NCBI GenBank assembly: GCA_032128015.1
Contig: JAQBHE010000174.1
Span: 1 to 34,817 of the forward strand
DNA length: 34,817 bases
Reading direction: 5' to 3'
Source: Holophagae bacterium
GTDB lineage: Bacteria; Acidobacteriota; Thermoanaerobaculia; Multivoradales; Multivoraceae
The translations under genes and the position numbers were made by a program. This document shows positions 1-34,817 of the stretch, piece by piece (within the stretch, counting starts at the first letter, position 1; every line of letters begins with the position of its first letter). The notes beneath the pieces are model-generated. The model worked only from the letters and a program-made list of their open reading frames with translations, ran no database searches and was not told the origin of the DNA.

Positions 1-1
1 C

Positions 2-739
2 GTGATCGATGTCGCCAACGTCGATCCGCTGGGGCAGGATCTGGTCTTCGCCCGCGTGGTCTCGAAGCTGCGCGAGCACCTCGAGCGGCGCGACCTGGGC
101 GTGGATGCCGTGGTGGTGTTTGTGGACGAGCTCAACAAGTACGCGCCGGCCGACGGCCCCGAGACGTACGTCAAGAAGATGCTGCTGGACATTTCGGAGC
201 GCGGCCGCTACCTGGGACTGGTCTTGTTTGGGGCCGAGCAGTTCCGCTCCCAGGTGCATCGCCGCGTGGTGGGCAACGCCGGCACCCAATTGTTCGGACG
301 CATGGACTCCGACGAGCTGGCGACCCCCGGCTACCACGTGTTGTCGCCGGCGACCAAGATCAAGCTCGCCACCCTGCCGATTGGCGAGCTGATGGTGCGC
401 CACCCGCACTTCACCCAGCCGATTTTCGTGCGCTTTCCGCGCCCGCCGGTGCTCCGGGGACGAGACGGAGTGGAGCGGTTCCCGCCGGCCGCGGACCTGC
501 CGTTCGACGAAGCGGTGGTGCGCCAGCTGCTGCGCGTCGCCCCGTCCATCCGGCCCAACCAGATCAAGGACCTGATCGCGGGGCGGGAGGAGCAGGACGT
601 GCGGCGCGCGGTGGGCGCGGTGCCGCCAGCTTCGGCAGGTAGCGCCGCTTCTGTTCAGGGGTGCCGAAGTAGACCAGCGGCAGTGTGCCGATGCCAATGT
701 GCGCGCCGAGCGAGACCGCGAAGCTCGCGCACCGGTTGA
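2..739 (+). CDS. HerA/DUF87-like P-loop ATPase, C-terminal part. The 5' end lies outside the window. Recognisable similarity stops near 620, and the rest of the ORF reads through the antisense of the next gene.
   Basis: The ORF is open from the window edge. It has a Walker-B-like VVVFVDELNKYAP, then ERGRYLGLVLFGAEQFRSQV and GNAGTQLFGRM segments typical of COG0433 HerA-type ATPases. After about ...DVRRAVGAV the translation becomes low-complexity Ala/Arg/Pro. Confidence 0.6.
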   Translation: MIDVANVDPLGQDLVFARVVSKLREHLERRDLGVDAVVVFVDELNKYAPADGPETYVKKMLLDISERGRYLGLVLFGAEQFRSQVHRRVVGNAGTQLFGRMDSDELATPGYHVLSPATKIKLATLPIGELMVRHPHFTQPIFVRFPRPPVLRGRDGVERFPPAADLPFDEAVVRQLLRVAPSIRPNQIKDLIAGREEQDVRRAVGAVPPASAGSAASVQGCRSRPAAVCRCQCARRARPRSSRTG

Positions 740-1058
740 ACGTCTCGGTCATCAGCATGGTCGTCGTCTTCGCGTGACCGAGCCCTCCGTACTCTTCCGG
801 GATGTCGAGCATCAGCAGTCCGAGCTCGCCCGCCTTCTCGAGCAGCTCGCGCATCAGTCCCGGCTTCTGCGCCTCGATCTCTTCGAGCCGGGGCAGCACC
901 TCGGAGTCGGCGAAGCGGCGCGCCGTCTTGGCGATCGCCAGCTGCTCGGGAGCCAGGTCCTCGGGGGTGAAGATCCGCGTCTTGCCCACGCAATCGAGCA
1001 GGAACGATCCACCGTCACGGACGTCGAAGGGCGTCTGGACCATGGTCGGTGTCGTCAT
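564..1058 (-). pseudogene. Acyl-CoA dehydrogenase, N-terminal ~145 codons only (3'-truncated; similarity spans about 622..1058).
   Basis: The N-terminal ACAD-like sequence ...IAKTARRFADSEVLPRLEEIE...LGLLMLDIPEEYGGLG...GAHIGIGTLPLVYFGTPEQKRRYLPKLA breaks off where the conserved SGE...TEP motif should follow. It continues as AAPRPPRAARPAPP, the antisense of the HerA-like ORF. The middle and C-terminal ACAD domains are absent. Confidence 0.7.
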
Positions 1059-1133
1059 CTCGGGCCTCCTTGTTCTTGCGCTGCGGGCCGCGCGACCGGA
1101 CGCTGGGCTGGCACCTTGTGAGTCAGGCGCGTT

Positions 1134-1712
1134 CTATTTCTTCTTGCGAAGAACCCGCTGGACCATCTCGTCGAGCTGCTGAAGGAACCGCGATCGATCG
1201 CGTGGCTGGAGCGGAGCTGGCCCGCCGGTTCTTTCCCCGGCGCTACGCAGACCTTCCAAGAGGTCTCGCGTCGCGAGCACATCCCCGATGTTGTCTTCGG
1301 TGAACGGACGCCCGGTGGGCCCCAGGACGAGCGCTCCTTGTTTGATGCAGCGGCTTGCCAGAGGAATGTCGGCGGTGACCACGATGTCGTTGGGCGCCAC
1401 CCGCTCGACGATCCAGTCGTCGGCGGCGTCCAGGCCACCGGCGACGACTTCGAGTCGGATCCTCGGACCGCCGGGAGCGTGCATCCGGGAGTTCGCGACC
1501 AGGGTCACCTGCAGGTCGTAGCGGGCGGCGACCCGGCGCACCTCGTCCTTGACCGGGCAGGCGTCTGCGTCGACGAAGAGGTGGGGCAAGACGGAGGTCC
1601 TAACGAGCGCCAATCCTATGGGACTCCGGCTCCGAGCGGATTTGGCCCGGCTGACTAGCTCGACCAGGTGCTTGCTGCCTTCCGGTAGGATCTCAGATGA
1701 CGATCCTGTCAC
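1134..1712 (-). CDS. YaiI/YqxD family protein (UPF0178, DUF188).
   Basis: It carries the family motif LFVDADACPVKDEV and then ...VTLVANS...VVAGGLDAADDWIVE...DIVVTADIPLA. The family normally begins just before this motif, so a TTG start at 1589 is more likely than the ATG at 1712. Confidence 0.75.
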   Translation of the reverse strand: MTGSSSEILPEGSKHLVELVSRAKSARSRSPIGLALVRTSVLPHLFVDADACPVKDEVRRVAARYDLQVTLVANSRMHAPGGPRIRLEVVAGGLDAADDWIVERVAPNDIVVTADIPLASRCIKQGALVLGPTGRPFTEDNIGDVLATRDLLEGLRSAGERTGGPAPLQPRDRSRFLQQLDEMVQRVLRKKK

Positions 1713-2082
1713 CCACGTCTGCTTGAATCCTCTTCGGGATGGCGCGGGAAGCCATCAAGGGAAGAGGTGTCCTCGTGCCCCCGATCGACTCTTGCGCGCT
1801 CCCAGTCGGCTGCTCCGCCCGAATCCCATCGCGTTCGCGCCTCTCACTCCGTACGTCGGCCCCTGAACTCGGAACGCCCGCTGGATACCCGCAGTTGCTC
1901 TCGTGCTTGCTGCGGGCGTCGGTATTCCCGCATCGAGTGCGGCGTAGCCGCCCGAAGGCGAGATCTCCTTCGCGTCGGACGACATCGGGGGGCGCGGCCC
2001 CGAACGTGAACCAGTTGTGGGGCGATTGGTTCATTGTCCAAGACGGCCGAGCCATCGGTGACCACCTGGTCGCGATCGTGCG

Positions 2083-2691
2083 GTGGCCGCGCTTTCCCAA
2101 GATTTCCTGTCCAAGTTCATTGCGTGCAGGGGCGATTCCGGCCAAAGCGCCGTCGGCTCCGGTTCGACCGCTCTGGCGGAGATCGGCTGCGACGAAGGCG
2201 GAGATCGAAGCGCCCAATGTGACCTTGTCGAAGAGGCGCAGGGCCAAGACATTTACCTTGCCAACTTCGGTCCCGGCAGCGGTGACACACCTCCGCGGCG
2301 AGTCAACACCATTGTTGCGGGGAACCAGAGCGAGCCCAAGGTGGCGAGGAACGCGGCAGGGAACTTCGCGATCGCCTGGAGGAGCGACAACCCACCTGCG
2401 ATCGTCACGCGTGTTTTCTCCGCCGATGGCACACCGGCCAGCTCCGACGTCATTCTCGCCACGAGCGAGGACTTTCAAGCAAACGTCGAGATGGTGGTGA
2501 AAGTGCTCAACGCCTGCTCGTTCGGTGAGCGCTTCTGGGCGTTTGCCGGTGGTCTGACCAACGTCCGGGTCACGCTTCGCGTCGACGATCTCGCGAGCGG
2601 TCATTCCAAGTCGTATGTCAACTTTGGTGGCGAGAAGTTCCAGCCGATCCAGGACACTGCGGCGTTCGACACCTGCAGCGCGAGCCCGTGA
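2083..2691 (+). CDS. Protein with one VNT..GNQ..P.VA secreted-repeat unit fused to the distal half of a conserved Cys-containing C-terminal domain. It may be a degenerate remnant of a larger secreted protein.
   Basis: The C-terminal 65 aa NVEMVVKVLNACSFGERFWAFAGGLTNVRV...KFQPIQDTAAFDTC are about 60% identical (hand alignment) to the C-terminus of the ORF at 16524..16994. No signal peptide is visible and the N-terminal half of the domain is missing. The stop overlaps the next gene's GTG (GTGA at 2688-2691). Confidence 0.45.
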   Translation: MAALSQDFLSKFIACRGDSGQSAVGSGSTALAEIGCDEGGDRSAQCDLVEEAQGQDIYLANFGPGSGDTPPRRVNTIVAGNQSEPKVARNAAGNFAIAWRSDNPPAIVTRVFSADGTPASSDVILATSEDFQANVEMVVKVLNACSFGERFWAFAGGLTNVRVTLRVDDLASGHSKSYVNFGGEKFQPIQDTAAFDTCSASP

Positions 2692-3713
2692 TCGCTGAGG
2701 ATCTGTTCAGGAGGACAGTGGTGACGGGCAGCGAGATCGCCGAATTGCCGGTTCGTTTTCGCGACCGCGATGTCGCGTTCGAGGGTGGCGTGGTCGGTCG
2801 CAATCTCGAGATCCTTTCGGCGTCGCCGGTCAACTACTACCAGGTGATCAGCCGACCGGATGGGATGCCCGAAGTCACAGTCGACGGCAAGCTGTTCCTT
2901 CCGCGCGAGGGAAGTGGGAAGACACCCGGTCCGCTGATCATCGTGGTTCCCGGAAGTCTCGGCGTCGCCGAGTCTCACCTTCGTCACGCCCAGACCTTCA
3001 CCGAGAAGGGTATCGCGGCGTTCGTGCTCGACAGCTTCGGGGAGCGCAATGTCGTGTCGACCGTGGCGAATCAGACCCAGTTCTCGTTCGCGGCGTCGGC
3101 GTACGACGTTCTGGCGGCGTGGAAGGTCCTGGCCGCGCTGCCGGAGGTCGACGAGACCCGGATCGGTGCCCAGGGTCACAGTCGGGGTGGCAGCGCCGTG
3201 CTCACCGCCGCGACTCGCCGCTTTGCCGACGCGGTGGTCGGTCCCGGCCACGGGCTGTGCGGGGTGCTCGCTGCCTACCCGTGGTGCGGCCAGCAGTTCC
3301 TCGATCCGCAAGTCGGCGACGCCCGGGTGCACGTGCTGATGGGCGATGCCGATGAGTGGTGCTCGCCGATGCAGGCCCAGGCCCACGTCCACGCGATTCG
3401 GGTCGCGGGCGGGAGCGCGACCATGAGACTCGTCGGCAAGGCCCAGCACAGCTTCGATCGCGGCACCGCAGTGGTCGACATCCCCGAGGCCAGGATCTCG
3501 CCGGCCGCTCCGATCGCCTTCATCGCCGACGACGGTGCGTTCCTCCATCCGCTCGAGGACACGCCCGACCCCAAGCTGGTCGACCGGGACCTGATGGTCT
3601 ACGCGCTCAAGGCTGGTTTTGGCCGGGTCGGCGCTCGAATCGGCAGCGCCGAAGGCGAAGCCGAGCTGTTCCGCGAAGACATGGTGCGTTTCTGGCAGCG
3701 ACTGATGACATAG
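2688..3713 (+). CDS. Alpha/beta hydrolase, dienelactone hydrolase-like.
   Basis: The nucleophile elbow GHSRGG (GxSxG) lies at 3174-3191. Upstream is PLIIVVPGS and downstream HVLMGDADEWC (acid residue region) and a later His (KAQHSFD). The GTG start overlaps the upstream stop. Confidence 0.85.
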   Translation: MIAEDLFRRTVVTGSEIAELPVRFRDRDVAFEGGVVGRNLEILSASPVNYYQVISRPDGMPEVTVDGKLFLPREGSGKTPGPLIIVVPGSLGVAESHLRHAQTFTEKGIAAFVLDSFGERNVVSTVANQTQFSFAASAYDVLAAWKVLAALPEVDETRIGAQGHSRGGSAVLTAATRRFADAVVGPGHGLCGVLAAYPWCGQQFLDPQVGDARVHVLMGDADEWCSPMQAQAHVHAIRVAGGSATMRLVGKAQHSFDRGTAVVDIPEARISPAAPIAFIADDGAFLHPLEDTPDPKLVDRDLMVYALKAGFGRVGARIGSAEGEAELFREDMVRFWQRLMT

Positions 3714-3796
3714 GTCGGGACGCTCGTCGATCGTCGCCGACGTCTCGGGCTGGAGGCGCACCGGCAAGGGGGACTTTCGGCCTCAGCGGCAAGCGC

Positions 3797-5023
3797 TCAC
3801 CATGCGAGATGCCAGGGGACTGCTCGGATCCCCGGCCGCAGGGCGGTGGGCGTCGCCACCTGGCACGCGACCACTCCCTTCGCGTCGCCCCCGATCAACT
3901 GGAGCCACCGAGCGAGGTTGTCTCCGTGCCGCGGCGAGGGCGTTGCGGTCGCCTTCACCTCGATCGCGTGAAGTCGGCCGTCGTGCTCGATGATCAGGTC
4001 GACCTCGAGTCCCGACGAGGCCTGCCAGTAGTAGAGCTTCGGCTCGATACCTCGCTGGCGTGCGGCCTTCATCCACTCCGACACGACAACGGTTTCGGTC
4101 AGGGCCCCCAGACTCGGACCGCCAAGGACCGTTTCCCGGGAGTGCACACCGAGCAGGAAGCTCGCGAGTCCGGGATCGAGCATGTAGAGCTTGGGGCTCC
4201 GGCGGATCCGCTTGCCGAGGTTGGCGTGGTACGGCTGGAGCAGGCAGATGACCTGGCTGGTCTCGAGGACCGACAGCCACCGTTTCGCGGTCGGAGCGGT
4301 GATCCCTGCCTCCCGCCCGAGCTCCGAGAGGTTGAGGACCGCGCCGGTCCGTGATGCCACCAGAGCCAGGAAGCGGCTGAAGGCACCCAGGTCGGTTACC
4401 TGGATGAGGTCTCTGACGTCGCGCTCGAGGTAGGTCTGGACGTAGCTCGAGAACCAGAGCCCTCGGTCCACTTCTTGGTTCAAACGTGGCTCCGGGTATC
4501 CGCCGCGTAGGATCCAGTCGACGAGGTCGAGCCGGGGCGCCTCGTCGACGGGCCGAGCCTCGCCGAACACTTGGCGCAGGAGCTCGCCGAAGTCCCTTCC
4601 CGGTCCAGGCGCGTACAACTCCTCGGTCGACAGAGGATCGAGGCGAAGAACCGCGACTCGACCGGCAAGCGTCTGGCTGACTCCCTGCATCAGCGGAAAG
4701 CTCTGGGAGCCAGAGAGCAGCCAGCGGCCTGGGGCGCGGTCCTCGTCGATCGCATCTTTGACGTAGTGAAGTAGGTCCGGTGCGTACTGGATCTCGTCGA
4801 GGATCAAGGGTGGGCGAGCCTCCCGGAAGAACCCCAACGGATCCGCGCTCGCGCGCTCGCGCACGTCGGGACGCTCGAGAGAGACGTAGCGATGACTCTC
4901 GCCAAACTGGGTGCGAAGGAGAGTCGTCTTCCCGGATTGCCGCGGTCCCGTGACCAGGATCGCGGGAAACGTCCGGGCGGCGCGGCGGATTGCGGAAGAG
5001 AGCCCTCGGGCTTGATAGTCCAC
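3797..5023 (-). CDS. AAA+ ATPase with DUF4143 C-terminal domain (COG1373 family).
   Basis: Walker A is GPRQSGKTTLL and Walker B is PLILDEIQYAPDL. Further family segments are LLSGSQSF...LAGR, ...GGYPE... and a C-terminal EVDLIIE...HAIEVKA restriction-endonuclease-like segment. Confidence 0.9.
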   Translation of the reverse strand: MDYQARGLSSAIRRAARTFPAILVTGPRQSGKTTLLRTQFGESHRYVSLERPDVRERASADPLGFFREARPPLILDEIQYAPDLLHYVKDAIDEDRAPGRWLLSGSQSFPLMQGVSQTLAGRVAVLRLDPLSTEELYAPGPGRDFGELLRQVFGEARPVDEAPRLDLVDWILRGGYPEPRLNQEVDRGLWFSSYVQTYLERDVRDLIQVTDLGAFSRFLALVASRTGAVLNLSELGREAGITAPTAKRWLSVLETSQVICLLQPYHANLGKRIRRSPKLYMLDPGLASFLLGVHSRETVLGGPSLGALTETVVVSEWMKAARQRGIEPKLYYWQASSGLEVDLIIEHDGRLHAIEVKATATPSPRHGDNLARWLQLIGGDAKGVVACQVATPTALRPGIRAVPWHLAW

Positions 5024-5044
5024 GGCTCGGCGAGCCTAACTCTA

Positions 5045-5075
5045 TGCAGATCGAAAATCAAATATTCGATCTGCA
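5045..5075. promoter_or_regulatory. Perfect 11-bp inverted repeat with a 9-nt AT-rich spacer, in a divergent intergenic region. Candidate operator.
   Basis: The sequence is TGCAGATCGAA-aatcaaata-TTCGATCTGCA. It lies between the divergent starts of the DUF4143 ATPase (5023) and the MFS transporter (5195) and is strikingly AT-rich for this sequence. Confidence 0.35.
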
Positions 5076-5194
5076 CCATTCGGCCTGCCCGAGAACTGTG
5101 GGGAACCAGATCAACTTGGGCTAGGCTCCGTCCAGATCCTCGCGATTCGGCCGCCAGCAGGCCATCACTTTCGGGACCATTTGGGAGGTTCGGC

Positions 5195-6463
5195 ATGGCT
5201 TCGTTGTTTGCCGCCTTGCCGCGACGCTTCGTCGTCGTGGGACTCACCGCCTGCGCGGTATTCGTCTGCTACATCGACCGGGTCAACATCTCGGTCGCGA
5301 TCATTCCGATGGCGACGGAGTTCGGGTGGGACCCGGAGACCCAGGGCCGGGTGCTGTCGTCGTTTTTCATCGGCTACCTGCTGACCCAGATCATCGGCGG
5401 CCGGCTGGCCGACCGCTACGGCGGCAAGCTGATCCTCGGCCTGGGTGTTCTCACCTGGTCGTTGTTCACGATCCTGACTCCGCCCGCGGCCGCTTTGGGG
5501 CTCACCGCGCTCTTGGTGTGCCGGATCGCGATGGGCACGGGCGAGGCGGTGACGTTTCCCTCGTTCTACAGTCTCTACTCGCGTTGGGTGCCGCTCAGCG
5601 AGCGCTCGCGCGCGATCGCGCTCAGCAACAGCGGGATTCCGCTGGGCACCATCTTCGCCCTCCTGGTGACCCCGTGGATCGTCAGCAACTTTGGGTGGCA
5701 TTGGGCGTTCTACGCGTTCGGCGCGGTGGGCCTCCTCTGGTACGGCTTCTGGTCACGCCAGGTCACCGCGGACCCGTCGACCCATCCCACGATCTCGAAA
5801 CAAGAGCTCGAGCACATCCAGGCGGACGCGATCAGTGGCGTCGCGGTCTCGCCGCCGTCTTTTCGCGCGCTCCTGAGCAAGGGCCCGGTGTGGGCGATCA
5901 TCGTCTGTCACTTCTGCAACAACTGGTCGCTCTATGTCCTGCTGTCGTGGCTGCCGACGTTCGTAAGCCAAGGGCTCGGGGTCGACTTCGCGTCGGTCGG
6001 GCTTTTCAGCATGCTGCCTCACATCGCGTCGTTCATCTTCCTCAATATCGCCGGCAACATTGCCGATCGGCTGATCCGCCGGGGCATGGACGTGACCTTC
6101 GTGCGCAAGCTGATGCAGACGATCGGCTTCGGCGGTATCGCGACCGCGCTGATGTTCGTCGGCGAGGTGCAATCGGCCTATGCCGCGATCGCGATCATGT
6201 GCGCTGGCAATGCCATCGGAGCCGCGGTCACTGGCGGGTTCGCGGTGAACCACATGGACATCGCGCCCCGCCATGCCGGGACTTTGATGGGAATCACCAA
6301 CACCGCCGGCACGATCCCCGGCATCATCGGCGTCTACATCAGCGGCCTGATCCTCCAGGCGACCGGCTCGTGGGCTCTGGTATTCCAGGTCACTGCTGGT
6401 GTGACCTTGTTCGGCCTCGTGTTCTATCTGATCTTCGGCAGCGGCAAGAAGATCTTCGACTGA
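5195..6463 (+). CDS. MFS transporter, anion:cation symporter (ACS)-like.
   Basis: The ATG at 5195 follows GGGAGG (5183-5188). About 12 hydrophobic segments are visible, with MFS motif A-like GGRLADRYGGK and ACS-like ...GEAVTFPS...SRWVP..ERSRA.... The upstream part of the tracked ORF (4892..) overlaps the ATPase gene and is not coding-like. Confidence 0.9.
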   Translation: MASLFAALPRRFVVVGLTACAVFVCYIDRVNISVAIIPMATEFGWDPETQGRVLSSFFIGYLLTQIIGGRLADRYGGKLILGLGVLTWSLFTILTPPAAALGLTALLVCRIAMGTGEAVTFPSFYSLYSRWVPLSERSRAIALSNSGIPLGTIFALLVTPWIVSNFGWHWAFYAFGAVGLLWYGFWSRQVTADPSTHPTISKQELEHIQADAISGVAVSPPSFRALLSKGPVWAIIVCHFCNNWSLYVLLSWLPTFVSQGLGVDFASVGLFSMLPHIASFIFLNIAGNIADRLIRRGMDVTFVRKLMQTIGFGGIATALMFVGEVQSAYAAIAIMCAGNAIGAAVTGGFAVNHMDIAPRHAGTLMGITNTAGTIPGIIGVYISGLILQATGSWALVFQVTAGVTLFGLVFYLIFGSGKKIFD

Positions 6464-6470
6464 GCAGTGA

Positions 6471-7250
6471 TCAGGCGCGGAATACCGGCTTGCGCTTTTC
6501 GAGGAACGCCGCCACCGCTTCTCGATGATCCGCGGTCTGGTAAGCGGCGTGTAGCTCCGCCATCTCCCGGCTCTGGACCACGGCGAGGTCCGACTCCGCC
6601 CCGTTGGCCGTGAGCAGCCTCTTCACCGCGGCCAGTGACGCCGGCGGGTTCGCGGCGATGGTCCGCGCCAGATCGAGCGCCCGCTCGAGCAGCTGGTCGG
6701 GCTCGACCACTGCGTTGAAGAAACCCGTGTTCGCGAGCTCTTCGGCCGAGTAGAGCCGGCCGGTGAGACACATCTCGCTTGCGAGCGCAAAGCCGACCCG
6801 CTGCACCAACAGCTGCGAGCTCGCGAGCTCCGGCACCAGCCCCATGCGCACGAAGAACATGCCGACCCGCGCCTCGCGCGAGGCGAGCAGCACGTCGAAC
6901 GGCAGCACTTGGGTGATGCCGACGCCGACCGCCACGCCGTTGATGGCGGCGATCAGCGGCTTCGACTCGCGGATCAGCCGCACCCAGTCGCTGCCGGCGG
7001 GCGTCTCGCGCTCGCCTTCGATGCGCGCCTTGAAGTTCTGCTCGATGTCGGCGCCGGCGCAGAAGCCGCGGCCGGCACCGGTGAGCACCCCGGCCCCCAG
7101 CGTCGGGTCGGCGTTGATGCGCGCGATCGCATCGCACAGCTCGGCGCGCATCCGATCGGTCCAGGCGTTGAGCTTCTGCGGTCGGTTGAGGGTGATCAGG
7201 CCGACTTCACCATGCGCTTCGAACAGGATCTGTTGATACTCCATCGCCAT
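6471..7250 (-). CDS. Enoyl-CoA hydratase/isomerase (crotonase) family protein.
   Basis: Family segments seen are LITLNRPQKLNAW, the oxyanion-hole region GAGRGFCAGADI, PLIAAINGVAVGVG and a C-terminal EAVAAFLEKRKPVF. Confidence 0.9.
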   Translation of the reverse strand: MAMEYQQILFEAHGEVGLITLNRPQKLNAWTDRMRAELCDAIARINADPTLGAGVLTGAGRGFCAGADIEQNFKARIEGERETPAGSDWVRLIRESKPLIAAINGVAVGVGITQVLPFDVLLASREARVGMFFVRMGLVPELASSQLLVQRVGFALASEMCLTGRLYSAEELANTGFFNAVVEPDQLLERALDLARTIAANPPASLAAVKRLLTANGAESDLAVVQSREMAELHAAYQTADHREAVAAFLEKRKPVFRA

Positions 7251-7278
7251 GGCCGTTCTCCTCGTTTCTGCGGAGCCG

Positions 7279-10200
7279 CTAGCGCCGGTCGACGCCGGTC
7301 GCCGGCGCGCCGCGCCGCTCGCCGCGGTCTTTGGGGTTGCCGCTGTGGCGGGCCAGGTAGAGCTTCATCTCGCGCACCGGATCCGCTTCCTCCGCGCGCT
7401 CTTCCGCTTCCTCGGCCAGGCCGTAGCGCATCGCGGCGTAGAGCGGCAGACGACCAGGCGCCGGCATCGGACTCTCGGCGCCGCGCACCGAGAACCACAG
7501 GATGCGGTTGAGCTCGTCGGGATCCGCCATGTCGGCATGCACCAGGTTCTGCTCGGCGCTGCGATCGATGAAATAGCGGGTGCGCGCGTCGGCGGTGCGA
7601 CGTTCGGGGTTCATCAGGTTGTCATCGCTGACCAGCGGCAGCACCGCCTCGAATGGCGTCAGATCGGGCTCTGTCTGGAACAGGTCGATCGGCACCGCGG
7701 CAGCGTCGAGCACGTTCATCGGCTCGATCCCCAAGAGCAGCTCGATGGTGCGGATGGCGCTCACCGTGTTGTGGAAGTCGTGGACCAGCGCGCCGCGACG
7801 GTTGTAGGCGCTGATGACGAGAGCCGGCGAGCGATGGCCGTCGACGTGGTCGGGGCCGTTCTGGGCGTCGTCCTCGAGCACGACGATGGCGGTGTCGCGC
7901 CAGTAAGGGCTATGGGACACCTCCTGCACCAGTAGCCCGACTGCCAGGTCGTTGTCAGCGACCATGAACTGCGGCGTCGGCATGCCGACGCTGAGCCCCG
8001 AAGTGTGGTTGCTGCTCAAGCGCACGATGCTGAGGTTGGGTAGGTGGTCGCCGCGACCGGCTTCGAGGTCGGCGATGTAGCCGCGCAGCTCCTCGCGCCA
8101 CACCGAGTAGCGCGAGACCCCGCGAGCTGCTGCCGCGCCCTGGCCGGGATCGATGATCGCCACGTCGACGTTGCCCGATGCGCGAGCTGCCTGGTAGCTG
8201 GCAACCGTCATGACGTCGGGCGTCTCCATGTCGAAGTTGCGGAAGGCGGGGCTGTGGGCGTGCTCGAGCGAACGCTTGGTGGGTAGCGCCAGGACGTTCG
8301 GCGAAAGGTCCGGGTAGGTCTTGGCCAGGTTGCGATTGAACGCTTCGAGGTCCGCCTCGGTGATGGTGGCGACGAACTCGCCGTAGTTGCGAGTGGTGAG
8401 ACCCTCACGCTGGGCCGCGTCCCACAGGTAGAGCGACTCGGGCTCGGCGATGTCGCGCCCGCCCTGGCGGTAGGGGATGTAGCGCTCGAGGAAGCGGGAG
8501 ATGTCGTCGACCGTCACTGGCGTTGGCAGCAGCGGCGGCGAGTCGCGACGCGGCTCGGTCGACGGCAGCCGGTTGAAGCCTTCGAAGTCGTAAGTGCGTC
8601 CGCGCCCGGAGTAGCTCCAACGAAATGCCTTGTCGACGTAGTCGGACGAGAACGCCGCGGTCGACCAGTTGTGGCCGTCGGGAGACGCCTCGGCGTTGAC
8701 GAAGAAGCGGTCGAGCAGGCCGAAGCGCAGCGCCAGCGCGCGTTGGTTGGGGGTGATGCGCTGGGGAGCGCCGCCCAGACGCCGTGCCGCCTCGCCTTGG
8801 CCGAAGATGGCGAGCTCCGGATCGCCGTCCGCGCTGGTGCCGTCGCCGGCCGCCTCGAGGTCGCCGAACACCTGGTCGTAGGTTCGGTTCTCTTTGATCA
8901 CATAGATGACGTGGCGGATCGGCGAAGGGCCGTCGAACAGGCTCTCCTTGCGCTCGCCGAGTAGCCCGTTAGCGCGCATCGCCTCCTGAGTGCTCTCGAG
9001 CAGCGCCGGGCCCTCGGGCTCGCGCATTACGCTCAGGTTGCCGGCCACCAGCGACTTGATGTCCTGGCCGCTCGGCCGCTGGTTGCGTACCGGGAAACGC
9101 TCGTTGGGGGCGTTGGGAAAGAGGCCGTCTCTGGTGACCACCAGCGACGAGCTCTCGAAACCGGTGCCCTTGCCGTTCGCCACCACCAGCCGACCGTTGG
9201 CAACCGCCAATGCCGACGGGTAGAGGCCAGTGGGCACGAAGCCGATCACCTGGCTGTCGGTGGAATCGTCGTCCCCGGCCTCGGAGTCCTCGTCCTCGCC
9301 GGCGCGAGGCTCAACACCACGCGCTGTGTCCGAGAGCTCGACCACCGCGAGCGCCGAGGCGTGGGCGTTGGCGACATAGAGACGCAGGCCGTTGGCGGCA
9401 AGAGCCAGGCCCTCGGGGCTCGCGCCGAGCAGCGTGTCGCGTTCCACCAGCCCGGTGTGGATGCGCTCGACCTCACGCCCCTTCCGGGTGTCGATCACCG
9501 ACACCGCGTCGCCGTTCGAGCACGCGACGTAGAGCCGGGCGCCGTCGGCCGACGCCAACATCTTGGTCGGGTGGCGGGCCACCGGGATGCGTTCCACGCG
9601 GCGTTGCGGTCGGCGCGGATCGATGCGCACCACCTCGCCGGTGGCCCACAGGCTCACGAACACCAGCTCACGACCGCCCCGCGGCACGACTGTCACCACG
9701 TCGTAGGGCTGGGCGTCGATGGTGGGCGTCGGCCGCAGATCGACCGTCACCAGGTCGCGCCGGCCGCGGAGATCGCGCACGATGCCAAGGTTGTCGGCCA
9801 GGTTGTTGGCGGCGTAGAGCGTCTCGCCGTCGCTCGACAGCGCCACCCCCAACGGATAGACTGGTGCCCGGTCGTTGTTGTAACGCGGGCTCGGCGCCTG
9901 GCGCGCGAAGCCTTCCACCGAGATCGAGGCCGCCACCACCTGGGTGTCCGGACCCGGCGAGACTTCGCGGATGGGCTGCGCGGCTGCCGGGTCGAAGGTG
10001 AGCACCCAGACGTGGTTCTCGACGCCGCCCGAGACGTAGAGCGGGTAGCTGCCGTCGCTCGCCGCGCGGTGGTCGAACACCGCTCCCACCGAGGCACTCT
10101 GCGGCGCGGGGAAGTAGACATTCTGCACCACCTGGGGCGGCTCGAGCCCGAGATCGATCACCTGCAGCGATTGCTGGCCGCTGTTGGTCGCGGCGTCGAA

Positions 10201-10485
10201 GCGAACGCCGAAGCCCGAGCACACAACCACCAGGAAGCGACCGCCGCCGTCGGCTGCAAGAGCGTCGGGGCTGCGCACGATGTTCATTCCCATCGCGCCT
10301 ACCGCGGGCCGGCCGGTGGCGCGATCGATCACCAGGTCGCCGGCTGGTCGTAGCTCGCGCCCCTGGAGAGCCCCGGAACGGAGCTGGCCCGAAGCCGGCG
10401 CGGAAAGACCCGGCAACACGCAGGCGAGCGCGAACAGCGCGGTCAAGAGCAATCGGGCGGGGTCGAGCCTCGTCGAGCGCGTCAT
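7279..10485 (-). CDS. Secreted beta-propeller (YVTN/lactonase-type) fused to a phosphoesterase-family (PF04185-like) domain.
   Basis: There is a signal-like N-terminus (LLLTALFALACVLPGLSAPASG). Propeller-strand motifs recur (LYAANNLADNLGIV, LYVACSNGDAVSVID, LYVANAHASALAVVE). The C-terminal half opens with IRHVIYVIKENRTYDQVFGDL, the hallmark start of the phospholipase C / acid phosphatase family. Confidence 0.85.
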   Translation of the reverse strand: MTRSTRLDPARLLLTALFALACVLPGLSAPASGQLRSGALQGRELRPAGDLVIDRATGRPAVGAMGMNIVRSPDALAADGGGRFLVVVCSGFGVRFDAATNSGQQSLQVIDLGLEPPQVVQNVYFPAPQSASVGAVFDHRAASDGSYPLYVSGGVENHVWVLTFDPAAAQPIREVSPGPDTQVVAASISVEGFARQAPSPRYNNDRAPVYPLGVALSSDGETLYAANNLADNLGIVRDLRGRRDLVTVDLRPTPTIDAQPYDVVTVVPRGGRELVFVSLWATGEVVRIDPRRPQRRVERIPVARHPTKMLASADGARLYVACSNGDAVSVIDTRKGREVERIHTGLVERDTLLGASPEGLALAANGLRLYVANAHASALAVVELSDTARGVEPRAGEDEDSEAGDDDSTDSQVIGFVPTGLYPSALAVANGRLVVANGKGTGFESSSLVVTRDGLFPNAPNERFPVRNQRPSGQDIKSLVAGNLSVMREPEGPALLESTQEAMRANGLLGERKESLFDGPSPIRHVIYVIKENRTYDQVFGDLEAAGDGTSADGDPELAIFGQGEAARRLGGAPQRITPNQRALALRFGLLDRFFVNAEASPDGHNWSTAAFSSDYVDKAFRWSYSGRGRTYDFEGFNRLPSTEPRRDSPPLLPTPVTVDDISRFLERYIPYRQGGRDIAEPESLYLWDAAQREGLTTRNYGEFVATITEADLEAFNRNLAKTYPDLSPNVLALPTKRSLEHAHSPAFRNFDMETPDVMTVASYQAARASGNVDVAIIDPGQGAAAARGVSRYSVWREELRGYIADLEAGRGDHLPNLSIVRLSSNHTSGLSVGMPTPQFMVADNDLAVGLLVQEVSHSPYWRDTAIVVLEDDAQNGPDHVDGHRSPALVISAYNRRGALVHDFHNTVSAIRTIELLLGIEPMNVLDAAAVPIDLFQTEPDLTPFEAVLPLVSDDNLMNPERRTADARTRYFIDRSAEQNLVHADMADPDELNRILWFSVRGAESPMPAPGRLPLYAAMRYGLAEEAEERAEEADPVREMKLYLARHSGNPKDRGERRGAPATGVDRR

Positions 10486-10559
10486 CGGTGGTCTCCCTGT
10501 GGTTTCGGGCAGCGTAGCAGGGTGGGCGCCCCATCCGGCGACGATCGTGCCGACATCCG

Positions 10560-10853
10560 CTATGCAGGAAGCACCCCGGCGACCACTCGGCGCCGCACTC
10601 CGCCTGTCGCTATCAGGCCTCCGTGTAGAGGCCTCGAGACCCCAAGATCGCGGGCCGGCACGTTTGGATCGAGCCCCGGGAGATTCGCCGCACCCTCGAC
10701 CGACTTCTCCAAGCAGGTGACTTCATCGGTGATCGGTGGCGTCACGGCGTCGGCCGAAGTCAGCGGGTTGGCCATGGGCTTCACATCGAGGCCCGGGTCG
10801 CGACCGCATCCGGCGAGAAGAACGAGAACAAAGAGACGGGTGTGTGGGTGCAA
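10560..10853 (-). CDS. Small putative lipoprotein (97 aa).
   Basis: A TTG start at 10853 is preceded by GGAG 8 nt upstream. The N-terminus (M)HPHTRLFVLVLLAGCG has a charged n-region, a hydrophobic core and a LAGC lipobox. It sits between DUF922 and the propeller gene on the same strand. No family was recognised. Confidence 0.45.
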   Translation of the reverse strand: MHPHTRLFVLVLLAGCGRDPGLDVKPMANPLTSADAVTPPITDEVTCLEKSVEGAANLPGLDPNVPARDLGVSRPLHGGLIATGGVRRRVVAGVLPA

Positions 10854-10903
10854 GTGAGTCGCTCCAGTGGTGGCAATGAGGGGCGCTGATGACGAGGTGC
10901 TCG

Positions 10904-11536
10904 TCAGCGATTCTCGGTCTCGACCAACCACTGCTCGATGGTCTGCCACCACTTCTTCTGACGTGACTTCTTGGTGCCATGAACCGTCTCGCCGTCGTAG
11001 CGACTCTGGAGCTGATCGCAGCTGGTGACAGACTGTCGGTAGAGACGCTCGATCTGCTGGGCGAGCGCCTGACCGGCGAGCTCTTCGGTGTCTGCACGAG
11101 CCGAGAGCTCGGCCGTGCTGAGCTCGCCGCGTAGCCGCCGCGCGCACACCTCGGTGATGTCGAAATGCCCCTGCTCATGGGCTAGCGTCCATTCGCTTCG
11201 AGAGCCGGCCTTGTACTTCGATTCCAGTCGATTCATCGCCGCGTACACCCGTAGCCGCTGAAGGCGGGCGGTGACCTCGCCGTCTGGACCGCTTGGCTCG
11301 AAGTCGAAGGCCACCTGGTCGACGAAGACCTGGGCGAGGATTCCCGCTGCCTCTCGCCGGAAGCGACCGATCTCACCGTTGAAGTCCTCCCAGGTCAGTG
11401 CCCGCCAGGTCGCGACGGCCCCGTCGTCGATCTCGGGTACTCCGATGAGGAGTGGCGTAGGGTCGTCCAACGCCGACATCGCGCCGGGCAGCAGGATGAA
11501 CAGCAACCCGGCGGGGAGGAATCGCCGATGGATCAT
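10904..11536 (-). CDS. DUF922 domain protein (predicted secreted Zn-metallopeptidase-like).
   Basis: It has a signal-like N-terminus (FLPAGLLFILLPGAMSA) and the family signature LAHEQGHFDITE. Confidence 0.8.
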   Translation of the reverse strand: MIHRRFLPAGLLFILLPGAMSALDDPTPLLIGVPEIDDGAVATWRALTWEDFNGEIGRFRREAAGILAQVFVDQVAFDFEPSGPDGEVTARLQRLRVYAAMNRLESKYKAGSRSEWTLAHEQGHFDITEVCARRLRGELSTAELSARADTEELAGQALAQQIERLYRQSVTSCDQLQSRYDGETVHGTKKSRQKKWWQTIEQWLVETENR

Positions 11537-11590
11537 CTCGTAAGTCTAGTTCGGGTTTGCCCTGCCTCTGTTTCTATCGAGTTGTCCGCG

Positions 11591-11632
11591 CTGTTGCGAG
11601 CCGTCGGCCAGGAGCTCCGCCTCCTCGTCGGC
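11591..11632 (+). repeat. Repeat R1, copy A: a 42-nt fragment of a DUF5674 gene (antisense reads DEEAELLADGSQQ), 40/42 identical to 30408..30449.
   Basis: Direct comparison gives ctgttgCgagccgtcggccagGagctccgcctcctcgtcggc here and ctgttgGgagccgtcggccagAagctccgcctcctcgtcggc at 30408. Confidence 0.85.
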
Positions 11633-11676
11633 TCTGCTGCGGTTCGGTTCGCTGCGCGCCCCGGCCTTGCATGAAT

Positions 11677-11692
11677 GTGCAACATGTAGCAC
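11677..11692. promoter_or_regulatory. 16-bp near-palindrome 10 nt upstream of the antitoxin start. Candidate TA operator.
   Basis: The sequence GTGCaACATGTaGCAC pairs at 14 of 16 positions. An upstream TTGCAT (11667-11672) could be a -35 element. Confidence 0.3.
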
Positions 11693-11701
11693 ACTCGCTG
11701 C

Positions 11702-11938
11702 ATGCGCACCGCCGGTATCCGGGAGGTCCGTCAGAATCTCTCGGCTCTCCTCCGCGAGGTCAAGAAGGGTCGAGAGATCGTCATCACCGACCGCGGCGAG
11801 CCGGTCGCACGCCTGGCACCGCCGGCCTTCAGCGCGGCGCGGCCGTTCCCCGATCTCGCCGCCTTTCGCCGCACACTGCCGCGTCTCGAGCCGCCGCTCT
11901 CGGCGGCCGTGATGGAGGATCGTGCCGACCGCCTCTGA
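11702..11938 (+). CDS. Type II antitoxin, Phd/YefM (prevent-host-death) type, partner of VapC.
   Basis: The N-terminus MRTAGIREVRQNLSALLREVKKGREIVITDRGEPVARL is the typical Phd/YefM fold signature. It overlaps the downstream PIN gene by 17 nt. Confidence 0.85.
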   Translation: MRTAGIREVRQNLSALLREVKKGREIVITDRGEPVARLAPPAFSAARPFPDLAAFRRTLPRLEPPLSAAVMEDRADRL

Positions 11939-12401
11939 CGAGCGGGAGAGCGCGGCGCTTGTCGGTCCGCTCTACTGCGACGCCAGCGCCCTCGCCAAGC
12001 TGTTTCTCCCGGAGGAAGGAAGCGAGGATCTCAATAGCCGTATCGCTGGGCGCGACGATCTGCTGGTCTCGGATCTAGCGGTGACGGAGGTTGCGTCGGC
12101 GCTCGCCCGGCGCAGCCGTGAAGGCTCGTTACCCGCCGCCGCTTCCCGCCGCGTCCACCGCAGAATCCTCGCGACGTTGGCAGAGGGAGCCTTCCGCCGC
12201 CTCGACCTCCTCGGCTCGACTCACCGCGACGCCGAACGGCTGCTGCTCGTCAGCGAGCGCGTCGCGCTGCGTGCCGCCGATGCCCTCCATCTCGCCCTCG
12301 CTCTCGGCGTCGGCGCCGGCACGTTGCTCACCTACGACCGCACGATGGCGCGCATCGCGCAGGCCCAGGGCCTCGCTGTCTATCCGGAGGTCGCGACCTG
12401 A
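11922..12401 (+). CDS. vapC: PIN-domain ribonuclease toxin VapC.
   Basis: The conserved acidic residues are in the expected context: LYCDASALAKLF (first Asp), VTEVASAL (Glu), RAADALHLALAL (Asp) and LLTYDRTMA (C-terminal Asp). Confidence 0.85.
   Translation: MPTASDERESAALVGPLYCDASALAKLFLPEEGSEDLNSRIAGRDDLLVSDLAVTEVASALARRSREGSLPAAASRRVHRRILATLAEGAFRRLDLLGSTHRDAERLLLVSERVALRAADALHLALALGVGAGTLLTYDRTMARIAQAQGLAVYPEVAT
11990..12024 (+). repeat. Repeat R2, copy A: 35 nt inside the vapC 5' region, 34/35 identical to 30689..30723.
   Basis: The sequence cctcgccaagctgtttctcccggaggaAggaagcg here compares with ...ggaggaCggaagcg at 30689. Confidence 0.85.
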
Positions 12402-12410
12402 GCCTCGCTC

Positions 12411-12530
12411 CTAGGTCGCGCTACTCAGCGCGGTGCTCGGATCCTGACGGATTGCTCGCTGCGCCGGCACCAGCGTCGCCGGGATCAACGCCGTAGCAAA
12501 CAGGAGCACGACTGCATGAGCGAGATGGCC
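12411..12530 (-). pseudogene. 3'-terminal remnant of an FtsX-family (MacB/ADOP-like) ABC permease gene.
   Basis: The translation ...VVLLFATALIPATLVPAQRAIRQDPSTALSSAT* matches the characteristic last helix plus the PA.RA.R.DP..AL tail of FtsX permeases. Nothing permease-like lies upstream. Confidence 0.6.
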
Positions 12531-12569
12531 GACGGCTAGCCGAGGACGCCCTCGTGCCGGGATGGGGAT

Positions 12570-12599
12570 GGACCAAAATATCGGCCTATTATCTGGTCC
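12570..12599. promoter_or_regulatory. AT-rich inverted repeat containing a TATTAT -10-like box, just upstream of the Phd/YefM start. Candidate promoter/operator.
   Basis: The sequence is GGACCA-aaatatcggcctattatc-TGGTCC. It is followed by GGAGG (12602-12606) and the TTG start at 12616. Confidence 0.3.
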
Positions 12600-12615
12600 T
12601 TGGAGGAACTCTCCC

Positions 12616-12894
12616 TTGTCTACCGTTCCGCTGTCCCAGGCCAAGACTCATCTCGCCAGGCTGCTCGCCGAAGTCGAGGCAGTAGGCGAACCCGTCGTGA
12701 TCACCCGCTCCGGACGCCCGGCCGGCGTGTTGGTGTCCGTGAGCGAGTACGAGGGGTTGCTCGAGACGCTGGAGGTCCTGGCCGATCGCGAGCTGTCCCA
12801 GGCGATCGAGAGGGGCCTGGCGGAAGCGACAGCCGGCGAACTACTGGGTCACGACGAGGTCTGGGATGGCCTGGACACTTCAGTACCCGACTAG
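12616..12894 (+). CDS. Type II antitoxin, Phd/YefM family.
   Basis: The sequence reads (M)STVPLSQAKTHLARLLAEVEAVGEPVVITRSGRPAGVLVSVSEYEGLLETLE. The TTG start has GGAGG 9 nt upstream, and the tracked ORF's upstream 18 codons are probably not translated. Confidence 0.8.
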   Translation: MSTVPLSQAKTHLARLLAEVEAVGEPVVITRSGRPAGVLVSVSEYEGLLETLEVLADRELSQAIERGLAEATAGELLGHDEVWDGLDTSVPD

Positions 12895-13141
12895 CGCCGC
12901 GCGAGCCATTCGCAGGCTCGATCCCGCCATCCGCCGCCGCGTCCTGGCCGCCGTCGAGAAGCTGGCCGCGGAGCCCGAGCACGGGAAAGCTCTGCAGCTG
13001 ACGCTCAAGGGCCTTCGGTCGTGGCGGACCGGTGACTTCCGAATCGTCTATCGCGTGGTCGAGAGCCGGCTGGAGATTCTCGTTGTCGCCCTCGGCCATC
13101 GCCGCGAGGTGTACGAGAGGCTGCGCGAGCGCCTCGAGTAG
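12866..13141 (+). CDS. Type II toxin, RelE/ParE family.
   Basis: The 91-aa sequence ...AIRRLDPAIRRRVLAAVEKLAAEPEHGKAL...LRSWRTGDFRIVYRVVESRLEILVVALGHRREVY is a classic RelE/ParE pattern. It overlaps the antitoxin 3' end. Confidence 0.85.
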   Translation: MAWTLQYPTSAARAIRRLDPAIRRRVLAAVEKLAAEPEHGKALQLTLKGLRSWRTGDFRIVYRVVESRLEILVVALGHRREVYERLRERLE

Positions 13142-13503
13142 GTCGCGCCGCCCCGGTCCCTATCGGGATCGCTCCGCGGCGGGCGGGTACGGCCGCTTGC
13201 CAGGCATCGAACGAAGTCTTGCGGCTTCCGCTACGCTCCGGTCTACGATGCTCACTGGGCGCCCGAGCTACGCTCGGTGTCCCGAGGGCATCCACGACCC
13301 GCGGAGGCCAGCGGGCCGTTCGATCTTCTGCCGATGTGCTGCGACGAGGCTGGGACGAACTCGGCTCAGGGGTCTAATCGTGGTTGCAGCGGAGATCCCA
13401 TCGGACATGGCCTTCGCTCGCCACCGAAAACACTCTTCGATTCCGGAGTCGAACTCCGCCGCGCGGGCCCCGGCTTTCGGCGTTCGGGTGTCGAGACCTT
13501 GAG

Positions 13504-14565
13504 ATGGAAGCCCGGCAAGCCGTGACGACGTTGGGTGCGTGCCGATTGTCGACGCGGATCAGCGTTGTGATCCCCGCCCATGACGCCGCCGCGAGCTTGC
13601 CGGCGGTGCTACGGGCGCTCGTTCCCCAGGCTGGCGAGGCCGAGGTCGTGGTCGTCGATGCGGGTTCCGCCGATGCCACCGCCGCGGCCGCGGCCGCCGG
13701 CGGCGTATCGGTGCTGAGGCTCGATGGCCGCCGTGGACCCGCCGAGGCCAGAAACGCCGGGGCGCTCGCGAGTGCTGGCGACGTGGTGCTGTTCCTGGAT
13801 GCCGACTGCGTGCCTCACCCTGACCTCATAGAGCGAGTGCGGTCGTCGTTCGACGGCGACCGGGGGCTGGTCAGCCTGTGTGGCTCGTACGACGACGACC
13901 CCCTGCCCGGCTTCTTCACCCGCTACATGAACCTGCGCCACCACTACTTCCACCAAACCGCTCGAACCGACTGCGCCACGTTCTGGGCCGGCTGCGGCGC
14001 GGTTCGCAGAGAAGACTTCTTGGCGGTCGGCGGCTTCGACGAGCGACGCTACCCGCTGCCGATGATCGAGGATCTCGAGCTCGGGCTGCGTCTTAGGGCT
14101 TGCGGGTCCACTCGTCTGGATCCCGACTTGCGAGTGCGGCACCTGAAACGTTGGACGCTTCGCGGAGTGCTCGAAGCGGACATCGTGAGGCGGGCGCTGC
14201 CATGGACCGCGTTGATCTTCGAGACCGGCCACCTTTCGGACGACCTCAACCTGCGCTGGTCGCAGCGGCTCGCCGCGCTGTTAGCACCGCTGGTGCTCGC
14301 GAGTCCGCTGATCGTGACGTGGGCTCTCGTCTCCGCCAACCCCGTTGTGCTCGCGGTGCTGGTGCCGTTGCTCGCCCTCTCGTTGTGGTCTCAGGCCGGT
14401 CTCGTCAGACTGTTCGCGAGGGTCGGCGGCTGGCGACTGGCGCTGCCGGCGTTCGCGTTTCACCAGGTGCACCACCTCTGCTGCCTTGGAGCGTTCGGTT
14501 GGGGCGCGGGACGTCACCTCCTGCGCCGGGCGGTTCGGGGAACTCGCCGATGGGTGGCGCCGTGA
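13504..14565 (+). CDS. Family 2 glycosyltransferase with a C-terminal membrane-helix region.
   Basis: GT2 segments seen are ISVVIPAHDAAASL, VVVVDAGSADAT, ARNAGA, the DxD region LFLDADC, and GCGAVRREDFLAVGGFDE...IEDLELGLRL. The last ~120 aa contain several hydrophobic helices (LAALLAPLVLASPLIVTWALV..., VVLAVLVPLLALSLW...). I chose the ATG at 13504. Confidence 0.85.
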   Translation: MEARQAVTTLGACRLSTRISVVIPAHDAAASLPAVLRALVPQAGEAEVVVVDAGSADATAAAAAAGGVSVLRLDGRRGPAEARNAGALASAGDVVLFLDADCVPHPDLIERVRSSFDGDRGLVSLCGSYDDDPLPGFFTRYMNLRHHYFHQTARTDCATFWAGCGAVRREDFLAVGGFDERRYPLPMIEDLELGLRLRACGSTRLDPDLRVRHLKRWTLRGVLEADIVRRALPWTALIFETGHLSDDLNLRWSQRLAALLAPLVLASPLIVTWALVSANPVVLAVLVPLLALSLWSQAGLVRLFARVGGWRLALPAFAFHQVHHLCCLGAFGWGAGRHLLRRAVRGTRRWVAP

Positions 14566-14611
14566 CCGCGAATCTCGCGTCGCCCTCGTCGGTGCACCCG
14601 AGGTCCGCCGG

Positions 14612-15682
14612 TCATCGCGCTGCGGCCAAGAGTTGGACGCGGTTGGCGAAGTAGGTCGACCATTGCTCGCGTCGATTGCGCCGCCAGGCCTCCGGGCGCC
14701 GTTCGAGCGGCACGACCTCGTAGTCGTAGTCCCTCAATGCCTGGCCGAGGTGACGGTTGACGAGGGCGATCTCGTAGGGTGTGATCTCGGACCGCCAGTC
14801 CTCGAGCGGCGTGTGATCGATGCCCGAGAAGCGTCTTCCAGACGTGCTGTTGCCGGTCCACGGTTGGCCGAGAAGAGTCGGCTCGAGGCGGATGTCGGCG
14901 CCTGCGATCCCGAGAAAGGCGGCGAGCTCGGCGAGCACCGAGGTCGGATCGCTCACCAGGGTCTCGTAGCGAACGACTCGGTAGCATTCGCCGAGGTTCC
15001 GCCGGTTGACGGCGGCCAGTTCGTAGGACGATCGCAGCTCCCGGAGGGATGGGCGCAGCGAAGGATAGCGAGGCGTGCGGCCGACCAGGTGGTCGCCGGT
15101 CGCGACTCGTCTTAGCGCGCGCAGGGTCGCATAGGGGTTGCGGACGACGTGGAGGAAGCGGGCGTTCGGGAACCACTCCCGCAACAGCGGCGCGTACTCC
15201 TCTTGGTGCGGCGACTTCTCGACCCATCTCCGGGTCGCGAGGTCACCGCTCGCTTGACCGGTGGCGGCGAGCAGCGCCTCGAAGAAGCGCCGATAGATCT
15301 CGCGATGGGACCGCAGCGCCGGGGGGGCGAGGACGGTGTGTACGAAGACCTCGGGGTCCAGCGGCGAGAAGTCGTGAGGAGGGTCGACGCGGATCCGGCG
15401 TTCGAGCCGCGCCAGTCGCTCGGGGTCTCGCACCTGGAGGAAGAACAGCTGGTCGAGCATCGCCTCGGCGATCGCCGGCGGTTCGACGAGTCGGCCGAGC
15501 TTGCGGAACCCAAGCCGGCTCGGGTGATCCGAGAAGCGGAAGACGTTGAGCTCGGAGGGCATCACCAGGAGCTCGGGGTGGCCGTCGAGCAGGGCCTGGA
15601 GCAGGGTGGTCCCTGACTTGGCGCAACCGACGATGAACACCGGTCCTGTCGCGGGCGACGACCACGGGTCGCGGTCGGTCAT
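14612..15682 (-). CDS. Sulfotransferase family protein (PAPS-dependent type).
   Basis: A 5'-PSB-like loop VFIVGCAKSGTTLL sits near the N-terminus, with RNPYATL (3'-PB-like) further on. The start overlaps the upstream methyltransferase stop (ATGA at 15679-15682). Confidence 0.8.
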   Translation of the reverse strand: MTDRDPWSSPATGPVFIVGCAKSGTTLLQALLDGHPELLVMPSELNVFRFSDHPSRLGFRKLGRLVEPPAIAEAMLDQLFFLQVRDPERLARLERRIRVDPPHDFSPLDPEVFVHTVLAPPALRSHREIYRRFFEALLAATGQASGDLATRRWVEKSPHQEEYAPLLREWFPNARFLHVVRNPYATLRALRRVATGDHLVGRTPRYPSLRPSLRELRSSYELAAVNRRNLGECYRVVRYETLVSDPTSVLAELAAFLGIAGADIRLEPTLLGQPWTGNSTSGRRFSGIDHTPLEDWRSEITPYEIALVNRHLGQALRDYDYEVVPLERRPEAWRRNRREQWSTYFANRVQLLAAAR

Positions 15683-16527
15683 GACGACGATCCGGATGTC
15701 CTCTCGAACAGCGCCAGGAAATGGTCGCCCCAGCGGTTGACCGGTGCTGTGCCTGCGAGGCGGACCTCGAGGCGCGCCGCCAGGCGGAAGACCCGCGGCC
15801 AGCGGTCAACCCAGTGGGACAGGTAGCTCGGGGGCACAAGCACGCCGAGAGCGACGGTTCGACGAAGCCGGAATCCCGGCATCAAGTCGCTGGCCAGTCG
15901 GCGAGGGTTCGGGTAGTCGACGCGAAACGCGGGCCCCCCCGCGATCTCGGCGGTGACGCTCGAAGCGAGACGCCGGAAGCCTCGACGCAGGTCTCCGCGG
16001 ATCGCGTGAGAGCAGATCTCCCACGGGCACCAGCGGCCCATGACCACCACGGCCAGGGGAGCGCCCGCCGGGAGCCGGGACGCGAGCGCGCGCGCCAACG
16101 CCGGACGATCCGACAGACAGTTGAAGACGCCGAAGTTGGACAGGGCGCCGGTGATGTGTCCAACGGCGTTGGGCACGACGTTGTCGAGCGCGGTCTCGGC
16201 CTTGTCCAGATCCATTGGCAGGCAGCGAACAGACTCCGAGTGGCCGGCGCGCGCGAGTTTGCTTCGGGCTTGCTCGACCATCGCGACCGAGCGATCGACA
16301 GCAGTGACCTCGAGGCCCTTGCCGGCCAACCACAGCGCGTCCTCGCCGGTCCCGCAACCAAGGTCCAGGATGTGGCCGGGACGACAGAAGACGGGATCGA
16401 GCAGAGAGTGAACTCGAGCCCGGAGCCACCGGCCGAGAGCGGTGTGGCTGAACCGTGTGTCGTAGTCGGTTGCGGCGCGGTCGAATGGAGCTTCGCGCTC
16501 GTCGCTCGCGCTTGGGCTTGCGATCAG
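15679..16527 (-). CDS. Class I SAM-dependent methyltransferase with an uncertain 5' end and no canonical start upstream of motif I.
   Basis: Motif I ILDLGCGTGEDALWLAGKG and the preceding FDRAATDYDTRF...GRWLR region lie upstream of the first canonical start codon (TTG 16329) but in the same open frame. The only plausible initiator after the upstream gene's stop is the CTG at 16527, overlapping that stop as CTGA. Confidence 0.7.
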   Translation of the reverse strand: MIASPSASDEREAPFDRAATDYDTRFSHTALGRWLRARVHSLLDPVFCRPGHILDLGCGTGEDALWLAGKGLEVTAVDRSVAMVEQARSKLARAGHSESVRCLPMDLDKAETALDNVVPNAVGHITGALSNFGVFNCLSDRPALARALASRLPAGAPLAVVVMGRWCPWEICSHAIRGDLRRGFRRLASSVTAEIAGGPAFRVDYPNPRRLASDLMPGFRLRRTVALGVLVPPSYLSHWVDRWPRVFRLAARLEVRLAGTAPVNRWGDHFLALFERTSGSSS

Positions 16528-16994
16528 GGGCAGGTTGAAAAGGCCCGGGTATCTTGGATTGGCTGGAAGGGCGTGTTCAGCGGGTTCTGGTAGCCGCGCG
16601 GGACTCCGGTCTCGGTGTCGATGACCGACATCTCCACGCGGACGTCCGTCAGACCGCCTGCGAACACCCAGAAGGCGTTGTTGATCGAGCAGGCGTTGAG
16701 CACTTTGATCACCATTTCGACGTTGTTCTTGTCAAAGAACCAGAAGTATCCGGTGTCCCCGGTCAGCGCGACCGCCTGTCCTTGGCCGGCCCCGCCCTGG
16801 GAGGACCACAGCGTGCGAACCTGGAACCGACCGTCGCTCAGGCACAGCGTCGTCTTGTCCGCGACGCACTTGTCGTAGCTTTGAGCGAACAGCTGCCAGT
16901 GGAATGGCGCTGAGTCGAGGGACAGAAACGGCAGCGCCACGCTGCCCGCGAGGCACAGCAGCAGGGCGACGATAGAGCGGTAGGCCAAGCGCAT
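16524..16994 (-). CDS. Small secreted protein carrying a conserved Cys-containing domain of unknown function.
   Basis: It has a signal peptide MRLAYRSIVALLLCLAGSVALPFLS (alternative GTG start at 17060). The domain reads LCLSDGRFQVRTLW...TGYFWFFDKNNVEMVIKVLNACSINNAFWVFAGGLTDVRV...FQPIQDTRAFSTCP and is paralogous to 2482..2688. Confidence 0.75.
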   Translation of the reverse strand: MRLAYRSIVALLLCLAGSVALPFLSLDSAPFHWQLFAQSYDKCVADKTTLCLSDGRFQVRTLWSSQGGAGQGQAVALTGDTGYFWFFDKNNVEMVIKVLNACSINNAFWVFAGGLTDVRVEMSVIDTETGVPRGYQNPLNTPFQPIQDTRAFSTCP

Positions 16995-17064
16995 GGGGAG
17001 AGCTTCTTGGAGTGATCGGCCTCGAGGGCTGCTGGCGAGCCGTTTTGAGAACGCTAGCACAAAG

Positions 17065-18561
17065 TCAAGGTCCCTGGTCCGCGGGCCCCTGCCCCGCGGG
17101 CCGCTCGATAGAGGCTCGCCGCACCACGCGAAACAGAGGGCCGTCGGCGACGACCTCGAGCGCGGGCGTTCCGAGCGTCGGCGCGTCCAGGTAAACCGGT
17201 CGCCGCTCGACCTCGACCTCGAGAAAAGGCCAGAGATTCTCGTCCGAGATCAAGAACCGGTTGATCGTCCGCACGTCGGCGCGCTGGTGCTCGACGAGCT
17301 GCAAGTACTCGACGACCGGGGCCGTTGCCCAGCCCGCGCACAGCAGGGCGTTCGGCTCCATGAACCGGAGCACTCTCTCGCCACGGTGGCGCGCGCTCCA
17401 GTCGTTGGACAGATCGACCCCGCCGCCGCGCAGCCCTGCCCACACGACTCCAGCGAGTACCAGCCCACGCACCAACGCGAGAGCTGAGCCGACCCAGCGC
17501 TCGTTCGATTCCTCACGGATCCAATCGAACAGCGTTTGGTAGCCAACGCCTAACCACACCGCCCAGATCAAGTAGCTGGGCAGGAACATCGTGCTCTTGT
17601 CGATGACCCGGTAGGAGGCGAAGAACGCGGTGTGCGCGCCGAACATCAGCAGTAGCGCCCCGCCGAAATCGGGGCGCCGTCGCGTCAGTACGAACGCGCC
17701 GAGGAGCCCGGGGCCGATGCCGATCGCCGCGAACGCACGCCACAGCTCGACCAGGAACCTTCCCAGCTGAACGAGCAGACCGCTGGCGTCGTACCCCCCA
17801 AAGTCGCTCGCGAAGCGCTGCCCCGAAGCCAGCCACCACATTCCGGATAGGGTCGAAAGATCGATCCGCTGGAAGCGACCCCCGGCGTTGTACTCGCCGA
17901 CGTAGTCGAACGCCGGCGCGGAGTGCTGGAGCAGGGTTAGATAGAAGTAGAGGGCCAGGCCGCCGACCACCGGCAGAAGCGCCAGCGCCAGATGGCGCCA
18001 ACGCCGCGAGCGCCGCTGTCGAGCGAGTACCCAGAGCACTCCGGGCGCCCACAACACCGTTGCCAGATGATGGGCCAAACCCAACCCCAGGCAAGTGCCG
18101 ACCAGGGTGAGGTGGCGTTCCCGTGGGTGCTCTAGCCAGTGGAGCAGGGACCACATGAAGGCGCACTGGATGAGTGTTTGGGGCGTGTAGACCTCGGCGA
18201 TCAGGGACAGTGCCCAGAAGAAGTGGGAGACCGCGAGCAGTCCGACGGCGCCCGCCCGCGCCCACGGACCGACGCCGAGCTTGGCGAGCAGGCGCTCGAG
18301 CACGACCAGGGTCAGAGCGCCACAGAGCGCGCTCAGCAGGTTCATTCGATAACCGACGTCGCCGATCGGCAGTCTCGACCAAAAGCGTCCGACCAGCAGG
18401 TAGAGCGGATAGCCGGTCGAACGCACCAAGCCGCCGGTGTACGACGCGGTGGTGAGCTCGGCGCTGTCGAGGTTGTAGACGGTCGGCGCCAGAGTGGTGA
18501 TGTAGAGCGCGAGGGACAGGGCGAGCACCAAGAGCGGCGCGGTCAGGGTCGTTGGCCTCAC
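17065..18561 (-). CDS. DUF2723 family membrane protein (GT-C fold, PMT/TMEM260-like glycosyltransferase).
   Basis: The N-terminal signature is LYITTLAPTVYNLDSAELTTASYTGGLVRSTGYPLYLLVGRFWSRLP...YRMNLLSAL. About 10 or more hydrophobic helices follow, then a soluble C-terminal ~120 aa. Confidence 0.8.
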   Translation of the reverse strand: MRPTTLTAPLLVLALSLALYITTLAPTVYNLDSAELTTASYTGGLVRSTGYPLYLLVGRFWSRLPIGDVGYRMNLLSALCGALTLVVLERLLAKLGVGPWARAGAVGLLAVSHFFWALSLIAEVYTPQTLIQCAFMWSLLHWLEHPRERHLTLVGTCLGLGLAHHLATVLWAPGVLWVLARQRRSRRWRHLALALLPVVGGLALYFYLTLLQHSAPAFDYVGEYNAGGRFQRIDLSTLSGMWWLASGQRFASDFGGYDASGLLVQLGRFLVELWRAFAAIGIGPGLLGAFVLTRRRPDFGGALLLMFGAHTAFFASYRVIDKSTMFLPSYLIWAVWLGVGYQTLFDWIREESNERWVGSALALVRGLVLAGVVWAGLRGGGVDLSNDWSARHRGERVLRFMEPNALLCAGWATAPVVEYLQLVEHQRADVRTINRFLISDENLWPFLEVEVERRPVYLDAPTLGTPALEVVADGPLFRVVRRASIERPAGQGPADQGP

Positions 18562-18571
18562 CGAGTTGGCC

Positions 18572-20374
18572 TCACGGGGTCCGCACCAGAGATCGGAACT
18601 CCTCAGCGGTCGGACCGGTGACGGGCGCGAAGCTGAGAAAGCGGAGGCCGGCTACCGTGGTGTCTGCGAACAGAGCCAGATCCCGGGTGCGCGCCGCCGC
18701 GATCCAAGGCTCGAGCTCCTCGAGGCTCGGCGCCCGGGTCACGACCCTGAATCTCTCGACGGCACCACCCCGGAGCCTCAACCAGTCGGCGAGCCGCGCC
18801 GGCTCCGCCACCGCGAACATCGGTTGCTCGACGAAGGTGGTGGCGAGCGAGCTTGGCAGCCAATAGAGGTCGGTGACGGTCAGGGCACCGCTCTTCGCCA
18901 ATTCTTCGCGGTACTGCAGGAGGTCACCCTTTGCCGAACGCAGCTCGCGCCAGCCGCGGAGCTCGAACAGCGCGCCGAGGGTGACGGCAGCGACCATGAG
19001 CCCGAGGAGCAGGTGGCGGTATCCCTGGCCGTCGCCGGACCCGAGCTCTTCGACGAAGAGCAGCGCGCCGACGATACCCAGTGGATAGAGCACCAGGAGG
19101 TAGCGGTTACCCCACTCCATCCCGCCGAAGAGGAGGGGCAGCGAGGCTACGGTGCCGAGCCCCAGCGTCGCCAGGGTCGTCGTGGCAAGCAGCCGTCGAT
19201 TCGCGACCGGGTCGCGAAGCCCCCGGAGCGCGTACGGCACGCTCAGTAGCATGAGAGGAACGGGGAGAAACAACGCGTGCACGACCCGAAAGCGGATCGG
19301 TGAGCTGACCGTCCAGGCGAGCGCGGCCAGGATCGGCAGAAGCCCGACCAGCGCCAGCCGTAGCCGCCAGCGACCGCGGCAGACCGCGGCGGCGGCAGCC
19401 AAGGCGATGCCGCCTGCCGCGGCCGCCGCGAGGGGCCGCGGCAGCGGCGGAGTGCCCGGCAGCGGGGCGCCGACGAAGATCGCGATCAGCCGTTCGTCGA
19501 TGCGTGACCAGAAGTGGCGAGAGCCGAACAGGTCGAGCATGGTGCCGGCCAGCATCCGTTCGGTCGCGGTCATCGAATCGATGAGGACGCCGAGCTCGGG
19601 CGAGCCGTGGCCGAGAGCCAGAACGAGTACGACGATGGCGAGGGCAAGCGCTAACCGACGACGGCGCCTGGGTGAAGGCGCAGGCCCCGCGGTGACCCAG
19701 GGCCGTCGCGCCCACGCCGTGGCGGCGATCAAGGCCGAACCGAAGAGCACCATCTCGTGACGCAACAGCACGGCGATCACCAGCAGGATTACGGCGAGTC
19801 CGTCGCGTCGCCGATCAGGCGGCCGCAGCACCAGCGCGAGGGCGCCAAGGCCGCTGGCCACGGCGGCGGTGTGCTCCCAGAACACCAGCCCGTAGAACAG
19901 CACCGGGCTGGCGAACGCGGTGATGATCGTCGCCGCCTGGCAGATCCCCTCCCTGGCCCCGACCCGACGGGCGATCGAGCCGGCGAGGGCGGCGGTCGCG
20001 AGCGCCGCGAGCCAAGGGATGACCGTCAGACCCCGTAGTCCCATCAGTTGGTAGAACGGTCGCGACAACAACGGGAATGCTGAGCTCCAGTTGAAGTCGA
20101 CACCACCTCCCGGTCGTGGTTGGGGGTAGGTCAAGCTGATTTCGTGGAATGGATGCTCGCGGGCGAGACGGCGGGGGTAGAAGTCGTACATCGGGTCGAG
20201 CAAGCGACCGGGATAGACGACTTCGGCCTCGAGCCCGTGGTTCCACGAGAAGGCGGTCATCTGGAGAAACTTGGAGCCCTCGTCGGGCGACCAGAAAACC
20301 TGCGGGGGCAACGACAACGAGAGTGCGAGATAGAGGCTCGCGATCAGCGCGAGGATGGCGGCGCGGCGGTGCAT
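18572..20374 (-). CDS. Large polytopic membrane protein, putative GT-C-type (ArnT/PMT-like) glycosyltransferase. Family not recognised.
   Basis: The 600-aa ORF is extremely hydrophobic with many helices. An acidic motif lies in the first extracytoplasmic segment (FWSPDEGSKF) and the C-terminal ~130 aa are soluble. It sits 10 nt upstream of the DUF2723 gene on the same strand. Confidence 0.55.
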   Translation of the reverse strand: MHRRAAILALIASLYLALSLSLPPQVFWSPDEGSKFLQMTAFSWNHGLEAEVVYPGRLLDPMYDFYPRRLAREHPFHEISLTYPQPRPGGGVDFNWSSAFPLLSRPFYQLMGLRGLTVIPWLAALATAALAGSIARRVGAREGICQAATIITAFASPVLFYGLVFWEHTAAVASGLGALALVLRPPDRRRDGLAVILLVIAVLLRHEMVLFGSALIAATAWARRPWVTAGPAPSPRRRRRLALALAIVVLVLALGHGSPELGVLIDSMTATERMLAGTMLDLFGSRHFWSRIDERLIAIFVGAPLPGTPPLPRPLAAAAAGGIALAAAAAVCRGRWRLRLALVGLLPILAALAWTVSSPIRFRVVHALFLPVPLMLLSVPYALRGLRDPVANRRLLATTTLATLGLGTVASLPLLFGGMEWGNRYLLVLYPLGIVGALLFVEELGSGDGQGYRHLLLGLMVAAVTLGALFELRGWRELRSAKGDLLQYREELAKSGALTVTDLYWLPSSLATTFVEQPMFAVAEPARLADWLRLRGGAVERFRVVTRAPSLEELEPWIAAARTRDLALFADTTVAGLRFLSFAPVTGPTAEEFRSLVRTP

Positions 20375-20388
20375 CAGCGTGGCCCGGC

Positions 20389-21399
20389 TCAGACCGCGGC
20401 GGATTCACGGCTCGGCCCGTCGGTCGGGAACTCGTCGATCGGGAACAGGGCGGCGAGCCGCCGGCAATAGGCCTCCTCGATCGTGCGCCGGTGACCGTGC
20501 TGGTGTCCCTTGCAGACTTCCGGGCCAAGCTCGACTTCGGCTGCCGGGCCGGTCGAGCTCGAGATCTCGAGGATCTTGCGCCGGCGGATGATCGATTCCA
20601 GGCGATCGCCGAGACCGCCGCCGAGCAGGCGCTCGAGAAGGGCCGATCCGCCCGCATCCGGGATGTTGGCGTCGTACCCTGGAGGCGGTCCCGCCGCGTT
20701 GGGTAACCAGGCTTCCAGCCACGAGTTCTCGTCGCGCAGGCGCGCATAGGTGGTCCCGCCGGCCACCGGCACCATTTGCGCCAGCTCACGCGCTTCGTAC
20801 AAGGAGCCCAGGTGCGAATCGGCGGCGAGCTGGAGCGCGAGCTCGCTGACCAGGTAGTTCGGGCACAGTTTGACTCCGCGCAGACGCGCCAATCGCACCA
20901 GCTGGACGACGAACAGTCGGGCGATCCAGACCCGTCCGTGGCGGCAGACGATCAGCAAGTCGATGTCGTCGCTGTCGGCGGCCTGGCCGAGCGCGAGCGC
21001 GCCGGTGACCGCCACCATCTTGACGAAGGGGACCCGGGAGATCGCGGTCGCATACCGCCGCGCCCTCGGCCATCGCGCGGCGGCCAGGCGGGCGCGCCGT
21101 CGCTGGATGGCGCCGACATCCCGGCGGTCTGCGAGACCGAAGCGGCCCCCGTGATCCGACACCCTGGCGTGCTCGACGAGGCGCGCGACGGCGACCGCCA
21201 CCGCTGTCTGCGGGGCACGGACCGCGTCGAGGAAGCGGTGGATCTCGGTGACCGAGAGCGGGTGGTCGAAGAGATCGGAATACGCGAGGGGTGCGCAGGA
21301 TCGCCCGGTCCAGCCGCTGTTCTGTGTCAGACTCGAAGTCGGGAATGCCTTGCTGGTGAGGCTGGTGACGGGCGAGCATCGCATCTCCGTCTGCCACAA
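20389..21399 (-). CDS. Nucleotidyltransferase-fold (Pol-beta superfamily-like) protein of unknown function.
   Basis: The segment VTGALALGQAADSDDIDLLIV fits the G[SA]...DxD minimal nucleotidyltransferase motif. The tracked start at 21399 is TTG, and an ATG at 21384 is an alternative. It ends 14 nt before the membrane protein gene. Confidence 0.6.
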   Translation of the reverse strand: MWQTEMRCSPVTSLTSKAFPTSSLTQNSGWTGRSCAPLAYSDLFDHPLSVTEIHRFLDAVRAPQTAVAVAVARLVEHARVSDHGGRFGLADRRDVGAIQRRRARLAAARWPRARRYATAISRVPFVKMVAVTGALALGQAADSDDIDLLIVCRHGRVWIARLFVVQLVRLARLRGVKLCPNYLVSELALQLAADSHLGSLYEARELAQMVPVAGGTTYARLRDENSWLEAWLPNAAGPPPGYDANIPDAGGSALLERLLGGGLGDRLESIIRRRKILEISSSTGPAAEVELGPEVCKGHQHGHRRTIEEAYCRRLAALFPIDEFPTDGPSRESAAV

Positions 21400-21484
21400 C
21401 GGTTTGACGAGGCGAGCGTGGTATTACCCATCATACTCTCGAGATCCCCTTGAGCCGGCGGCGGGGCTCCCCGGCGAGCAAGCG

Positions 21485-22747
21485 GTGACGATCGAGGGTA
21501 GTGTTCGCGCGGTTCCGCTGCGGATCGGCGTCGACTTGACCGCGCTGCTGCCGGAACCGACCGGAGTCGACCGCTACCTTCACTCTCTGGTCGATGCGCT
21601 TGCCGTGGTCGGAAGTGGCGAAAGGTTCGTCCTGTTCGTCAATCGCGAGGACCTCGAGACCTTTCGCAACCACCCGCTCGCAGACCGAGTGGTCTCGTGG
21701 TCGCGCCGGCCGCGGGCATCGAGGCTGTTTTTTCACCAGCTGCTGCTGCCGATGCTGGCGGTTTGGCACCGGCTCGATGTCCTCCATTCCCCCTCCTTTT
21801 TGCTGCCGCTGGCCGCGCGCAGGGTCGCCCAGGTGTTGACGGTCTACGACATGACCTCTTTCACCCACCCCGAGTGCCATATCCCACTGCGCCGAAGCGC
21901 GCCCTATCGCTTCGGCGTGCGCCGGAGCATTGCGCGGGCCGACCTCGTTACCGTGCCGTCAGGCAGCGCCAAGGAGGACCTTGTGCGCCTCTTTCCGGCG
22001 GTTTCCCCGGCCAAGATCCGGGTGGTGCGACCGGGGATCTCGGAGAGCTTCCGGCCCGTGGAGAACGGTGTGATCGTCGAGACCTTGGAGCGCCTCGGTC
22101 TGCCGCGAGGTTACTTGTTGTTCTTGGGCACGCTCGAACCGAGAAAGAATGTGAGCCGACTGCTCGAGGCCTACAAGTCGCTCGCGCGGACCGGAGATTT
22201 GCTCGAGGACCTGGTACTGGTCGGCCGGCACGGTTGGGGGTGCTCTGACCTGGTCGAAATGGTGCGCCGCTATGGCCTGGGCGATCGGGTTCATCTGACG
22301 GGCTACGTCGACTCGGCCGACCTTCCTGCGCTCCTCTCCGGAGCCCGCGCCCTGGTCTACCCATCGTTGCATGAGGGGTTCGGATTCCCGCCGCTCGAAG
22401 CGATGGCCTGCGCGACCCCGGTGGTCGCGAGCCGCAACAGCGCGATGATCGAGAATCTCGAGGGCGCGGCGCTGCTGGTCGACCCACTGGACGTCGAGGA
22501 ACTACGCGGGGCGATTCACCGCGTCCTGCGCGACCAGCGCCTCCGGGACGAGTTGGTCGTCGCCGGTCGGGAGCGCGCTCGGCGCTTCTGCTGGGGGGAG
22601 ACCGCGCGCCTGACCCTCGCCTGCTACCGCGAGGCGACCCTCACGTCCGACCGCGAGACCGCGTCCCCGTCCCGGTCTCCGCACCTTGGCTCGCCGGGCC
22701 GGAATCGGGGCTTGGCCCTGAATCCGCGCTCGCGGGAAAATCGATGA
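21485..22747 (+). CDS. Family 4 (GT-B fold) glycosyltransferase.
   Basis: The N-terminus is LRIGVDLTALLPEPTGVDRY, followed by YLLFLGTLEPRKN and the EX7E region PSLHEGFGFPPLEAMACATPVVAS. I chose the GTG at 21485 because the upstream part of the tracked ORF overlaps the divergent gene. The stop overlaps the next start (ATGA at 22744-22747). Confidence 0.85.
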   Translation: MTIEGSVRAVPLRIGVDLTALLPEPTGVDRYLHSLVDALAVVGSGERFVLFVNREDLETFRNHPLADRVVSWSRRPRASRLFFHQLLLPMLAVWHRLDVLHSPSFLLPLAARRVAQVLTVYDMTSFTHPECHIPLRRSAPYRFGVRRSIARADLVTVPSGSAKEDLVRLFPAVSPAKIRVVRPGISESFRPVENGVIVETLERLGLPRGYLLFLGTLEPRKNVSRLLEAYKSLARTGDLLEDLVLVGRHGWGCSDLVEMVRRYGLGDRVHLTGYVDSADLPALLSGARALVYPSLHEGFGFPPLEAMACATPVVASRNSAMIENLEGAALLVDPLDVEELRGAIHRVLRDQRLRDELVVAGRERARRFCWGETARLTLACYREATLTSDRETASPSRSPHLGSPGRNRGLALNPRSRENR

Positions 22748-24303
22748 GCACGCGGCGAACCGGCAAGGCCAAGGTTCTTCTGGGCCAGGCCTACTCGTTG
22801 CGTCTCGATCCCAAGCTGCGACAGGCGATGCAGCCGTATCCGCCGCTGGCGACGTTATACGCGGCCAGTGTGCTGCGTGCTCATGGCTGGGAAGTGGCGC
22901 TGTTCGACGCCACGCTCGCCGAGTCCTCGTTCGCGTGGAGCGAAGCGTTGGAGCGGAACCTGCCGGAGGTCGTCGTTCTCTACGAGGACAGCTTCAACTA
23001 TCTCTCCAAGATGTGTCTGTCACGGATCCGGGAAGAGGCGCTGTCGATGATCGCGGCAGCGCGGCGGACGGCAGGCGTGGTGATTGTCGCTTCCTCGGAC
23101 GCCAGCGACTGCCCCGACCTTTATCTCGAAGGGGGGGCCGATTACGTCCTCGTCGGCGAGGCCGAGGAGTCGCTGGTCGAGCTCCTCGCGAGACTCGAGG
23201 CGGGGAAACTGGGGGAGGGCGACACGATCGCCGGGGTCGTCGGCCGTCGCGGCCAGCCGGTGGTGCGCCGGCCGCCGATCTCCGACCTCGACTCCCTGCC
23301 ACTGCCGGCCTGGGACCTGGTCGATGTCGATCGCTACCGGCACGCCTGGAGGGCGCGACACGGCCTCTTCTCGCTCAACATGGTGACTACCCGAGGCTGC
23401 CCGTACCACTGCAACTGGTGCGCCAAACCGATCTGGGGTCAGCGCTACCACAGTCGTTCGCCGGAGAACGTCGTGCTCGAGATGCAGCGACTCGCGGAGC
23501 GTTACGCCCCGGACCATCTCTGGTTCATGGACGACATCTTCGGGCTGCGCCCCGGTTGGATTGGCGAGCTCGCCGATCGGCTGGAGAGTTGCGGCTTGCG
23601 ACTGCCGTTCAAGTGCTTGTCCCGCCCCGATCTGTTGCTACGCGCGGGCGAGGTCGATGCCTTGGCCCGGGCCGGCTGCGAGAACGTGTGGATGGGCGCG
23701 GAATCGGGGTCGCAGCGGATCCTCGACGCCATGGAGAAGGGCACCACGGTCGAACAGATCCGGCAGGCTTCGACGCGGCTCCGCGCGGCGGGAATCCAAG
23801 TCGGTCTGTTCTTGCAGTTCGGTTACCCCGGCGAGACCCGGGAGGACATCGAGCGGACCTTCTCGCTGGTCAGGGAGGTTTTGCCCAACGACATCGGGGT
23901 GTCGGTCTCCTACCCCCTTCCGGGAACCAAGTTCCACGAGCGGGTGCGCGAGGAGCTCCTAGAGAAGGACCACTGGGTGGACTCGGCAGACCTCGACATG
24001 ATGTATCAGGGTCCGTTCGTCTCCGATTTCTACCGGCAGTTGCACCGGGTTCTCCACCTCGAGTTTCGCGCGCGGCGGTCCGCCGCGACGTTGCTGGCGA
24101 GCTTGCGGAGCCCGCGCCGTCTGCGTCCAAGACACCTGGGCGCCGCGGCGCGCGCTGCGGTCAGCCTGTTGCGTTTGCCGGTCGAGCGACGAAGGCTCGA
24201 TCACCTCGGACTCGCGGCTCCGCGTCCTACCAGGATCCCCGGGCCGGAGCTCAGTGCCGCCGAGGCCAGCCGGCCGACGCCGCAACCGATAGAGCAGCGA
24301 TGA
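22744..24303 (+). CDS. B12-binding-domain radical SAM enzyme (class B), copy 1.
   Basis: The N-terminal Rossmann-like B12 domain reads YPPLATLYAASVLRAHGWEVALFD...VVLYEDSF...IVASSDASDCP. The CxxxCxxC motif RGCPYHCNWC has Cys codons at 23398, 23410 and 23419. It also has GCENVWMGAESGSQRILDAMEKG. Confidence 0.9.
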   Translation: MSTRRTGKAKVLLGQAYSLRLDPKLRQAMQPYPPLATLYAASVLRAHGWEVALFDATLAESSFAWSEALERNLPEVVVLYEDSFNYLSKMCLSRIREEALSMIAAARRTAGVVIVASSDASDCPDLYLEGGADYVLVGEAEESLVELLARLEAGKLGEGDTIAGVVGRRGQPVVRRPPISDLDSLPLPAWDLVDVDRYRHAWRARHGLFSLNMVTTRGCPYHCNWCAKPIWGQRYHSRSPENVVLEMQRLAERYAPDHLWFMDDIFGLRPGWIGELADRLESCGLRLPFKCLSRPDLLLRAGEVDALARAGCENVWMGAESGSQRILDAMEKGTTVEQIRQASTRLRAAGIQVGLFLQFGYPGETREDIERTFSLVREVLPNDIGVSVSYPLPGTKFHERVREELLEKDHWVDSADLDMMYQGPFVSDFYRQLHRVLHLEFRARRSAATLLASLRSPRRLRPRHLGAAARAAVSLLRLPVERRRLDHLGLAAPRPTRIPGPELSAAEASRPTPQPIEQR

Positions 24304-25772
24304 ATCGACTCGCATCCGAACGCCCCGACCTGCTGCTCGCTCACGGCTACTGCCTGGTCGAGGATGAGCTCGAGCGGCGGATCATGAAGCCGTACCCACC
24401 CCTGGGATTGCTCTACCTCTCGTCGCACCTCAAGCGCGCCGGGATGTCGGTCGAGGTGTTCGATTCGACCTTCCGGTCGCGGTCGGAGTTCGAGCAGGTG
24501 CTCGAGGCAAGACGACCTCGGGTGGTCGGGCTCTCCGCCAACCTGATGACCAAGTTCAACGTCTTGAGAATGATCGAGCAGTGCCGTCGTGCCGGGATCC
24601 CGACCATCCTCGGTGGGCCGGAGCCCGCGCAATACGCCCAAGAGTACCTGGACTTCGGCGTCGATGTCGTGGTGGTGGGCGAGGGCGAGTTGACGCTCGA
24701 AGAGATCGTGCCACGGCTGAGCGCGGGCGGCGCCGCGAGTGTCGCCGGGACTCCCGGAGTGATCGTCGCCGATGGCCTGGGCGGGCTGGTGAACGGTGGT
24801 CCCCGGAAGCTGATCGGCGATCTCTCCGGCCAGCCCTGGCCCGACCGCGAGGCGATCGATTGCGACCGCTACCTCGAGGTGTGGAAGCGCCACCATGGCA
24901 AGGGCTCCCTGTCGCTGATCACCGCGCGTGGGTGTCCGTACACCTGTGCCTGGTGCAGCCATTCGGTCTACGGACGAAGCTACCGGCGACGGGCGGCGTC
25001 GGATGTCGCCGACGAGATCCAGTGGCTCCTGGGTCGCTACGCTCCCGATCAGCTGTGGTTCGCCGACGATGTCTTCACCTTGGATCGTCGTTTCATCCTC
25101 GAGCTTGCTGGCGAGCTCGAACGACGCGCGATCCGCATTCCCTTCGAATGCATCAGTCGCGCCGACCGGATCGATCCGGAGGTGGTCGAGGCGCTGGTCG
25201 GGCTCGGGTGCTGGCGACTGTGGATCGGGTCCGAGAGCGGGTCCCAGCGCATCCTCGACCGAATGCAGCGGCGGACTGCTGTCGAAGACGTTCGAGCGAA
25301 GGCCCGCCTGCTCCAGGCCGCCGGAATCGAGGTCGGGATGTTCATCATGCTCGGCTACGACGGCGAGGAGGCCTCCGATATCGCGGCGACCATCGAGCAT
25401 CTCAAAGCCTGCGCGCCCGATGTCTATCTGACGACCGTTGCCTATCCGATCAAAGGCACTTCCTACTACGACGAGGTTGCCGGCGCGATCCGCACCGATC
25501 GCCCGTGGGCGCAGCGTACCGATCGCGATCTGCGGATCGAGGGTCGCCATTCGGCGCGCTACTACCACAACGCGGTGCGTTGGATCGAGGGCAGCGTCGC
25601 CCTGCACCGGGCGAGTCAGAGCGGGCGGCTCCCTTCCATCGAGCGGCTCCAATCCTGGCTGAAGACGATGCACGGGCGGATCGGGATGAGGCTCGCGCGC
25701 GCAGAAACCGAGGTCGGGAAGGCGAGTGGCCGGGGCTGGCGGCCGGCGGACCGAACAGGTGTGGGATGGTGA
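24300..25772 (+). CDS. B12-binding-domain radical SAM enzyme (class B), copy 2, clearly paralogous to copy 1.
   Basis: Family segments are YPPLGLLYLSSHLKRAGMSVEVFD and ILGGPEP. The motif RGCPYTCAWC has Cys codons at 24933, 24945 and 24954. It also has GCWRLWIGSESGSQRILDRMQR. The ATG overlaps the copy 1 stop (ATGA at 24300-24303). Confidence 0.9.
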   Translation: MNRLASERPDLLLAHGYCLVEDELERRIMKPYPPLGLLYLSSHLKRAGMSVEVFDSTFRSRSEFEQVLEARRPRVVGLSANLMTKFNVLRMIEQCRRAGIPTILGGPEPAQYAQEYLDFGVDVVVVGEGELTLEEIVPRLSAGGAASVAGTPGVIVADGLGGLVNGGPRKLIGDLSGQPWPDREAIDCDRYLEVWKRHHGKGSLSLITARGCPYTCAWCSHSVYGRSYRRRAASDVADEIQWLLGRYAPDQLWFADDVFTLDRRFILELAGELERRAIRIPFECISRADRIDPEVVEALVGLGCWRLWIGSESGSQRILDRMQRRTAVEDVRAKARLLQAAGIEVGMFIMLGYDGEEASDIAATIEHLKACAPDVYLTTVAYPIKGTSYYDEVAGAIRTDRPWAQRTDRDLRIEGRHSARYYHNAVRWIEGSVALHRASQSGRLPSIERLQSWLKTMHGRIGMRLARAETEVGKASGRGWRPADRTGVGW

Positions 25773-25793
25773 GCGATGGGATGGTGAGCCGAT
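25763..25793 (+). repeat. Tandem duplication (15 + 16 nt) at the junction of radical SAM copies 2 and 3.
   Basis: GGGATGGTGAGCGAT is followed by GGGATGGTGAGCCGAT. The first copy holds the copy 2 stop (25770-25772) and the second ends at the copy 3 ATG (25792). Confidence 0.6.
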
Positions 25794-27291
25794 GAGCGCA
25801 AGAACGTCGCCGCCGAACGTGATCCTGTTCAATCCACGATCTTCGGCCAATGCAAAACCGATCCTGCCGATGTCTTTGCTCGCGCTCGGTGCTGTGCTCG
25901 AGAATCGGGTCGAGTACCGTATCGTCGACGGCAACCTCGAGCAGGATCCCGGCTCGGCGCTCGACGCCCTCATCCGGAGTCTCGATGGCGAGGTGCTCCT
26001 CGGTGTGACCGTGATGCCCGGGCCTCAGCTCGAGCAGGCGACCGCGATCTGTCGTGAGTTGAAGCGGCGCCACCCCAGGTTGATCGTGATCTGGGGCGGC
26101 TACTTTCCTACCGAGCACTGGCAGGCTTGCCTGCGGTCCGGCTTCGTCGACTTCGTCCTGCGCGGACACGCCGAGTACTCGTTCGCCGAGCTGATCGACA
26201 GGATTCGAGACGGCGCCGATCCGCGGGGTGTCGCCGGTCTGGCGATGGTCGTGGCCGGTAGCGAGCCAGTGAGCGAGCCGATGGCGCCAGTACCTGCCCC
26301 CGAGGAGCTTCCCCAGTGGAATCTCGCGAAGGTGCCGATGGAAAGCTACCTGCGCCGGACCTTCCTCGGCGCACGCACGATCGGCTACAACTCTTCCTAT
26401 GGTTGTCCCTTTCGTTGCAACTTCTGCGCGGTGGTCAACCTGGTCGACGGCCGATGGCTGGCCCAGTCGCCGGGGCGGGTGGCGGCAGCCGTCGAGCGGT
26501 ATCGGTCTGGTTGGGGCGTCGACGCGGTCGAGATGGTCGACAACAACTTCTTCGTCCACGAGCGGCGGACCCGCGAATTCGCCGAACGCATCCGCGACCT
26601 CGGGGTCTCATGGTGGGGCGAGGCGCGGGTCGACACCTTGCTGCAGTACTCGGATCGCACCTGGATGACGATGAAGGAATCGGGACTGCGCATGGTGTTT
26701 CTCGGCGCCGAGTCAGGGTCCGCAGAAACCCTCGAGCGGATGGACAAGGGGGGTCGCCTGACGCCGGAGATGACAATCGAGCTCGCCCAGCGCATGCGAA
26801 GCCTCGGCGTCGTGCCCGAGTTCTCGTTCGTCTTGGGCTCGCCGCCCGATCCGGTCGGCGACGTCGAGTGCACGCTGCGCTTCGTTCGCCGGCTCAAGAA
26901 GGTCAACCCGGATGCCGAGATCATCTTGTACTTGTATACTCCGGTGCCGCTCTCCGGCGATCTACTGGACCGGGCCGTGGAGGCGGGGTTTCGCTTCCCC
27001 GAGACGCTCGACGAATGGGTGTCGCCGCGCTGGTCCGACTTCTCGCAACGCCGTAGCGACGGACTGCCCTGGATCCCTGCGGAGCTGCGGCGCAAAATCC
27101 GCGACTTCGAAAGCGTGCTCGCGGCCTACTATCCGACGACCACCGACGCCCGTCTTCGTGGCGTCTGGCGCGCGGCACTGCGGCTGCTTTCAGGTTGGAG
27201 GTACCGGCACGAGGTCTACGGGTTCCCGCTGGAGCTCAGATTCCTGCAGCGGTTGATGCGCTACCAGCGCCCGGAGGTCTCGGGGTTCTAG
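25792..27291 (+). CDS. B12-binding-domain radical SAM enzyme (class B), copy 3, more divergent.
   Basis: Family segments are ILPMSLLALGAVLE...YRIVDGN and IVIWGGYFPT. The motif YGCPFRCNFC has Cys codons at 26404, 26416 and 26425. It also has VFLGAESGSAETLERMDKG. Confidence 0.85.
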   Translation: MSARTSPPNVILFNPRSSANAKPILPMSLLALGAVLENRVEYRIVDGNLEQDPGSALDALIRSLDGEVLLGVTVMPGPQLEQATAICRELKRRHPRLIVIWGGYFPTEHWQACLRSGFVDFVLRGHAEYSFAELIDRIRDGADPRGVAGLAMVVAGSEPVSEPMAPVPAPEELPQWNLAKVPMESYLRRTFLGARTIGYNSSYGCPFRCNFCAVVNLVDGRWLAQSPGRVAAAVERYRSGWGVDAVEMVDNNFFVHERRTREFAERIRDLGVSWWGEARVDTLLQYSDRTWMTMKESGLRMVFLGAESGSAETLERMDKGGRLTPEMTIELAQRMRSLGVVPEFSFVLGSPPDPVGDVECTLRFVRRLKKVNPDAEIILYLYTPVPLSGDLLDRAVEAGFRFPETLDEWVSPRWSDFSQRRSDGLPWIPAELRRKIRDFESVLAAYYPTTTDARLRGVWRAALRLLSGWRYRHEVYGFPLELRFLQRLMRYQRPEVSGF

Positions 27292-27350
27292 ACGAGGGTT
27301 GGGACCCAGCAGGCTCGGGGGTCGGGTTGAGGCTTCCTGTCATCGAAGCG

Positions 27351-28046
27351 CTACCTCTCGGCGCTCAGCCGGTAGATCGTGATGAACTCGCTCACCAGGT
27401 TGGCGCGGTGGACAGCCGCGGTCTCGAGCCCGGCATCTCGGAAGCTCCTGAGGAACCCCGTTTCGTCTCCGTCCGAGGACAGCAGCACGAAGCCTCGGCC
27501 GTGGTCGACGAGGTGCTGTTGGAGTCCGGCCGCGAAGCGGTCCCGGATATCTGTGGCGAAGAAGGCCCGCTCGGTCATGGTGGTCGGCTCGCGACGGAAG
27601 TAAGGCGGGCTGAACAGGACGACCTCGAACCGCTCGCCCGACACTGGCTCATAGAGGTCGCCGTGGCGTACGTCCATCCGGTGCTCGACGCGGTTGAGCA
27701 GCGCGTTGACGCGCGCGCAACGAACCGCGTCCTTGCTGATGTCGGTGGCGACCACCCGCTGGCAGACCGTGGCGAGGCGGGTCGCGAGGATCCCTGAACC
27801 GGTGCCGATCTCGAGCGCCGTGGCGCCCGCGGCCTCGAGTGCCCGGAGCTCCCCGTTTGGATGCAGCTCTCGCTCAATCCAGCGGAGAAAAACGGGTGTC
27901 GTTCGATAGAGCGCTGGGTGAAAGACGCCGGGTAGGACCACCAGCTTGAGTCCGCCGAAGTTCTCGAGCACCACACGCTTTGCGCGTTGCCGCTGGAACA
28001 GCACGTAGCGCGCGGTCAGCAACGTGCGCCAGAGCAGTCGCTTCAA
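27351..28046 (-). CDS. Class I SAM methyltransferase, HemK/PrmC-like small-domain type.
   Basis: Motif I is ALEIGTGSGILATRLA, followed by VVATDIS. Motif IV is the variant FSPPY (an NPPY-type motif). PGVFHP lies upstream. Confidence 0.8.
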   Translation of the reverse strand: MKRLLWRTLLTARYVLFQRQRAKRVVLENFGGLKLVVLPGVFHPALYRTTPVFLRWIERELHPNGELRALEAAGATALEIGTGSGILATRLATVCQRVVATDISKDAVRCARVNALLNRVEHRMDVRHGDLYEPVSGERFEVVLFSPPYFRREPTTMTERAFFATDIRDRFAAGLQQHLVDHGRGFVLLSSDGDETGFLRSFRDAGLETAAVHRANLVSEFITIYRLSAER

Positions 28047-28081
28047 GGTCTCTCCGGCCGCGCTCGTGGCGACGGTGTATC

Positions 28082-28264
28082 TAGCCCGGACTATTCATGA
28101 ACGACCTACTACGGCCGCGCATTCATCCCACCTGGCGGGCGTCCTCGGCCCTCGGCTCCTGCGACGTACTGCGAGTACGACTCGGAGCACTCGAGGCCTG
28201 CGGGTGCCCGCCACCTGGGCGACTGCGCGCCCTCGCTGCGTTCCTTCATGAATAATCCGGGCTA
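28082..28264. repeat. 183-bp imperfect palindromic intergenic element with 20-bp AT-rich terminal inverted repeats.
   Basis: The left terminus TAGCCCGGACTATTCATGAA (28082-28101) pairs with the right terminus TTCATGAATAATCCGGGCTA (28245-28264) at 19 of 20 positions. There are nested inner arms (cccacctggcgggc / gcccgccacctggg, 12 of 14 paired). A central hairpin CGTACT-gcg-AGTACG (28165-28179) is centred on the same axis near 28172. Confidence 0.7.
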
Positions 28265-29785
28265 CTAGTACGAGGTGGTGACGCCGCTGGCGACGCGCTC
28301 TGGAGTGAGGCGGTCGAGATGAGGCCGGCGTGGTTGGTTCCCGCCGCCAACGTCGGGGTCGGTGGTCGCAGTCTCGTGGTGCTGAAGGTCGACGTTGACC
28401 GACCAGATGTCGTAGTTGGCGCCGGCGAGGTTGCGGGCCGCATAGATGCCGGTCAGCATCGAATGGTCTTGGTTGTTGTAGCGGTGCTGGCCGTTGCGAC
28501 CCATCAGTTGAAGGTTGGAAAAGCTCCGCAAGTAGGGCAACATTCGAGAAAGCACGTCGCGGTAGCGGTGGTCGTAGACCGGATAGGCCTTGGGTACTCG
28601 CACCACCACCGAATCGATCACCTCACTCGCGTCCACGAGTCCGAGCGCCTGGAGCTCGCGGGCGCCGAGCGCGGCCAGTTCTTGGTCGGTCTTGCCGAGC
28701 AGCTCGTCGTGCTCGTGAACGAAGTATTCGAGCCCGAGCGAAGTTCGCGAGGGGTCGGGAACCATCGCCTCGCTCCAGTTCTTGAAGTTCTGGATGCGGC
28801 CGACCCTGACCTCCGGGGAGTGCACGTAGAGCCAGTTGTCGGGAAAGACTCGCGGCCGATCGACGATCAGCACGACCGCTAGGAAATCACGATAACGCAG
28901 CTGGCGGGCGGCGGCGCGCACCGCGCCCGGGGGTGCTGGGTCCAGGCAACCGACGAGGGCCTGAAGCGGCATCGAACAAAGCACCTGGTCGACGTCGAGC
29001 GTGGAGAGCTCGCCGCCGCGATCGACGGTCAGCCGGGTGACTCTGCGGCCGCTGTGGTGGTCGCTGTGGTGGAGCTTGAGCACTCGGGTCCCGGTCCAAG
29101 TCGGCACCCCGGAGCGCTCGAGACGGGCTCGGCAGCTCTCCCACATCATGCCGGGTCCAAGACGGGGATAGAGGAAGCGGTCGATCAGCGTTGTCACGAT
29201 CGCTCCGTCGCCTACGGCTCCGGTTCGCGTGAAGGCGTTTCTCAAGGCGGCCGCGAGATCGAGGTTCTTGATTCGCTGCGCTGCCCAGTCGGAGCTGATC
29301 TCGTGGCAGGGCATGCCCCAAACCTTCTCGGTATAGGACTTGAAGAAGATCTCGTAGAGCCGACGGCCGAAGCGGTTGATCACCCAGGATTCGAAGTCGG
29401 GCTCTTCGGGCAGAGGAGCGAGGCGGGCGCGCAGGTAGCTCAACAGGATGCGGCAGGCTTCGAACGGTCCGAGCCCGAGGACGGCGTTGAGCGGCCGCAG
29501 GGGATAGTCGAAGTAACGTCCCCGATAGTAGATCCGAGACAGCCGTTGGATCTCGAGCAGATCGGCGCCAAGCAACTCCCTCCAGATGTCCTCGACGAGC
29601 GGCGCTTTGGTGAAGAACCGGTGGCCACCGATGTCGAACCGGTAGCCTTTGTACTCGACGGTCCGCGCGAGCCCGCCGACGGTCGAGTCCTGTTCGAGGA
29701 CAATCGCTGGGCGCCCCAGCCTGGAGAGCTCGAGCGCTGCGGTCAGTCCGGCAGGCCCCGCGCCGATGATGAAGGTCTTGTCCAC
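28265..29785 (-). CDS. FAD/NAD(P)-binding oxidoreductase (COG1232-like, UDP-galactopyranose mutase / amine-oxidase-like fold).
   Basis: The N-terminal dinucleotide motif is FIIGAGPAGLTAALEL...VLEQDSTVGGLAR. Further segments are YRFDIGGHRFF, FFKSYTEKVWG and DWAAQRIK. Confidence 0.85.
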   Translation of the reverse strand: MDKTFIIGAGPAGLTAALELSRLGRPAIVLEQDSTVGGLARTVEYKGYRFDIGGHRFFTKAPLVEDIWRELLGADLLEIQRLSRIYYRGRYFDYPLRPLNAVLGLGPFEACRILLSYLRARLAPLPEEPDFESWVINRFGRRLYEIFFKSYTEKVWGMPCHEISSDWAAQRIKNLDLAAALRNAFTRTGAVGDGAIVTTLIDRFLYPRLGPGMMWESCRARLERSGVPTWTGTRVLKLHHSDHHSGRRVTRLTVDRGGELSTLDVDQVLCSMPLQALVGCLDPAPPGAVRAAARQLRYRDFLAVVLIVDRPRVFPDNWLYVHSPEVRVGRIQNFKNWSEAMVPDPSRTSLGLEYFVHEHDELLGKTDQELAALGARELQALGLVDASEVIDSVVVRVPKAYPVYDHRYRDVLSRMLPYLRSFSNLQLMGRNGQHRYNNQDHSMLTGIYAARNLAGANYDIWSVNVDLQHHETATTDPDVGGGNQPRRPHLDRLTPERVASGVTTSY

Positions 29786-29898
29786 GGCCCGGGTCTTCGT
29801 ATGCGTGAGTTCCCGAGCTGCGCGACCGCAGGGATCCTATCGTGGCCGGAGCGAGATCGATCGGCGGGCGACCGCGCGGTGGCCGCCGAAATGATCCG

Positions 29899-30240
29899 TC
29901 ATCGCGCTTTCGCCGCGGCCACTGCGAAAGCGTCAAAGTATCGTTGCAGGGTGACTTCGGTCGAGCCGAACTGGTTCGGGCCCACGAGAAAATCCAGCAA
30001 CACTTCCCGCACTCTGCAGATCTCGCGCAGGCGAGCGACCGACGCACGATGGCGCGGGTCGTCGAGAGTGAGGTCGATCAGTTCCAGGGCGCGCACCATG
30101 GCCCCCTCGGCAATCCGGGGATTGCGGGATCGCCACTTCAGCGTCCGGCTGACCTCACTGCCGACGTTTCCGAGCTGCTCGGCCAGCGTGAACGCATGCC
30201 ACCGGTCGGGGGTCATCCCGCTGTGCTTCATATCGGTCAT
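29899..30240 (-). CDS. Conserved-looking hypothetical protein (113 aa), translationally coupled to the DUF5674 gene.
   Basis: An ATG at 30240 overlaps the upstream stop (ATGA at 30237-30240). The sequence is helical-looking (...WHAFTLAEQLGNVGSEVSRTLKW...MVRALELIDLTLDD...). No family was confidently recognised. Confidence 0.55.
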   Translation of the reverse strand: MTDMKHSGMTPDRWHAFTLAEQLGNVGSEVSRTLKWRSRNPRIAEGAMVRALELIDLTLDDPRHRASVARLREICRVREVLLDFLVGPNQFGSTEVTLQRYFDAFAVAAAKAR

Positions 30241-30584
30241 CGGCGCACCAACTCGCGGACCAGGGTGGCGAGTCTCTGCTGTGTCGCCGGATCGTCGACG
30301 CTGCGGGACCGGTTGCCGAAGGAAGGGCGGAGGTTGATCAGGGCATCGAATTCGAGCCACTCGCTCTCCGCCAAGTCTGGATAGAGGTTGACCCCCCACA
30401 GGTTCCGCTGTTGGGAGCCGTCGGCCAGAAGCTCCGCCTCCTCGTCGGCGTGCAAATCCGCGTCGACGATCATGATCCGTCGCTCCAGATCGATCACGGC
30501 TTTGATCAGATCCCCGAAGCGCTCGACTGCCAGGTGGCGCAGCTCGTCGAGGGCAATCGGATCTTGCTCGGTCACGGCTCTCAC
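30237..30584 (-). CDS. DUF5674 family protein.
   Basis: It matches the family pattern FGDLIKAVIDLERRIMIVDADLHADEEAELLADGSQQRNLWGVNLYPD...LEFDALINLRPSFGNRSRSVDDP. A GTG start at 30584 (or 30575) is preferred over the tracked 30671. Confidence 0.75.
   Translation of the reverse strand: MRAVTEQDPIALDELRHLAVERFGDLIKAVIDLERRIMIVDADLHADEEAELLADGSQQRNLWGVNLYPDLAESEWLEFDALINLRPSFGNRSRSVDDPATQQRLATLVRELVRR
30408..30449 (+). repeat. Repeat R1, copy B, inside the intact DUF5674 gene.
   Basis: It is 40/42 identical to 11591..11632 in the same orientation. Confidence 0.85.
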
Positions 30585-30688
30585 GAGCCCAAGACCGTAG
30601 CATGACGATTGACGTGGAACGGCTGCGCGGACGGATCGGCTTCGTAGATCCGTCGGACCATTAGCGCCCACAGGCGACGGAACCTGCG

Positions 30689-30737
30689 CCTCGCCAAGCT
30701 GTTTCTCCCGGAGGACGGAAGCGCCTCGAAGTCGTGA
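30689..30737 (+). pseudogene. VapC-like N-terminal remnant (includes repeat R2 copy B, 30689..30723).
   Basis: It translates as ...LRLAKLFLPEDGSASKS*, against the intact VapC ASALAKLFLPEEGSEDL. It is 34/35 nt identical to 11990..12024. A possible C-terminal PIN remnant (ASVGASEPIKRDRGLAGRRAKPL, about 30765-30833) follows in the same frame. Confidence 0.5.
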
Positions 30738-30848
30738 TATATCCCGTCGCTACAGACCGGACTTGCTTCGGTCGGCGCCAGCGAGCCGATCAAGCGTGAC
30801 CGCGGACTTGCTGGACGTCGCGCGAAGCCGCTGGCAGAGTCGACGATC

Positions 30849-31382
30849 GTGGGCGCCCGAGGGATTGACTTGAGCCACATCTACATCACCGGCCTGTTCC
30901 AGATGCCGAACCACGTTCGAGAGCTCGAGCCTTCTCATCTGATCTCGATCATCCAGCCCGAGTTTCAGCCGCAGACGCCTCCGGAGATCGCGGTCGGATG
31001 TCACCTGAGAGTCGCGGTCCACGATGTCTCCGAGCACGACGGCTTCAGCATCCTCGCGCAAGGCCAGGACGTGCGCCAGTTGATCGAATTTGCCGAAGCG
31101 TGGAGCCCGCGAGCGGGCAGCCTGTTGATTCATTGCTACGCCGGGGTTTCGCGCTCGACCGCCGCGGCGCTCATCGCCCACGTCCTCAAGACCGGCAACC
31201 CGGCCGCCTCGGCCCGTGCGCTCCGCCAGGCTGCGCCGTACGCGATTCCCAATCGACGAATCATCGCCCTTGCCGACGAGGAGCTCGGACTCCGAGGCAA
31301 GCTGTCGACCGCCGTCGAGCTCTTGGGGCCGCCGACGGTGTGGCTCGAAGAAGAAGTCCTCGCCGACTTGGAGCTCTCGTAG
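30849..31382 (+). CDS. Cys-based protein phosphatase (COG5350-like tyrosine/dual-specificity phosphatase).
   Basis: The CX5R active-site loop HCYAGVSRS lies at 31131-31157. The family usually starts near ...IYI..L, so a TTG at 30870 is an alternative start. Confidence 0.75.
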   Translation: MGARGIDLSHIYITGLFQMPNHVRELEPSHLISIIQPEFQPQTPPEIAVGCHLRVAVHDVSEHDGFSILAQGQDVRQLIEFAEAWSPRAGSLLIHCYAGVSRSTAAALIAHVLKTGNPAASARALRQAAPYAIPNRRIIALADEELGLRGKLSTAVELLGPPTVWLEEEVLADLELS

Positions 31383-31393
31383 CAAAAGGAGGT

Positions 31394-32326
31394 CTACGGG
31401 GCAAAGCTCGAACGGGCGCGGATTCCCCAGCGACCCATCTCGTGCGTCACCAGATACAGAGTGTTGAACGTAGAGATCACTTCGTCGTCGGCGTTGTAGC
31501 GGCTGAACGTCAGGGCCACGTTGGCGCCCGTCTCGGCGACCTGGACCGCCTCGATCTGGTCCCAACCGCTGTGGTCCCAGCCGAAGCGCTCTGCGAAGGC
31601 ATCGAAGTCCATCCCGGCGGCGACCTCCTCTTCGGTCTCCCAGATCCGGAAATCGCCGCCCGCGATGCGAAGGTGGGGGTAGTTGAGCGTCGCCGCCCAC
31701 GACACCGGATCGCGCGCATTGAAGGCGGCCATGTACTCCTCGACCTTGGCGATCGCGATCTGAGCAATCGGCTCCGCCTCGCCTTCGGGAAGCGGCGCAC
31801 CGGCGCCAAAGCGCGCCTGGATCCCCCATTCGCCGTCGACGTGGCTATCGACGCCATCGCCCGTCCCACCAGTGCGGGTCACGATGTAGCTCACGAGGTT
31901 GCGTCGGATCACATTGCCTGCCGCGTCGAACCGCGCCCAGCGGCCGGCGACGTGAGCCTTGGTGTCGCCGTCGTGGATCAGGCGCAGCTCCTCGAACTTG
32001 GTGTGATCCCAGCCGCTGGCGATCAACGGCGCGTAGTCGACATCGGCGATGTATTCCTCCGCCGTTTGCCAGACCCGATCGGATCCCGCGGACGGCCGCG
32101 CATGCGGGAAGTGGAGCGAGCTCGCCCAGACCACCGGGTCGCGGGTGTTCCAGGTCGTCATGAAACGCTCGACGGCTGCCATGCCGGCGGCCGCCGAAGA
32201 AGCCGAATCGACGCGCTCGACATAGTTCGTGTCCCTGGGAACCTCGGACCGACAGCTCACGGCAACGATGCCGAGTGCCGCAATCGCAAGCAAAGTGGCG
32301 ACCATTTTGGAGGCTGCGGTGCTCAT
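31394..32326 (-). CDS. Lipoprotein with two tandem copies of an NTF2/SnoaL-like domain.
   Basis: It has a signal peptide plus lipobox (MVATLLAIAALGIVAVSC). The internal repeat aligns VERFMTTWNTRDPVVWASSLHFPHAR...WDHTKF with VEEYMAAFNARDPVSWAATLNYPHLR...WDHSGW. Confidence 0.7.
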   Translation of the reverse strand: MSTAASKMVATLLAIAALGIVAVSCRSEVPRDTNYVERVDSASSAAAGMAAVERFMTTWNTRDPVVWASSLHFPHARPSAGSDRVWQTAEEYIADVDYAPLIASGWDHTKFEELRLIHDGDTKAHVAGRWARFDAAGNVIRRNLVSYIVTRTGGTGDGVDSHVDGEWGIQARFGAGAPLPEGEAEPIAQIAIAKVEEYMAAFNARDPVSWAATLNYPHLRIAGGDFRIWETEEEVAAGMDFDAFAERFGWDHSGWDQIEAVQVAETGANVALTFSRYNADDEVISTFNTLYLVTHEMGRWGIRARSSFAP

Positions 32327-32718
32327 GCTCTCCCTACCGAACCACCCACGAAGCCGCTACGAAGTCACGGTCAAAGTCGCGGGTGCGAAAGTGCCGCTTG
32401 GCGAGGTAGTCATAGACGACGATACCCCAGCGCCCGCGCCTGGTCATCGCGCCGCCCCTCGTAGCAGTGGCCAGAGCAGCGAAGGGGGTGAGGGCAGTAA
32501 AATCTGTAGGAGACGTTGCAAGCATCGCGACGCTGCCCGAGGAAGAGCCGCGGAGAACAGATCATGAACCAGGCCTTCGAGACTCCGGTCTACCACGCGA
32601 CTTTGAAGGACTCCTTCGCCAACTACGAAGAAGAACGAGCCCCACTCAGCTGAGCGGGAGTGTGCCGTTAGGATTCCGGCTCGAACCAAACCGTCAACCA
32701 GCGCTCGCCGAGGTACCC

Positions 32719-33987
32719 ATGAAGCTCTCCCGACGCCGACTGCTCCAGCTCACGGGTGGCGCTGCGGCTGGCGCCACTTTCGCTTCGCCGCTCGCGGCAG
32801 CGCCGCCAGACGAGCTACCGCCCGCGATTCAAGCGCTGTCGGCCAAGGACGACGACATCGCGCCGATCTCCCTCGACGAGCGCCGCGCCCGCCTCGGTCG
32901 CGCCCAGACGCTGATGGTCGAGCACGGTCTCGACGCCGTGGTCATCGCCTCCGGCAGCTCGCTGGTGTATTTCACCGGCGCGCGCTGGGGCACTAGCGAG
33001 CGCTTTTTCGGCGCTGTGCTGACCCGAAAAGGCGAGCCGGCGTGGGTGACTCCGGCTTTCGAGAAGGAGCGTGCCACCGAGCAGATCGCGATCGGCGCCG
33101 ATGTACGCGCCTGGCAGGAGCACGAGTCTCCGTACGCGCTGGTGGCGGCGATCCTCGAGGAGCGCGGCGCCGCCACCGGCAAGATCGGTCTCGAGGAGAC
33201 CATGCCGTTCGTGTTCGCCGCCGGCATCGGCGCCGCCGCGAGTGCAGTACAGGCGGTTTCGGCGACGCCGGTGACCGCCGGCTGCCGCATGATCAAGGAC
33301 GCCCACGAGATCGCGATCATGCGCCGCGCTTGCGAGAAGACCGTGGCCGCCCATCGCGCCGTCTTCCAGTCGCTCGCCCCCGGGATGACCCAGTCCGAGG
33401 TGGCCGGCCTGAGCGCGGCGGCGCACTCCCGCCTGGGCATGCGCGGTGGCTCGCTGGTGCTGTTCGGCAAGGACGCGGCGTACCCTCACGGCACCACCAA
33501 GCCGCAGCCGCTGCGCGAAGGTGACATCGTGTTGATCGACGGCGGCGGCACTCTCTTCGACTACGAGAGCGACATCACCCGCACCGGCGTCTTCGGAGCC
33601 AAGGCGACCGATCGCCAGCGCCGGATCTGGGAGATCGTGCGCGCCGCCCAGAAGGCGGCGTTCGAGACCGCGCGGCCGGGCGTCGAGTGTCAGGCGGTCG
33701 ACGCCGCAGCGCGCAAGGTGATCGCCGATGCCGGATTCGGATCCGACTACGAGCATCTGACCCACCGCCTTGGCCACGGCATCGGCGTGGACGGTCACGA
33801 ATGGACCTACCTGGTGCGCGGCAACACCACCAAGCTGCGCCCCGGCATGTGCTTCAGCGACGAGCCCGGCATCTACCTCTACGGTGAGATGGGCATCCGT
33901 CACGAGGACATCATCACCATCACCGAGGACGGCGTCGCCAACATGACCCAGTGGCCTGGAACGCCGGAAGAGCCGGCGGTGGTGTAG
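32719..33987 (+). CDS. M24 family metallopeptidase (Xaa-Pro dipeptidase-like) with a Tat-type signal.
   Basis: The N-terminus MKLSRRRLLQLTGGAAAGATFA carries a twin-arginine motif. Metal-ligand contexts seen are LIDGGG...YESDITRT, HRLGHGIGVDGHE, FSDEPGIY and IRHED. Confidence 0.85.
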   Translation: MKLSRRRLLQLTGGAAAGATFASPLAAAPPDELPPAIQALSAKDDDIAPISLDERRARLGRAQTLMVEHGLDAVVIASGSSLVYFTGARWGTSERFFGAVLTRKGEPAWVTPAFEKERATEQIAIGADVRAWQEHESPYALVAAILEERGAATGKIGLEETMPFVFAAGIGAAASAVQAVSATPVTAGCRMIKDAHEIAIMRRACEKTVAAHRAVFQSLAPGMTQSEVAGLSAAAHSRLGMRGGSLVLFGKDAAYPHGTTKPQPLREGDIVLIDGGGTLFDYESDITRTGVFGAKATDRQRRIWEIVRAAQKAAFETARPGVECQAVDAAARKVIADAGFGSDYEHLTHRLGHGIGVDGHEWTYLVRGNTTKLRPGMCFSDEPGIYLYGEMGIRHEDIITITEDGVANMTQWPGTPEEPAVV

Positions 33988-34067
33988 GCGCAGGCGCTGT
34001 AGGCGCGAGAGCGGCCTCGAGCTGCAGACCGCGGCCCGCTACTTCGACGGCCAAGGGTGTCACGATC

Positions 34068-34817
34068 TCAATGCACGATCCGGGGGAAGGCGCCGCGGAT
34101 GCGACCCTCGTGGTACACGAGCTCGGTCCGCGCGAGAGCCTCGCGGAGGACAGGCGGCTCGCCACGATACGGAAAGCCCTCCTCCGTCAGCACAGCCCGG
34201 CCTGCTTCCCCCGCGGGAAGCAACCCGACGATCTCGCGCGCCGTTCCGAGCACGGACCGCCAATGCCGTGCCAGGTTCGCCGCGTCCGGGGTCTCGCCCT
34301 CGAAGTCGAGGCCTCGGAGCTCGGCCTCGGAGTAGCGGGCCGAGCGCGCCGCCAGCTCGACGATGGCGGTGGGACTGAAGCCAGGGTCCTTGCCGCACGC
34401 GGCCCAGGCCAGATAGCCCAGCGGCTGCACCTCACGGTCGCAGGTGAGCGTGTCCACGAAGTCCCGAGGCTCGACTCGCCCCACTAGAGCGAGGACCTTG
34501 CTCGTGGCGAGGTCGAAGGGGTGCAGGGTGAGGCCGAGCTCCTCGTGCCGAACCAGGGGAAAGAACCGGTAGGCACTGTCGTGTGCCCATTGGATCACCA
34601 CCGAGTCGCTCCGTCGCCGGACCTCGGCCTCCACGAAGGTGGGCCGCTCCCGGATCACCGCGACCTCGTATCCCTCCGCCAAGAGCGAGCTGCGATCAGC
34701 GCTCCACGACGCTGCCAGCGCCTCCGCGGTGTCGTGGAACAGATCGATGTCGCGGGACTGGCGGGGCGCCCGCAGGAGCTCGTTGAGCGCCGCTCCGCCC
34801 GCGACGTAGCTCTCGCC
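34068..34817 (-). CDS. AbiEii/AbiGii-like nucleotidyltransferase toxin family protein (DUF1814); the 5' end runs off the window.
   Basis: The frame is open to the window edge and reads GESYVAGGAALNELLRAPRQSRDIDLFHD (the GG.AL...R.S.DIDLF signature). Later comes SKVLALVGRVEPRDFVD. The tracked TTG at 34682 is internal. Confidence 0.7.
   Translation of the reverse strand, partial: GESYVAGGAALNELLRAPRQSRDIDLFHDTAEALAASWSADRSSLLAEGYEVAVIRERPTFVEAEVRRRSDSVVIQWAHDSAYRFFPLVRHEELGLTLHPFDLATSKVLALVGRVEPRDFVDTLTCDREVQPLGYLAWAACGKDPGFSPTAIVELAARSARYSEAELRGLDFEGETPDAANLARHWRSVLGTAREIVGLLPAGEAGRAVLTEEGFPYRGEPPVLREALARTELVYHEGRIRGAFPRIVH

What the first reader, a model, noticed from the sequence alone, without database searches (positions are those of the whole stretch)
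11591..30723. Two near-identical short direct repeats bracket the cluster: reciprocal remnants of a DUF5674-vapBC locus about 18.7 kb apart
What the sequence shows:
- R1 (42 nt, 40/42 identical) occurs at 11591-11632 and 30408-30449.
- R2 (35 nt, 34/35 identical) occurs at 11990-12024 and 30689-30723.
- All four copies lie on the same strand and in the same order.
- At the right locus R1 is part of an intact DUF5674 gene, and R2 is a dead VapC N-terminus (LAKLFLPEDGS then a stop).
- At the left locus R2 is part of an intact vapC, and R1 is an orphan DUF5674 fragment in intergenic DNA.
- So the same ancestral arrangement (DUF5674 gene next to vapBC) exists twice with complementary decay, and everything between the copies is the TA islet plus the biosynthetic cluster.

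Interpretation:
- This is the signature expected from a segmental duplication, or from recombination-mediated insertion of an island.
- It provides substrates for excision or deletion of the whole cluster.
- No integrase is present in the window.
Basis: seen in the sequence. Interest (0 to 1): 0.6.

Follow-up and report, generated by a model that had tools for sequence, protein, structure and literature searches.

The report
Short relics of two mobile gene cassettes
Two ~45-50-base repeats 18.8 kb apart are real, but they are leftover scraps of two small mobile toxin-antitoxin-type gene cassettes, an ordinary by-product of cassette turnover, and nothing shows that they are the borders of an inserted island.

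Summary
R1 is 44 nt, 42/44 identical (11589-11632 and 30406-30449). R2 is 35 nt, 34/35 identical, or 51 nt at 88% with gaps (11977-12024 and 30674-30723). Both are direct, collinear and absent from shuffled sequence. Independent assemblies confirm all junctions.

R1R lies inside an intact DUF5674 gene (30237-30584, minus strand). R2L lies inside an intact PIN/VapC gene. R1L and R2R are non-coding scraps.

New points:
- The Phd-PIN pair and the DUF5674-plus-partner pair are each self-contained cassettes of about 0.7 kb with sharp edges, found in unrelated neighbourhoods in other genomes.
- Each scrap lies 33-46 nt outside the promoter edge of the intact cassette of the other type.
- The DUF5674 cassette has at least three copies in this assembly, and R1L matches the copy on contig C603 (44/44) better than it matches R1R.
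- A DUF5674-vapBC adjacency is seen in none of 154 loci elsewhere.
- The interval has the genome's own composition, and the window has no integrase and no tRNA.
- The longest perfect runs are only 20 and 27 nt.

Most likely a head-to-head cassette pair existed twice and each redundant member was deleted. Whether the 17.5 kb between came in as a unit cannot be decided. Interest is low.

The parts
10904..11536 (-). Left flank gene (DUF922 family), divergent from the antitoxin gene
   Evidence: PF06037 at 30.2 bits, cutoff 27. The exact protein is on independent contigs L173 and L174.
11584..11632 (-). R1L: orphan DUF5674 fragment (codons ~46-60, ADEEAELLADGSQQR) in intergenic DNA, ending 33 nt before the vapBC cassette edge
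   Evidence: 42/44 identical to R1R; 44/44 (48/49 with one gap) to contig C603. Flanks are unrelated to DUF5674. Logan contigs break inside it.
11666..11701 (+). Left edge of the vapBC cassette: promoter-like TTGCAT-17 nt-CACACT with the inverted repeat TGTGC..GCACA, and the ATG a few bases after the -10
   Evidence: Homology among the window, L017, L019 and L088 begins exactly here. The consensus scan found no canonical promoter, so the promoter assignment is an inference.
11702..11938 (+). Phd/YefM-type antitoxin gene (the 'vapB')
   Evidence: PF02604 at 44.3 bits. TIGR01552. 81-91% identical homologs lie upstream of the VapC homologs in L017 and L019.
11922..12401 (+). PIN-domain toxin gene (vapC), intact; it contains R2L and overlaps the antitoxin stop
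   Evidence: PF01850 at 48.8 bits. 72-76% identical homologs occur in Thermoanaerobaculia. Cassette homology ends at its stop codon.
11977..12024 (+). R2L: VapC codons ~19-34, with the first conserved Asp of the PIN domain
29899..30240 (-). 113-aa partner gene of DUF5674; its start overlaps the DUF5674 stop (ATGA)
   Evidence: A homolog lies directly downstream of DUF5674 in 66 of 68 loci from many phyla. No Pfam, NCBIfam or PADLOC family. Paralogs are on C603 and C509.
30237..30584 (-). Intact DUF5674 gene (115 aa, GTG start at 30584); contains R1R
   Evidence: PF18924 at 104 bits. The start was set by alignment with the C603 paralog.
30406..30449 (-). R1R: DUF5674 codons 46-60, the most conserved 44-nt window of the gene
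   Evidence: 42/44 against C603, the maximum over 304 windows; 18 windows reach it.
30585..30627 (-). Upstream 43 nt that belong to the DUF5674 cassette (presumed promoter)
   Evidence: Homology with C603 runs over 29912-30627 and stops here.
30674..30723 (+). R2R: orphan vapC fragment in intergenic DNA, starting 46 nt beyond the DUF5674 cassette edge
   Evidence: 34/35 core; 51 nt at 88% to vapC of the left locus, against 79-83% to VapC genes of other genomes. No gene is called here in L015, L016 or L175.
30870..31382 (+). Right flank gene (DSPc-like phosphatase)
   Evidence: PF00782, weak. 54-67% identical orthologs occur in 7 relatives, never near DUF922.

Best explanation
R1L (11584-11632) and R2R (30674-30723) are dead, non-coding relics of about 50 nt each, one from a DUF5674 gene and one from a vapC gene.

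Each relic lies just outside the promoter-side edge of an intact two-gene cassette of the other kind: 33 nt from the Phd-PIN (vapBC) cassette at 11666-12401, and 46 nt from the DUF5674-plus-partner cassette at 29899-30627.

Both cassette types are autonomous promoter-to-stop units. They turn up in unrelated neighbourhoods in other genomes, and the DUF5674 type has at least three copies in this genome.

The most likely history is that a head-to-head DUF5674/vapBC pair existed at two places in this lineage. At each place the redundant member was then removed by deletions, leaving a scrap. This is the ordinary erosion seen for chromosomal toxin-antitoxin modules.

The relics are by-products. They are not attachment sites, and nothing shows that the 17.5 kb between them arrived or can leave as a unit.

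Shown: the repeats, their coding origin, the cassette edges, the extra copies, the uniform composition. Inferred: the ancestral composite, its duplication and the deletions.
For: - The repeats are real and non-random. Junctions are confirmed in independent assemblies.
- Gene identities rest on Pfam.
- vapBC cassette edges: homology with L017, L019 and L088 starts at 11651-11666 and ends at 12402-12410, in different neighbourhoods.
- DUF5674 cassette: homology between C174 and C603 covers only 29912-30627. The partner gene follows DUF5674 in 66 of 68 loci across phyla.
- Extra copies sit on C603 and C509. Assembly graphs break at the shared runs.
- R2R is closer to this genome's own vapC (88-97%) than to VapC genes elsewhere (79-83%), so its origin is within the genome.
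- Low-copy short patches are not rare here (46-49). Two pairs joining the same two sites still imply shared history.
- TA clustering in high-turnover spots, frequent erosion to 'DNA remnants', and near-identical TA copies at different positions without mobility genes are documented in PMC13617665.
Against: - The proposed composite is seen in none of 68 DUF5674 loci or 86 VapC-relative loci elsewhere. It would be private to this lineage.
- R1L equals the C603 copy (44/44) but differs from R1R at two synonymous sites. With three sequences this cannot be rooted, but it is not what a recent left-right duplication predicts.
- Each relic needs two break points.
- Both relics are about the same size, and each coincides with the most conserved stretch of its parent gene. 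For R1 only 18 of 304 windows are as conserved. Random whittling does not predict this.
- The toxin-antitoxin nature of the DUF5674 cassette is untested.
Confidence: 0.55

Rival explanations
1. Island reading (the first reader's, made more specific). The interval 11.6-30.7 kb entered as one piece of about 18.8 kb. One route is homologous (Campbell-type) integration of a circle that carried a DUF5674/vapBC composite into a resident composite. The other is illegitimate integration of a terminally redundant copy of such a circle, broken inside the composite. The outer edges of R1L and R2R would then be the island ends, and later internal deletions removed the redundant halves.
For: - The geometry is a circular permutation. 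The left locus keeps the part from r1 to the end of vapC, and the right locus keeps the part from the partner gene to r2. The ends of the interval abut the 3' ends of vapC and of the partner gene.
- The repeats are direct and collinear with similar spacing, 18,817 and 18,699 nt.
- The rSAM/glycosyltransferase cluster is patchy among relatives, found in 3 of 40.
- The terminal-redundancy form needs only two later deletions.
Against: - Composition inside equals outside equals the genome.
- There is no integrase, transposase or tRNA.
- R1L matches C603 better than R1R.
- No gene of the interval is linked to either cassette elsewhere.
- The flank genes DUF922 and DSPc are never adjacent in 40 relatives; they are 1.5 Mb apart in a complete genome.
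- No empty-site variant appears among assemblies carrying the exact flank proteins.
- These are mostly absences of support, not refutations.
Confidence: 0.25
2. Independent relics. The two loci are unrelated turnover spots. A DUF5674 cassette of the C603 lineage once sat beside the left vapBC, and separately a vapBC copy once sat beside the right DUF5674 cassette. The reciprocity is a coincidence of a small pool of cassettes within one genome.
For: - R1L is identical to C603, not to R1R.
- Cassettes copy themselves around this genome.
- Several short gene-derived patches exist genome-wide.
- TA systems can be acquired repeatedly at the same spot (PMC13617665).
Against: - It requires the same rare adjacency, seen in 0 of 154 loci elsewhere, to arise twice, in the same relative orientation, within 19 kb.
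- The left vapC has no close paralog in the genome apart from R2R; the next best is 31% identical.
Confidence: 0.12
3. Functional short elements. The scraps are retained because they act, for example as antisense or decoy sequences that let the two cassettes regulate each other.
For: - The placement is reciprocal: each scrap lies in the divergent promoter region next to the other cassette.
- Both scraps derive from the most conserved part of the parent gene.
Against: - R1L lies upstream of the conserved vapBC promoter, so it is not on the vapBC transcript.
- R2R lies beyond the 43 nt that the DUF5674 cassette carries upstream.
- On the strands of the neighbouring DUF922 and DSPc genes both scraps would be sense, not antisense.
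- There is no Rfam hit and no promoter or terminator signal.
- No comparative data exist.
Confidence: 0.03
4. Assembly artefact. The scraps were spliced in through shared k-mers in a fragmented metagenome assembly.
For: The genome is a 714-contig MAG. Contigs of other assemblies break at these very repeats.
Against: - Both flanks of each scrap are joined to it in independent assemblies: L012 across R1L; L174 and L014 from either side; L015 and L016 across R1R and R2R.
- A single mis-join would leave homology on one flank, and none is present.
Confidence: 0.02

Closest known systems
Eroded chromosomal type II toxin-antitoxin modules ('DNA remnants' of toxin or antitoxin genes in high-turnover spots; Belot et al., Mol Biol Evol 2026, PMC13617665)
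   Same: A short non-ORF fragment of a toxin gene (R2R) lies in intergenic DNA beside other small addiction-type cassettes. The left locus holds two TA pairs back to back. Cassettes are copied to new positions without recognisable mobility genes.
   Different: Here two different cassette types each left a scrap beside the other's intact copy. One of the two (DUF5674 plus partner) is not an established TA family. No syntenic relatives are available to show the intact ancestral state.
Genomic islands integrated by site-specific recombination and bounded by att direct repeats
   Same: Direct repeats of a few tens of bases bracket an accessory biosynthetic cluster.
   Different: There is no integrase, no tRNA target and no compositional signature. 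The 'repeats' are internal pieces of protein-coding genes, two different ones per side, and are imperfect.
Campbell-type (homologous) integration of a circular DNA, which leaves the shared segment duplicated on both sides
   Same: It predicts direct duplication of a shared segment (here the composite) around the inserted DNA without any integrase, followed by decay of the redundant copies.
   Different: Only 44-51 nt of each duplicate remains, so the duplication itself is not observable. R1L is closer to a third copy elsewhere.
VapBC modules with a Phd/YefM-type antitoxin and a PIN toxin
   Same: The left cassette has a PF02604 antitoxin overlapping a PF01850 PIN toxin. The pair and its promoter/operator are conserved in other Thermoanaerobaculia.
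   Different: Nothing unusual. Toxicity is not tested.

Membership tests
att-bounded, integrase-mediated genomic island | Integrase or recombinase gene at one end | tested here: not met
   Pfam scans of all likely genes of the window found none.
att-bounded, integrase-mediated genomic island | Insertion at a tRNA/tmRNA gene or other conserved target | tested here: not met
   ARAGORN found 0 genes and Rfam gave 0 matches.
att-bounded, integrase-mediated genomic island | Composition different from the host genome | tested here: not met
   GC is 0.671 inside and 0.669 outside. The tetranucleotide distance of the interval to the genome is 0.0066; 41% of background pieces lie further away.
att-bounded, integrase-mediated genomic island | Presence/absence polymorphism with an empty site | tested here: inconclusive
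   No variant appears among contigs carrying the exact flank proteins. Relatives are all from other genera with no synteny.
Segmental duplication | Extended collinear homology between the two copies | tested here: not met
   A sensitive self-BLAST finds only the 44-nt and 51-nt patches; the flanks are unrelated.
Eroded TA module / toxin-gene DNA remnant | Non-ORF DNA fragment homologous to a toxin gene | tested here: met
   R2R is 51 nt at 88% to vapC (core 34/35), with a stop 4 codons after the match. No gene is called there.
Eroded TA module / toxin-gene DNA remnant | Intact module at the syntenic position in relatives | not testable with these tools
   No same-genus genome is held, and synteny is lost at family level.
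Type II TA, VapBC (Phd/YefM antitoxin + PIN toxin) | PIN-domain toxin preceded by an overlapping small antitoxin gene, conserved as a pair | tested here: met
   PF01850 at 48.8 bits and PF02604 at 44.3 bits. The genes overlap at 11922-11938. The pair is conserved in L017, L018 and L019 and in most VapC-relative loci.
Type II TA, VapBC (Phd/YefM antitoxin + PIN toxin) | Toxin arrests growth and the antitoxin neutralises it | not testable with these tools
   This needs a kill-rescue assay.
Pfam DUF5674 (PF18924) | Match above the gathering score | tested here: met
   104 bits against a cutoff of 27 for 30237-30671. R1L alone is too short to score.

The most novel reading that the evidence does not exclude
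The 18.8-kb unit between the repeats was captured without any integrase. A circular or terminally redundant DNA carrying a head-to-head DUF5674/vapBC composite integrated with its break inside the composite. The outer edges of R1L and R2R would then be the true island ends. Later erosion of the duplicated composite to runs of less than 30 nt 'locked' the biosynthetic cluster in place by removing the homology needed for pop-out.
Probability: 0.2. Interest if true: 0.45.

Novelty: new member of a known kind. Interest (0 to 1): 0.2.

Why it matters
In itself it matters little. Scraps of toxin-antitoxin genes in high-turnover spots are a documented outcome of cassette gain and loss.

Three things are useful.
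- Neighbouring findings on this contig should not treat 11.6-30.7 kb as a demonstrated island.
- The work delimits two minimal mobile units to the base: a vapBC cassette running from its -35 box to its stop codon, and a DUF5674-plus-partner cassette with only 43 nt upstream. That helps anyone asking how such integrase-less cassettes move.
- It shows that the uncharacterised DUF5674 cassette multiplies and erodes within one genome like an addiction module.

If the island reading were true, it would be a worked example of homology- or redundancy-driven capture of a biosynthetic cluster, followed by stabilisation through decay of the repeats.

Tried and rejected
- Empty-site search: none found. 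All 40 held relatives belong to other genera. The rSAM cluster, M24 peptidase, DUF922 and DSPc orthologs show no shared neighbourhood. The sister MAG is not held. Assemblies with the exact flank proteins show only the same arrangement.
- Ancestral composite elsewhere: 0 of 68 DUF5674 loci and 0 of 86 VapC-relative loci. No vapBC trace lies next to the C603 or C509 copies.
- Dispersed-repeat family: rejected for R2, which has only the two copies. Partly true for R1, which has three copies, two of them inside genes. The third 'copy' of R2 at 2882-2916 (71%) lies in a hydrolase gene and is chance.
- Characteristic patch length that might hint at a mechanism: rejected. Low-copy patches range smoothly from 30 to 150 nt.
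- Known RNA, tRNA, promoter or terminator at the patches: none.
- Antisense cross-regulation: the cassette edges put both scraps outside the cassette transcripts.
- DGR- or CRISPR-type origin: considered from the sequence only. The mismatches are not adenine-specific and there are no flanking repeats.
- Literature: 'DUF5674' occurs in no paper of the held library.

Full report
**Observation.** The window is the whole of contig C174 of a 714-contig, 4.9-Mb metagenome-assembled genome. Source names given to homologs suggest Acidobacteriota, class Thermoanaerobaculia.

- R1 is 44 nt, 42/44 identical (11589-11632 and 30406-30449).
- R2 is 35 nt, 34/35 identical (11990-12024 and 30689-30723). With gaps it extends to 51 nt at 88% (11977-12024 vs 30674-30723).
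- Both pairs are direct and in the same order.
- Neither motif gave a second match within 3 mismatches in any of 100 shuffles of the window.
- After one gene-family match, these are the strongest non-self matches in a sensitive self-BLAST of the window.

**Not an artefact.**

- A contig of another MAG (L012, GCA_032124835.1) covers 10890-18783 at 99.95% identity.
- Logan contigs of individual runs cover 8394-11622 (L174), 11589-16297 (L013), 11603-13613 (L014) and 30052-32447 (L015, L016) at 99.7-100%.
- Those contigs stop exactly at or inside R1L, or at 30052. At 30052 the window shares a 35-nt exact run with contig C509. That is the behaviour of a k=31 graph branching at sequence shared with a paralog, so the other copies coexist in those samples.

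**Anatomy.**

- Left locus: DUF922 gene (10904-11536, minus); a 165-nt spacer containing R1L; a Phd/YefM-type antitoxin gene (11702-11938); a PIN/VapC gene (11922-12401) containing R2L; then a Phd-ParE pair (12562-13141).
- Right locus: an amine oxidase gene (28265-29785, minus); a 113-aa gene (29899-30240, minus) whose ATG overlaps the stop of DUF5674; DUF5674 (30237-30584, minus; PF18924 at 104 bits) containing R1R; a spacer of about 285 nt containing R2R; and a DSPc-like phosphatase gene (30870-31382).
- Between the loci: glycosyltransferases, a sulfotransferase, a PMT-like transferase, three B12-binding radical SAM genes, a methyltransferase and the oxidase.
- No integrase, transposase, tRNA or Rfam family is present in the window.
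- R1L encodes ADEEAELLADGSQQR on the minus strand (DUF5674 codons 46-60). R2R encodes LAKLFLPEDGS followed by ASKS and a stop (VapC codons ~19-34).

**Two autonomous cassettes.**

- The closest VapC homologs (72-76% identical) sit in quite different neighbourhoods in other Thermoanaerobaculia.
- DNA homology with them begins at 11651-11666 and ends at 12402-12410.
- A four-genome alignment shows the left edge is sharp. It starts at a TTGCAT-17 nt-CACA(A/C)T element with an inverted repeat, a few bases before the ATG. The right edge is the vapC stop codon.
- DUF5674 has more than 2,000 homologs with E-values of 1e-10 or better. The 120 best listed are 68-81% identical, apart from this genome's own two copies.
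- In 66 of 68 loci fetched from many phyla, a homolog of the 113-aa gene follows DUF5674 directly.
- Within this genome a second copy on contig C603 is 86.6% identical over window 29912-30627 only. A third partner-gene copy is cut by the end of contig C509.
- The C603 and C174 copies differ mostly at synonymous sites: 23 synonymous against 13 non-synonymous codons in DUF5674. Both are therefore probably functional.
- Earlier notes of this scan describe the same pair as a widespread TA-like cassette. I used them only as leads and re-derived the pairing myself.

**Where the scraps sit.**

- R1L ends 33 nt before the promoter edge of the vapBC cassette.
- R2R starts 46 nt beyond the 43-nt upstream stretch that belongs to the DUF5674 cassette.
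- Both flanks of each scrap are unrelated to the parent gene. These are sharply bounded fragments, not long decayed pseudogenes.
- R1L is identical to the C603 copy (44/44; 48/49 with one gap). It differs from R1R at two synonymous sites.
- R2R is closest to this genome's own vapC (88-97%, against 79-83% for VapC genes elsewhere). That vapC has no other close paralog; the next best is 31% identical.

**Shared history or coincidence?** The assembly holds about 46-49 low-copy short patches of 30-150 nt with no preferred length. Isolated gene-derived patches are therefore unremarkable here. But two collinear pairs joining the same two ~400-nt sites, each scrap belonging to the cassette type that is intact at the other site, cannot be coincidence. 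The adjacency of these two cassette types occurs in none of 154 loci elsewhere. Two independent origins are therefore unlikely. A head-to-head DUF5674/vapBC composite that existed in two copies is the economical reading. The complementary loss fits what is documented for chromosomal TA modules: clustering in high-turnover spots, frequent erosion to DNA remnants, and copies at new positions without mobility genes (PMC13617665).

**Is the interval an island?** Nothing positive supports this.

- GC content (0.671 inside, 0.669 outside) and tetranucleotide usage of 12.4-29.9 kb match the flanks and the genome. 41% of random 17.5-kb pieces lie further from the genome mean.
- No gene of the interval co-occurs with either cassette elsewhere.
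- The rSAM genes are patchy among 40 relatives, found in 3 genomes. Those relatives are all from other genera, and no synteny survives around any flank gene.
- DUF922 and DSPc orthologs are 1.5 Mb apart in the one complete genome that has both.
- No empty-site variant was found among public assemblies carrying the exact flank proteins.
- As recombination substrates the repeats are weak. Their longest perfect runs are 20 and 27 nt.

**What remains open.** The geometry is that of a circular permutation. The left locus keeps the composite from r1 to the end of vapC, and the right locus keeps it from the partner gene to r2. The two ends of the interval abut the 3' ends of vapC and of the partner gene. 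A circular or terminally redundant 18.8-kb DNA that integrated with its break inside the composite would produce this with only two later deletions. I give that about 0.2-0.25. Two things remain unexplained: both scraps are about 45-50 nt long, and each coincides with the most conserved stretch of its gene. For R1, 18 of 304 windows are as conserved.

**Verdict.** The repeats are relics of cassette turnover, a new instance of a known kind of event. They are not shown to be island borders or active recombination sites. Interest is low.

Noticed in passing
window 29899-30627; contigs C603 and C509 of the same genome; loci L020-L087: DUF5674 plus a 113-aa partner (ATGA-coupled, no family in Pfam, NCBIfam or PADLOC) is a self-contained cassette of about 0.72 kb. 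It has at least 3 copies in this MAG, and the gene pairing is kept in 66 of 68 loci across many phyla. 'DUF5674' appears in no paper of the held library.
   Followed up: partly
window 11666-12402; L017, L019, L088: The Phd-PIN cassette is a promoter-to-stop unit with base-sharp edges. A TTGCAT-17 nt-CACA(A/C)T element with the inverted repeat TGTGC..GCACA is conserved in four genomes. The ATG follows a few bases after the -10, which suggests a leaderless mRNA.
   Followed up: partly
window 2482-2570 and 16636-16724 (inverted); gene 16524-17060 (-): An 85-89-nt DNA core (80% identical between the two window copies) belongs to a multi-copy small-protein gene family (178 aa, no family hit). It has more than 25 copies in the MAG, often as tandem pairs 460-570 nt apart. 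Homologs lie next to the M24 peptidase in G003 and G002 and near DSPc in G009.
   Followed up: partly
window 28082-28264: An imperfect palindrome of about 183 nt (187 aligned, 70.6% self-complementary) fills the spacer between the methyltransferase and amine oxidase genes.
   Followed up: no
window 12402-12560 (minus strand): An open frame ending ...LIPATLVPAQRAIRQDPSTALSSAT* lies between the two left TA modules. Pfam gives no hit on the 57-aa piece, so this is unconfirmed. If real, the left locus holds a second gene relic.
   Followed up: partly
window 34068-34817 (-): An AbiEii-type nucleotidyltransferase toxin gene (type IV TA; weak Pfam hit) runs off the right end of the contig. It is a further addiction-type gene near the right locus.
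   Followed up: no
window 22744-27291: Three tandem B12-binding radical SAM genes follow a GT4 glycosyltransferase gene. Orthologs at 53-61% identity occur in only 3 of 40 relatives (G012, G035, G040), in other gene orders.
   Followed up: partly
L013, L014, L015, L016, L174 (Logan contigs of ERR5010711, ERR5010721, ERR5010722): Contig ends of independent assemblies fall exactly at R1L (11589, 11603, 11622) and at 30052, where a 35-nt run is shared with C509. Contig break points can therefore flag paralog-shared patches.
   Followed up: yes
G001:C68:1434-1877 (locus L002): The nearest VapC homolog among held relatives (52% identical) carries one in-frame TGA, so it is possibly a pseudogenised toxin.
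   Followed up: no

Follow-up and report, generated by a model that had tools for sequence, protein, structure and literature searches.

Two GT-C-type glycosyltransferases and a tagged exported protein suggest an enzyme-plus-partner module in a Holophagae bacterium

The stretch of DNA analyzed here (the window; 34,817 nucleotides) encodes two GT-C-type glycosyltransferases and, directly behind them, a small exported protein with an N-terminal tag. Sequence comparison suggests that the GT-C pair and its tagged neighbor are an undescribed module of enzymes plus a dedicated partner. The first-pass annotation had placed these genes in a six-gene system with a secreted Cys-domain protein as the dedicated partner or acceptor. 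That idea is supported in altered form, as it is the tag, not the Cys domain, that recurs beside the GT-C pair. On the same comparisons, the six-gene run is a mosaic, a three-gene cassette (16524-20374) set into genes of a neighboring cluster, because the nucleotidyltransferase (NTase)-like, methyltransferase, GT4, and radical SAM genes are conserved elsewhere without GT-C genes, and the cassette occurs at another locus (L001) without the cluster genes.

All six minus-strand ORFs were confirmed between 14612 and 21399, in the gene order first described: an NTase-like protein (336 aa; 20389..21399), the polytopic 600-aa protein (18572..20374), a 498-aa DUF2723 protein (17065..18561), the exported protein (16524..16994), a class I SAM methyltransferase (~282 aa; 15679..16527), and a PAPS-type sulfotransferase (356 aa; 14612..15682). 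The gaps of 14, 10, and 4 nt were correct, and the last widens to 70 nt with the ATG at 16994 as start. The exported-protein ORF (16524-17060) encodes 178 aa from a GTG versus 156 aa from that ATG; in favor of the ATG, the ortholog P0037 has the same MRLAYRS start, and the gene call P0001 for the window protein also begins there. Two overlaps had been proposed. The one between methyltransferase and sulfotransferase is an ATGA, but the one between exported protein and methyltransferase requires a non-canonical CTG start. SAM motif I (ILDLGCGTG) precedes the first ATG, GTG, or TTG of the methyltransferase frame, a TTG at 16329, while no stop interrupts this frame as far back as 16527, the position of a CTG that overlaps the TGA stop (CTGA). 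Since no ATG, GTG, or TTG lies upstream of the SAM-binding motif, the start is probably this CTG; the L093 ortholog has a TTG start in a TTGA overlap. Inside the run, a promoter and terminator scan gave no signal above chance, and we infer co-transcription of the six genes with their spacing as the sole basis.

The first cassette gene encodes a protein with about 10-11 hydrophobic segments that is related to the NCBIfam LA_3751/LA_3752 family. It matches NF047440 at E = 6e-38, yet scores 130.8 bits, below the 200-bit cutoff. Invariant in its family are SPDEGxK after TM1, FWEH, and GG.EWG.RYLL. A Foldseek search with its AF2 model (pLDDT 75, pTM 0.80) returned ArnT (4e-6), AglB, STT3, ALG12, PglB, and AftA as top matches at probability 1.0. 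Judged by this predicted fold, the protein is an LA_3751-like GT-C-fold glycosyltransferase. A transporter identity, raised at first as a possibility, was rejected, as the top fold matches are all GT-C and transporters appear only at E > 0.08.

The second cassette enzyme is, by sequence, a TMEM260-like GT-C-type transferase, so that the claim of two such transferases holds for both proteins. Its DUF2723 annotation was borne out by PF11028 (E = 4e-24; 85.8 bits, cutoff 24.2), and it also matches PMT_2. The single sequence matches human TMEM260 (PDB 9rql) at E = 1e-13, and an ortholog profile matches it at 1.5e-45 over TMEM260 residues 30-471, which cover the TM core and the Rossmann-like domain. 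TMEM260 attaches O-linked mannose to a defined extended peptide sequon of IPT domains; residue D52 of the enzyme is essential (PMC10214176; cryo-EM preprint, bioRxiv 10.64898/2026.03.17.711096). D52 aligns with D32 of the window protein, which is invariant among orthologs. The TMEM260 catalytic base D441 aligns with A412 in the window protein and with Gly in L001; most other DUF2723 orthologs have D or E within two residues of this position. The H67 position is Arg in the window protein. A Pfam scan and the TMEM260 alignment found no TPR domain in it. The two cassette enzymes show no detectable paralogy to each other (BLASTP E = 0.08).

The third cassette gene encodes a protein with a single N-terminal hydrophobic segment (residues 3-29). 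Its N-terminal tag (16875..16988, minus strand) is made up of a hydrophobic helix (16908-16988) followed by F-H-W-Q-L-F-A-Q-S-Y (16875-16904), and a C-terminal Cys domain of 114 aa (16527..16868) with four Cys and the end TCP-COOH comes next. The only close full-length ortholog found was P0037 in L001/L002, at 66% identity. Across loci, the tag is a hydrophobic helix followed by F-x-W-Q-x-F-A-Q-x-Y, with the extended consensus G-[LV]-S-Y-x-x-F-x-W-[QE]-x-F-[AT]-Q-x-Y. A small/polar pair (NG, GG, AG, or SG) is conserved inside the helix, so the helix could be that of a retained membrane subunit and not a leader.

We gathered comparison loci by seeding on the 600-aa protein alone. The three cassette genes stand together again in L001, the closest relative of the cassette (45/57/66% identity), between unrelated flanks, a GNAT gene and a Ser/Thr kinase gene. 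Gene order is thus conserved in this relative for the three cassette genes, but the NTase-like, methyltransferase, and sulfotransferase genes are not alongside. Eleven of the 12 pair loci that could be assessed have a tag gene next to the pair; at L082, the pair is present with no detectable tag gene. Tag-bearing genes form eight sequence clades from at least three phylum-level lineages (Thermoanaerobaculia, Chloroflexota, Binatia, a "Deltaproteobacteria" MAG, and an unclassified MAG). Using a regular expression and HMMs, we detected the tag only beside GTC600+DUF2723 pairs (in L001, L006, L007, L009, L011, L015, L020, L046, L099/L100, and L101), with one exception. It was absent from 68 of the 69 loci (1.1 Mb) that have a GTC600 homolog and no detected DUF2723 gene; the exception is L021, where the contig ends too early to show a DUF2723 gene. 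When only the window and L001 sequences went into an HMM, it recovered L101 (2e-5), L020 (1.4e-4), L099 (1.9e-4), L007 (5e-4), and L006 (0.012), against a best reversed-sequence decoy of E = 0.44. Behind the tag come unrelated C-terminal parts, namely the Cys domain, a set of CarboxypepD_reg repeats, an acidic double-disulfide repeat, Cys-rich regions followed by a C-terminal helix and an Arg tail, or a 500-aa beta-rich protein. From these comparisons, the conserved element beside GT-C pairs is the N-terminal tag and not the Cys domain; a dedicated exported companion, as first proposed, is supported, but not in the form of a conserved Cys domain.

The Cys domain is, on sequence evidence, a generic, uncharacterized C-terminal module and not a conserved element of the pair loci. 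A search at E ≤ 1e-3 brings up 10,405 cluster representatives (50% identity) with the domain, and in most of the best matches it lies at or near the C-terminus of proteins of 300-1360 aa, usually as two matched stretches. Passengers include M4 peptidase, subtilase, plastocyanin, VWA, PKD, PPC, and Calx-beta. No Pfam or NCBIfam model matches it, sorting-domain models included. Its AF2 model is all-beta, with a pLDDT of about 95 over the domain, and has no fold match in the PDB or BFVD. The window and L001, which make up one clade of pair loci, are the only loci found where the domain adjoins a GT-C pair, and in 10 metagenome loci it had a GT-C neighbor in none. The T9SS CTD, PEP-CTERM, and IPTL-CTERM are C-terminal sorting modules of exoproteins. 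Like them, the Cys domain forms the very C-terminal end of many secreted enzymes and adhesin-like proteins that are otherwise unrelated, and other tag proteins carry a hydrophobic helix and Arg-rich tail at this end; unlike them, it is 114 aa long with four conserved Cys and is often in tandem. By analogy, it may have a sorting role.

The remaining genes of the run belong with a cluster whose core is a GT4 gene and three B12-binding radical SAM genes (21248..27291, plus strand, divergent; assigned from Pfam matches). The nucleotidyltransferase fold first assigned to the 336-aa protein has a marginal minimal-NTase signature (E = 0.11-0.14; G133, D145, and D147 invariant), but no Pfam or NCBIfam match. 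Its homologs adjoin GT4, B12-radical-SAM, and methyltransferase genes in L093, L094, L096, and L098. The window methyltransferase is 41-45% identical to those of L093, L094, and L096, and the L093 methyltransferase gene directly follows the NTase-like gene. Synteny with L093 extends to rSAM3-rSAM2-rSAM1-GT4 divergent from NTase-methyltransferase, at 46-62% identity. None of the related GT4 plus three-B12-radical-SAM clusters compared has GT-C genes. The sulfotransferase annotation was upheld (PF13469, E = 2e-26), with CurM/OLS sulfotransferase domains and TPST as nearest solved relatives; a tblastn search of all loci placed it beside no related locus, the sole match being in L009, 7 kb away. 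A convergent GT2 (13504..14565, plus strand) had been proposed as the donor-making partner. It does have a C-terminal hydrophobic tail (residues 255-301), but it is a generic GT2 (PF00535, E = 5e-24; weak ArnC-type matches of about 1e-4 to 1e-5) that is not co-conserved with the GT-C pair: across 80 GTC600 loci, a GT2 match lies near the GT-C gene in L074 only, whereas L098 has a 47%-identical GT2 with the NTase-like gene as its immediate convergent neighbor. We found no hydrophobic segments or signal peptide in the methyltransferase, sulfotransferase, or NTase-like protein. They are therefore probably cytoplasmic, as are PAPS and SAM, and could not tailor an already exported protein, contrary to the first proposal.

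We place about even confidence in the reading that the cassette pair glycosylates the tag of its exported partner, with the cluster genes separate. The missing TPR domain, which recruits the acceptor peptide in TMEM260, the Ala and Arg at the D441 and H67 positions, the Wzx/Wzy-type neighbors described below, the small/polar pair in the helix, and the tag-less pair locus L082 all speak against a tag acceptor. A rather unlikely alternative makes the tagged protein a membrane-anchored subunit or adaptor: it would belong to a GT-C complex, and the true acceptor of that complex would be a lipid-linked or cell-envelope glycan. The helix would pack against the enzymes with the juxtamembrane aromatic segment at the interface, and the C-terminal part would tether or target the complex or its product. 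Most characterized bacterial GT-C enzymes act on glycans or lipids, e.g., ArnT, AftA, and Emb, and ArnT and AftA are among the top fold matches here. The genes most often found next to GT-C pairs are Bac_transf, Wzx (Polysacc_synt), Wzy_C, WecG, and GT4; Wzx/Wzy-type polysaccharide genes (Bac_transf, Wzx, Wzy_C, WecG) occur in about four of ten loci, so a glycan acceptor also fits. The conserved helix pair, the absent peptide-recruiting domain, and the missing D441-equivalent acid point the same way. However, the part outside the tag ranges from 119 to 518 aa with unrelated folds, a variability more typical of tagged cargo than of a fixed subunit, and several tag proteins are minimal, with only the tag and a C-terminal sorting-type signal. 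Furthermore, the nearest characterized DUF2723 relative is a protein-specific O-mannosyltransferase (PMC10214176).

It is improbable, though arguable from its position, that function was what brought the cassette into the cluster. The cluster would build an unusual lipid-linked sugar or glycan that is C-methylated by the radical SAM enzymes, O-methylated, and sulfated, and in this lineage the GT-C pair would move it onto the tagged protein at the outer face, a role that Wzy_C (O-antigen-ligase/PglL-like) proteins may have in Chloroflexota clusters. In L093 the NTase-like gene and the methyltransferase are neighbors, and it is precisely between these two that the cassette lies in the window, with tight junctions kept and an NTGA start/stop overlap re-created at the methyltransferase. 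GC3 is uniform across the six genes, at 0.80-0.85, and large Wzy_C proteins are encoded beside the NTase-like gene in L094 and L096, with none among the window ORFs scanned. However, cassette and cluster were seen together only once, the L001 cassette does without the cluster, and L093 has neither Wzy_C nor GT-C within 17 kb. Very improbable, and largely refuted by the comparative data, is a single system of all six genes and the GT2 donor synthase, in which the glycosylated Cys domain would have its glycan methylated and sulfated. The genes are co-directional with 4-70 nt gaps or overlaps, both membrane proteins are GT-C, and the GT2 has its hydrophobic tail. But the NTase-like, methyltransferase, and GT2 genes travel with the GT-C-less cluster and are missing from the L001 cassette, the sulfotransferase is conserved beside neither module, three of the enzymes appear confined to the cytoplasm with PAPS and SAM, and the Cys domain occurs in >10,000 clusters, without GT-C in 10 of 10 metagenome loci.

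Known systems offer partial parallels. TMEM260 is a sequence relative of the 498-aa protein with the shared invariant Asp, and its sequon parallels the conserved linear tag; the window enzyme differs in the TPR, D441, and H67 features given above and in being partnered with a second, unrelated GT-C, and the candidate acceptor is a juxtamembrane N-terminal segment and not an IPT beta-strand. Pmt1-Pmt2 and POMT1-POMT2 are heterodimeric GT-C protein O-mannosyltransferases that need both members and use polyprenyl-phosphate mannose at the outer or luminal face. Here too there are two different GT-C enzymes and a candidate exported substrate, but these enzymes are not detectable paralogs and have no MIR domains. 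In Pseudomonas aeruginosa, TfpW (a GT-C arabinosyltransferase) or PilO/TfpO is encoded next to pilin, so that an outer-face transferase gene adjoins its single protein substrate, as it may here; those enzymes are of other families, and our exported protein is no pilin, has no prepilin G/FTLIE leader, and carries an N-terminal, juxtamembrane tag; there are also two GT-C enzymes here. Gtr-type systems combine a GT2 polyprenyl-phosphate-sugar synthase, a flippase, and a GT-C for extracytoplasmic glycosylation (PMC11127046). They resemble the window in the use of such donors outside the cytoplasm and in the nearby GT2 with a membrane tail. However, no GtrA-type flippase was found here, the GT2 is co-conserved with the other cluster, the third conserved component is an exported protein and not a synthase or flippase, and known Gtr systems modify glycans, not proteins.

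In the tag-glycosylation reading that we prefer, the cassette consists of an LA_3751-like GT-C, a TMEM260-like DUF2723 GT-C, and a small protein probably exported by Sec. The NTase-like protein, methyltransferase, sulfotransferase, and GT2 would be cytoplasmic enzymes of the adjoining GT4/B12-radical-SAM cluster that could at most shape the donor and could not modify the exported protein. Through the tag helix, the conserved segment would come to lie on the outer side of the cytoplasmic membrane, the side on which GT-C enzymes have their active sites, and it would be the dedicated site that is recognized and accepts the sugar. It would be glycosylated from a polyprenyl-phosphate sugar by either or both of the GT-C enzymes, possibly acting as a pair like Pmt1-Pmt2. 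The variable C-terminal part, the Cys domain in the window and elsewhere a hydrophobic helix with an Arg-rich tail or beta-sandwich repeats, would then carry the modified protein to the cell surface.

All six minus-strand open reading frames listed in the first-pass annotation are present: a 336-aa nucleotidyltransferase (NTase)-like protein (20389–21399), a 600-aa polytopic membrane protein (18572–20374), a 498-aa DUF2723 protein (17065–18561), a small exported protein (16524–17060 from a GTG or 16524–16994 from an ATG), a class I methyltransferase (MT) ending at 15679 (15679–16527 with a CTG start), and a sulfotransferase (14612–15682). The gaps of 14, 10, and 4 nt between the first four genes (70 nt for the last when counted from the ATG) were given correctly, as was the overlap of the MT and sulfotransferase genes, which is an ATGA. 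The other claimed overlap, between the small protein and the MT, exists as a CTGA only if the MT starts with CTG, and there is no ATG, GTG, or TTG upstream of SAM motif I (ILDLGCGTG); the first such codon in the frame is a TTG at 16329, downstream of that motif. The MT frame extends without a stop codon as far upstream as 16527, and there a CTG overlaps the termination codon of the preceding gene (16524–16530, minus strand), its homologues align from “PFD.AA.DYD” onwards, and the ortholog in L093, a database locus carrying an NTase-like homologue, has a TTG start and a TTGA overlap with its own upstream gene. On these grounds, a CTG start with translational coupling is likely, and the TTGA of L093, analogous to the CTGA in the window, suggests that this coupling is conserved. 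For the small protein, the ATG at 16994 is the better predicted start than the GTG, as the database gene call and the sole close ortholog both begin MRLAYRS. A sequence scan found no promoter-like or terminator-like sites above chance inside the six-gene run. The NTase-like protein, the MT, and the sulfotransferase have no hydrophobic segment, and for that reason we infer that they are cytoplasmic; the small protein has a single, N-terminal one.

The DUF2723 assignment stands, with PF11028 matching the 498-aa protein at E = 4e-24 and 85.8 bits against a gathering cutoff of 24.2. Compared with human TMEM260 (9rql), the protein gives E = 1e-13 as a single sequence and 1.5e-45 with a 13-ortholog profile, whose alignment spans TMEM260 residues 30–471 (of 729), including the Rossmann-like luminal domain up to 471. 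D32, within LDSAEL, aligns to the essential D52 of TMEM260 and is invariant in the 13 orthologs, and R47 aligns to H67. The catalytic base D441 of TMEM260 aligns to A412 (window 17326–17328), and to Gly in the related locus L001, in a loop region where the alignment (A5) could be shifted; most other DUF2723 orthologs have an Asp or Glu one or two residues after an invariant Trp. The acceptor-recruiting TPR domain is absent from the 498-aa protein, which ends at residue 498 and has no TPR match in Pfam.

The 600-aa protein has about 10–11 hydrophobic segments, within the 8–13 transmembrane helices expected of a GT-C enzyme, and its AlphaFold2 model is a helical bundle (pTM 0.80). An SPDEGxK motif is invariant directly after the first transmembrane helix, with D31 and G33 invariant in 9–10 homologues, which places conserved acidic residues in the first extracytoplasmic loop, as required of the GT-C class. 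A Foldseek search with the model returned ArnT (4e-6), AglB (4.5e-5), STT3, ALG12, PglB, and AftA as top matches at probability 1.0, with TM-scores to solved GT-C enzymes of just 0.35–0.47. MFS and other transporters appeared only at E > 0.08 and probability < 0.3, so that the fold search rules out a transporter, the identity that the first-pass annotation had named as fatal to its reading, and the protein is a predicted GT-C transferase. It has no Pfam match. The NCBIfam model NF047440 (LA_3751/LA_3752 putative glycosyltransferase) aligns over profile positions 4–212 of 460 at 130.8 bits (E = 6e-38), below its curated cutoff of 200 bits, so we class the protein as a relative of this family and not a member. 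The 600-aa and DUF2723 enzymes were also considered as paralogs, but they show no significant similarity to each other. At another database locus, L102 (1549–8803), three tandem paralogs of the 600-aa enzyme (45–48% mutual identity) are flanked by FecR-domain genes, with neither a DUF2723 gene nor the tag protein described below, and represent a different use of this enzyme family.

The first-pass annotation read the whole run, together with the convergent GT2 gene, as one dedicated glycosylation system. Scanning genomes with the 600-aa family as seed yielded 80 loci from many phyla, and in none of them does the MT, sulfotransferase, NTase, or GT2 gene accompany the pair of GT-C genes. The NTase-like protein carries TGALALGQAADSDDIDLL, which is the G[SA]-x(9-13)-D-x-D signature, with G133, D145, and D147 invariant, and it matches solved minimal NTases marginally (E = 0.14 as a single sequence, 0.11 as a profile). 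Its homologues, mostly from Chloroflexota and one from Thermoanaerobaculales, occur with a GT4, three to four B12-binding radical-SAM (rSAM) genes, a class I MT, and an MTS-type methyltransferase; in L094 and L096 the set includes large Wzy_C proteins. By tblastn of the window against these loci, the GT4, rSAM1–3, MTS-type MT, NTase-like protein, and MT (15679–16527) are orthologous at 40–62% identity. L093 is syntenic with the window, with rSAM3-rSAM2-rSAM1-GT4 divergent from NTase-MT, and differs in that the MT directly follows the NTase-like gene. The cluster shared by the window (21248–28046, 20389–21399, and 15679–16527) and Chloroflexota contigs is seen in L093, L094, L096, and L098, and in NCBIfam the rSAMs match “lipid biosynthesis B12-binding/radical SAM protein” best. 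The NTase-like gene of L098 faces, in convergent orientation, a GT2 with 47% identity to the GT2 of the window.

The 600-aa, DUF2723, and small-protein genes, in turn, occur together again in L001 (45, 57, and 66% identity, respectively), flanked there by a GNAT gene and a Ser/Thr kinase gene. Because the NTase, MT, and GT2 genes are syntenic elsewhere without this three-gene cassette, and because the cassette recurs in L001 with other flanks, the order in the window, in which the GT4 is divergent from the NTase-like gene, which is followed by the two GT-Cs, the small protein, the MT, and the sulfotransferase, convergent with the GT2, is that of a cassette inserted into an unrelated biosynthetic cluster. 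GC3 is uniform over the six genes, no flanking repeats were found at the cassette, and there was no plasmid match; the uniform GC3 and lack of repeats thus give no pointer to recent transfer from a compositionally different genome. A tidy-looking “operon” can therefore be two unrelated modules spliced together, which matters for automated operon-based function prediction.

Two proposals find no support in this arrangement. The GT2 had been suggested as the donor synthase, but it resembles ArnC at just about 1e-4, its homologue goes with the NTase cluster in L098, and a homologue lies near a GT-C in 1 of the 80 loci. Likewise, the MT and sulfotransferase had been taken for tailoring enzymes acting on the cysteine-containing domain of the small protein (Cys domain), but neither accompanies the GT-C pair and the MT belongs to the rSAM cluster. 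The sulfotransferase (356 aa) matches PF13469 (Sulfotransfer_3) at E = 2e-26 and 93.9 bits against a cutoff of 27, has the N-terminal 5'-PSB loop of a PAPS-dependent enzyme (GCAKSGTT, residues 19–26), and has CurM-type sulfotransferase domains and TPST as its nearest solved relatives. Just upstream of the GT2, at 11922–13141 (plus strand), lie a PIN-domain gene (11922–12401; Pfam E = 1e-12) and a pair of small overlapping ORFs (12562–12894 and 12866–13141) that by eye looks like a Phd/YefM antitoxin with a RelE/ParE toxin.

The Cys domain occupies residues 43–156 of the small protein (16527–16868, minus strand, 114 aa). Hundreds of multi-domain proteins share about 60% identity with it over their last ~115 residues; their passenger domains include plastocyanin, PPC, Calx-beta, FN3, subtilase, M4 peptidase, VWA, and PKD, and many secreted peptidases, cupredoxins, and adhesin-like proteins end with it. 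Tandem copies are frequent, the protein end is nearly always ...TCP, and the consensus reads …DTGYFWFF…NVE.V.KVL.AC…FWVFAGGLT.V…TVTDT.TG…F.PIQDT.AF.TCP. When searched exhaustively with a profile, the family comprised 10,405 representatives of 50%-identity clusters, of which 5,787 scored E ≤ 1e-30. No NCBIfam family matched the domain at E ≤ 0.1 and no Pfam family matched it, the curated models of known C-terminal sorting domains (T9SS CTD, PEP-CTERM, and relatives) included; PF27099, listed for two homologues, was not reproduced with the local Pfam library. The model is confidently all-beta (pLDDT about 95 over the domain), with no fold neighbors in the PDB or BFVD and no sequence match in the PDB. 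Literature searches found nothing on a sorting domain in Thermoanaerobaculia and no mention of “GYFWFF” or “LA_3751.” Possibly, the domain is a so far undescribed module for sorting or anchoring. Further copies lie at 203–544 in L001 and, in triplicate, at 1702–3875 in L086. In the window, an ORF at 2083–2691 (plus strand) ends with the C-terminal half of the domain, …NVEMVVKVLNACSFGERFWAFAGGLTNV…FQPIQDTAAFDTCSASP, lacks the N-terminal half, and may be a degenerate or frameshifted copy; minus-strand ORFs overlapping it have no family matches.

As a conserved partner of the GT-C pair the Cys domain does not hold, since tblastn over the 80 genome loci places it beside a pair in L001 alone, apart from the window; its role as acceptor, which the first-pass annotation had proposed, is not supported. 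The domain lies 3 kb from a lone 600-aa homologue in L061, has no nearby GT-C in 10 of 10 metagenome loci, and is not encoded downstream of DUF2723 in L007 (Thermoanaerobaculales), which is among the closest loci of the genome scan (DUF2723 53% identical). What does recur is the N-terminus. A DUF2723 gene adjoins the 600-aa homologue in L006, L007, L008, L009, L011, L015, L020, L027, L046, and L082, and likewise in L099/L100 and L101. In L099 and L101, a ~500-aa protein encoded directly upstream of the pair begins “...APFVSLTSERFGWQAFTQAYQ,” resembling the “...LPFLSLDSAPFHWQLFAQSYDKC” of the window protein.

We searched for this tag by regular expression and then with HMMs in a six-frame translation of 102 loci plus the window (19,152 peptides). 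A basic start is followed by a short hydrophobic helix with a small/polar pair at its middle, and then by G-[LV]-S-Y-x-x-F-x-W-[QE]-x-F-[AT]-Q-x-Y. When trained on the window and L001 only, an HMM had its best non-self matches in L101 (2e-5), L020 (1.4e-4), L099 (1.9e-4), L007 (5e-4), and L006 (0.012), while reversed-sequence decoys reached E = 0.44 at best; no Pfam or NCBIfam model covers the tag. The tag gene lies downstream of DUF2723 in the window (16524–16994) and L001 (10001–10474), both with the Cys domain, in L006 (6322–7521, CarboxypepD_reg repeats), in L011 (7970–8353, Cys-rich with a C-terminal helix and Arg tail), and in L020 (13264–13962, IPTL-CTERM-like tail). It lies between both enzymes in L009 (9286–9645, an acidic double-disulfide repeat with a C-terminal helix and Arg tail) and L046 (8407–9048, divergent motif ELWSTFNYGY), is convergent with DUF2723 in L015 (7891–8328, PT-rich and Cys-rich with a C-terminal helix and Arg tail), and is upstream of the 600-aa gene in L007 (3154–4707), L099/L100, and L101, where it encodes a ~500-aa beta-rich protein. 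In total, 11 of 12 assessable pair loci, representing eight sequence clades, have a tag gene (L008 and L027 were left out, as their contigs end too close to the pair), and none was found in L082. The loci with a tag gene belong to Thermoanaerobaculia, Chloroflexota, Binatia, a “Deltaproteobacteria” MAG, and an unclassified MAG.

Across the 102 loci and the window, the tag was found solely in genes adjacent to GT-C pairs, apart from one gene in L021 that is 6.7 kb from a 600-aa homologue on a contig ending before a DUF2723 gene would be visible; besides L021, it occurs in 0 of the 68 other loci with a 600-aa homologue alone. The expectation that the secreted-protein gene is kept in related operons thus fails for its Cys-domain form and stands for the tag-bearing form. 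The parts outside the tag are mutually unrelated, and several tag proteins are minimal, consisting of the tag and a C-terminal helix with an Arg-rich tail; the window protein has the same layout, as tag plus Cys domain. The conserved unit is a module of three genes, for an LA_3751-like GT-C, a TMEM260-like GT-C, and an exported protein whose hallmark is the juxtamembrane tag at its N-terminus. The two enzymes with Ala or Gly at the D441 position come from the two loci, the window and L001, whose tag protein bears the Cys domain. In the small proteins of L009, L011, L015, and L020, the tag is joined by a stretch rich in Cys, a hydrophobic helix near the C-terminus, and an Arg-rich tail (e.g., “…APVLSTWGWMLGAALLLAIGFWSLQRRR”); this build looks PEP-CTERM/IPTL-CTERM-like and would give the proteins a sorting-type signal at either end. 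In L099, a 359-aa protein (6629–7708, minus strand) with a weak Mannosyl_trans2 match (PIG-V-like, also GT-C) is encoded 1.6 kb upstream of the pair, just past the tag-protein gene (7759–9243) and on the opposite strand, and may be a third GT-C enzyme of that locus.

The active sites of GT-C enzymes are located on the outer side of the membrane, and variable cargo on a constant tag is a layout typical of tagged substrates. As TMEM260 is a sequon-directed protein O-mannosyltransferase (PMC10214176; 10.64898/2026.03.17.711096; 10.64898/2026.09.21.753134), these features together lead us to propose that the tag would be both recognition and acceptor site, glycosylated by one or both GT-C enzymes at the outer face of the membrane with a polyprenyl-phosphate sugar as donor, and that the variable C-terminal part would then direct the glycosylated product to the surface. 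The tag protein could instead be a subunit of a glycan-modifying complex. The DUF2723 enzyme is missing the TPR domain, the window and L001 enzymes carry no acidic residue at the D441 position, and among 62 neighbors of other GT-C pairs Wzx/Wzy-type polysaccharide genes are enriched (four Bac_transf, three to five Wzx, three Wzy_C, and two WecG); all three points count against an acceptor role and keep the subunit explanation alive. Under the acceptor model, a more specific reading, which we regard as rather unlikely, is that FxW[QE]xF[AT]QxY is the sequon of an undescribed bacterial protein-specific pathway in which both GT-Cs act jointly on one dedicated, linked carrier at the outer face. 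The linkage could be to O on a nearby Ser, Thr, or Tyr, or even to C on the invariant Trp.

The module comes closest to four known kinds of system: TMEM260/IPT O-mannosylation, the Pmt1-Pmt2 heterodimer, pilin-linked TfpW/PilO, and Gtr-type three-component systems. TfpW and PilO are transferases encoded beside their pilin substrate. Unlike these four, the module has two mutually unrelated GT-Cs, no detected flippase, and no co-conserved synthase, and it includes a linked exported protein that bears a linear tag at its N-terminus. In comparison with the Gtr type (PMC11127046), no GtrA/SMR-type flippase was found among the scanned window ORFs (Pfam and NCBIfam; small ORFs partly scanned), and a polyprenyl-phosphate-sugar synthase GT2 is not co-conserved with the GT-C (1 of 80 loci). 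We found no literature description of a module of a GT-C pair and a tagged protein, and the literature names the bacterial relatives of TMEM260 only as “distant homologs,” for which no function is known (PMC10214176).

That the module is a new bacterial protein-glycosylation pathway is plausible but unproven. The gene triad provides a concrete, testable candidate substrate for TMEM260-like enzymes, namely a short linear tag suited to reporter fusions. Should this be confirmed, Acidobacteriota, Chloroflexota, Binatia, and others would be found to have a new route of protein glycosylation; it would also show how a GT-C can recognize peptides without a TPR domain, and would offer a first way into the function of a very large uncharacterized C-terminal domain of environmental exoproteins. 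Were the sequon reading true, the Cys-domain family, with its more than 10,000 clusters, would be a new exoprotein sorting or anchoring domain, and the module would correspond in prokaryotes to the domain-specific O-mannosylation of metazoans and might be its forerunner.

Follow-up and report, generated by a model that had tools for sequence, protein, structure and literature searches.

Three anciently diverged radical SAM genes in a mobile, mainly Chloroflexota cassette with a probable role in cell-envelope glycan tailoring

The window, meaning the whole stretch of 34,817 nucleotides that was analysed, holds three consecutive radical SAM genes on its forward strand: rSAM1 (22744-24303; 519 aa), rSAM2 (24300-25772; 490 aa) and rSAM3 (25792-27291; 499 aa, with an alternative GTG start at 25726). 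As a sequence-only reading of this DNA had proposed, all three products share the class B architecture, with an N-terminal Rossmann/B12-type domain followed by a radical SAM domain, and carry the CxxxCxxC motif exactly as quoted there (RGCPYHCNWC in rSAM1, RGCPYTCAWC in rSAM2 and YGCPFRCNFC in rSAM3). Their Pfam Radical_SAM scores of 70.7, 69.8 and 44.5 bits, respectively, exceed the gathering score of 29.5. rSAM1, a class-B-type enzyme and putative cobalamin binder, is encoded by the anchor gene of the cassette; rSAM2 and rSAM3 are B12-binding radical SAM proteins of a second and a third orthogroup. The ATGA chain earlier seen running from the upstream GT4 glycosyltransferase gene through copy 1 to copy 2 is present in the junction sequences, in which the GT4 stop overlaps the rSAM1 start at 22744-22747 and rSAM1 overlaps rSAM2 at 24300-24303; between rSAM2 and rSAM3 there is a gap of 19 nt. 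No Rfam family, that of the cobalamin riboswitch included, attains its gathering score within the window, in agreement with the earlier observation that no cobalamin riboswitch lies nearby.

The GT4 gene (21485..22747, forward strand; Glycos_transf_1 103 bits, Glyco_transf_4 50 bits in Pfam) most likely starts at the GTG at 21485 and not at 21248; the resulting length of 420 aa equals that of the gene call in the near-identical contig L001. Its best NCBIfam match, TIGR04047 (MSMEG_0565 glycosyltransferase cluster), scores 104.3 bits, below the cut-off of 259.85. Divergent from it lies unk336 (20389..21384, reverse strand), whose product has no Pfam or NCBIfam match and is predicted to combine a winged helix with a minimal nucleotidyltransferase fold. 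The top Foldseek match of its AF2 model (pLDDT 90) is the MntA nucleotidyltransferase (E 4e-3), and a G-x11-DxD motif that aligns on the MNT motif is conserved, with G126 and D138 invariant and D140 present in at least 90% of sequences. The family comprises 3,526 clusters at E<=1e-30 and has no Pfam model.

Further from the triad, the reverse strand encodes a polytopic membrane protein resembling the LA_3751/LA_3752 putative glycosyltransferases (18572..20374; ten hydrophobic segments; NF047440 130.8 bits, under the cut-off of 200), a GT-C membrane glycosyltransferase of TMEM260-like/PMT_2 type (17065..18561; Pfam 85.8 and 32 bits, respectively; at least five hydrophobic segments), a class I SAM methyltransferase (15679..16460) and a sulfotransferase (14612..15682; Sulfotransfer_3 93.9 bits). 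The 5' end of the methyltransferase gene is uncertain, with no ATG, GTG or TTG upstream of SAM motif I and an in-frame ILDLGCGTG motif preceding the start of the ORF as listed. It shows 45% identity over 267 aa to L004_MT294 and is the orthologue of the methyltransferase that follows rSAM2-type genes, a position held by an MT294-type gene in 22 of 30 loci. A GT2 glycosyltransferase (13384..14565, forward strand; Glycos_transf_2 85.7 bits; two C-terminal TM helices) is the probable outer edge of the cluster and has a 40% homologue in the syntenic locus L017. Beyond the triad, a HemK/MTS-type class I methyltransferase (27351..28046, reverse strand; SPPY motif; MTS 46.1 bits) is convergent with rSAM3; MTS-type genes adjoin rSAM3-type genes in L090, L091 and 8 of 19 loci. 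The other edge is probably an FAD amine-oxidase-fold oxidoreductase of the PRK07208 family (28265..29785, reverse strand; NF005548 647.7 bits), which has a 50% homologue in L017. Neither a Wzx nor a Wzy gene was detected by Pfam among the ORFs of the window.

Copies 1 and 2 had been described as paralogous and copy 3 as more divergent, a description borne out by the alignments: rSAM1 and rSAM2 are 37% identical over 434 aa (E 7e-82), rSAM1 and rSAM3 28% over 256 aa, and rSAM2 and rSAM3 22%, and the peptide pairs quoted in support do align. To define orthogroups, radical SAM ORFs from 85 independent loci were clustered with an identity threshold of 45%. Four discrete groups resulted, with median identities of 60-63% inside groups and 24-35% across them, and the window genes fall in three different groups, which argues against tandem amplification at this locus. 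Each copy is 52-62% identical to its own orthologues in other genomes, as against 22-37% to its neighbours; rSAM2, for instance, is 52% identical to a 465-aa gene of the Sphaerobacter locus L004, and rSAM3 about 60% identical to its orthologues. Judged by these comparisons, the three genes represent anciently diverged, separately conserved enzyme families, not recent tandem duplicates. Since the copies form separate orthogroups, the iterative chemistry by paralogues that three genes in a row had suggested would, if there is any, be ancient and modular. Among the 85 loci, the rSAM2 orthogroup occurs in 41 and that of rSAM3 in 21; relatives of rSAM1 are encoded in at least 567 species-level genomes, and many genomes carry copy 1 alone. 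The cassette is modular, widespread, uncharacterised and horizontally mobile, and is found mainly in Chloroflexota, with scattered occurrences in other phyla. The arrangement unk(-) GT4(+) rSAM1 rSAM2 rSAM3 is repeated exactly in L089 and L017, the latter also having the GT2, HemK-type methyltransferase and FAD genes in common with the window.

The Pfam B12-binding domain (PF02310) scores 73.5 bits in rSAM2 and 47.4 bits in rSAM3, above the gathering score of 32.1, and 29.4 bits in rSAM1, below it. A Rossmann-like N-domain is present in the rSAM1 model, and its top structural matches are TsrM, AprD4, OxsB, MgmA, TokK and CysS (E 2e-17 to 4e-12), the solved B12 radical SAM enzymes all aligning at no more than 24% identity. 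The family of rSAM1 has a specific, invariant insert (YEDxFNYLSKMCL) in the expected cobalamin loop; rSAM2 and rSAM3 keep the usual loop. AprD4 (PDB 6fd2) is the best PDB sequence match of both rSAM1 (E 3e-25) and rSAM3 (E 6e-13), and the rSAM1 model is as similar to AprD4 as to TsrM. AprD4 does not bind cobalamin despite its Rossmann-like domain (PMC12931638). The B12-domain call made earlier for all three copies is solid, on these profiles, for copies 2 and 3 and borderline for copy 1. rSAM1 may not bind cobalamin at all, and methylation by this enzyme is therefore not assured.

The same features could indicate that at least one enzyme, especially rSAM1, acts on a glycoconjugate sugar without being a methylase, carrying out instead cobalamin-independent or non-methylating radical reactions, namely 1,2-diol dehydration or deoxygenation (as AprD4) or ring contraction to a carbocycle (as HpnJ and calditol synthase). 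AprD4, a 1,2-diol dehydratase of the apramycin pathway, resembles rSAM1 in its Rossmann-like N-terminal domain and top structural rank and itself has a sugar substrate; HpnJ is among the top HMM matches, and the abundant class I methyltransferases could perform all methyl transfer. However, AprD4 is only ~23-24% identical in sequence, and the AprD4 model (NF033070) gives 97.8, 82.2 and 52.4 bits for rSAM1-3 against a cut-off of 500, as HpnJ (TIGR03471) gives 84.8-111.8 against 577.6. Together with the clear B12 domains of rSAM2 and rSAM3 and the failure to identify an AprD3-like reductase partner, these scores make a non-methylase rather unlikely.

Placement of the three proteins in a known isofunctional family, an outcome that the sequence-only reading had envisaged, was not found: the best NCBIfam scores of the triad are 98-126 bits against cut-offs of 251-775, and no characterised family is reached. 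BchE (TIGR02026) scores 102.3, 121.1 and 97.7 bits for rSAM1-3 against an equivalog cut-off of 481.35, by which measure the 'BchE / Mg-protoporphyrin cyclase' label widely given to these genes is a mis-annotation. Many orthologues are named 'anaerobic Mg-protoporphyrin IX monomethyl ester cyclase' by JGI, PhpK and Sden_1168 models match at 84-103 bits, and the nucleotidyltransferase partner recalls Fom1/Fom3. Still, BchE-like tetrapyrrole cyclisation, or PhpK- or Fom3-like P- or C-methylation of a phosphonate or phosphinate, is hardly to be expected. The P-methyltransferase models (TIGR04479, NF038361) yield 54-103 bits against 600 and 575, none of the six frames of the 1.43 Mb of window and loci contains the PEP-mutase (pepM) signature EDKx5NS, and no bch genes were seen. 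Moreover, most cassette hosts belong to lineages that we take to be non-phototrophic, which counts against a tetrapyrrole.

A lipid substrate, either membrane-lipid alkyl chains or a polyprenyl carrier, would be analogous to those of HpnP and HpnR, of GDGT-modifying enzymes and of the ladderane-associated B12 radical SAM protein. The last of these, TIGR04072 ('lipid biosynthesis B12-binding/radical SAM protein'), is the best NCBIfam match of rSAM1, and HpnJ and HpnR also match. The scores nevertheless fall far short (126.1, 117.9 and 40.1 bits against 360 for TIGR04072; 60-97 against 650 for HpnR, TIGR04367). Several long-form loci have no glycosyltransferase within 10 kb, and the Sphaerobacter locus L004, alone among ~90 loci, has a polyprenyl synthase gene downstream. 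Fatty-acid, isoprenoid and hopanoid genes do not recur among the neighbours, those annotated by Pfam including no hopanoid gene, and the fusions of the unk336 partner go to glycosyltransferases and Wzy_C; modification of a lipid is thus improbable. Maturation of a ribosomal peptide by proteusin-like C-methylation is more improbable still, even though several B12 radical SAMs alongside methyltransferases recall polytheonamide-type clusters and some long-form loci contain SPASM radical SAM genes. Matches to the C-methyltransferase models are weak (TIGR03975 55-78 bits against 281.85; ApyD, NF050148, 68-108 against 750). The sole candidate peptide, a Frankia_peptide (PF14407) ORF after the rSAM3-type gene of L004, finds no homologue in either the window or the other ~90 loci, and protease, leader-recognition, YcaO and lanthionine genes are absent from the recurrent neighbours.

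The chaining of the triad to GT4 had pointed to a sugar or glycolipid scaffold. A carbohydrate substrate is indeed the best-supported guess, but GT4 is not the conserved neighbour: the gene immediately upstream of copy 1 is a GT4 in only 3 of 69 related loci and an unk336-type gene in 44. unk336 of the window is 36-45% identical to the ~320-aa gene found at that position beside rSAM1 orthologues. Elsewhere, unk336 domains are fused to GT4 (three proteins, in both domain orders), GT2 and Wzy_C, and the window GT4 is 36-38% identical to the GT4 domains so fused; some rSAM1 orthologues carry a fused class I methyltransferase. Neighbourhood statistics, which cover the 80 closest loci and depend on heuristically called ORFs assigned by best hit, agree with this picture. 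Among 149 otherwise unassigned neighbour ORFs from 37 loci, Wzy_C is the commonest Pfam family (12), followed by GT2 and Polysacc_synt (4 each), and BLAST assigned a further 25 ORFs to Polysacc_synt flippases and 29 to GT4. Another conserved neighbour, of 385 aa, belongs as a remote member to the GT-A glycosyltransferases. In 16 multi-rSAM loci, the recurrent families other than methyltransferases and radical SAM proteins are GT4, Wzy_C, Polysacc_synt and PMT-type GT-C. L091 holds GT87, two GT4 genes and Wzy_C; L090, GT4 genes and an arylsulfotransferase; and L006, an LCP gene. Over the related loci, the other recurrent neighbours are only Wzx, Wzy_C, glycosyltransferases (GT4, GT2, GT-A-like, GT-C) and sulfotransferases; recurrent precursor peptide, lipid or phosphonate genes were not found among them.

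We lean towards the view that the cassette tailors a cell-envelope glycan, the triad representing three ancient class-B-type radical SAM subfamilies in a mobile, mainly Chloroflexota cassette. The reading is supported by the fusions of unk336 and rSAM1, by the Wzy_C, flippase and glycosyltransferase neighbours in related loci, by the GT2, sulfotransferase, two GT-C-like membrane proteins and GT4 that surround the triad in the window, and by the precedents of B12 radical SAM methylases on sugars and of Fom3. It is weakened by the lack of Wzx and Wzy in the window and of recurrent NDP-sugar pathway genes (dehydratase, aminotransferase) among the neighbours, and by the many multi-rSAM loci without a glycosyltransferase or flippase within 10 kb; of 22 such loci, just one has Wzx together with rSAM2-type genes. 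For a polysaccharide locus, as many as five radical SAM genes per cluster would be unusual, and the best, sub-threshold HMM matches are to lipid and tetrapyrrole families (ladderane-associated, HpnJ, BchE), which also weakens the case.

From the domain architectures, orthogroups, gene neighbourhoods and gene fusions observed, we infer a substrate class, an order of steps, a methylation chemistry and a use of cobalamin. The core module would consist of the winged-helix/nucleotidyltransferase protein, rSAM1 and a class I methyltransferase, and the accessory modules would pair rSAM2 with a class I methyltransferase of its own and rSAM3 with the HemK-type enzyme. On the cytoplasmic side, GT4 and the nucleotidyltransferase-like protein would build or activate a sugar, possibly nucleotide-linked or polyprenyl-phosphate-linked. 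Each radical SAM enzyme would then use a 5'-deoxyadenosyl radical to take an unactivated hydrogen from the sugar; in rSAM2 and rSAM3, the clear B12 binders, methyl-cobalamin would give the methyl group, so that radical tailoring of the envelope-glycan sugars is probably C-methylation. The paired class I methyltransferases could carry out O- or N-methylation and the sulfotransferase sulfation, and export and attachment would fall to GT-C enzymes in this window and to Wzx and Wzy_C proteins in other genomes. As a bolder and decidedly tentative version, this may be a previously unrecognised envelope-glycan pathway in which up to four B12-type radical SAM enzymes, each paired with or fused to a class I methyltransferase of its own, install C-methyl groups or carbocyclic or deoxy changes on intermediates activated by the unk336 family.

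Sugar-acting B12 radical SAM methylases are found in the gentamicin, fortimicin and moenomycin pathways (GenK, GenD1, Fms7, MoeK5), where their targets are unactivated carbons in the sugars of aminoglycosides and of moenomycin, a phosphoglycolipid (PMC9204698). Like the triad, they combine a B12 domain with a CxxxCxxC radical SAM domain and are sited among glycosyltransferases and class I N-/O-methyltransferases, a likeness of architecture and setting; no close sequence relationship turned up in the comparison with the solved B12 radical SAM enzymes, which align at no more than 24% identity. The HemK-type methyltransferase adds to the likeness, its top PDB match being GenN, the gentamicin 3''-N-methyltransferase (E 1e-9). 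Unlike GenK-type systems, the cassette appears in a primary cell-envelope glycan context (Wzx, Wzy_C, GT-C), not in an antibiotic cluster, and has a new nucleotidyltransferase-like partner. The unk336-rSAM1 pair recalls Fom1, with its cytidylyltransferase domain, and Fom3, a B12 radical SAM methylase that needs a substrate nucleotidylated by its own pathway. The nucleotidyltransferase of Fom1 is of a different type: unk336 is predicted to have, besides its N-terminal winged helix, a minimal MNT/pol-beta-type fold. No locus has a pepM signature. The substrate of Fom3 must be cytidylylated (PMC9204698). HpnJ and calditol synthase remodel sugar head groups that a glycosyltransferase has previously joined to a lipid (PMC13459092), a sequence of glycosyltransferase and radical SAM enzyme on a membrane-anchored sugar that the cassette would share; it differs in having three radical SAM enzymes and several methyltransferases and no hopanoid or archaeal lipid genes. 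Related loci resemble Wzx/Wzy-dependent surface polysaccharide loci in their Polysacc_synt flippases, Wzy_C, GT4, GT2, GT-A and, in L006, LCP, whereas the window has GT-C enzymes in place of Wzx or Wzy.

Chloroflexota cell envelopes are poorly understood, and the B12 radical SAM family is very large, with, to our knowledge, no assigned function for most of its members. The words 'polysaccharide' and 'glycan' are never used in two reviews of these enzymes (PMC12931638, PMC9204698). If correct, the proposed pathway would for the first time give cobalamin-dependent radical SAM enzymes a part in the synthesis of bacterial cell-surface polysaccharides, extending radical cobalamin chemistry beyond antibiotics, lipids and cofactors into primary cell-surface glycans, and could account for unusual sugars of these abundant soil, sludge and sediment bacteria. 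An anonymous gene trio becomes a defined cassette with three orthogroups, specific partners and informative fusions, and unk336 a large new family that resembles nucleotidyltransferases and is linked to glycan assembly. For the class I methyltransferases paired with the radical SAM enzymes, the best matches, weak yet consistent, are to the 'corrinoid protein-associated methyltransferase CpaM' model, from which one might speculate, as a further extension, that these methyltransferases load the corrinoid.

Three adjacent B12-type radical SAM genes, rSAM1 (22744-24303, 519 aa), rSAM2 (24300-25772, 490 aa) and rSAM3 (25792-27291, 499 aa), lie on the plus strand. The stop codon of a GT4 gene overlaps the rSAM1 start in an ATGA at 22744-22747, rSAM1 in turn overlaps the beginning of rSAM2 with its own stop codon (24300-24303), and a 19-nt gap separates rSAM2 from rSAM3. 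The GT4 gene most likely starts at the GTG at 21485, which gives a protein of 420 aa. A near-identical contig exists in GCA_032124835.1. All three proteins contain a Radical_SAM domain (Pfam); the B12-binding domain passes the threshold with 73.5 bits in rSAM2 and 47.4 bits in rSAM3, and stays slightly below the gathering score in rSAM1 (29.4 against 32.1 bits). rSAM1 and rSAM2 share 37% identity over 434 residues, while rSAM3 matches them at 22-28%, in partial alignments. ORFs, junctions and Pfam domains confirm what had been read from the sequence alone, namely three co-directional ORFs with ATGA couplings from GT4 to rSAM1 and from rSAM1 to rSAM2, and the identities bear out the paralogy of the first two and the greater divergence of the third. 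The reported lack of a cobalamin riboswitch also holds, as no Rfam family reaches its gathering threshold anywhere in the window. A promoter and terminator scan returned no promoter-like and two terminator-like sites, not above shuffled sequence.

The three genes belong to separate orthogroups. When radical SAM ORFs are joined by single linkage at 45% identity across 85 independent loci, they form four groups (rSAM1-type in 84 loci, rSAM2-type in 41, rSAM3-type in 21 and a fourth type in 12), with median identities of 60-63% inside groups and 24-35% across them. In a Sphaerobacter locus, the second radical SAM protein shares 52% identity with window rSAM2 and the third 60% with window rSAM3; relatives at ~60% identity are very numerous for both rSAM1 and rSAM3. 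Each copy resembles its orthologues from other phyla more than the two copies beside it, which rejects a recent tandem duplication and a local amplification. With a single genome scanned for each species, rSAM1 relatives occur in at least 567 genomes. The best 80 loci are chiefly from Chloroflexota (Anaerolineae, Ardenticatenaceae, Promineifilaceae, Thermomicrobiales, Sphaerobacter, Herpetosiphonaceae and Chloroflexia), with a few carrier MAGs labelled Acidobacteriota, Methylomirabilota, Rhodothermales or Cytophagia, labels that could be wrong. Locus statistics rest on heuristic ORF calling and best-hit BLASTP assignment over the 80 closest loci. The fourth orthogroup, ~30% identical to rSAM3 and not present in the window, sits between rSAM1- and rSAM2-type genes (L012, L022, L027, L029, L032, L044, L049, L060, L065 and L087, L-numbers denoting related loci in other genomes). 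Some long-form loci, which carry several radical SAM genes, have an additional SPASM-type enzyme, bringing the total to as many as five radical SAM genes per cluster.

Each protein matches many B12 radical SAM models of NCBIfam at similar low scores: the ladderane-associated family, BchE, HpnJ, HpnR, AprD4, PhpK, Sden_1168, ApyD and the MCR glutamine methylase. Top scores are 98-126 bits and the cut-offs 251-775, so that, judged by profile scores, rSAM1-3 are outside the known NCBIfam families, and none was placed in an already characterised isofunctional family, the outcome that would have told against the sequence-only reading. The name BchE, which JGI gives to many orthologues, misses its cut-off about fourfold. 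A lipid substrate might be read from the ladderane-associated, HpnJ and HpnR models among the best matches; their scores, however, fall far under the cut-offs, and a polyprenyl synthase occurs at one among ~90 loci. A phosphonate pathway finds no support, the PEP-mutase signature being absent from the 1.43 Mb of window and loci.

By sequence, the nearest solved structures are AprD4 (6fd2), MgmA/QCMT (9ccb), TsrM and TokK. The AlphaFold model of rSAM1 (mean pLDDT 76, with the cluster loop and C-terminus poorly modelled) matches TsrM, AprD4, OxsB, MgmA, TokK and CysS with E-values of 2e-17 to 4e-12, TM-scores of ~0.5 and identities of at most 24%. The predicted fold confirms the two-domain class B architecture, and in the model rSAM1 is equidistant between methylases and non-methylases. 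The proposed B12 domain stands by Pfam for rSAM2 and rSAM3 and is borderline in rSAM1, where the Pfam score falls short of the threshold and the model shows a two-domain fold. The rSAM1 orthogroup carries a specific, invariant insert, YEDxFNYLSKMCL (residues 80-92; 22981-23019), in the Rossmann-domain loop following the third strand, with an invariant Cys91; rSAM2 and rSAM3 have an ordinary short loop at this position. The insert may alter or replace cobalamin binding in rSAM1. A serious internal alternative is that the substrate is the same but at least one of the three enzymes performs non-methylating radical chemistry, for which both the insert and the closest solved relative of rSAM1 speak, AprD4 binding no cobalamin (PMC12931638).

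Directly upstream of rSAM1 orthologues, and frequently overlapping them, is a gene of ~310-335 aa with no match in Pfam or NCBIfam. Among loci with enough upstream sequence, the neighbour is of this type (unk336, after the window protein) in 44 of 69 and GT4 in three. GT4 is thus neither the obligate partner of rSAM1 nor its conserved neighbour. In the window, unk336 (20389-21384, minus strand) is divergent and lies upstream of GT4; the genes that precede rSAM1 orthologues in three other genomes share 36-45% identity with it. The order unk(-), GT4(+), rSAM1, rSAM2, rSAM3 is also found in L089 and L017. Because L017 further has the window's GT2, HemK-type methyltransferase and FAD oxidoreductase, the window cluster appears to span about 13.4 to 29.8 kb.

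The model of unk336, a confident one (AF2; pLDDT 90, pTM 0.87), predicts a winged-helix-like N-terminus, a minimal nucleotidyltransferase domain and a helical C-terminal part. Top Foldseek matches of the nucleotidyltransferase domain are MntA/MNT adenylyltransferases (E 4e-3, probability 1.0, 115 columns); a profile search of the PDB reaches MNT at E 0.21, and the fold is revealed only through structure prediction. A catalytic-type motif, G126-x11-D138-x-D140, aligns on that of MNT, with G126 and D138 invariant in the family and D140 kept in at least 90% of sequences. The family comprises 3,526 clusters at E<=1e-30 (HMMER, 1.84 billion representatives), and the best 150 of these include fusions of the domain to GT4 (three, in both orders), GT2 (one) and Wzy_C (one). 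Along its entire length, window GT4 shares 36-38% identity with the GT4 domains fused to unk336. This large family lacks a Pfam model and deserves its own definition.

Methyltransferases are the other recurrent partners. A class I enzyme follows rSAM2-type genes in 22 of 30 loci, and several rSAM1 orthologues are themselves fused to a class I methyltransferase (806-824 aa). By orthology, the minus-strand gene at 15679-~16460 is the window counterpart of the rSAM2-associated enzyme; its 5' end may reach ~16520. Its SAM motif I (ILDLGCGTG) is upstream of the first in-frame ATG, GTG or TTG. Translation therefore begins near 16515-16520 at a CTG or ATC, unless the sequence contains an error; the ORF listed from 15679 has 216 aa only. 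The best NCBIfam match of the paired class I enzymes (L006:11547-12347, L004:13321-14205 and window 15679-16329, minus strand) is the corrinoid protein-associated methyltransferase CpaM, at 25-69 bits against a cut-off of 180, a weak hint from sequence of a functional link to corrinoid. MTS/HemK-type methyltransferases precede rSAM3-type genes in at least eight of 19 loci, plus L090 and L091; the window counterpart is a convergent gene (27351-28046, minus strand), whose nearest PDB match is the aminoglycoside N-methyltransferase GenN.

The neighbourhood points to glycan assembly. In short-form loci, which have a single radical SAM gene, unk336 is followed by rSAM1, a methyltransferase, a Polysacc_synt flippase and a protein of 385 aa. 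Matches to POMGnT1 (E 2e-4) and, weakly, to the Pfam families GNT-I, MGAT2 and GT2 identify this last protein as a remote GT-A glycosyltransferase. Wzy_C is the commonest Pfam family among otherwise unassigned neighbour ORFs (12 of 149, 37 loci), mostly just upstream of unk336; GT2 and additional Polysacc_synt account for four each. Multi-rSAM loci (n=16) recurrently hold methyltransferases, SPASM radical SAM, GT4, Wzy_C, Polysacc_synt and PMT-type GT-C genes. GT87 and Wzy_C accompany a pair of GT4 genes in L091; L090 combines GT4 genes with an arylsulfotransferase, and L006 carries an LCP gene. The window itself encodes GT2, a sulfotransferase, a TMEM260/PMT_2-type GT-C, an LA_3751-like polytopic protein and GT4. 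RiPP maturation would be a rival role, suggested by a Frankia_peptide ORF after the rSAM3-type gene of one Sphaerobacter locus (L004); neither the window nor the other loci contain a homologue of this ORF, which rejects a conserved precursor and agrees with the earlier failure to see one near the triad, and RiPP accessory genes do not recur.

In the likeliest mechanism, a glycan pathway, GT4 and the nucleotidyltransferase-like protein would make or activate a sugar carried by a nucleotide or by polyprenyl phosphate. The radical SAM enzymes would remove unactivated hydrogens, with methyl transfer from methyl-cobalamin by at least rSAM2 and rSAM3, and the paired class I methyltransferases would methylate heteroatoms. 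Sulfation by the sulfotransferase could follow, and GT-C enzymes (in other genomes, Wzx and Wzy_C proteins) could complete export and attachment. Precedents for single steps are sugar C-methylation by GenK, GenD1, Fms7 and MoeK5, radical remodelling of lipid-linked sugars by HpnJ and calditol synthase, and the nucleotidylated substrate of Fom1/Fom3.

The trio by itself is unsurprising, since B12 radical SAM genes without a characterised function abound; the added value lies in a defined cassette, its fusions and a new partner family. Full-text literature, with subscription journals mostly outside its scope, yielded nothing on such a cassette with radical SAM/B12 in Chloroflexi/Chloroflexota or in polysaccharide or glycan assembly, nor for surface polysaccharides whose sugars are branched or C-methylated. 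The words polysaccharide and glycan are absent from two reviews of B12 radical SAM enzymes (PMC12931638, PMC9204698).

Further genes accompany these loci. A PNP_UDP_1 gene (MTA/SAH-nucleosidase/HpnG/MqnB family) lies inside the short-form operon at L072:14579-15355, flanked by the flippase and the GT-A-like gene, and in five other loci; it may clear 5'-dA and SAH, or cleave the nucleoside off an adenosylated or nucleotidylated intermediate. Glucose-6-phosphate dehydrogenase is divergent from unk336 in L006, L007, L014, L021, L056 and L086, which include Ardenticatenaceae, Promineofilum and Chloroflexia MAGs, and this adjacency may reflect synteny within particular lineages and not a link in function. 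In the window, a 1068-aa secreted-looking protein (7279-10485, minus strand) upstream of the glycan cluster weakly matches NHL repeats and, at its C-terminus, Phosphoesterase (PF04185). Two paralogous proteins (16524-17060, minus strand; 2083-2691, plus strand) share a conserved C-terminal domain without a Pfam match, VEMV[IV]KVLNACS..FW.FAGGLT.VRV...FQPIQDT.AF.TC, and the former, within the glycan cluster, has a signal-peptide-like N-terminus.
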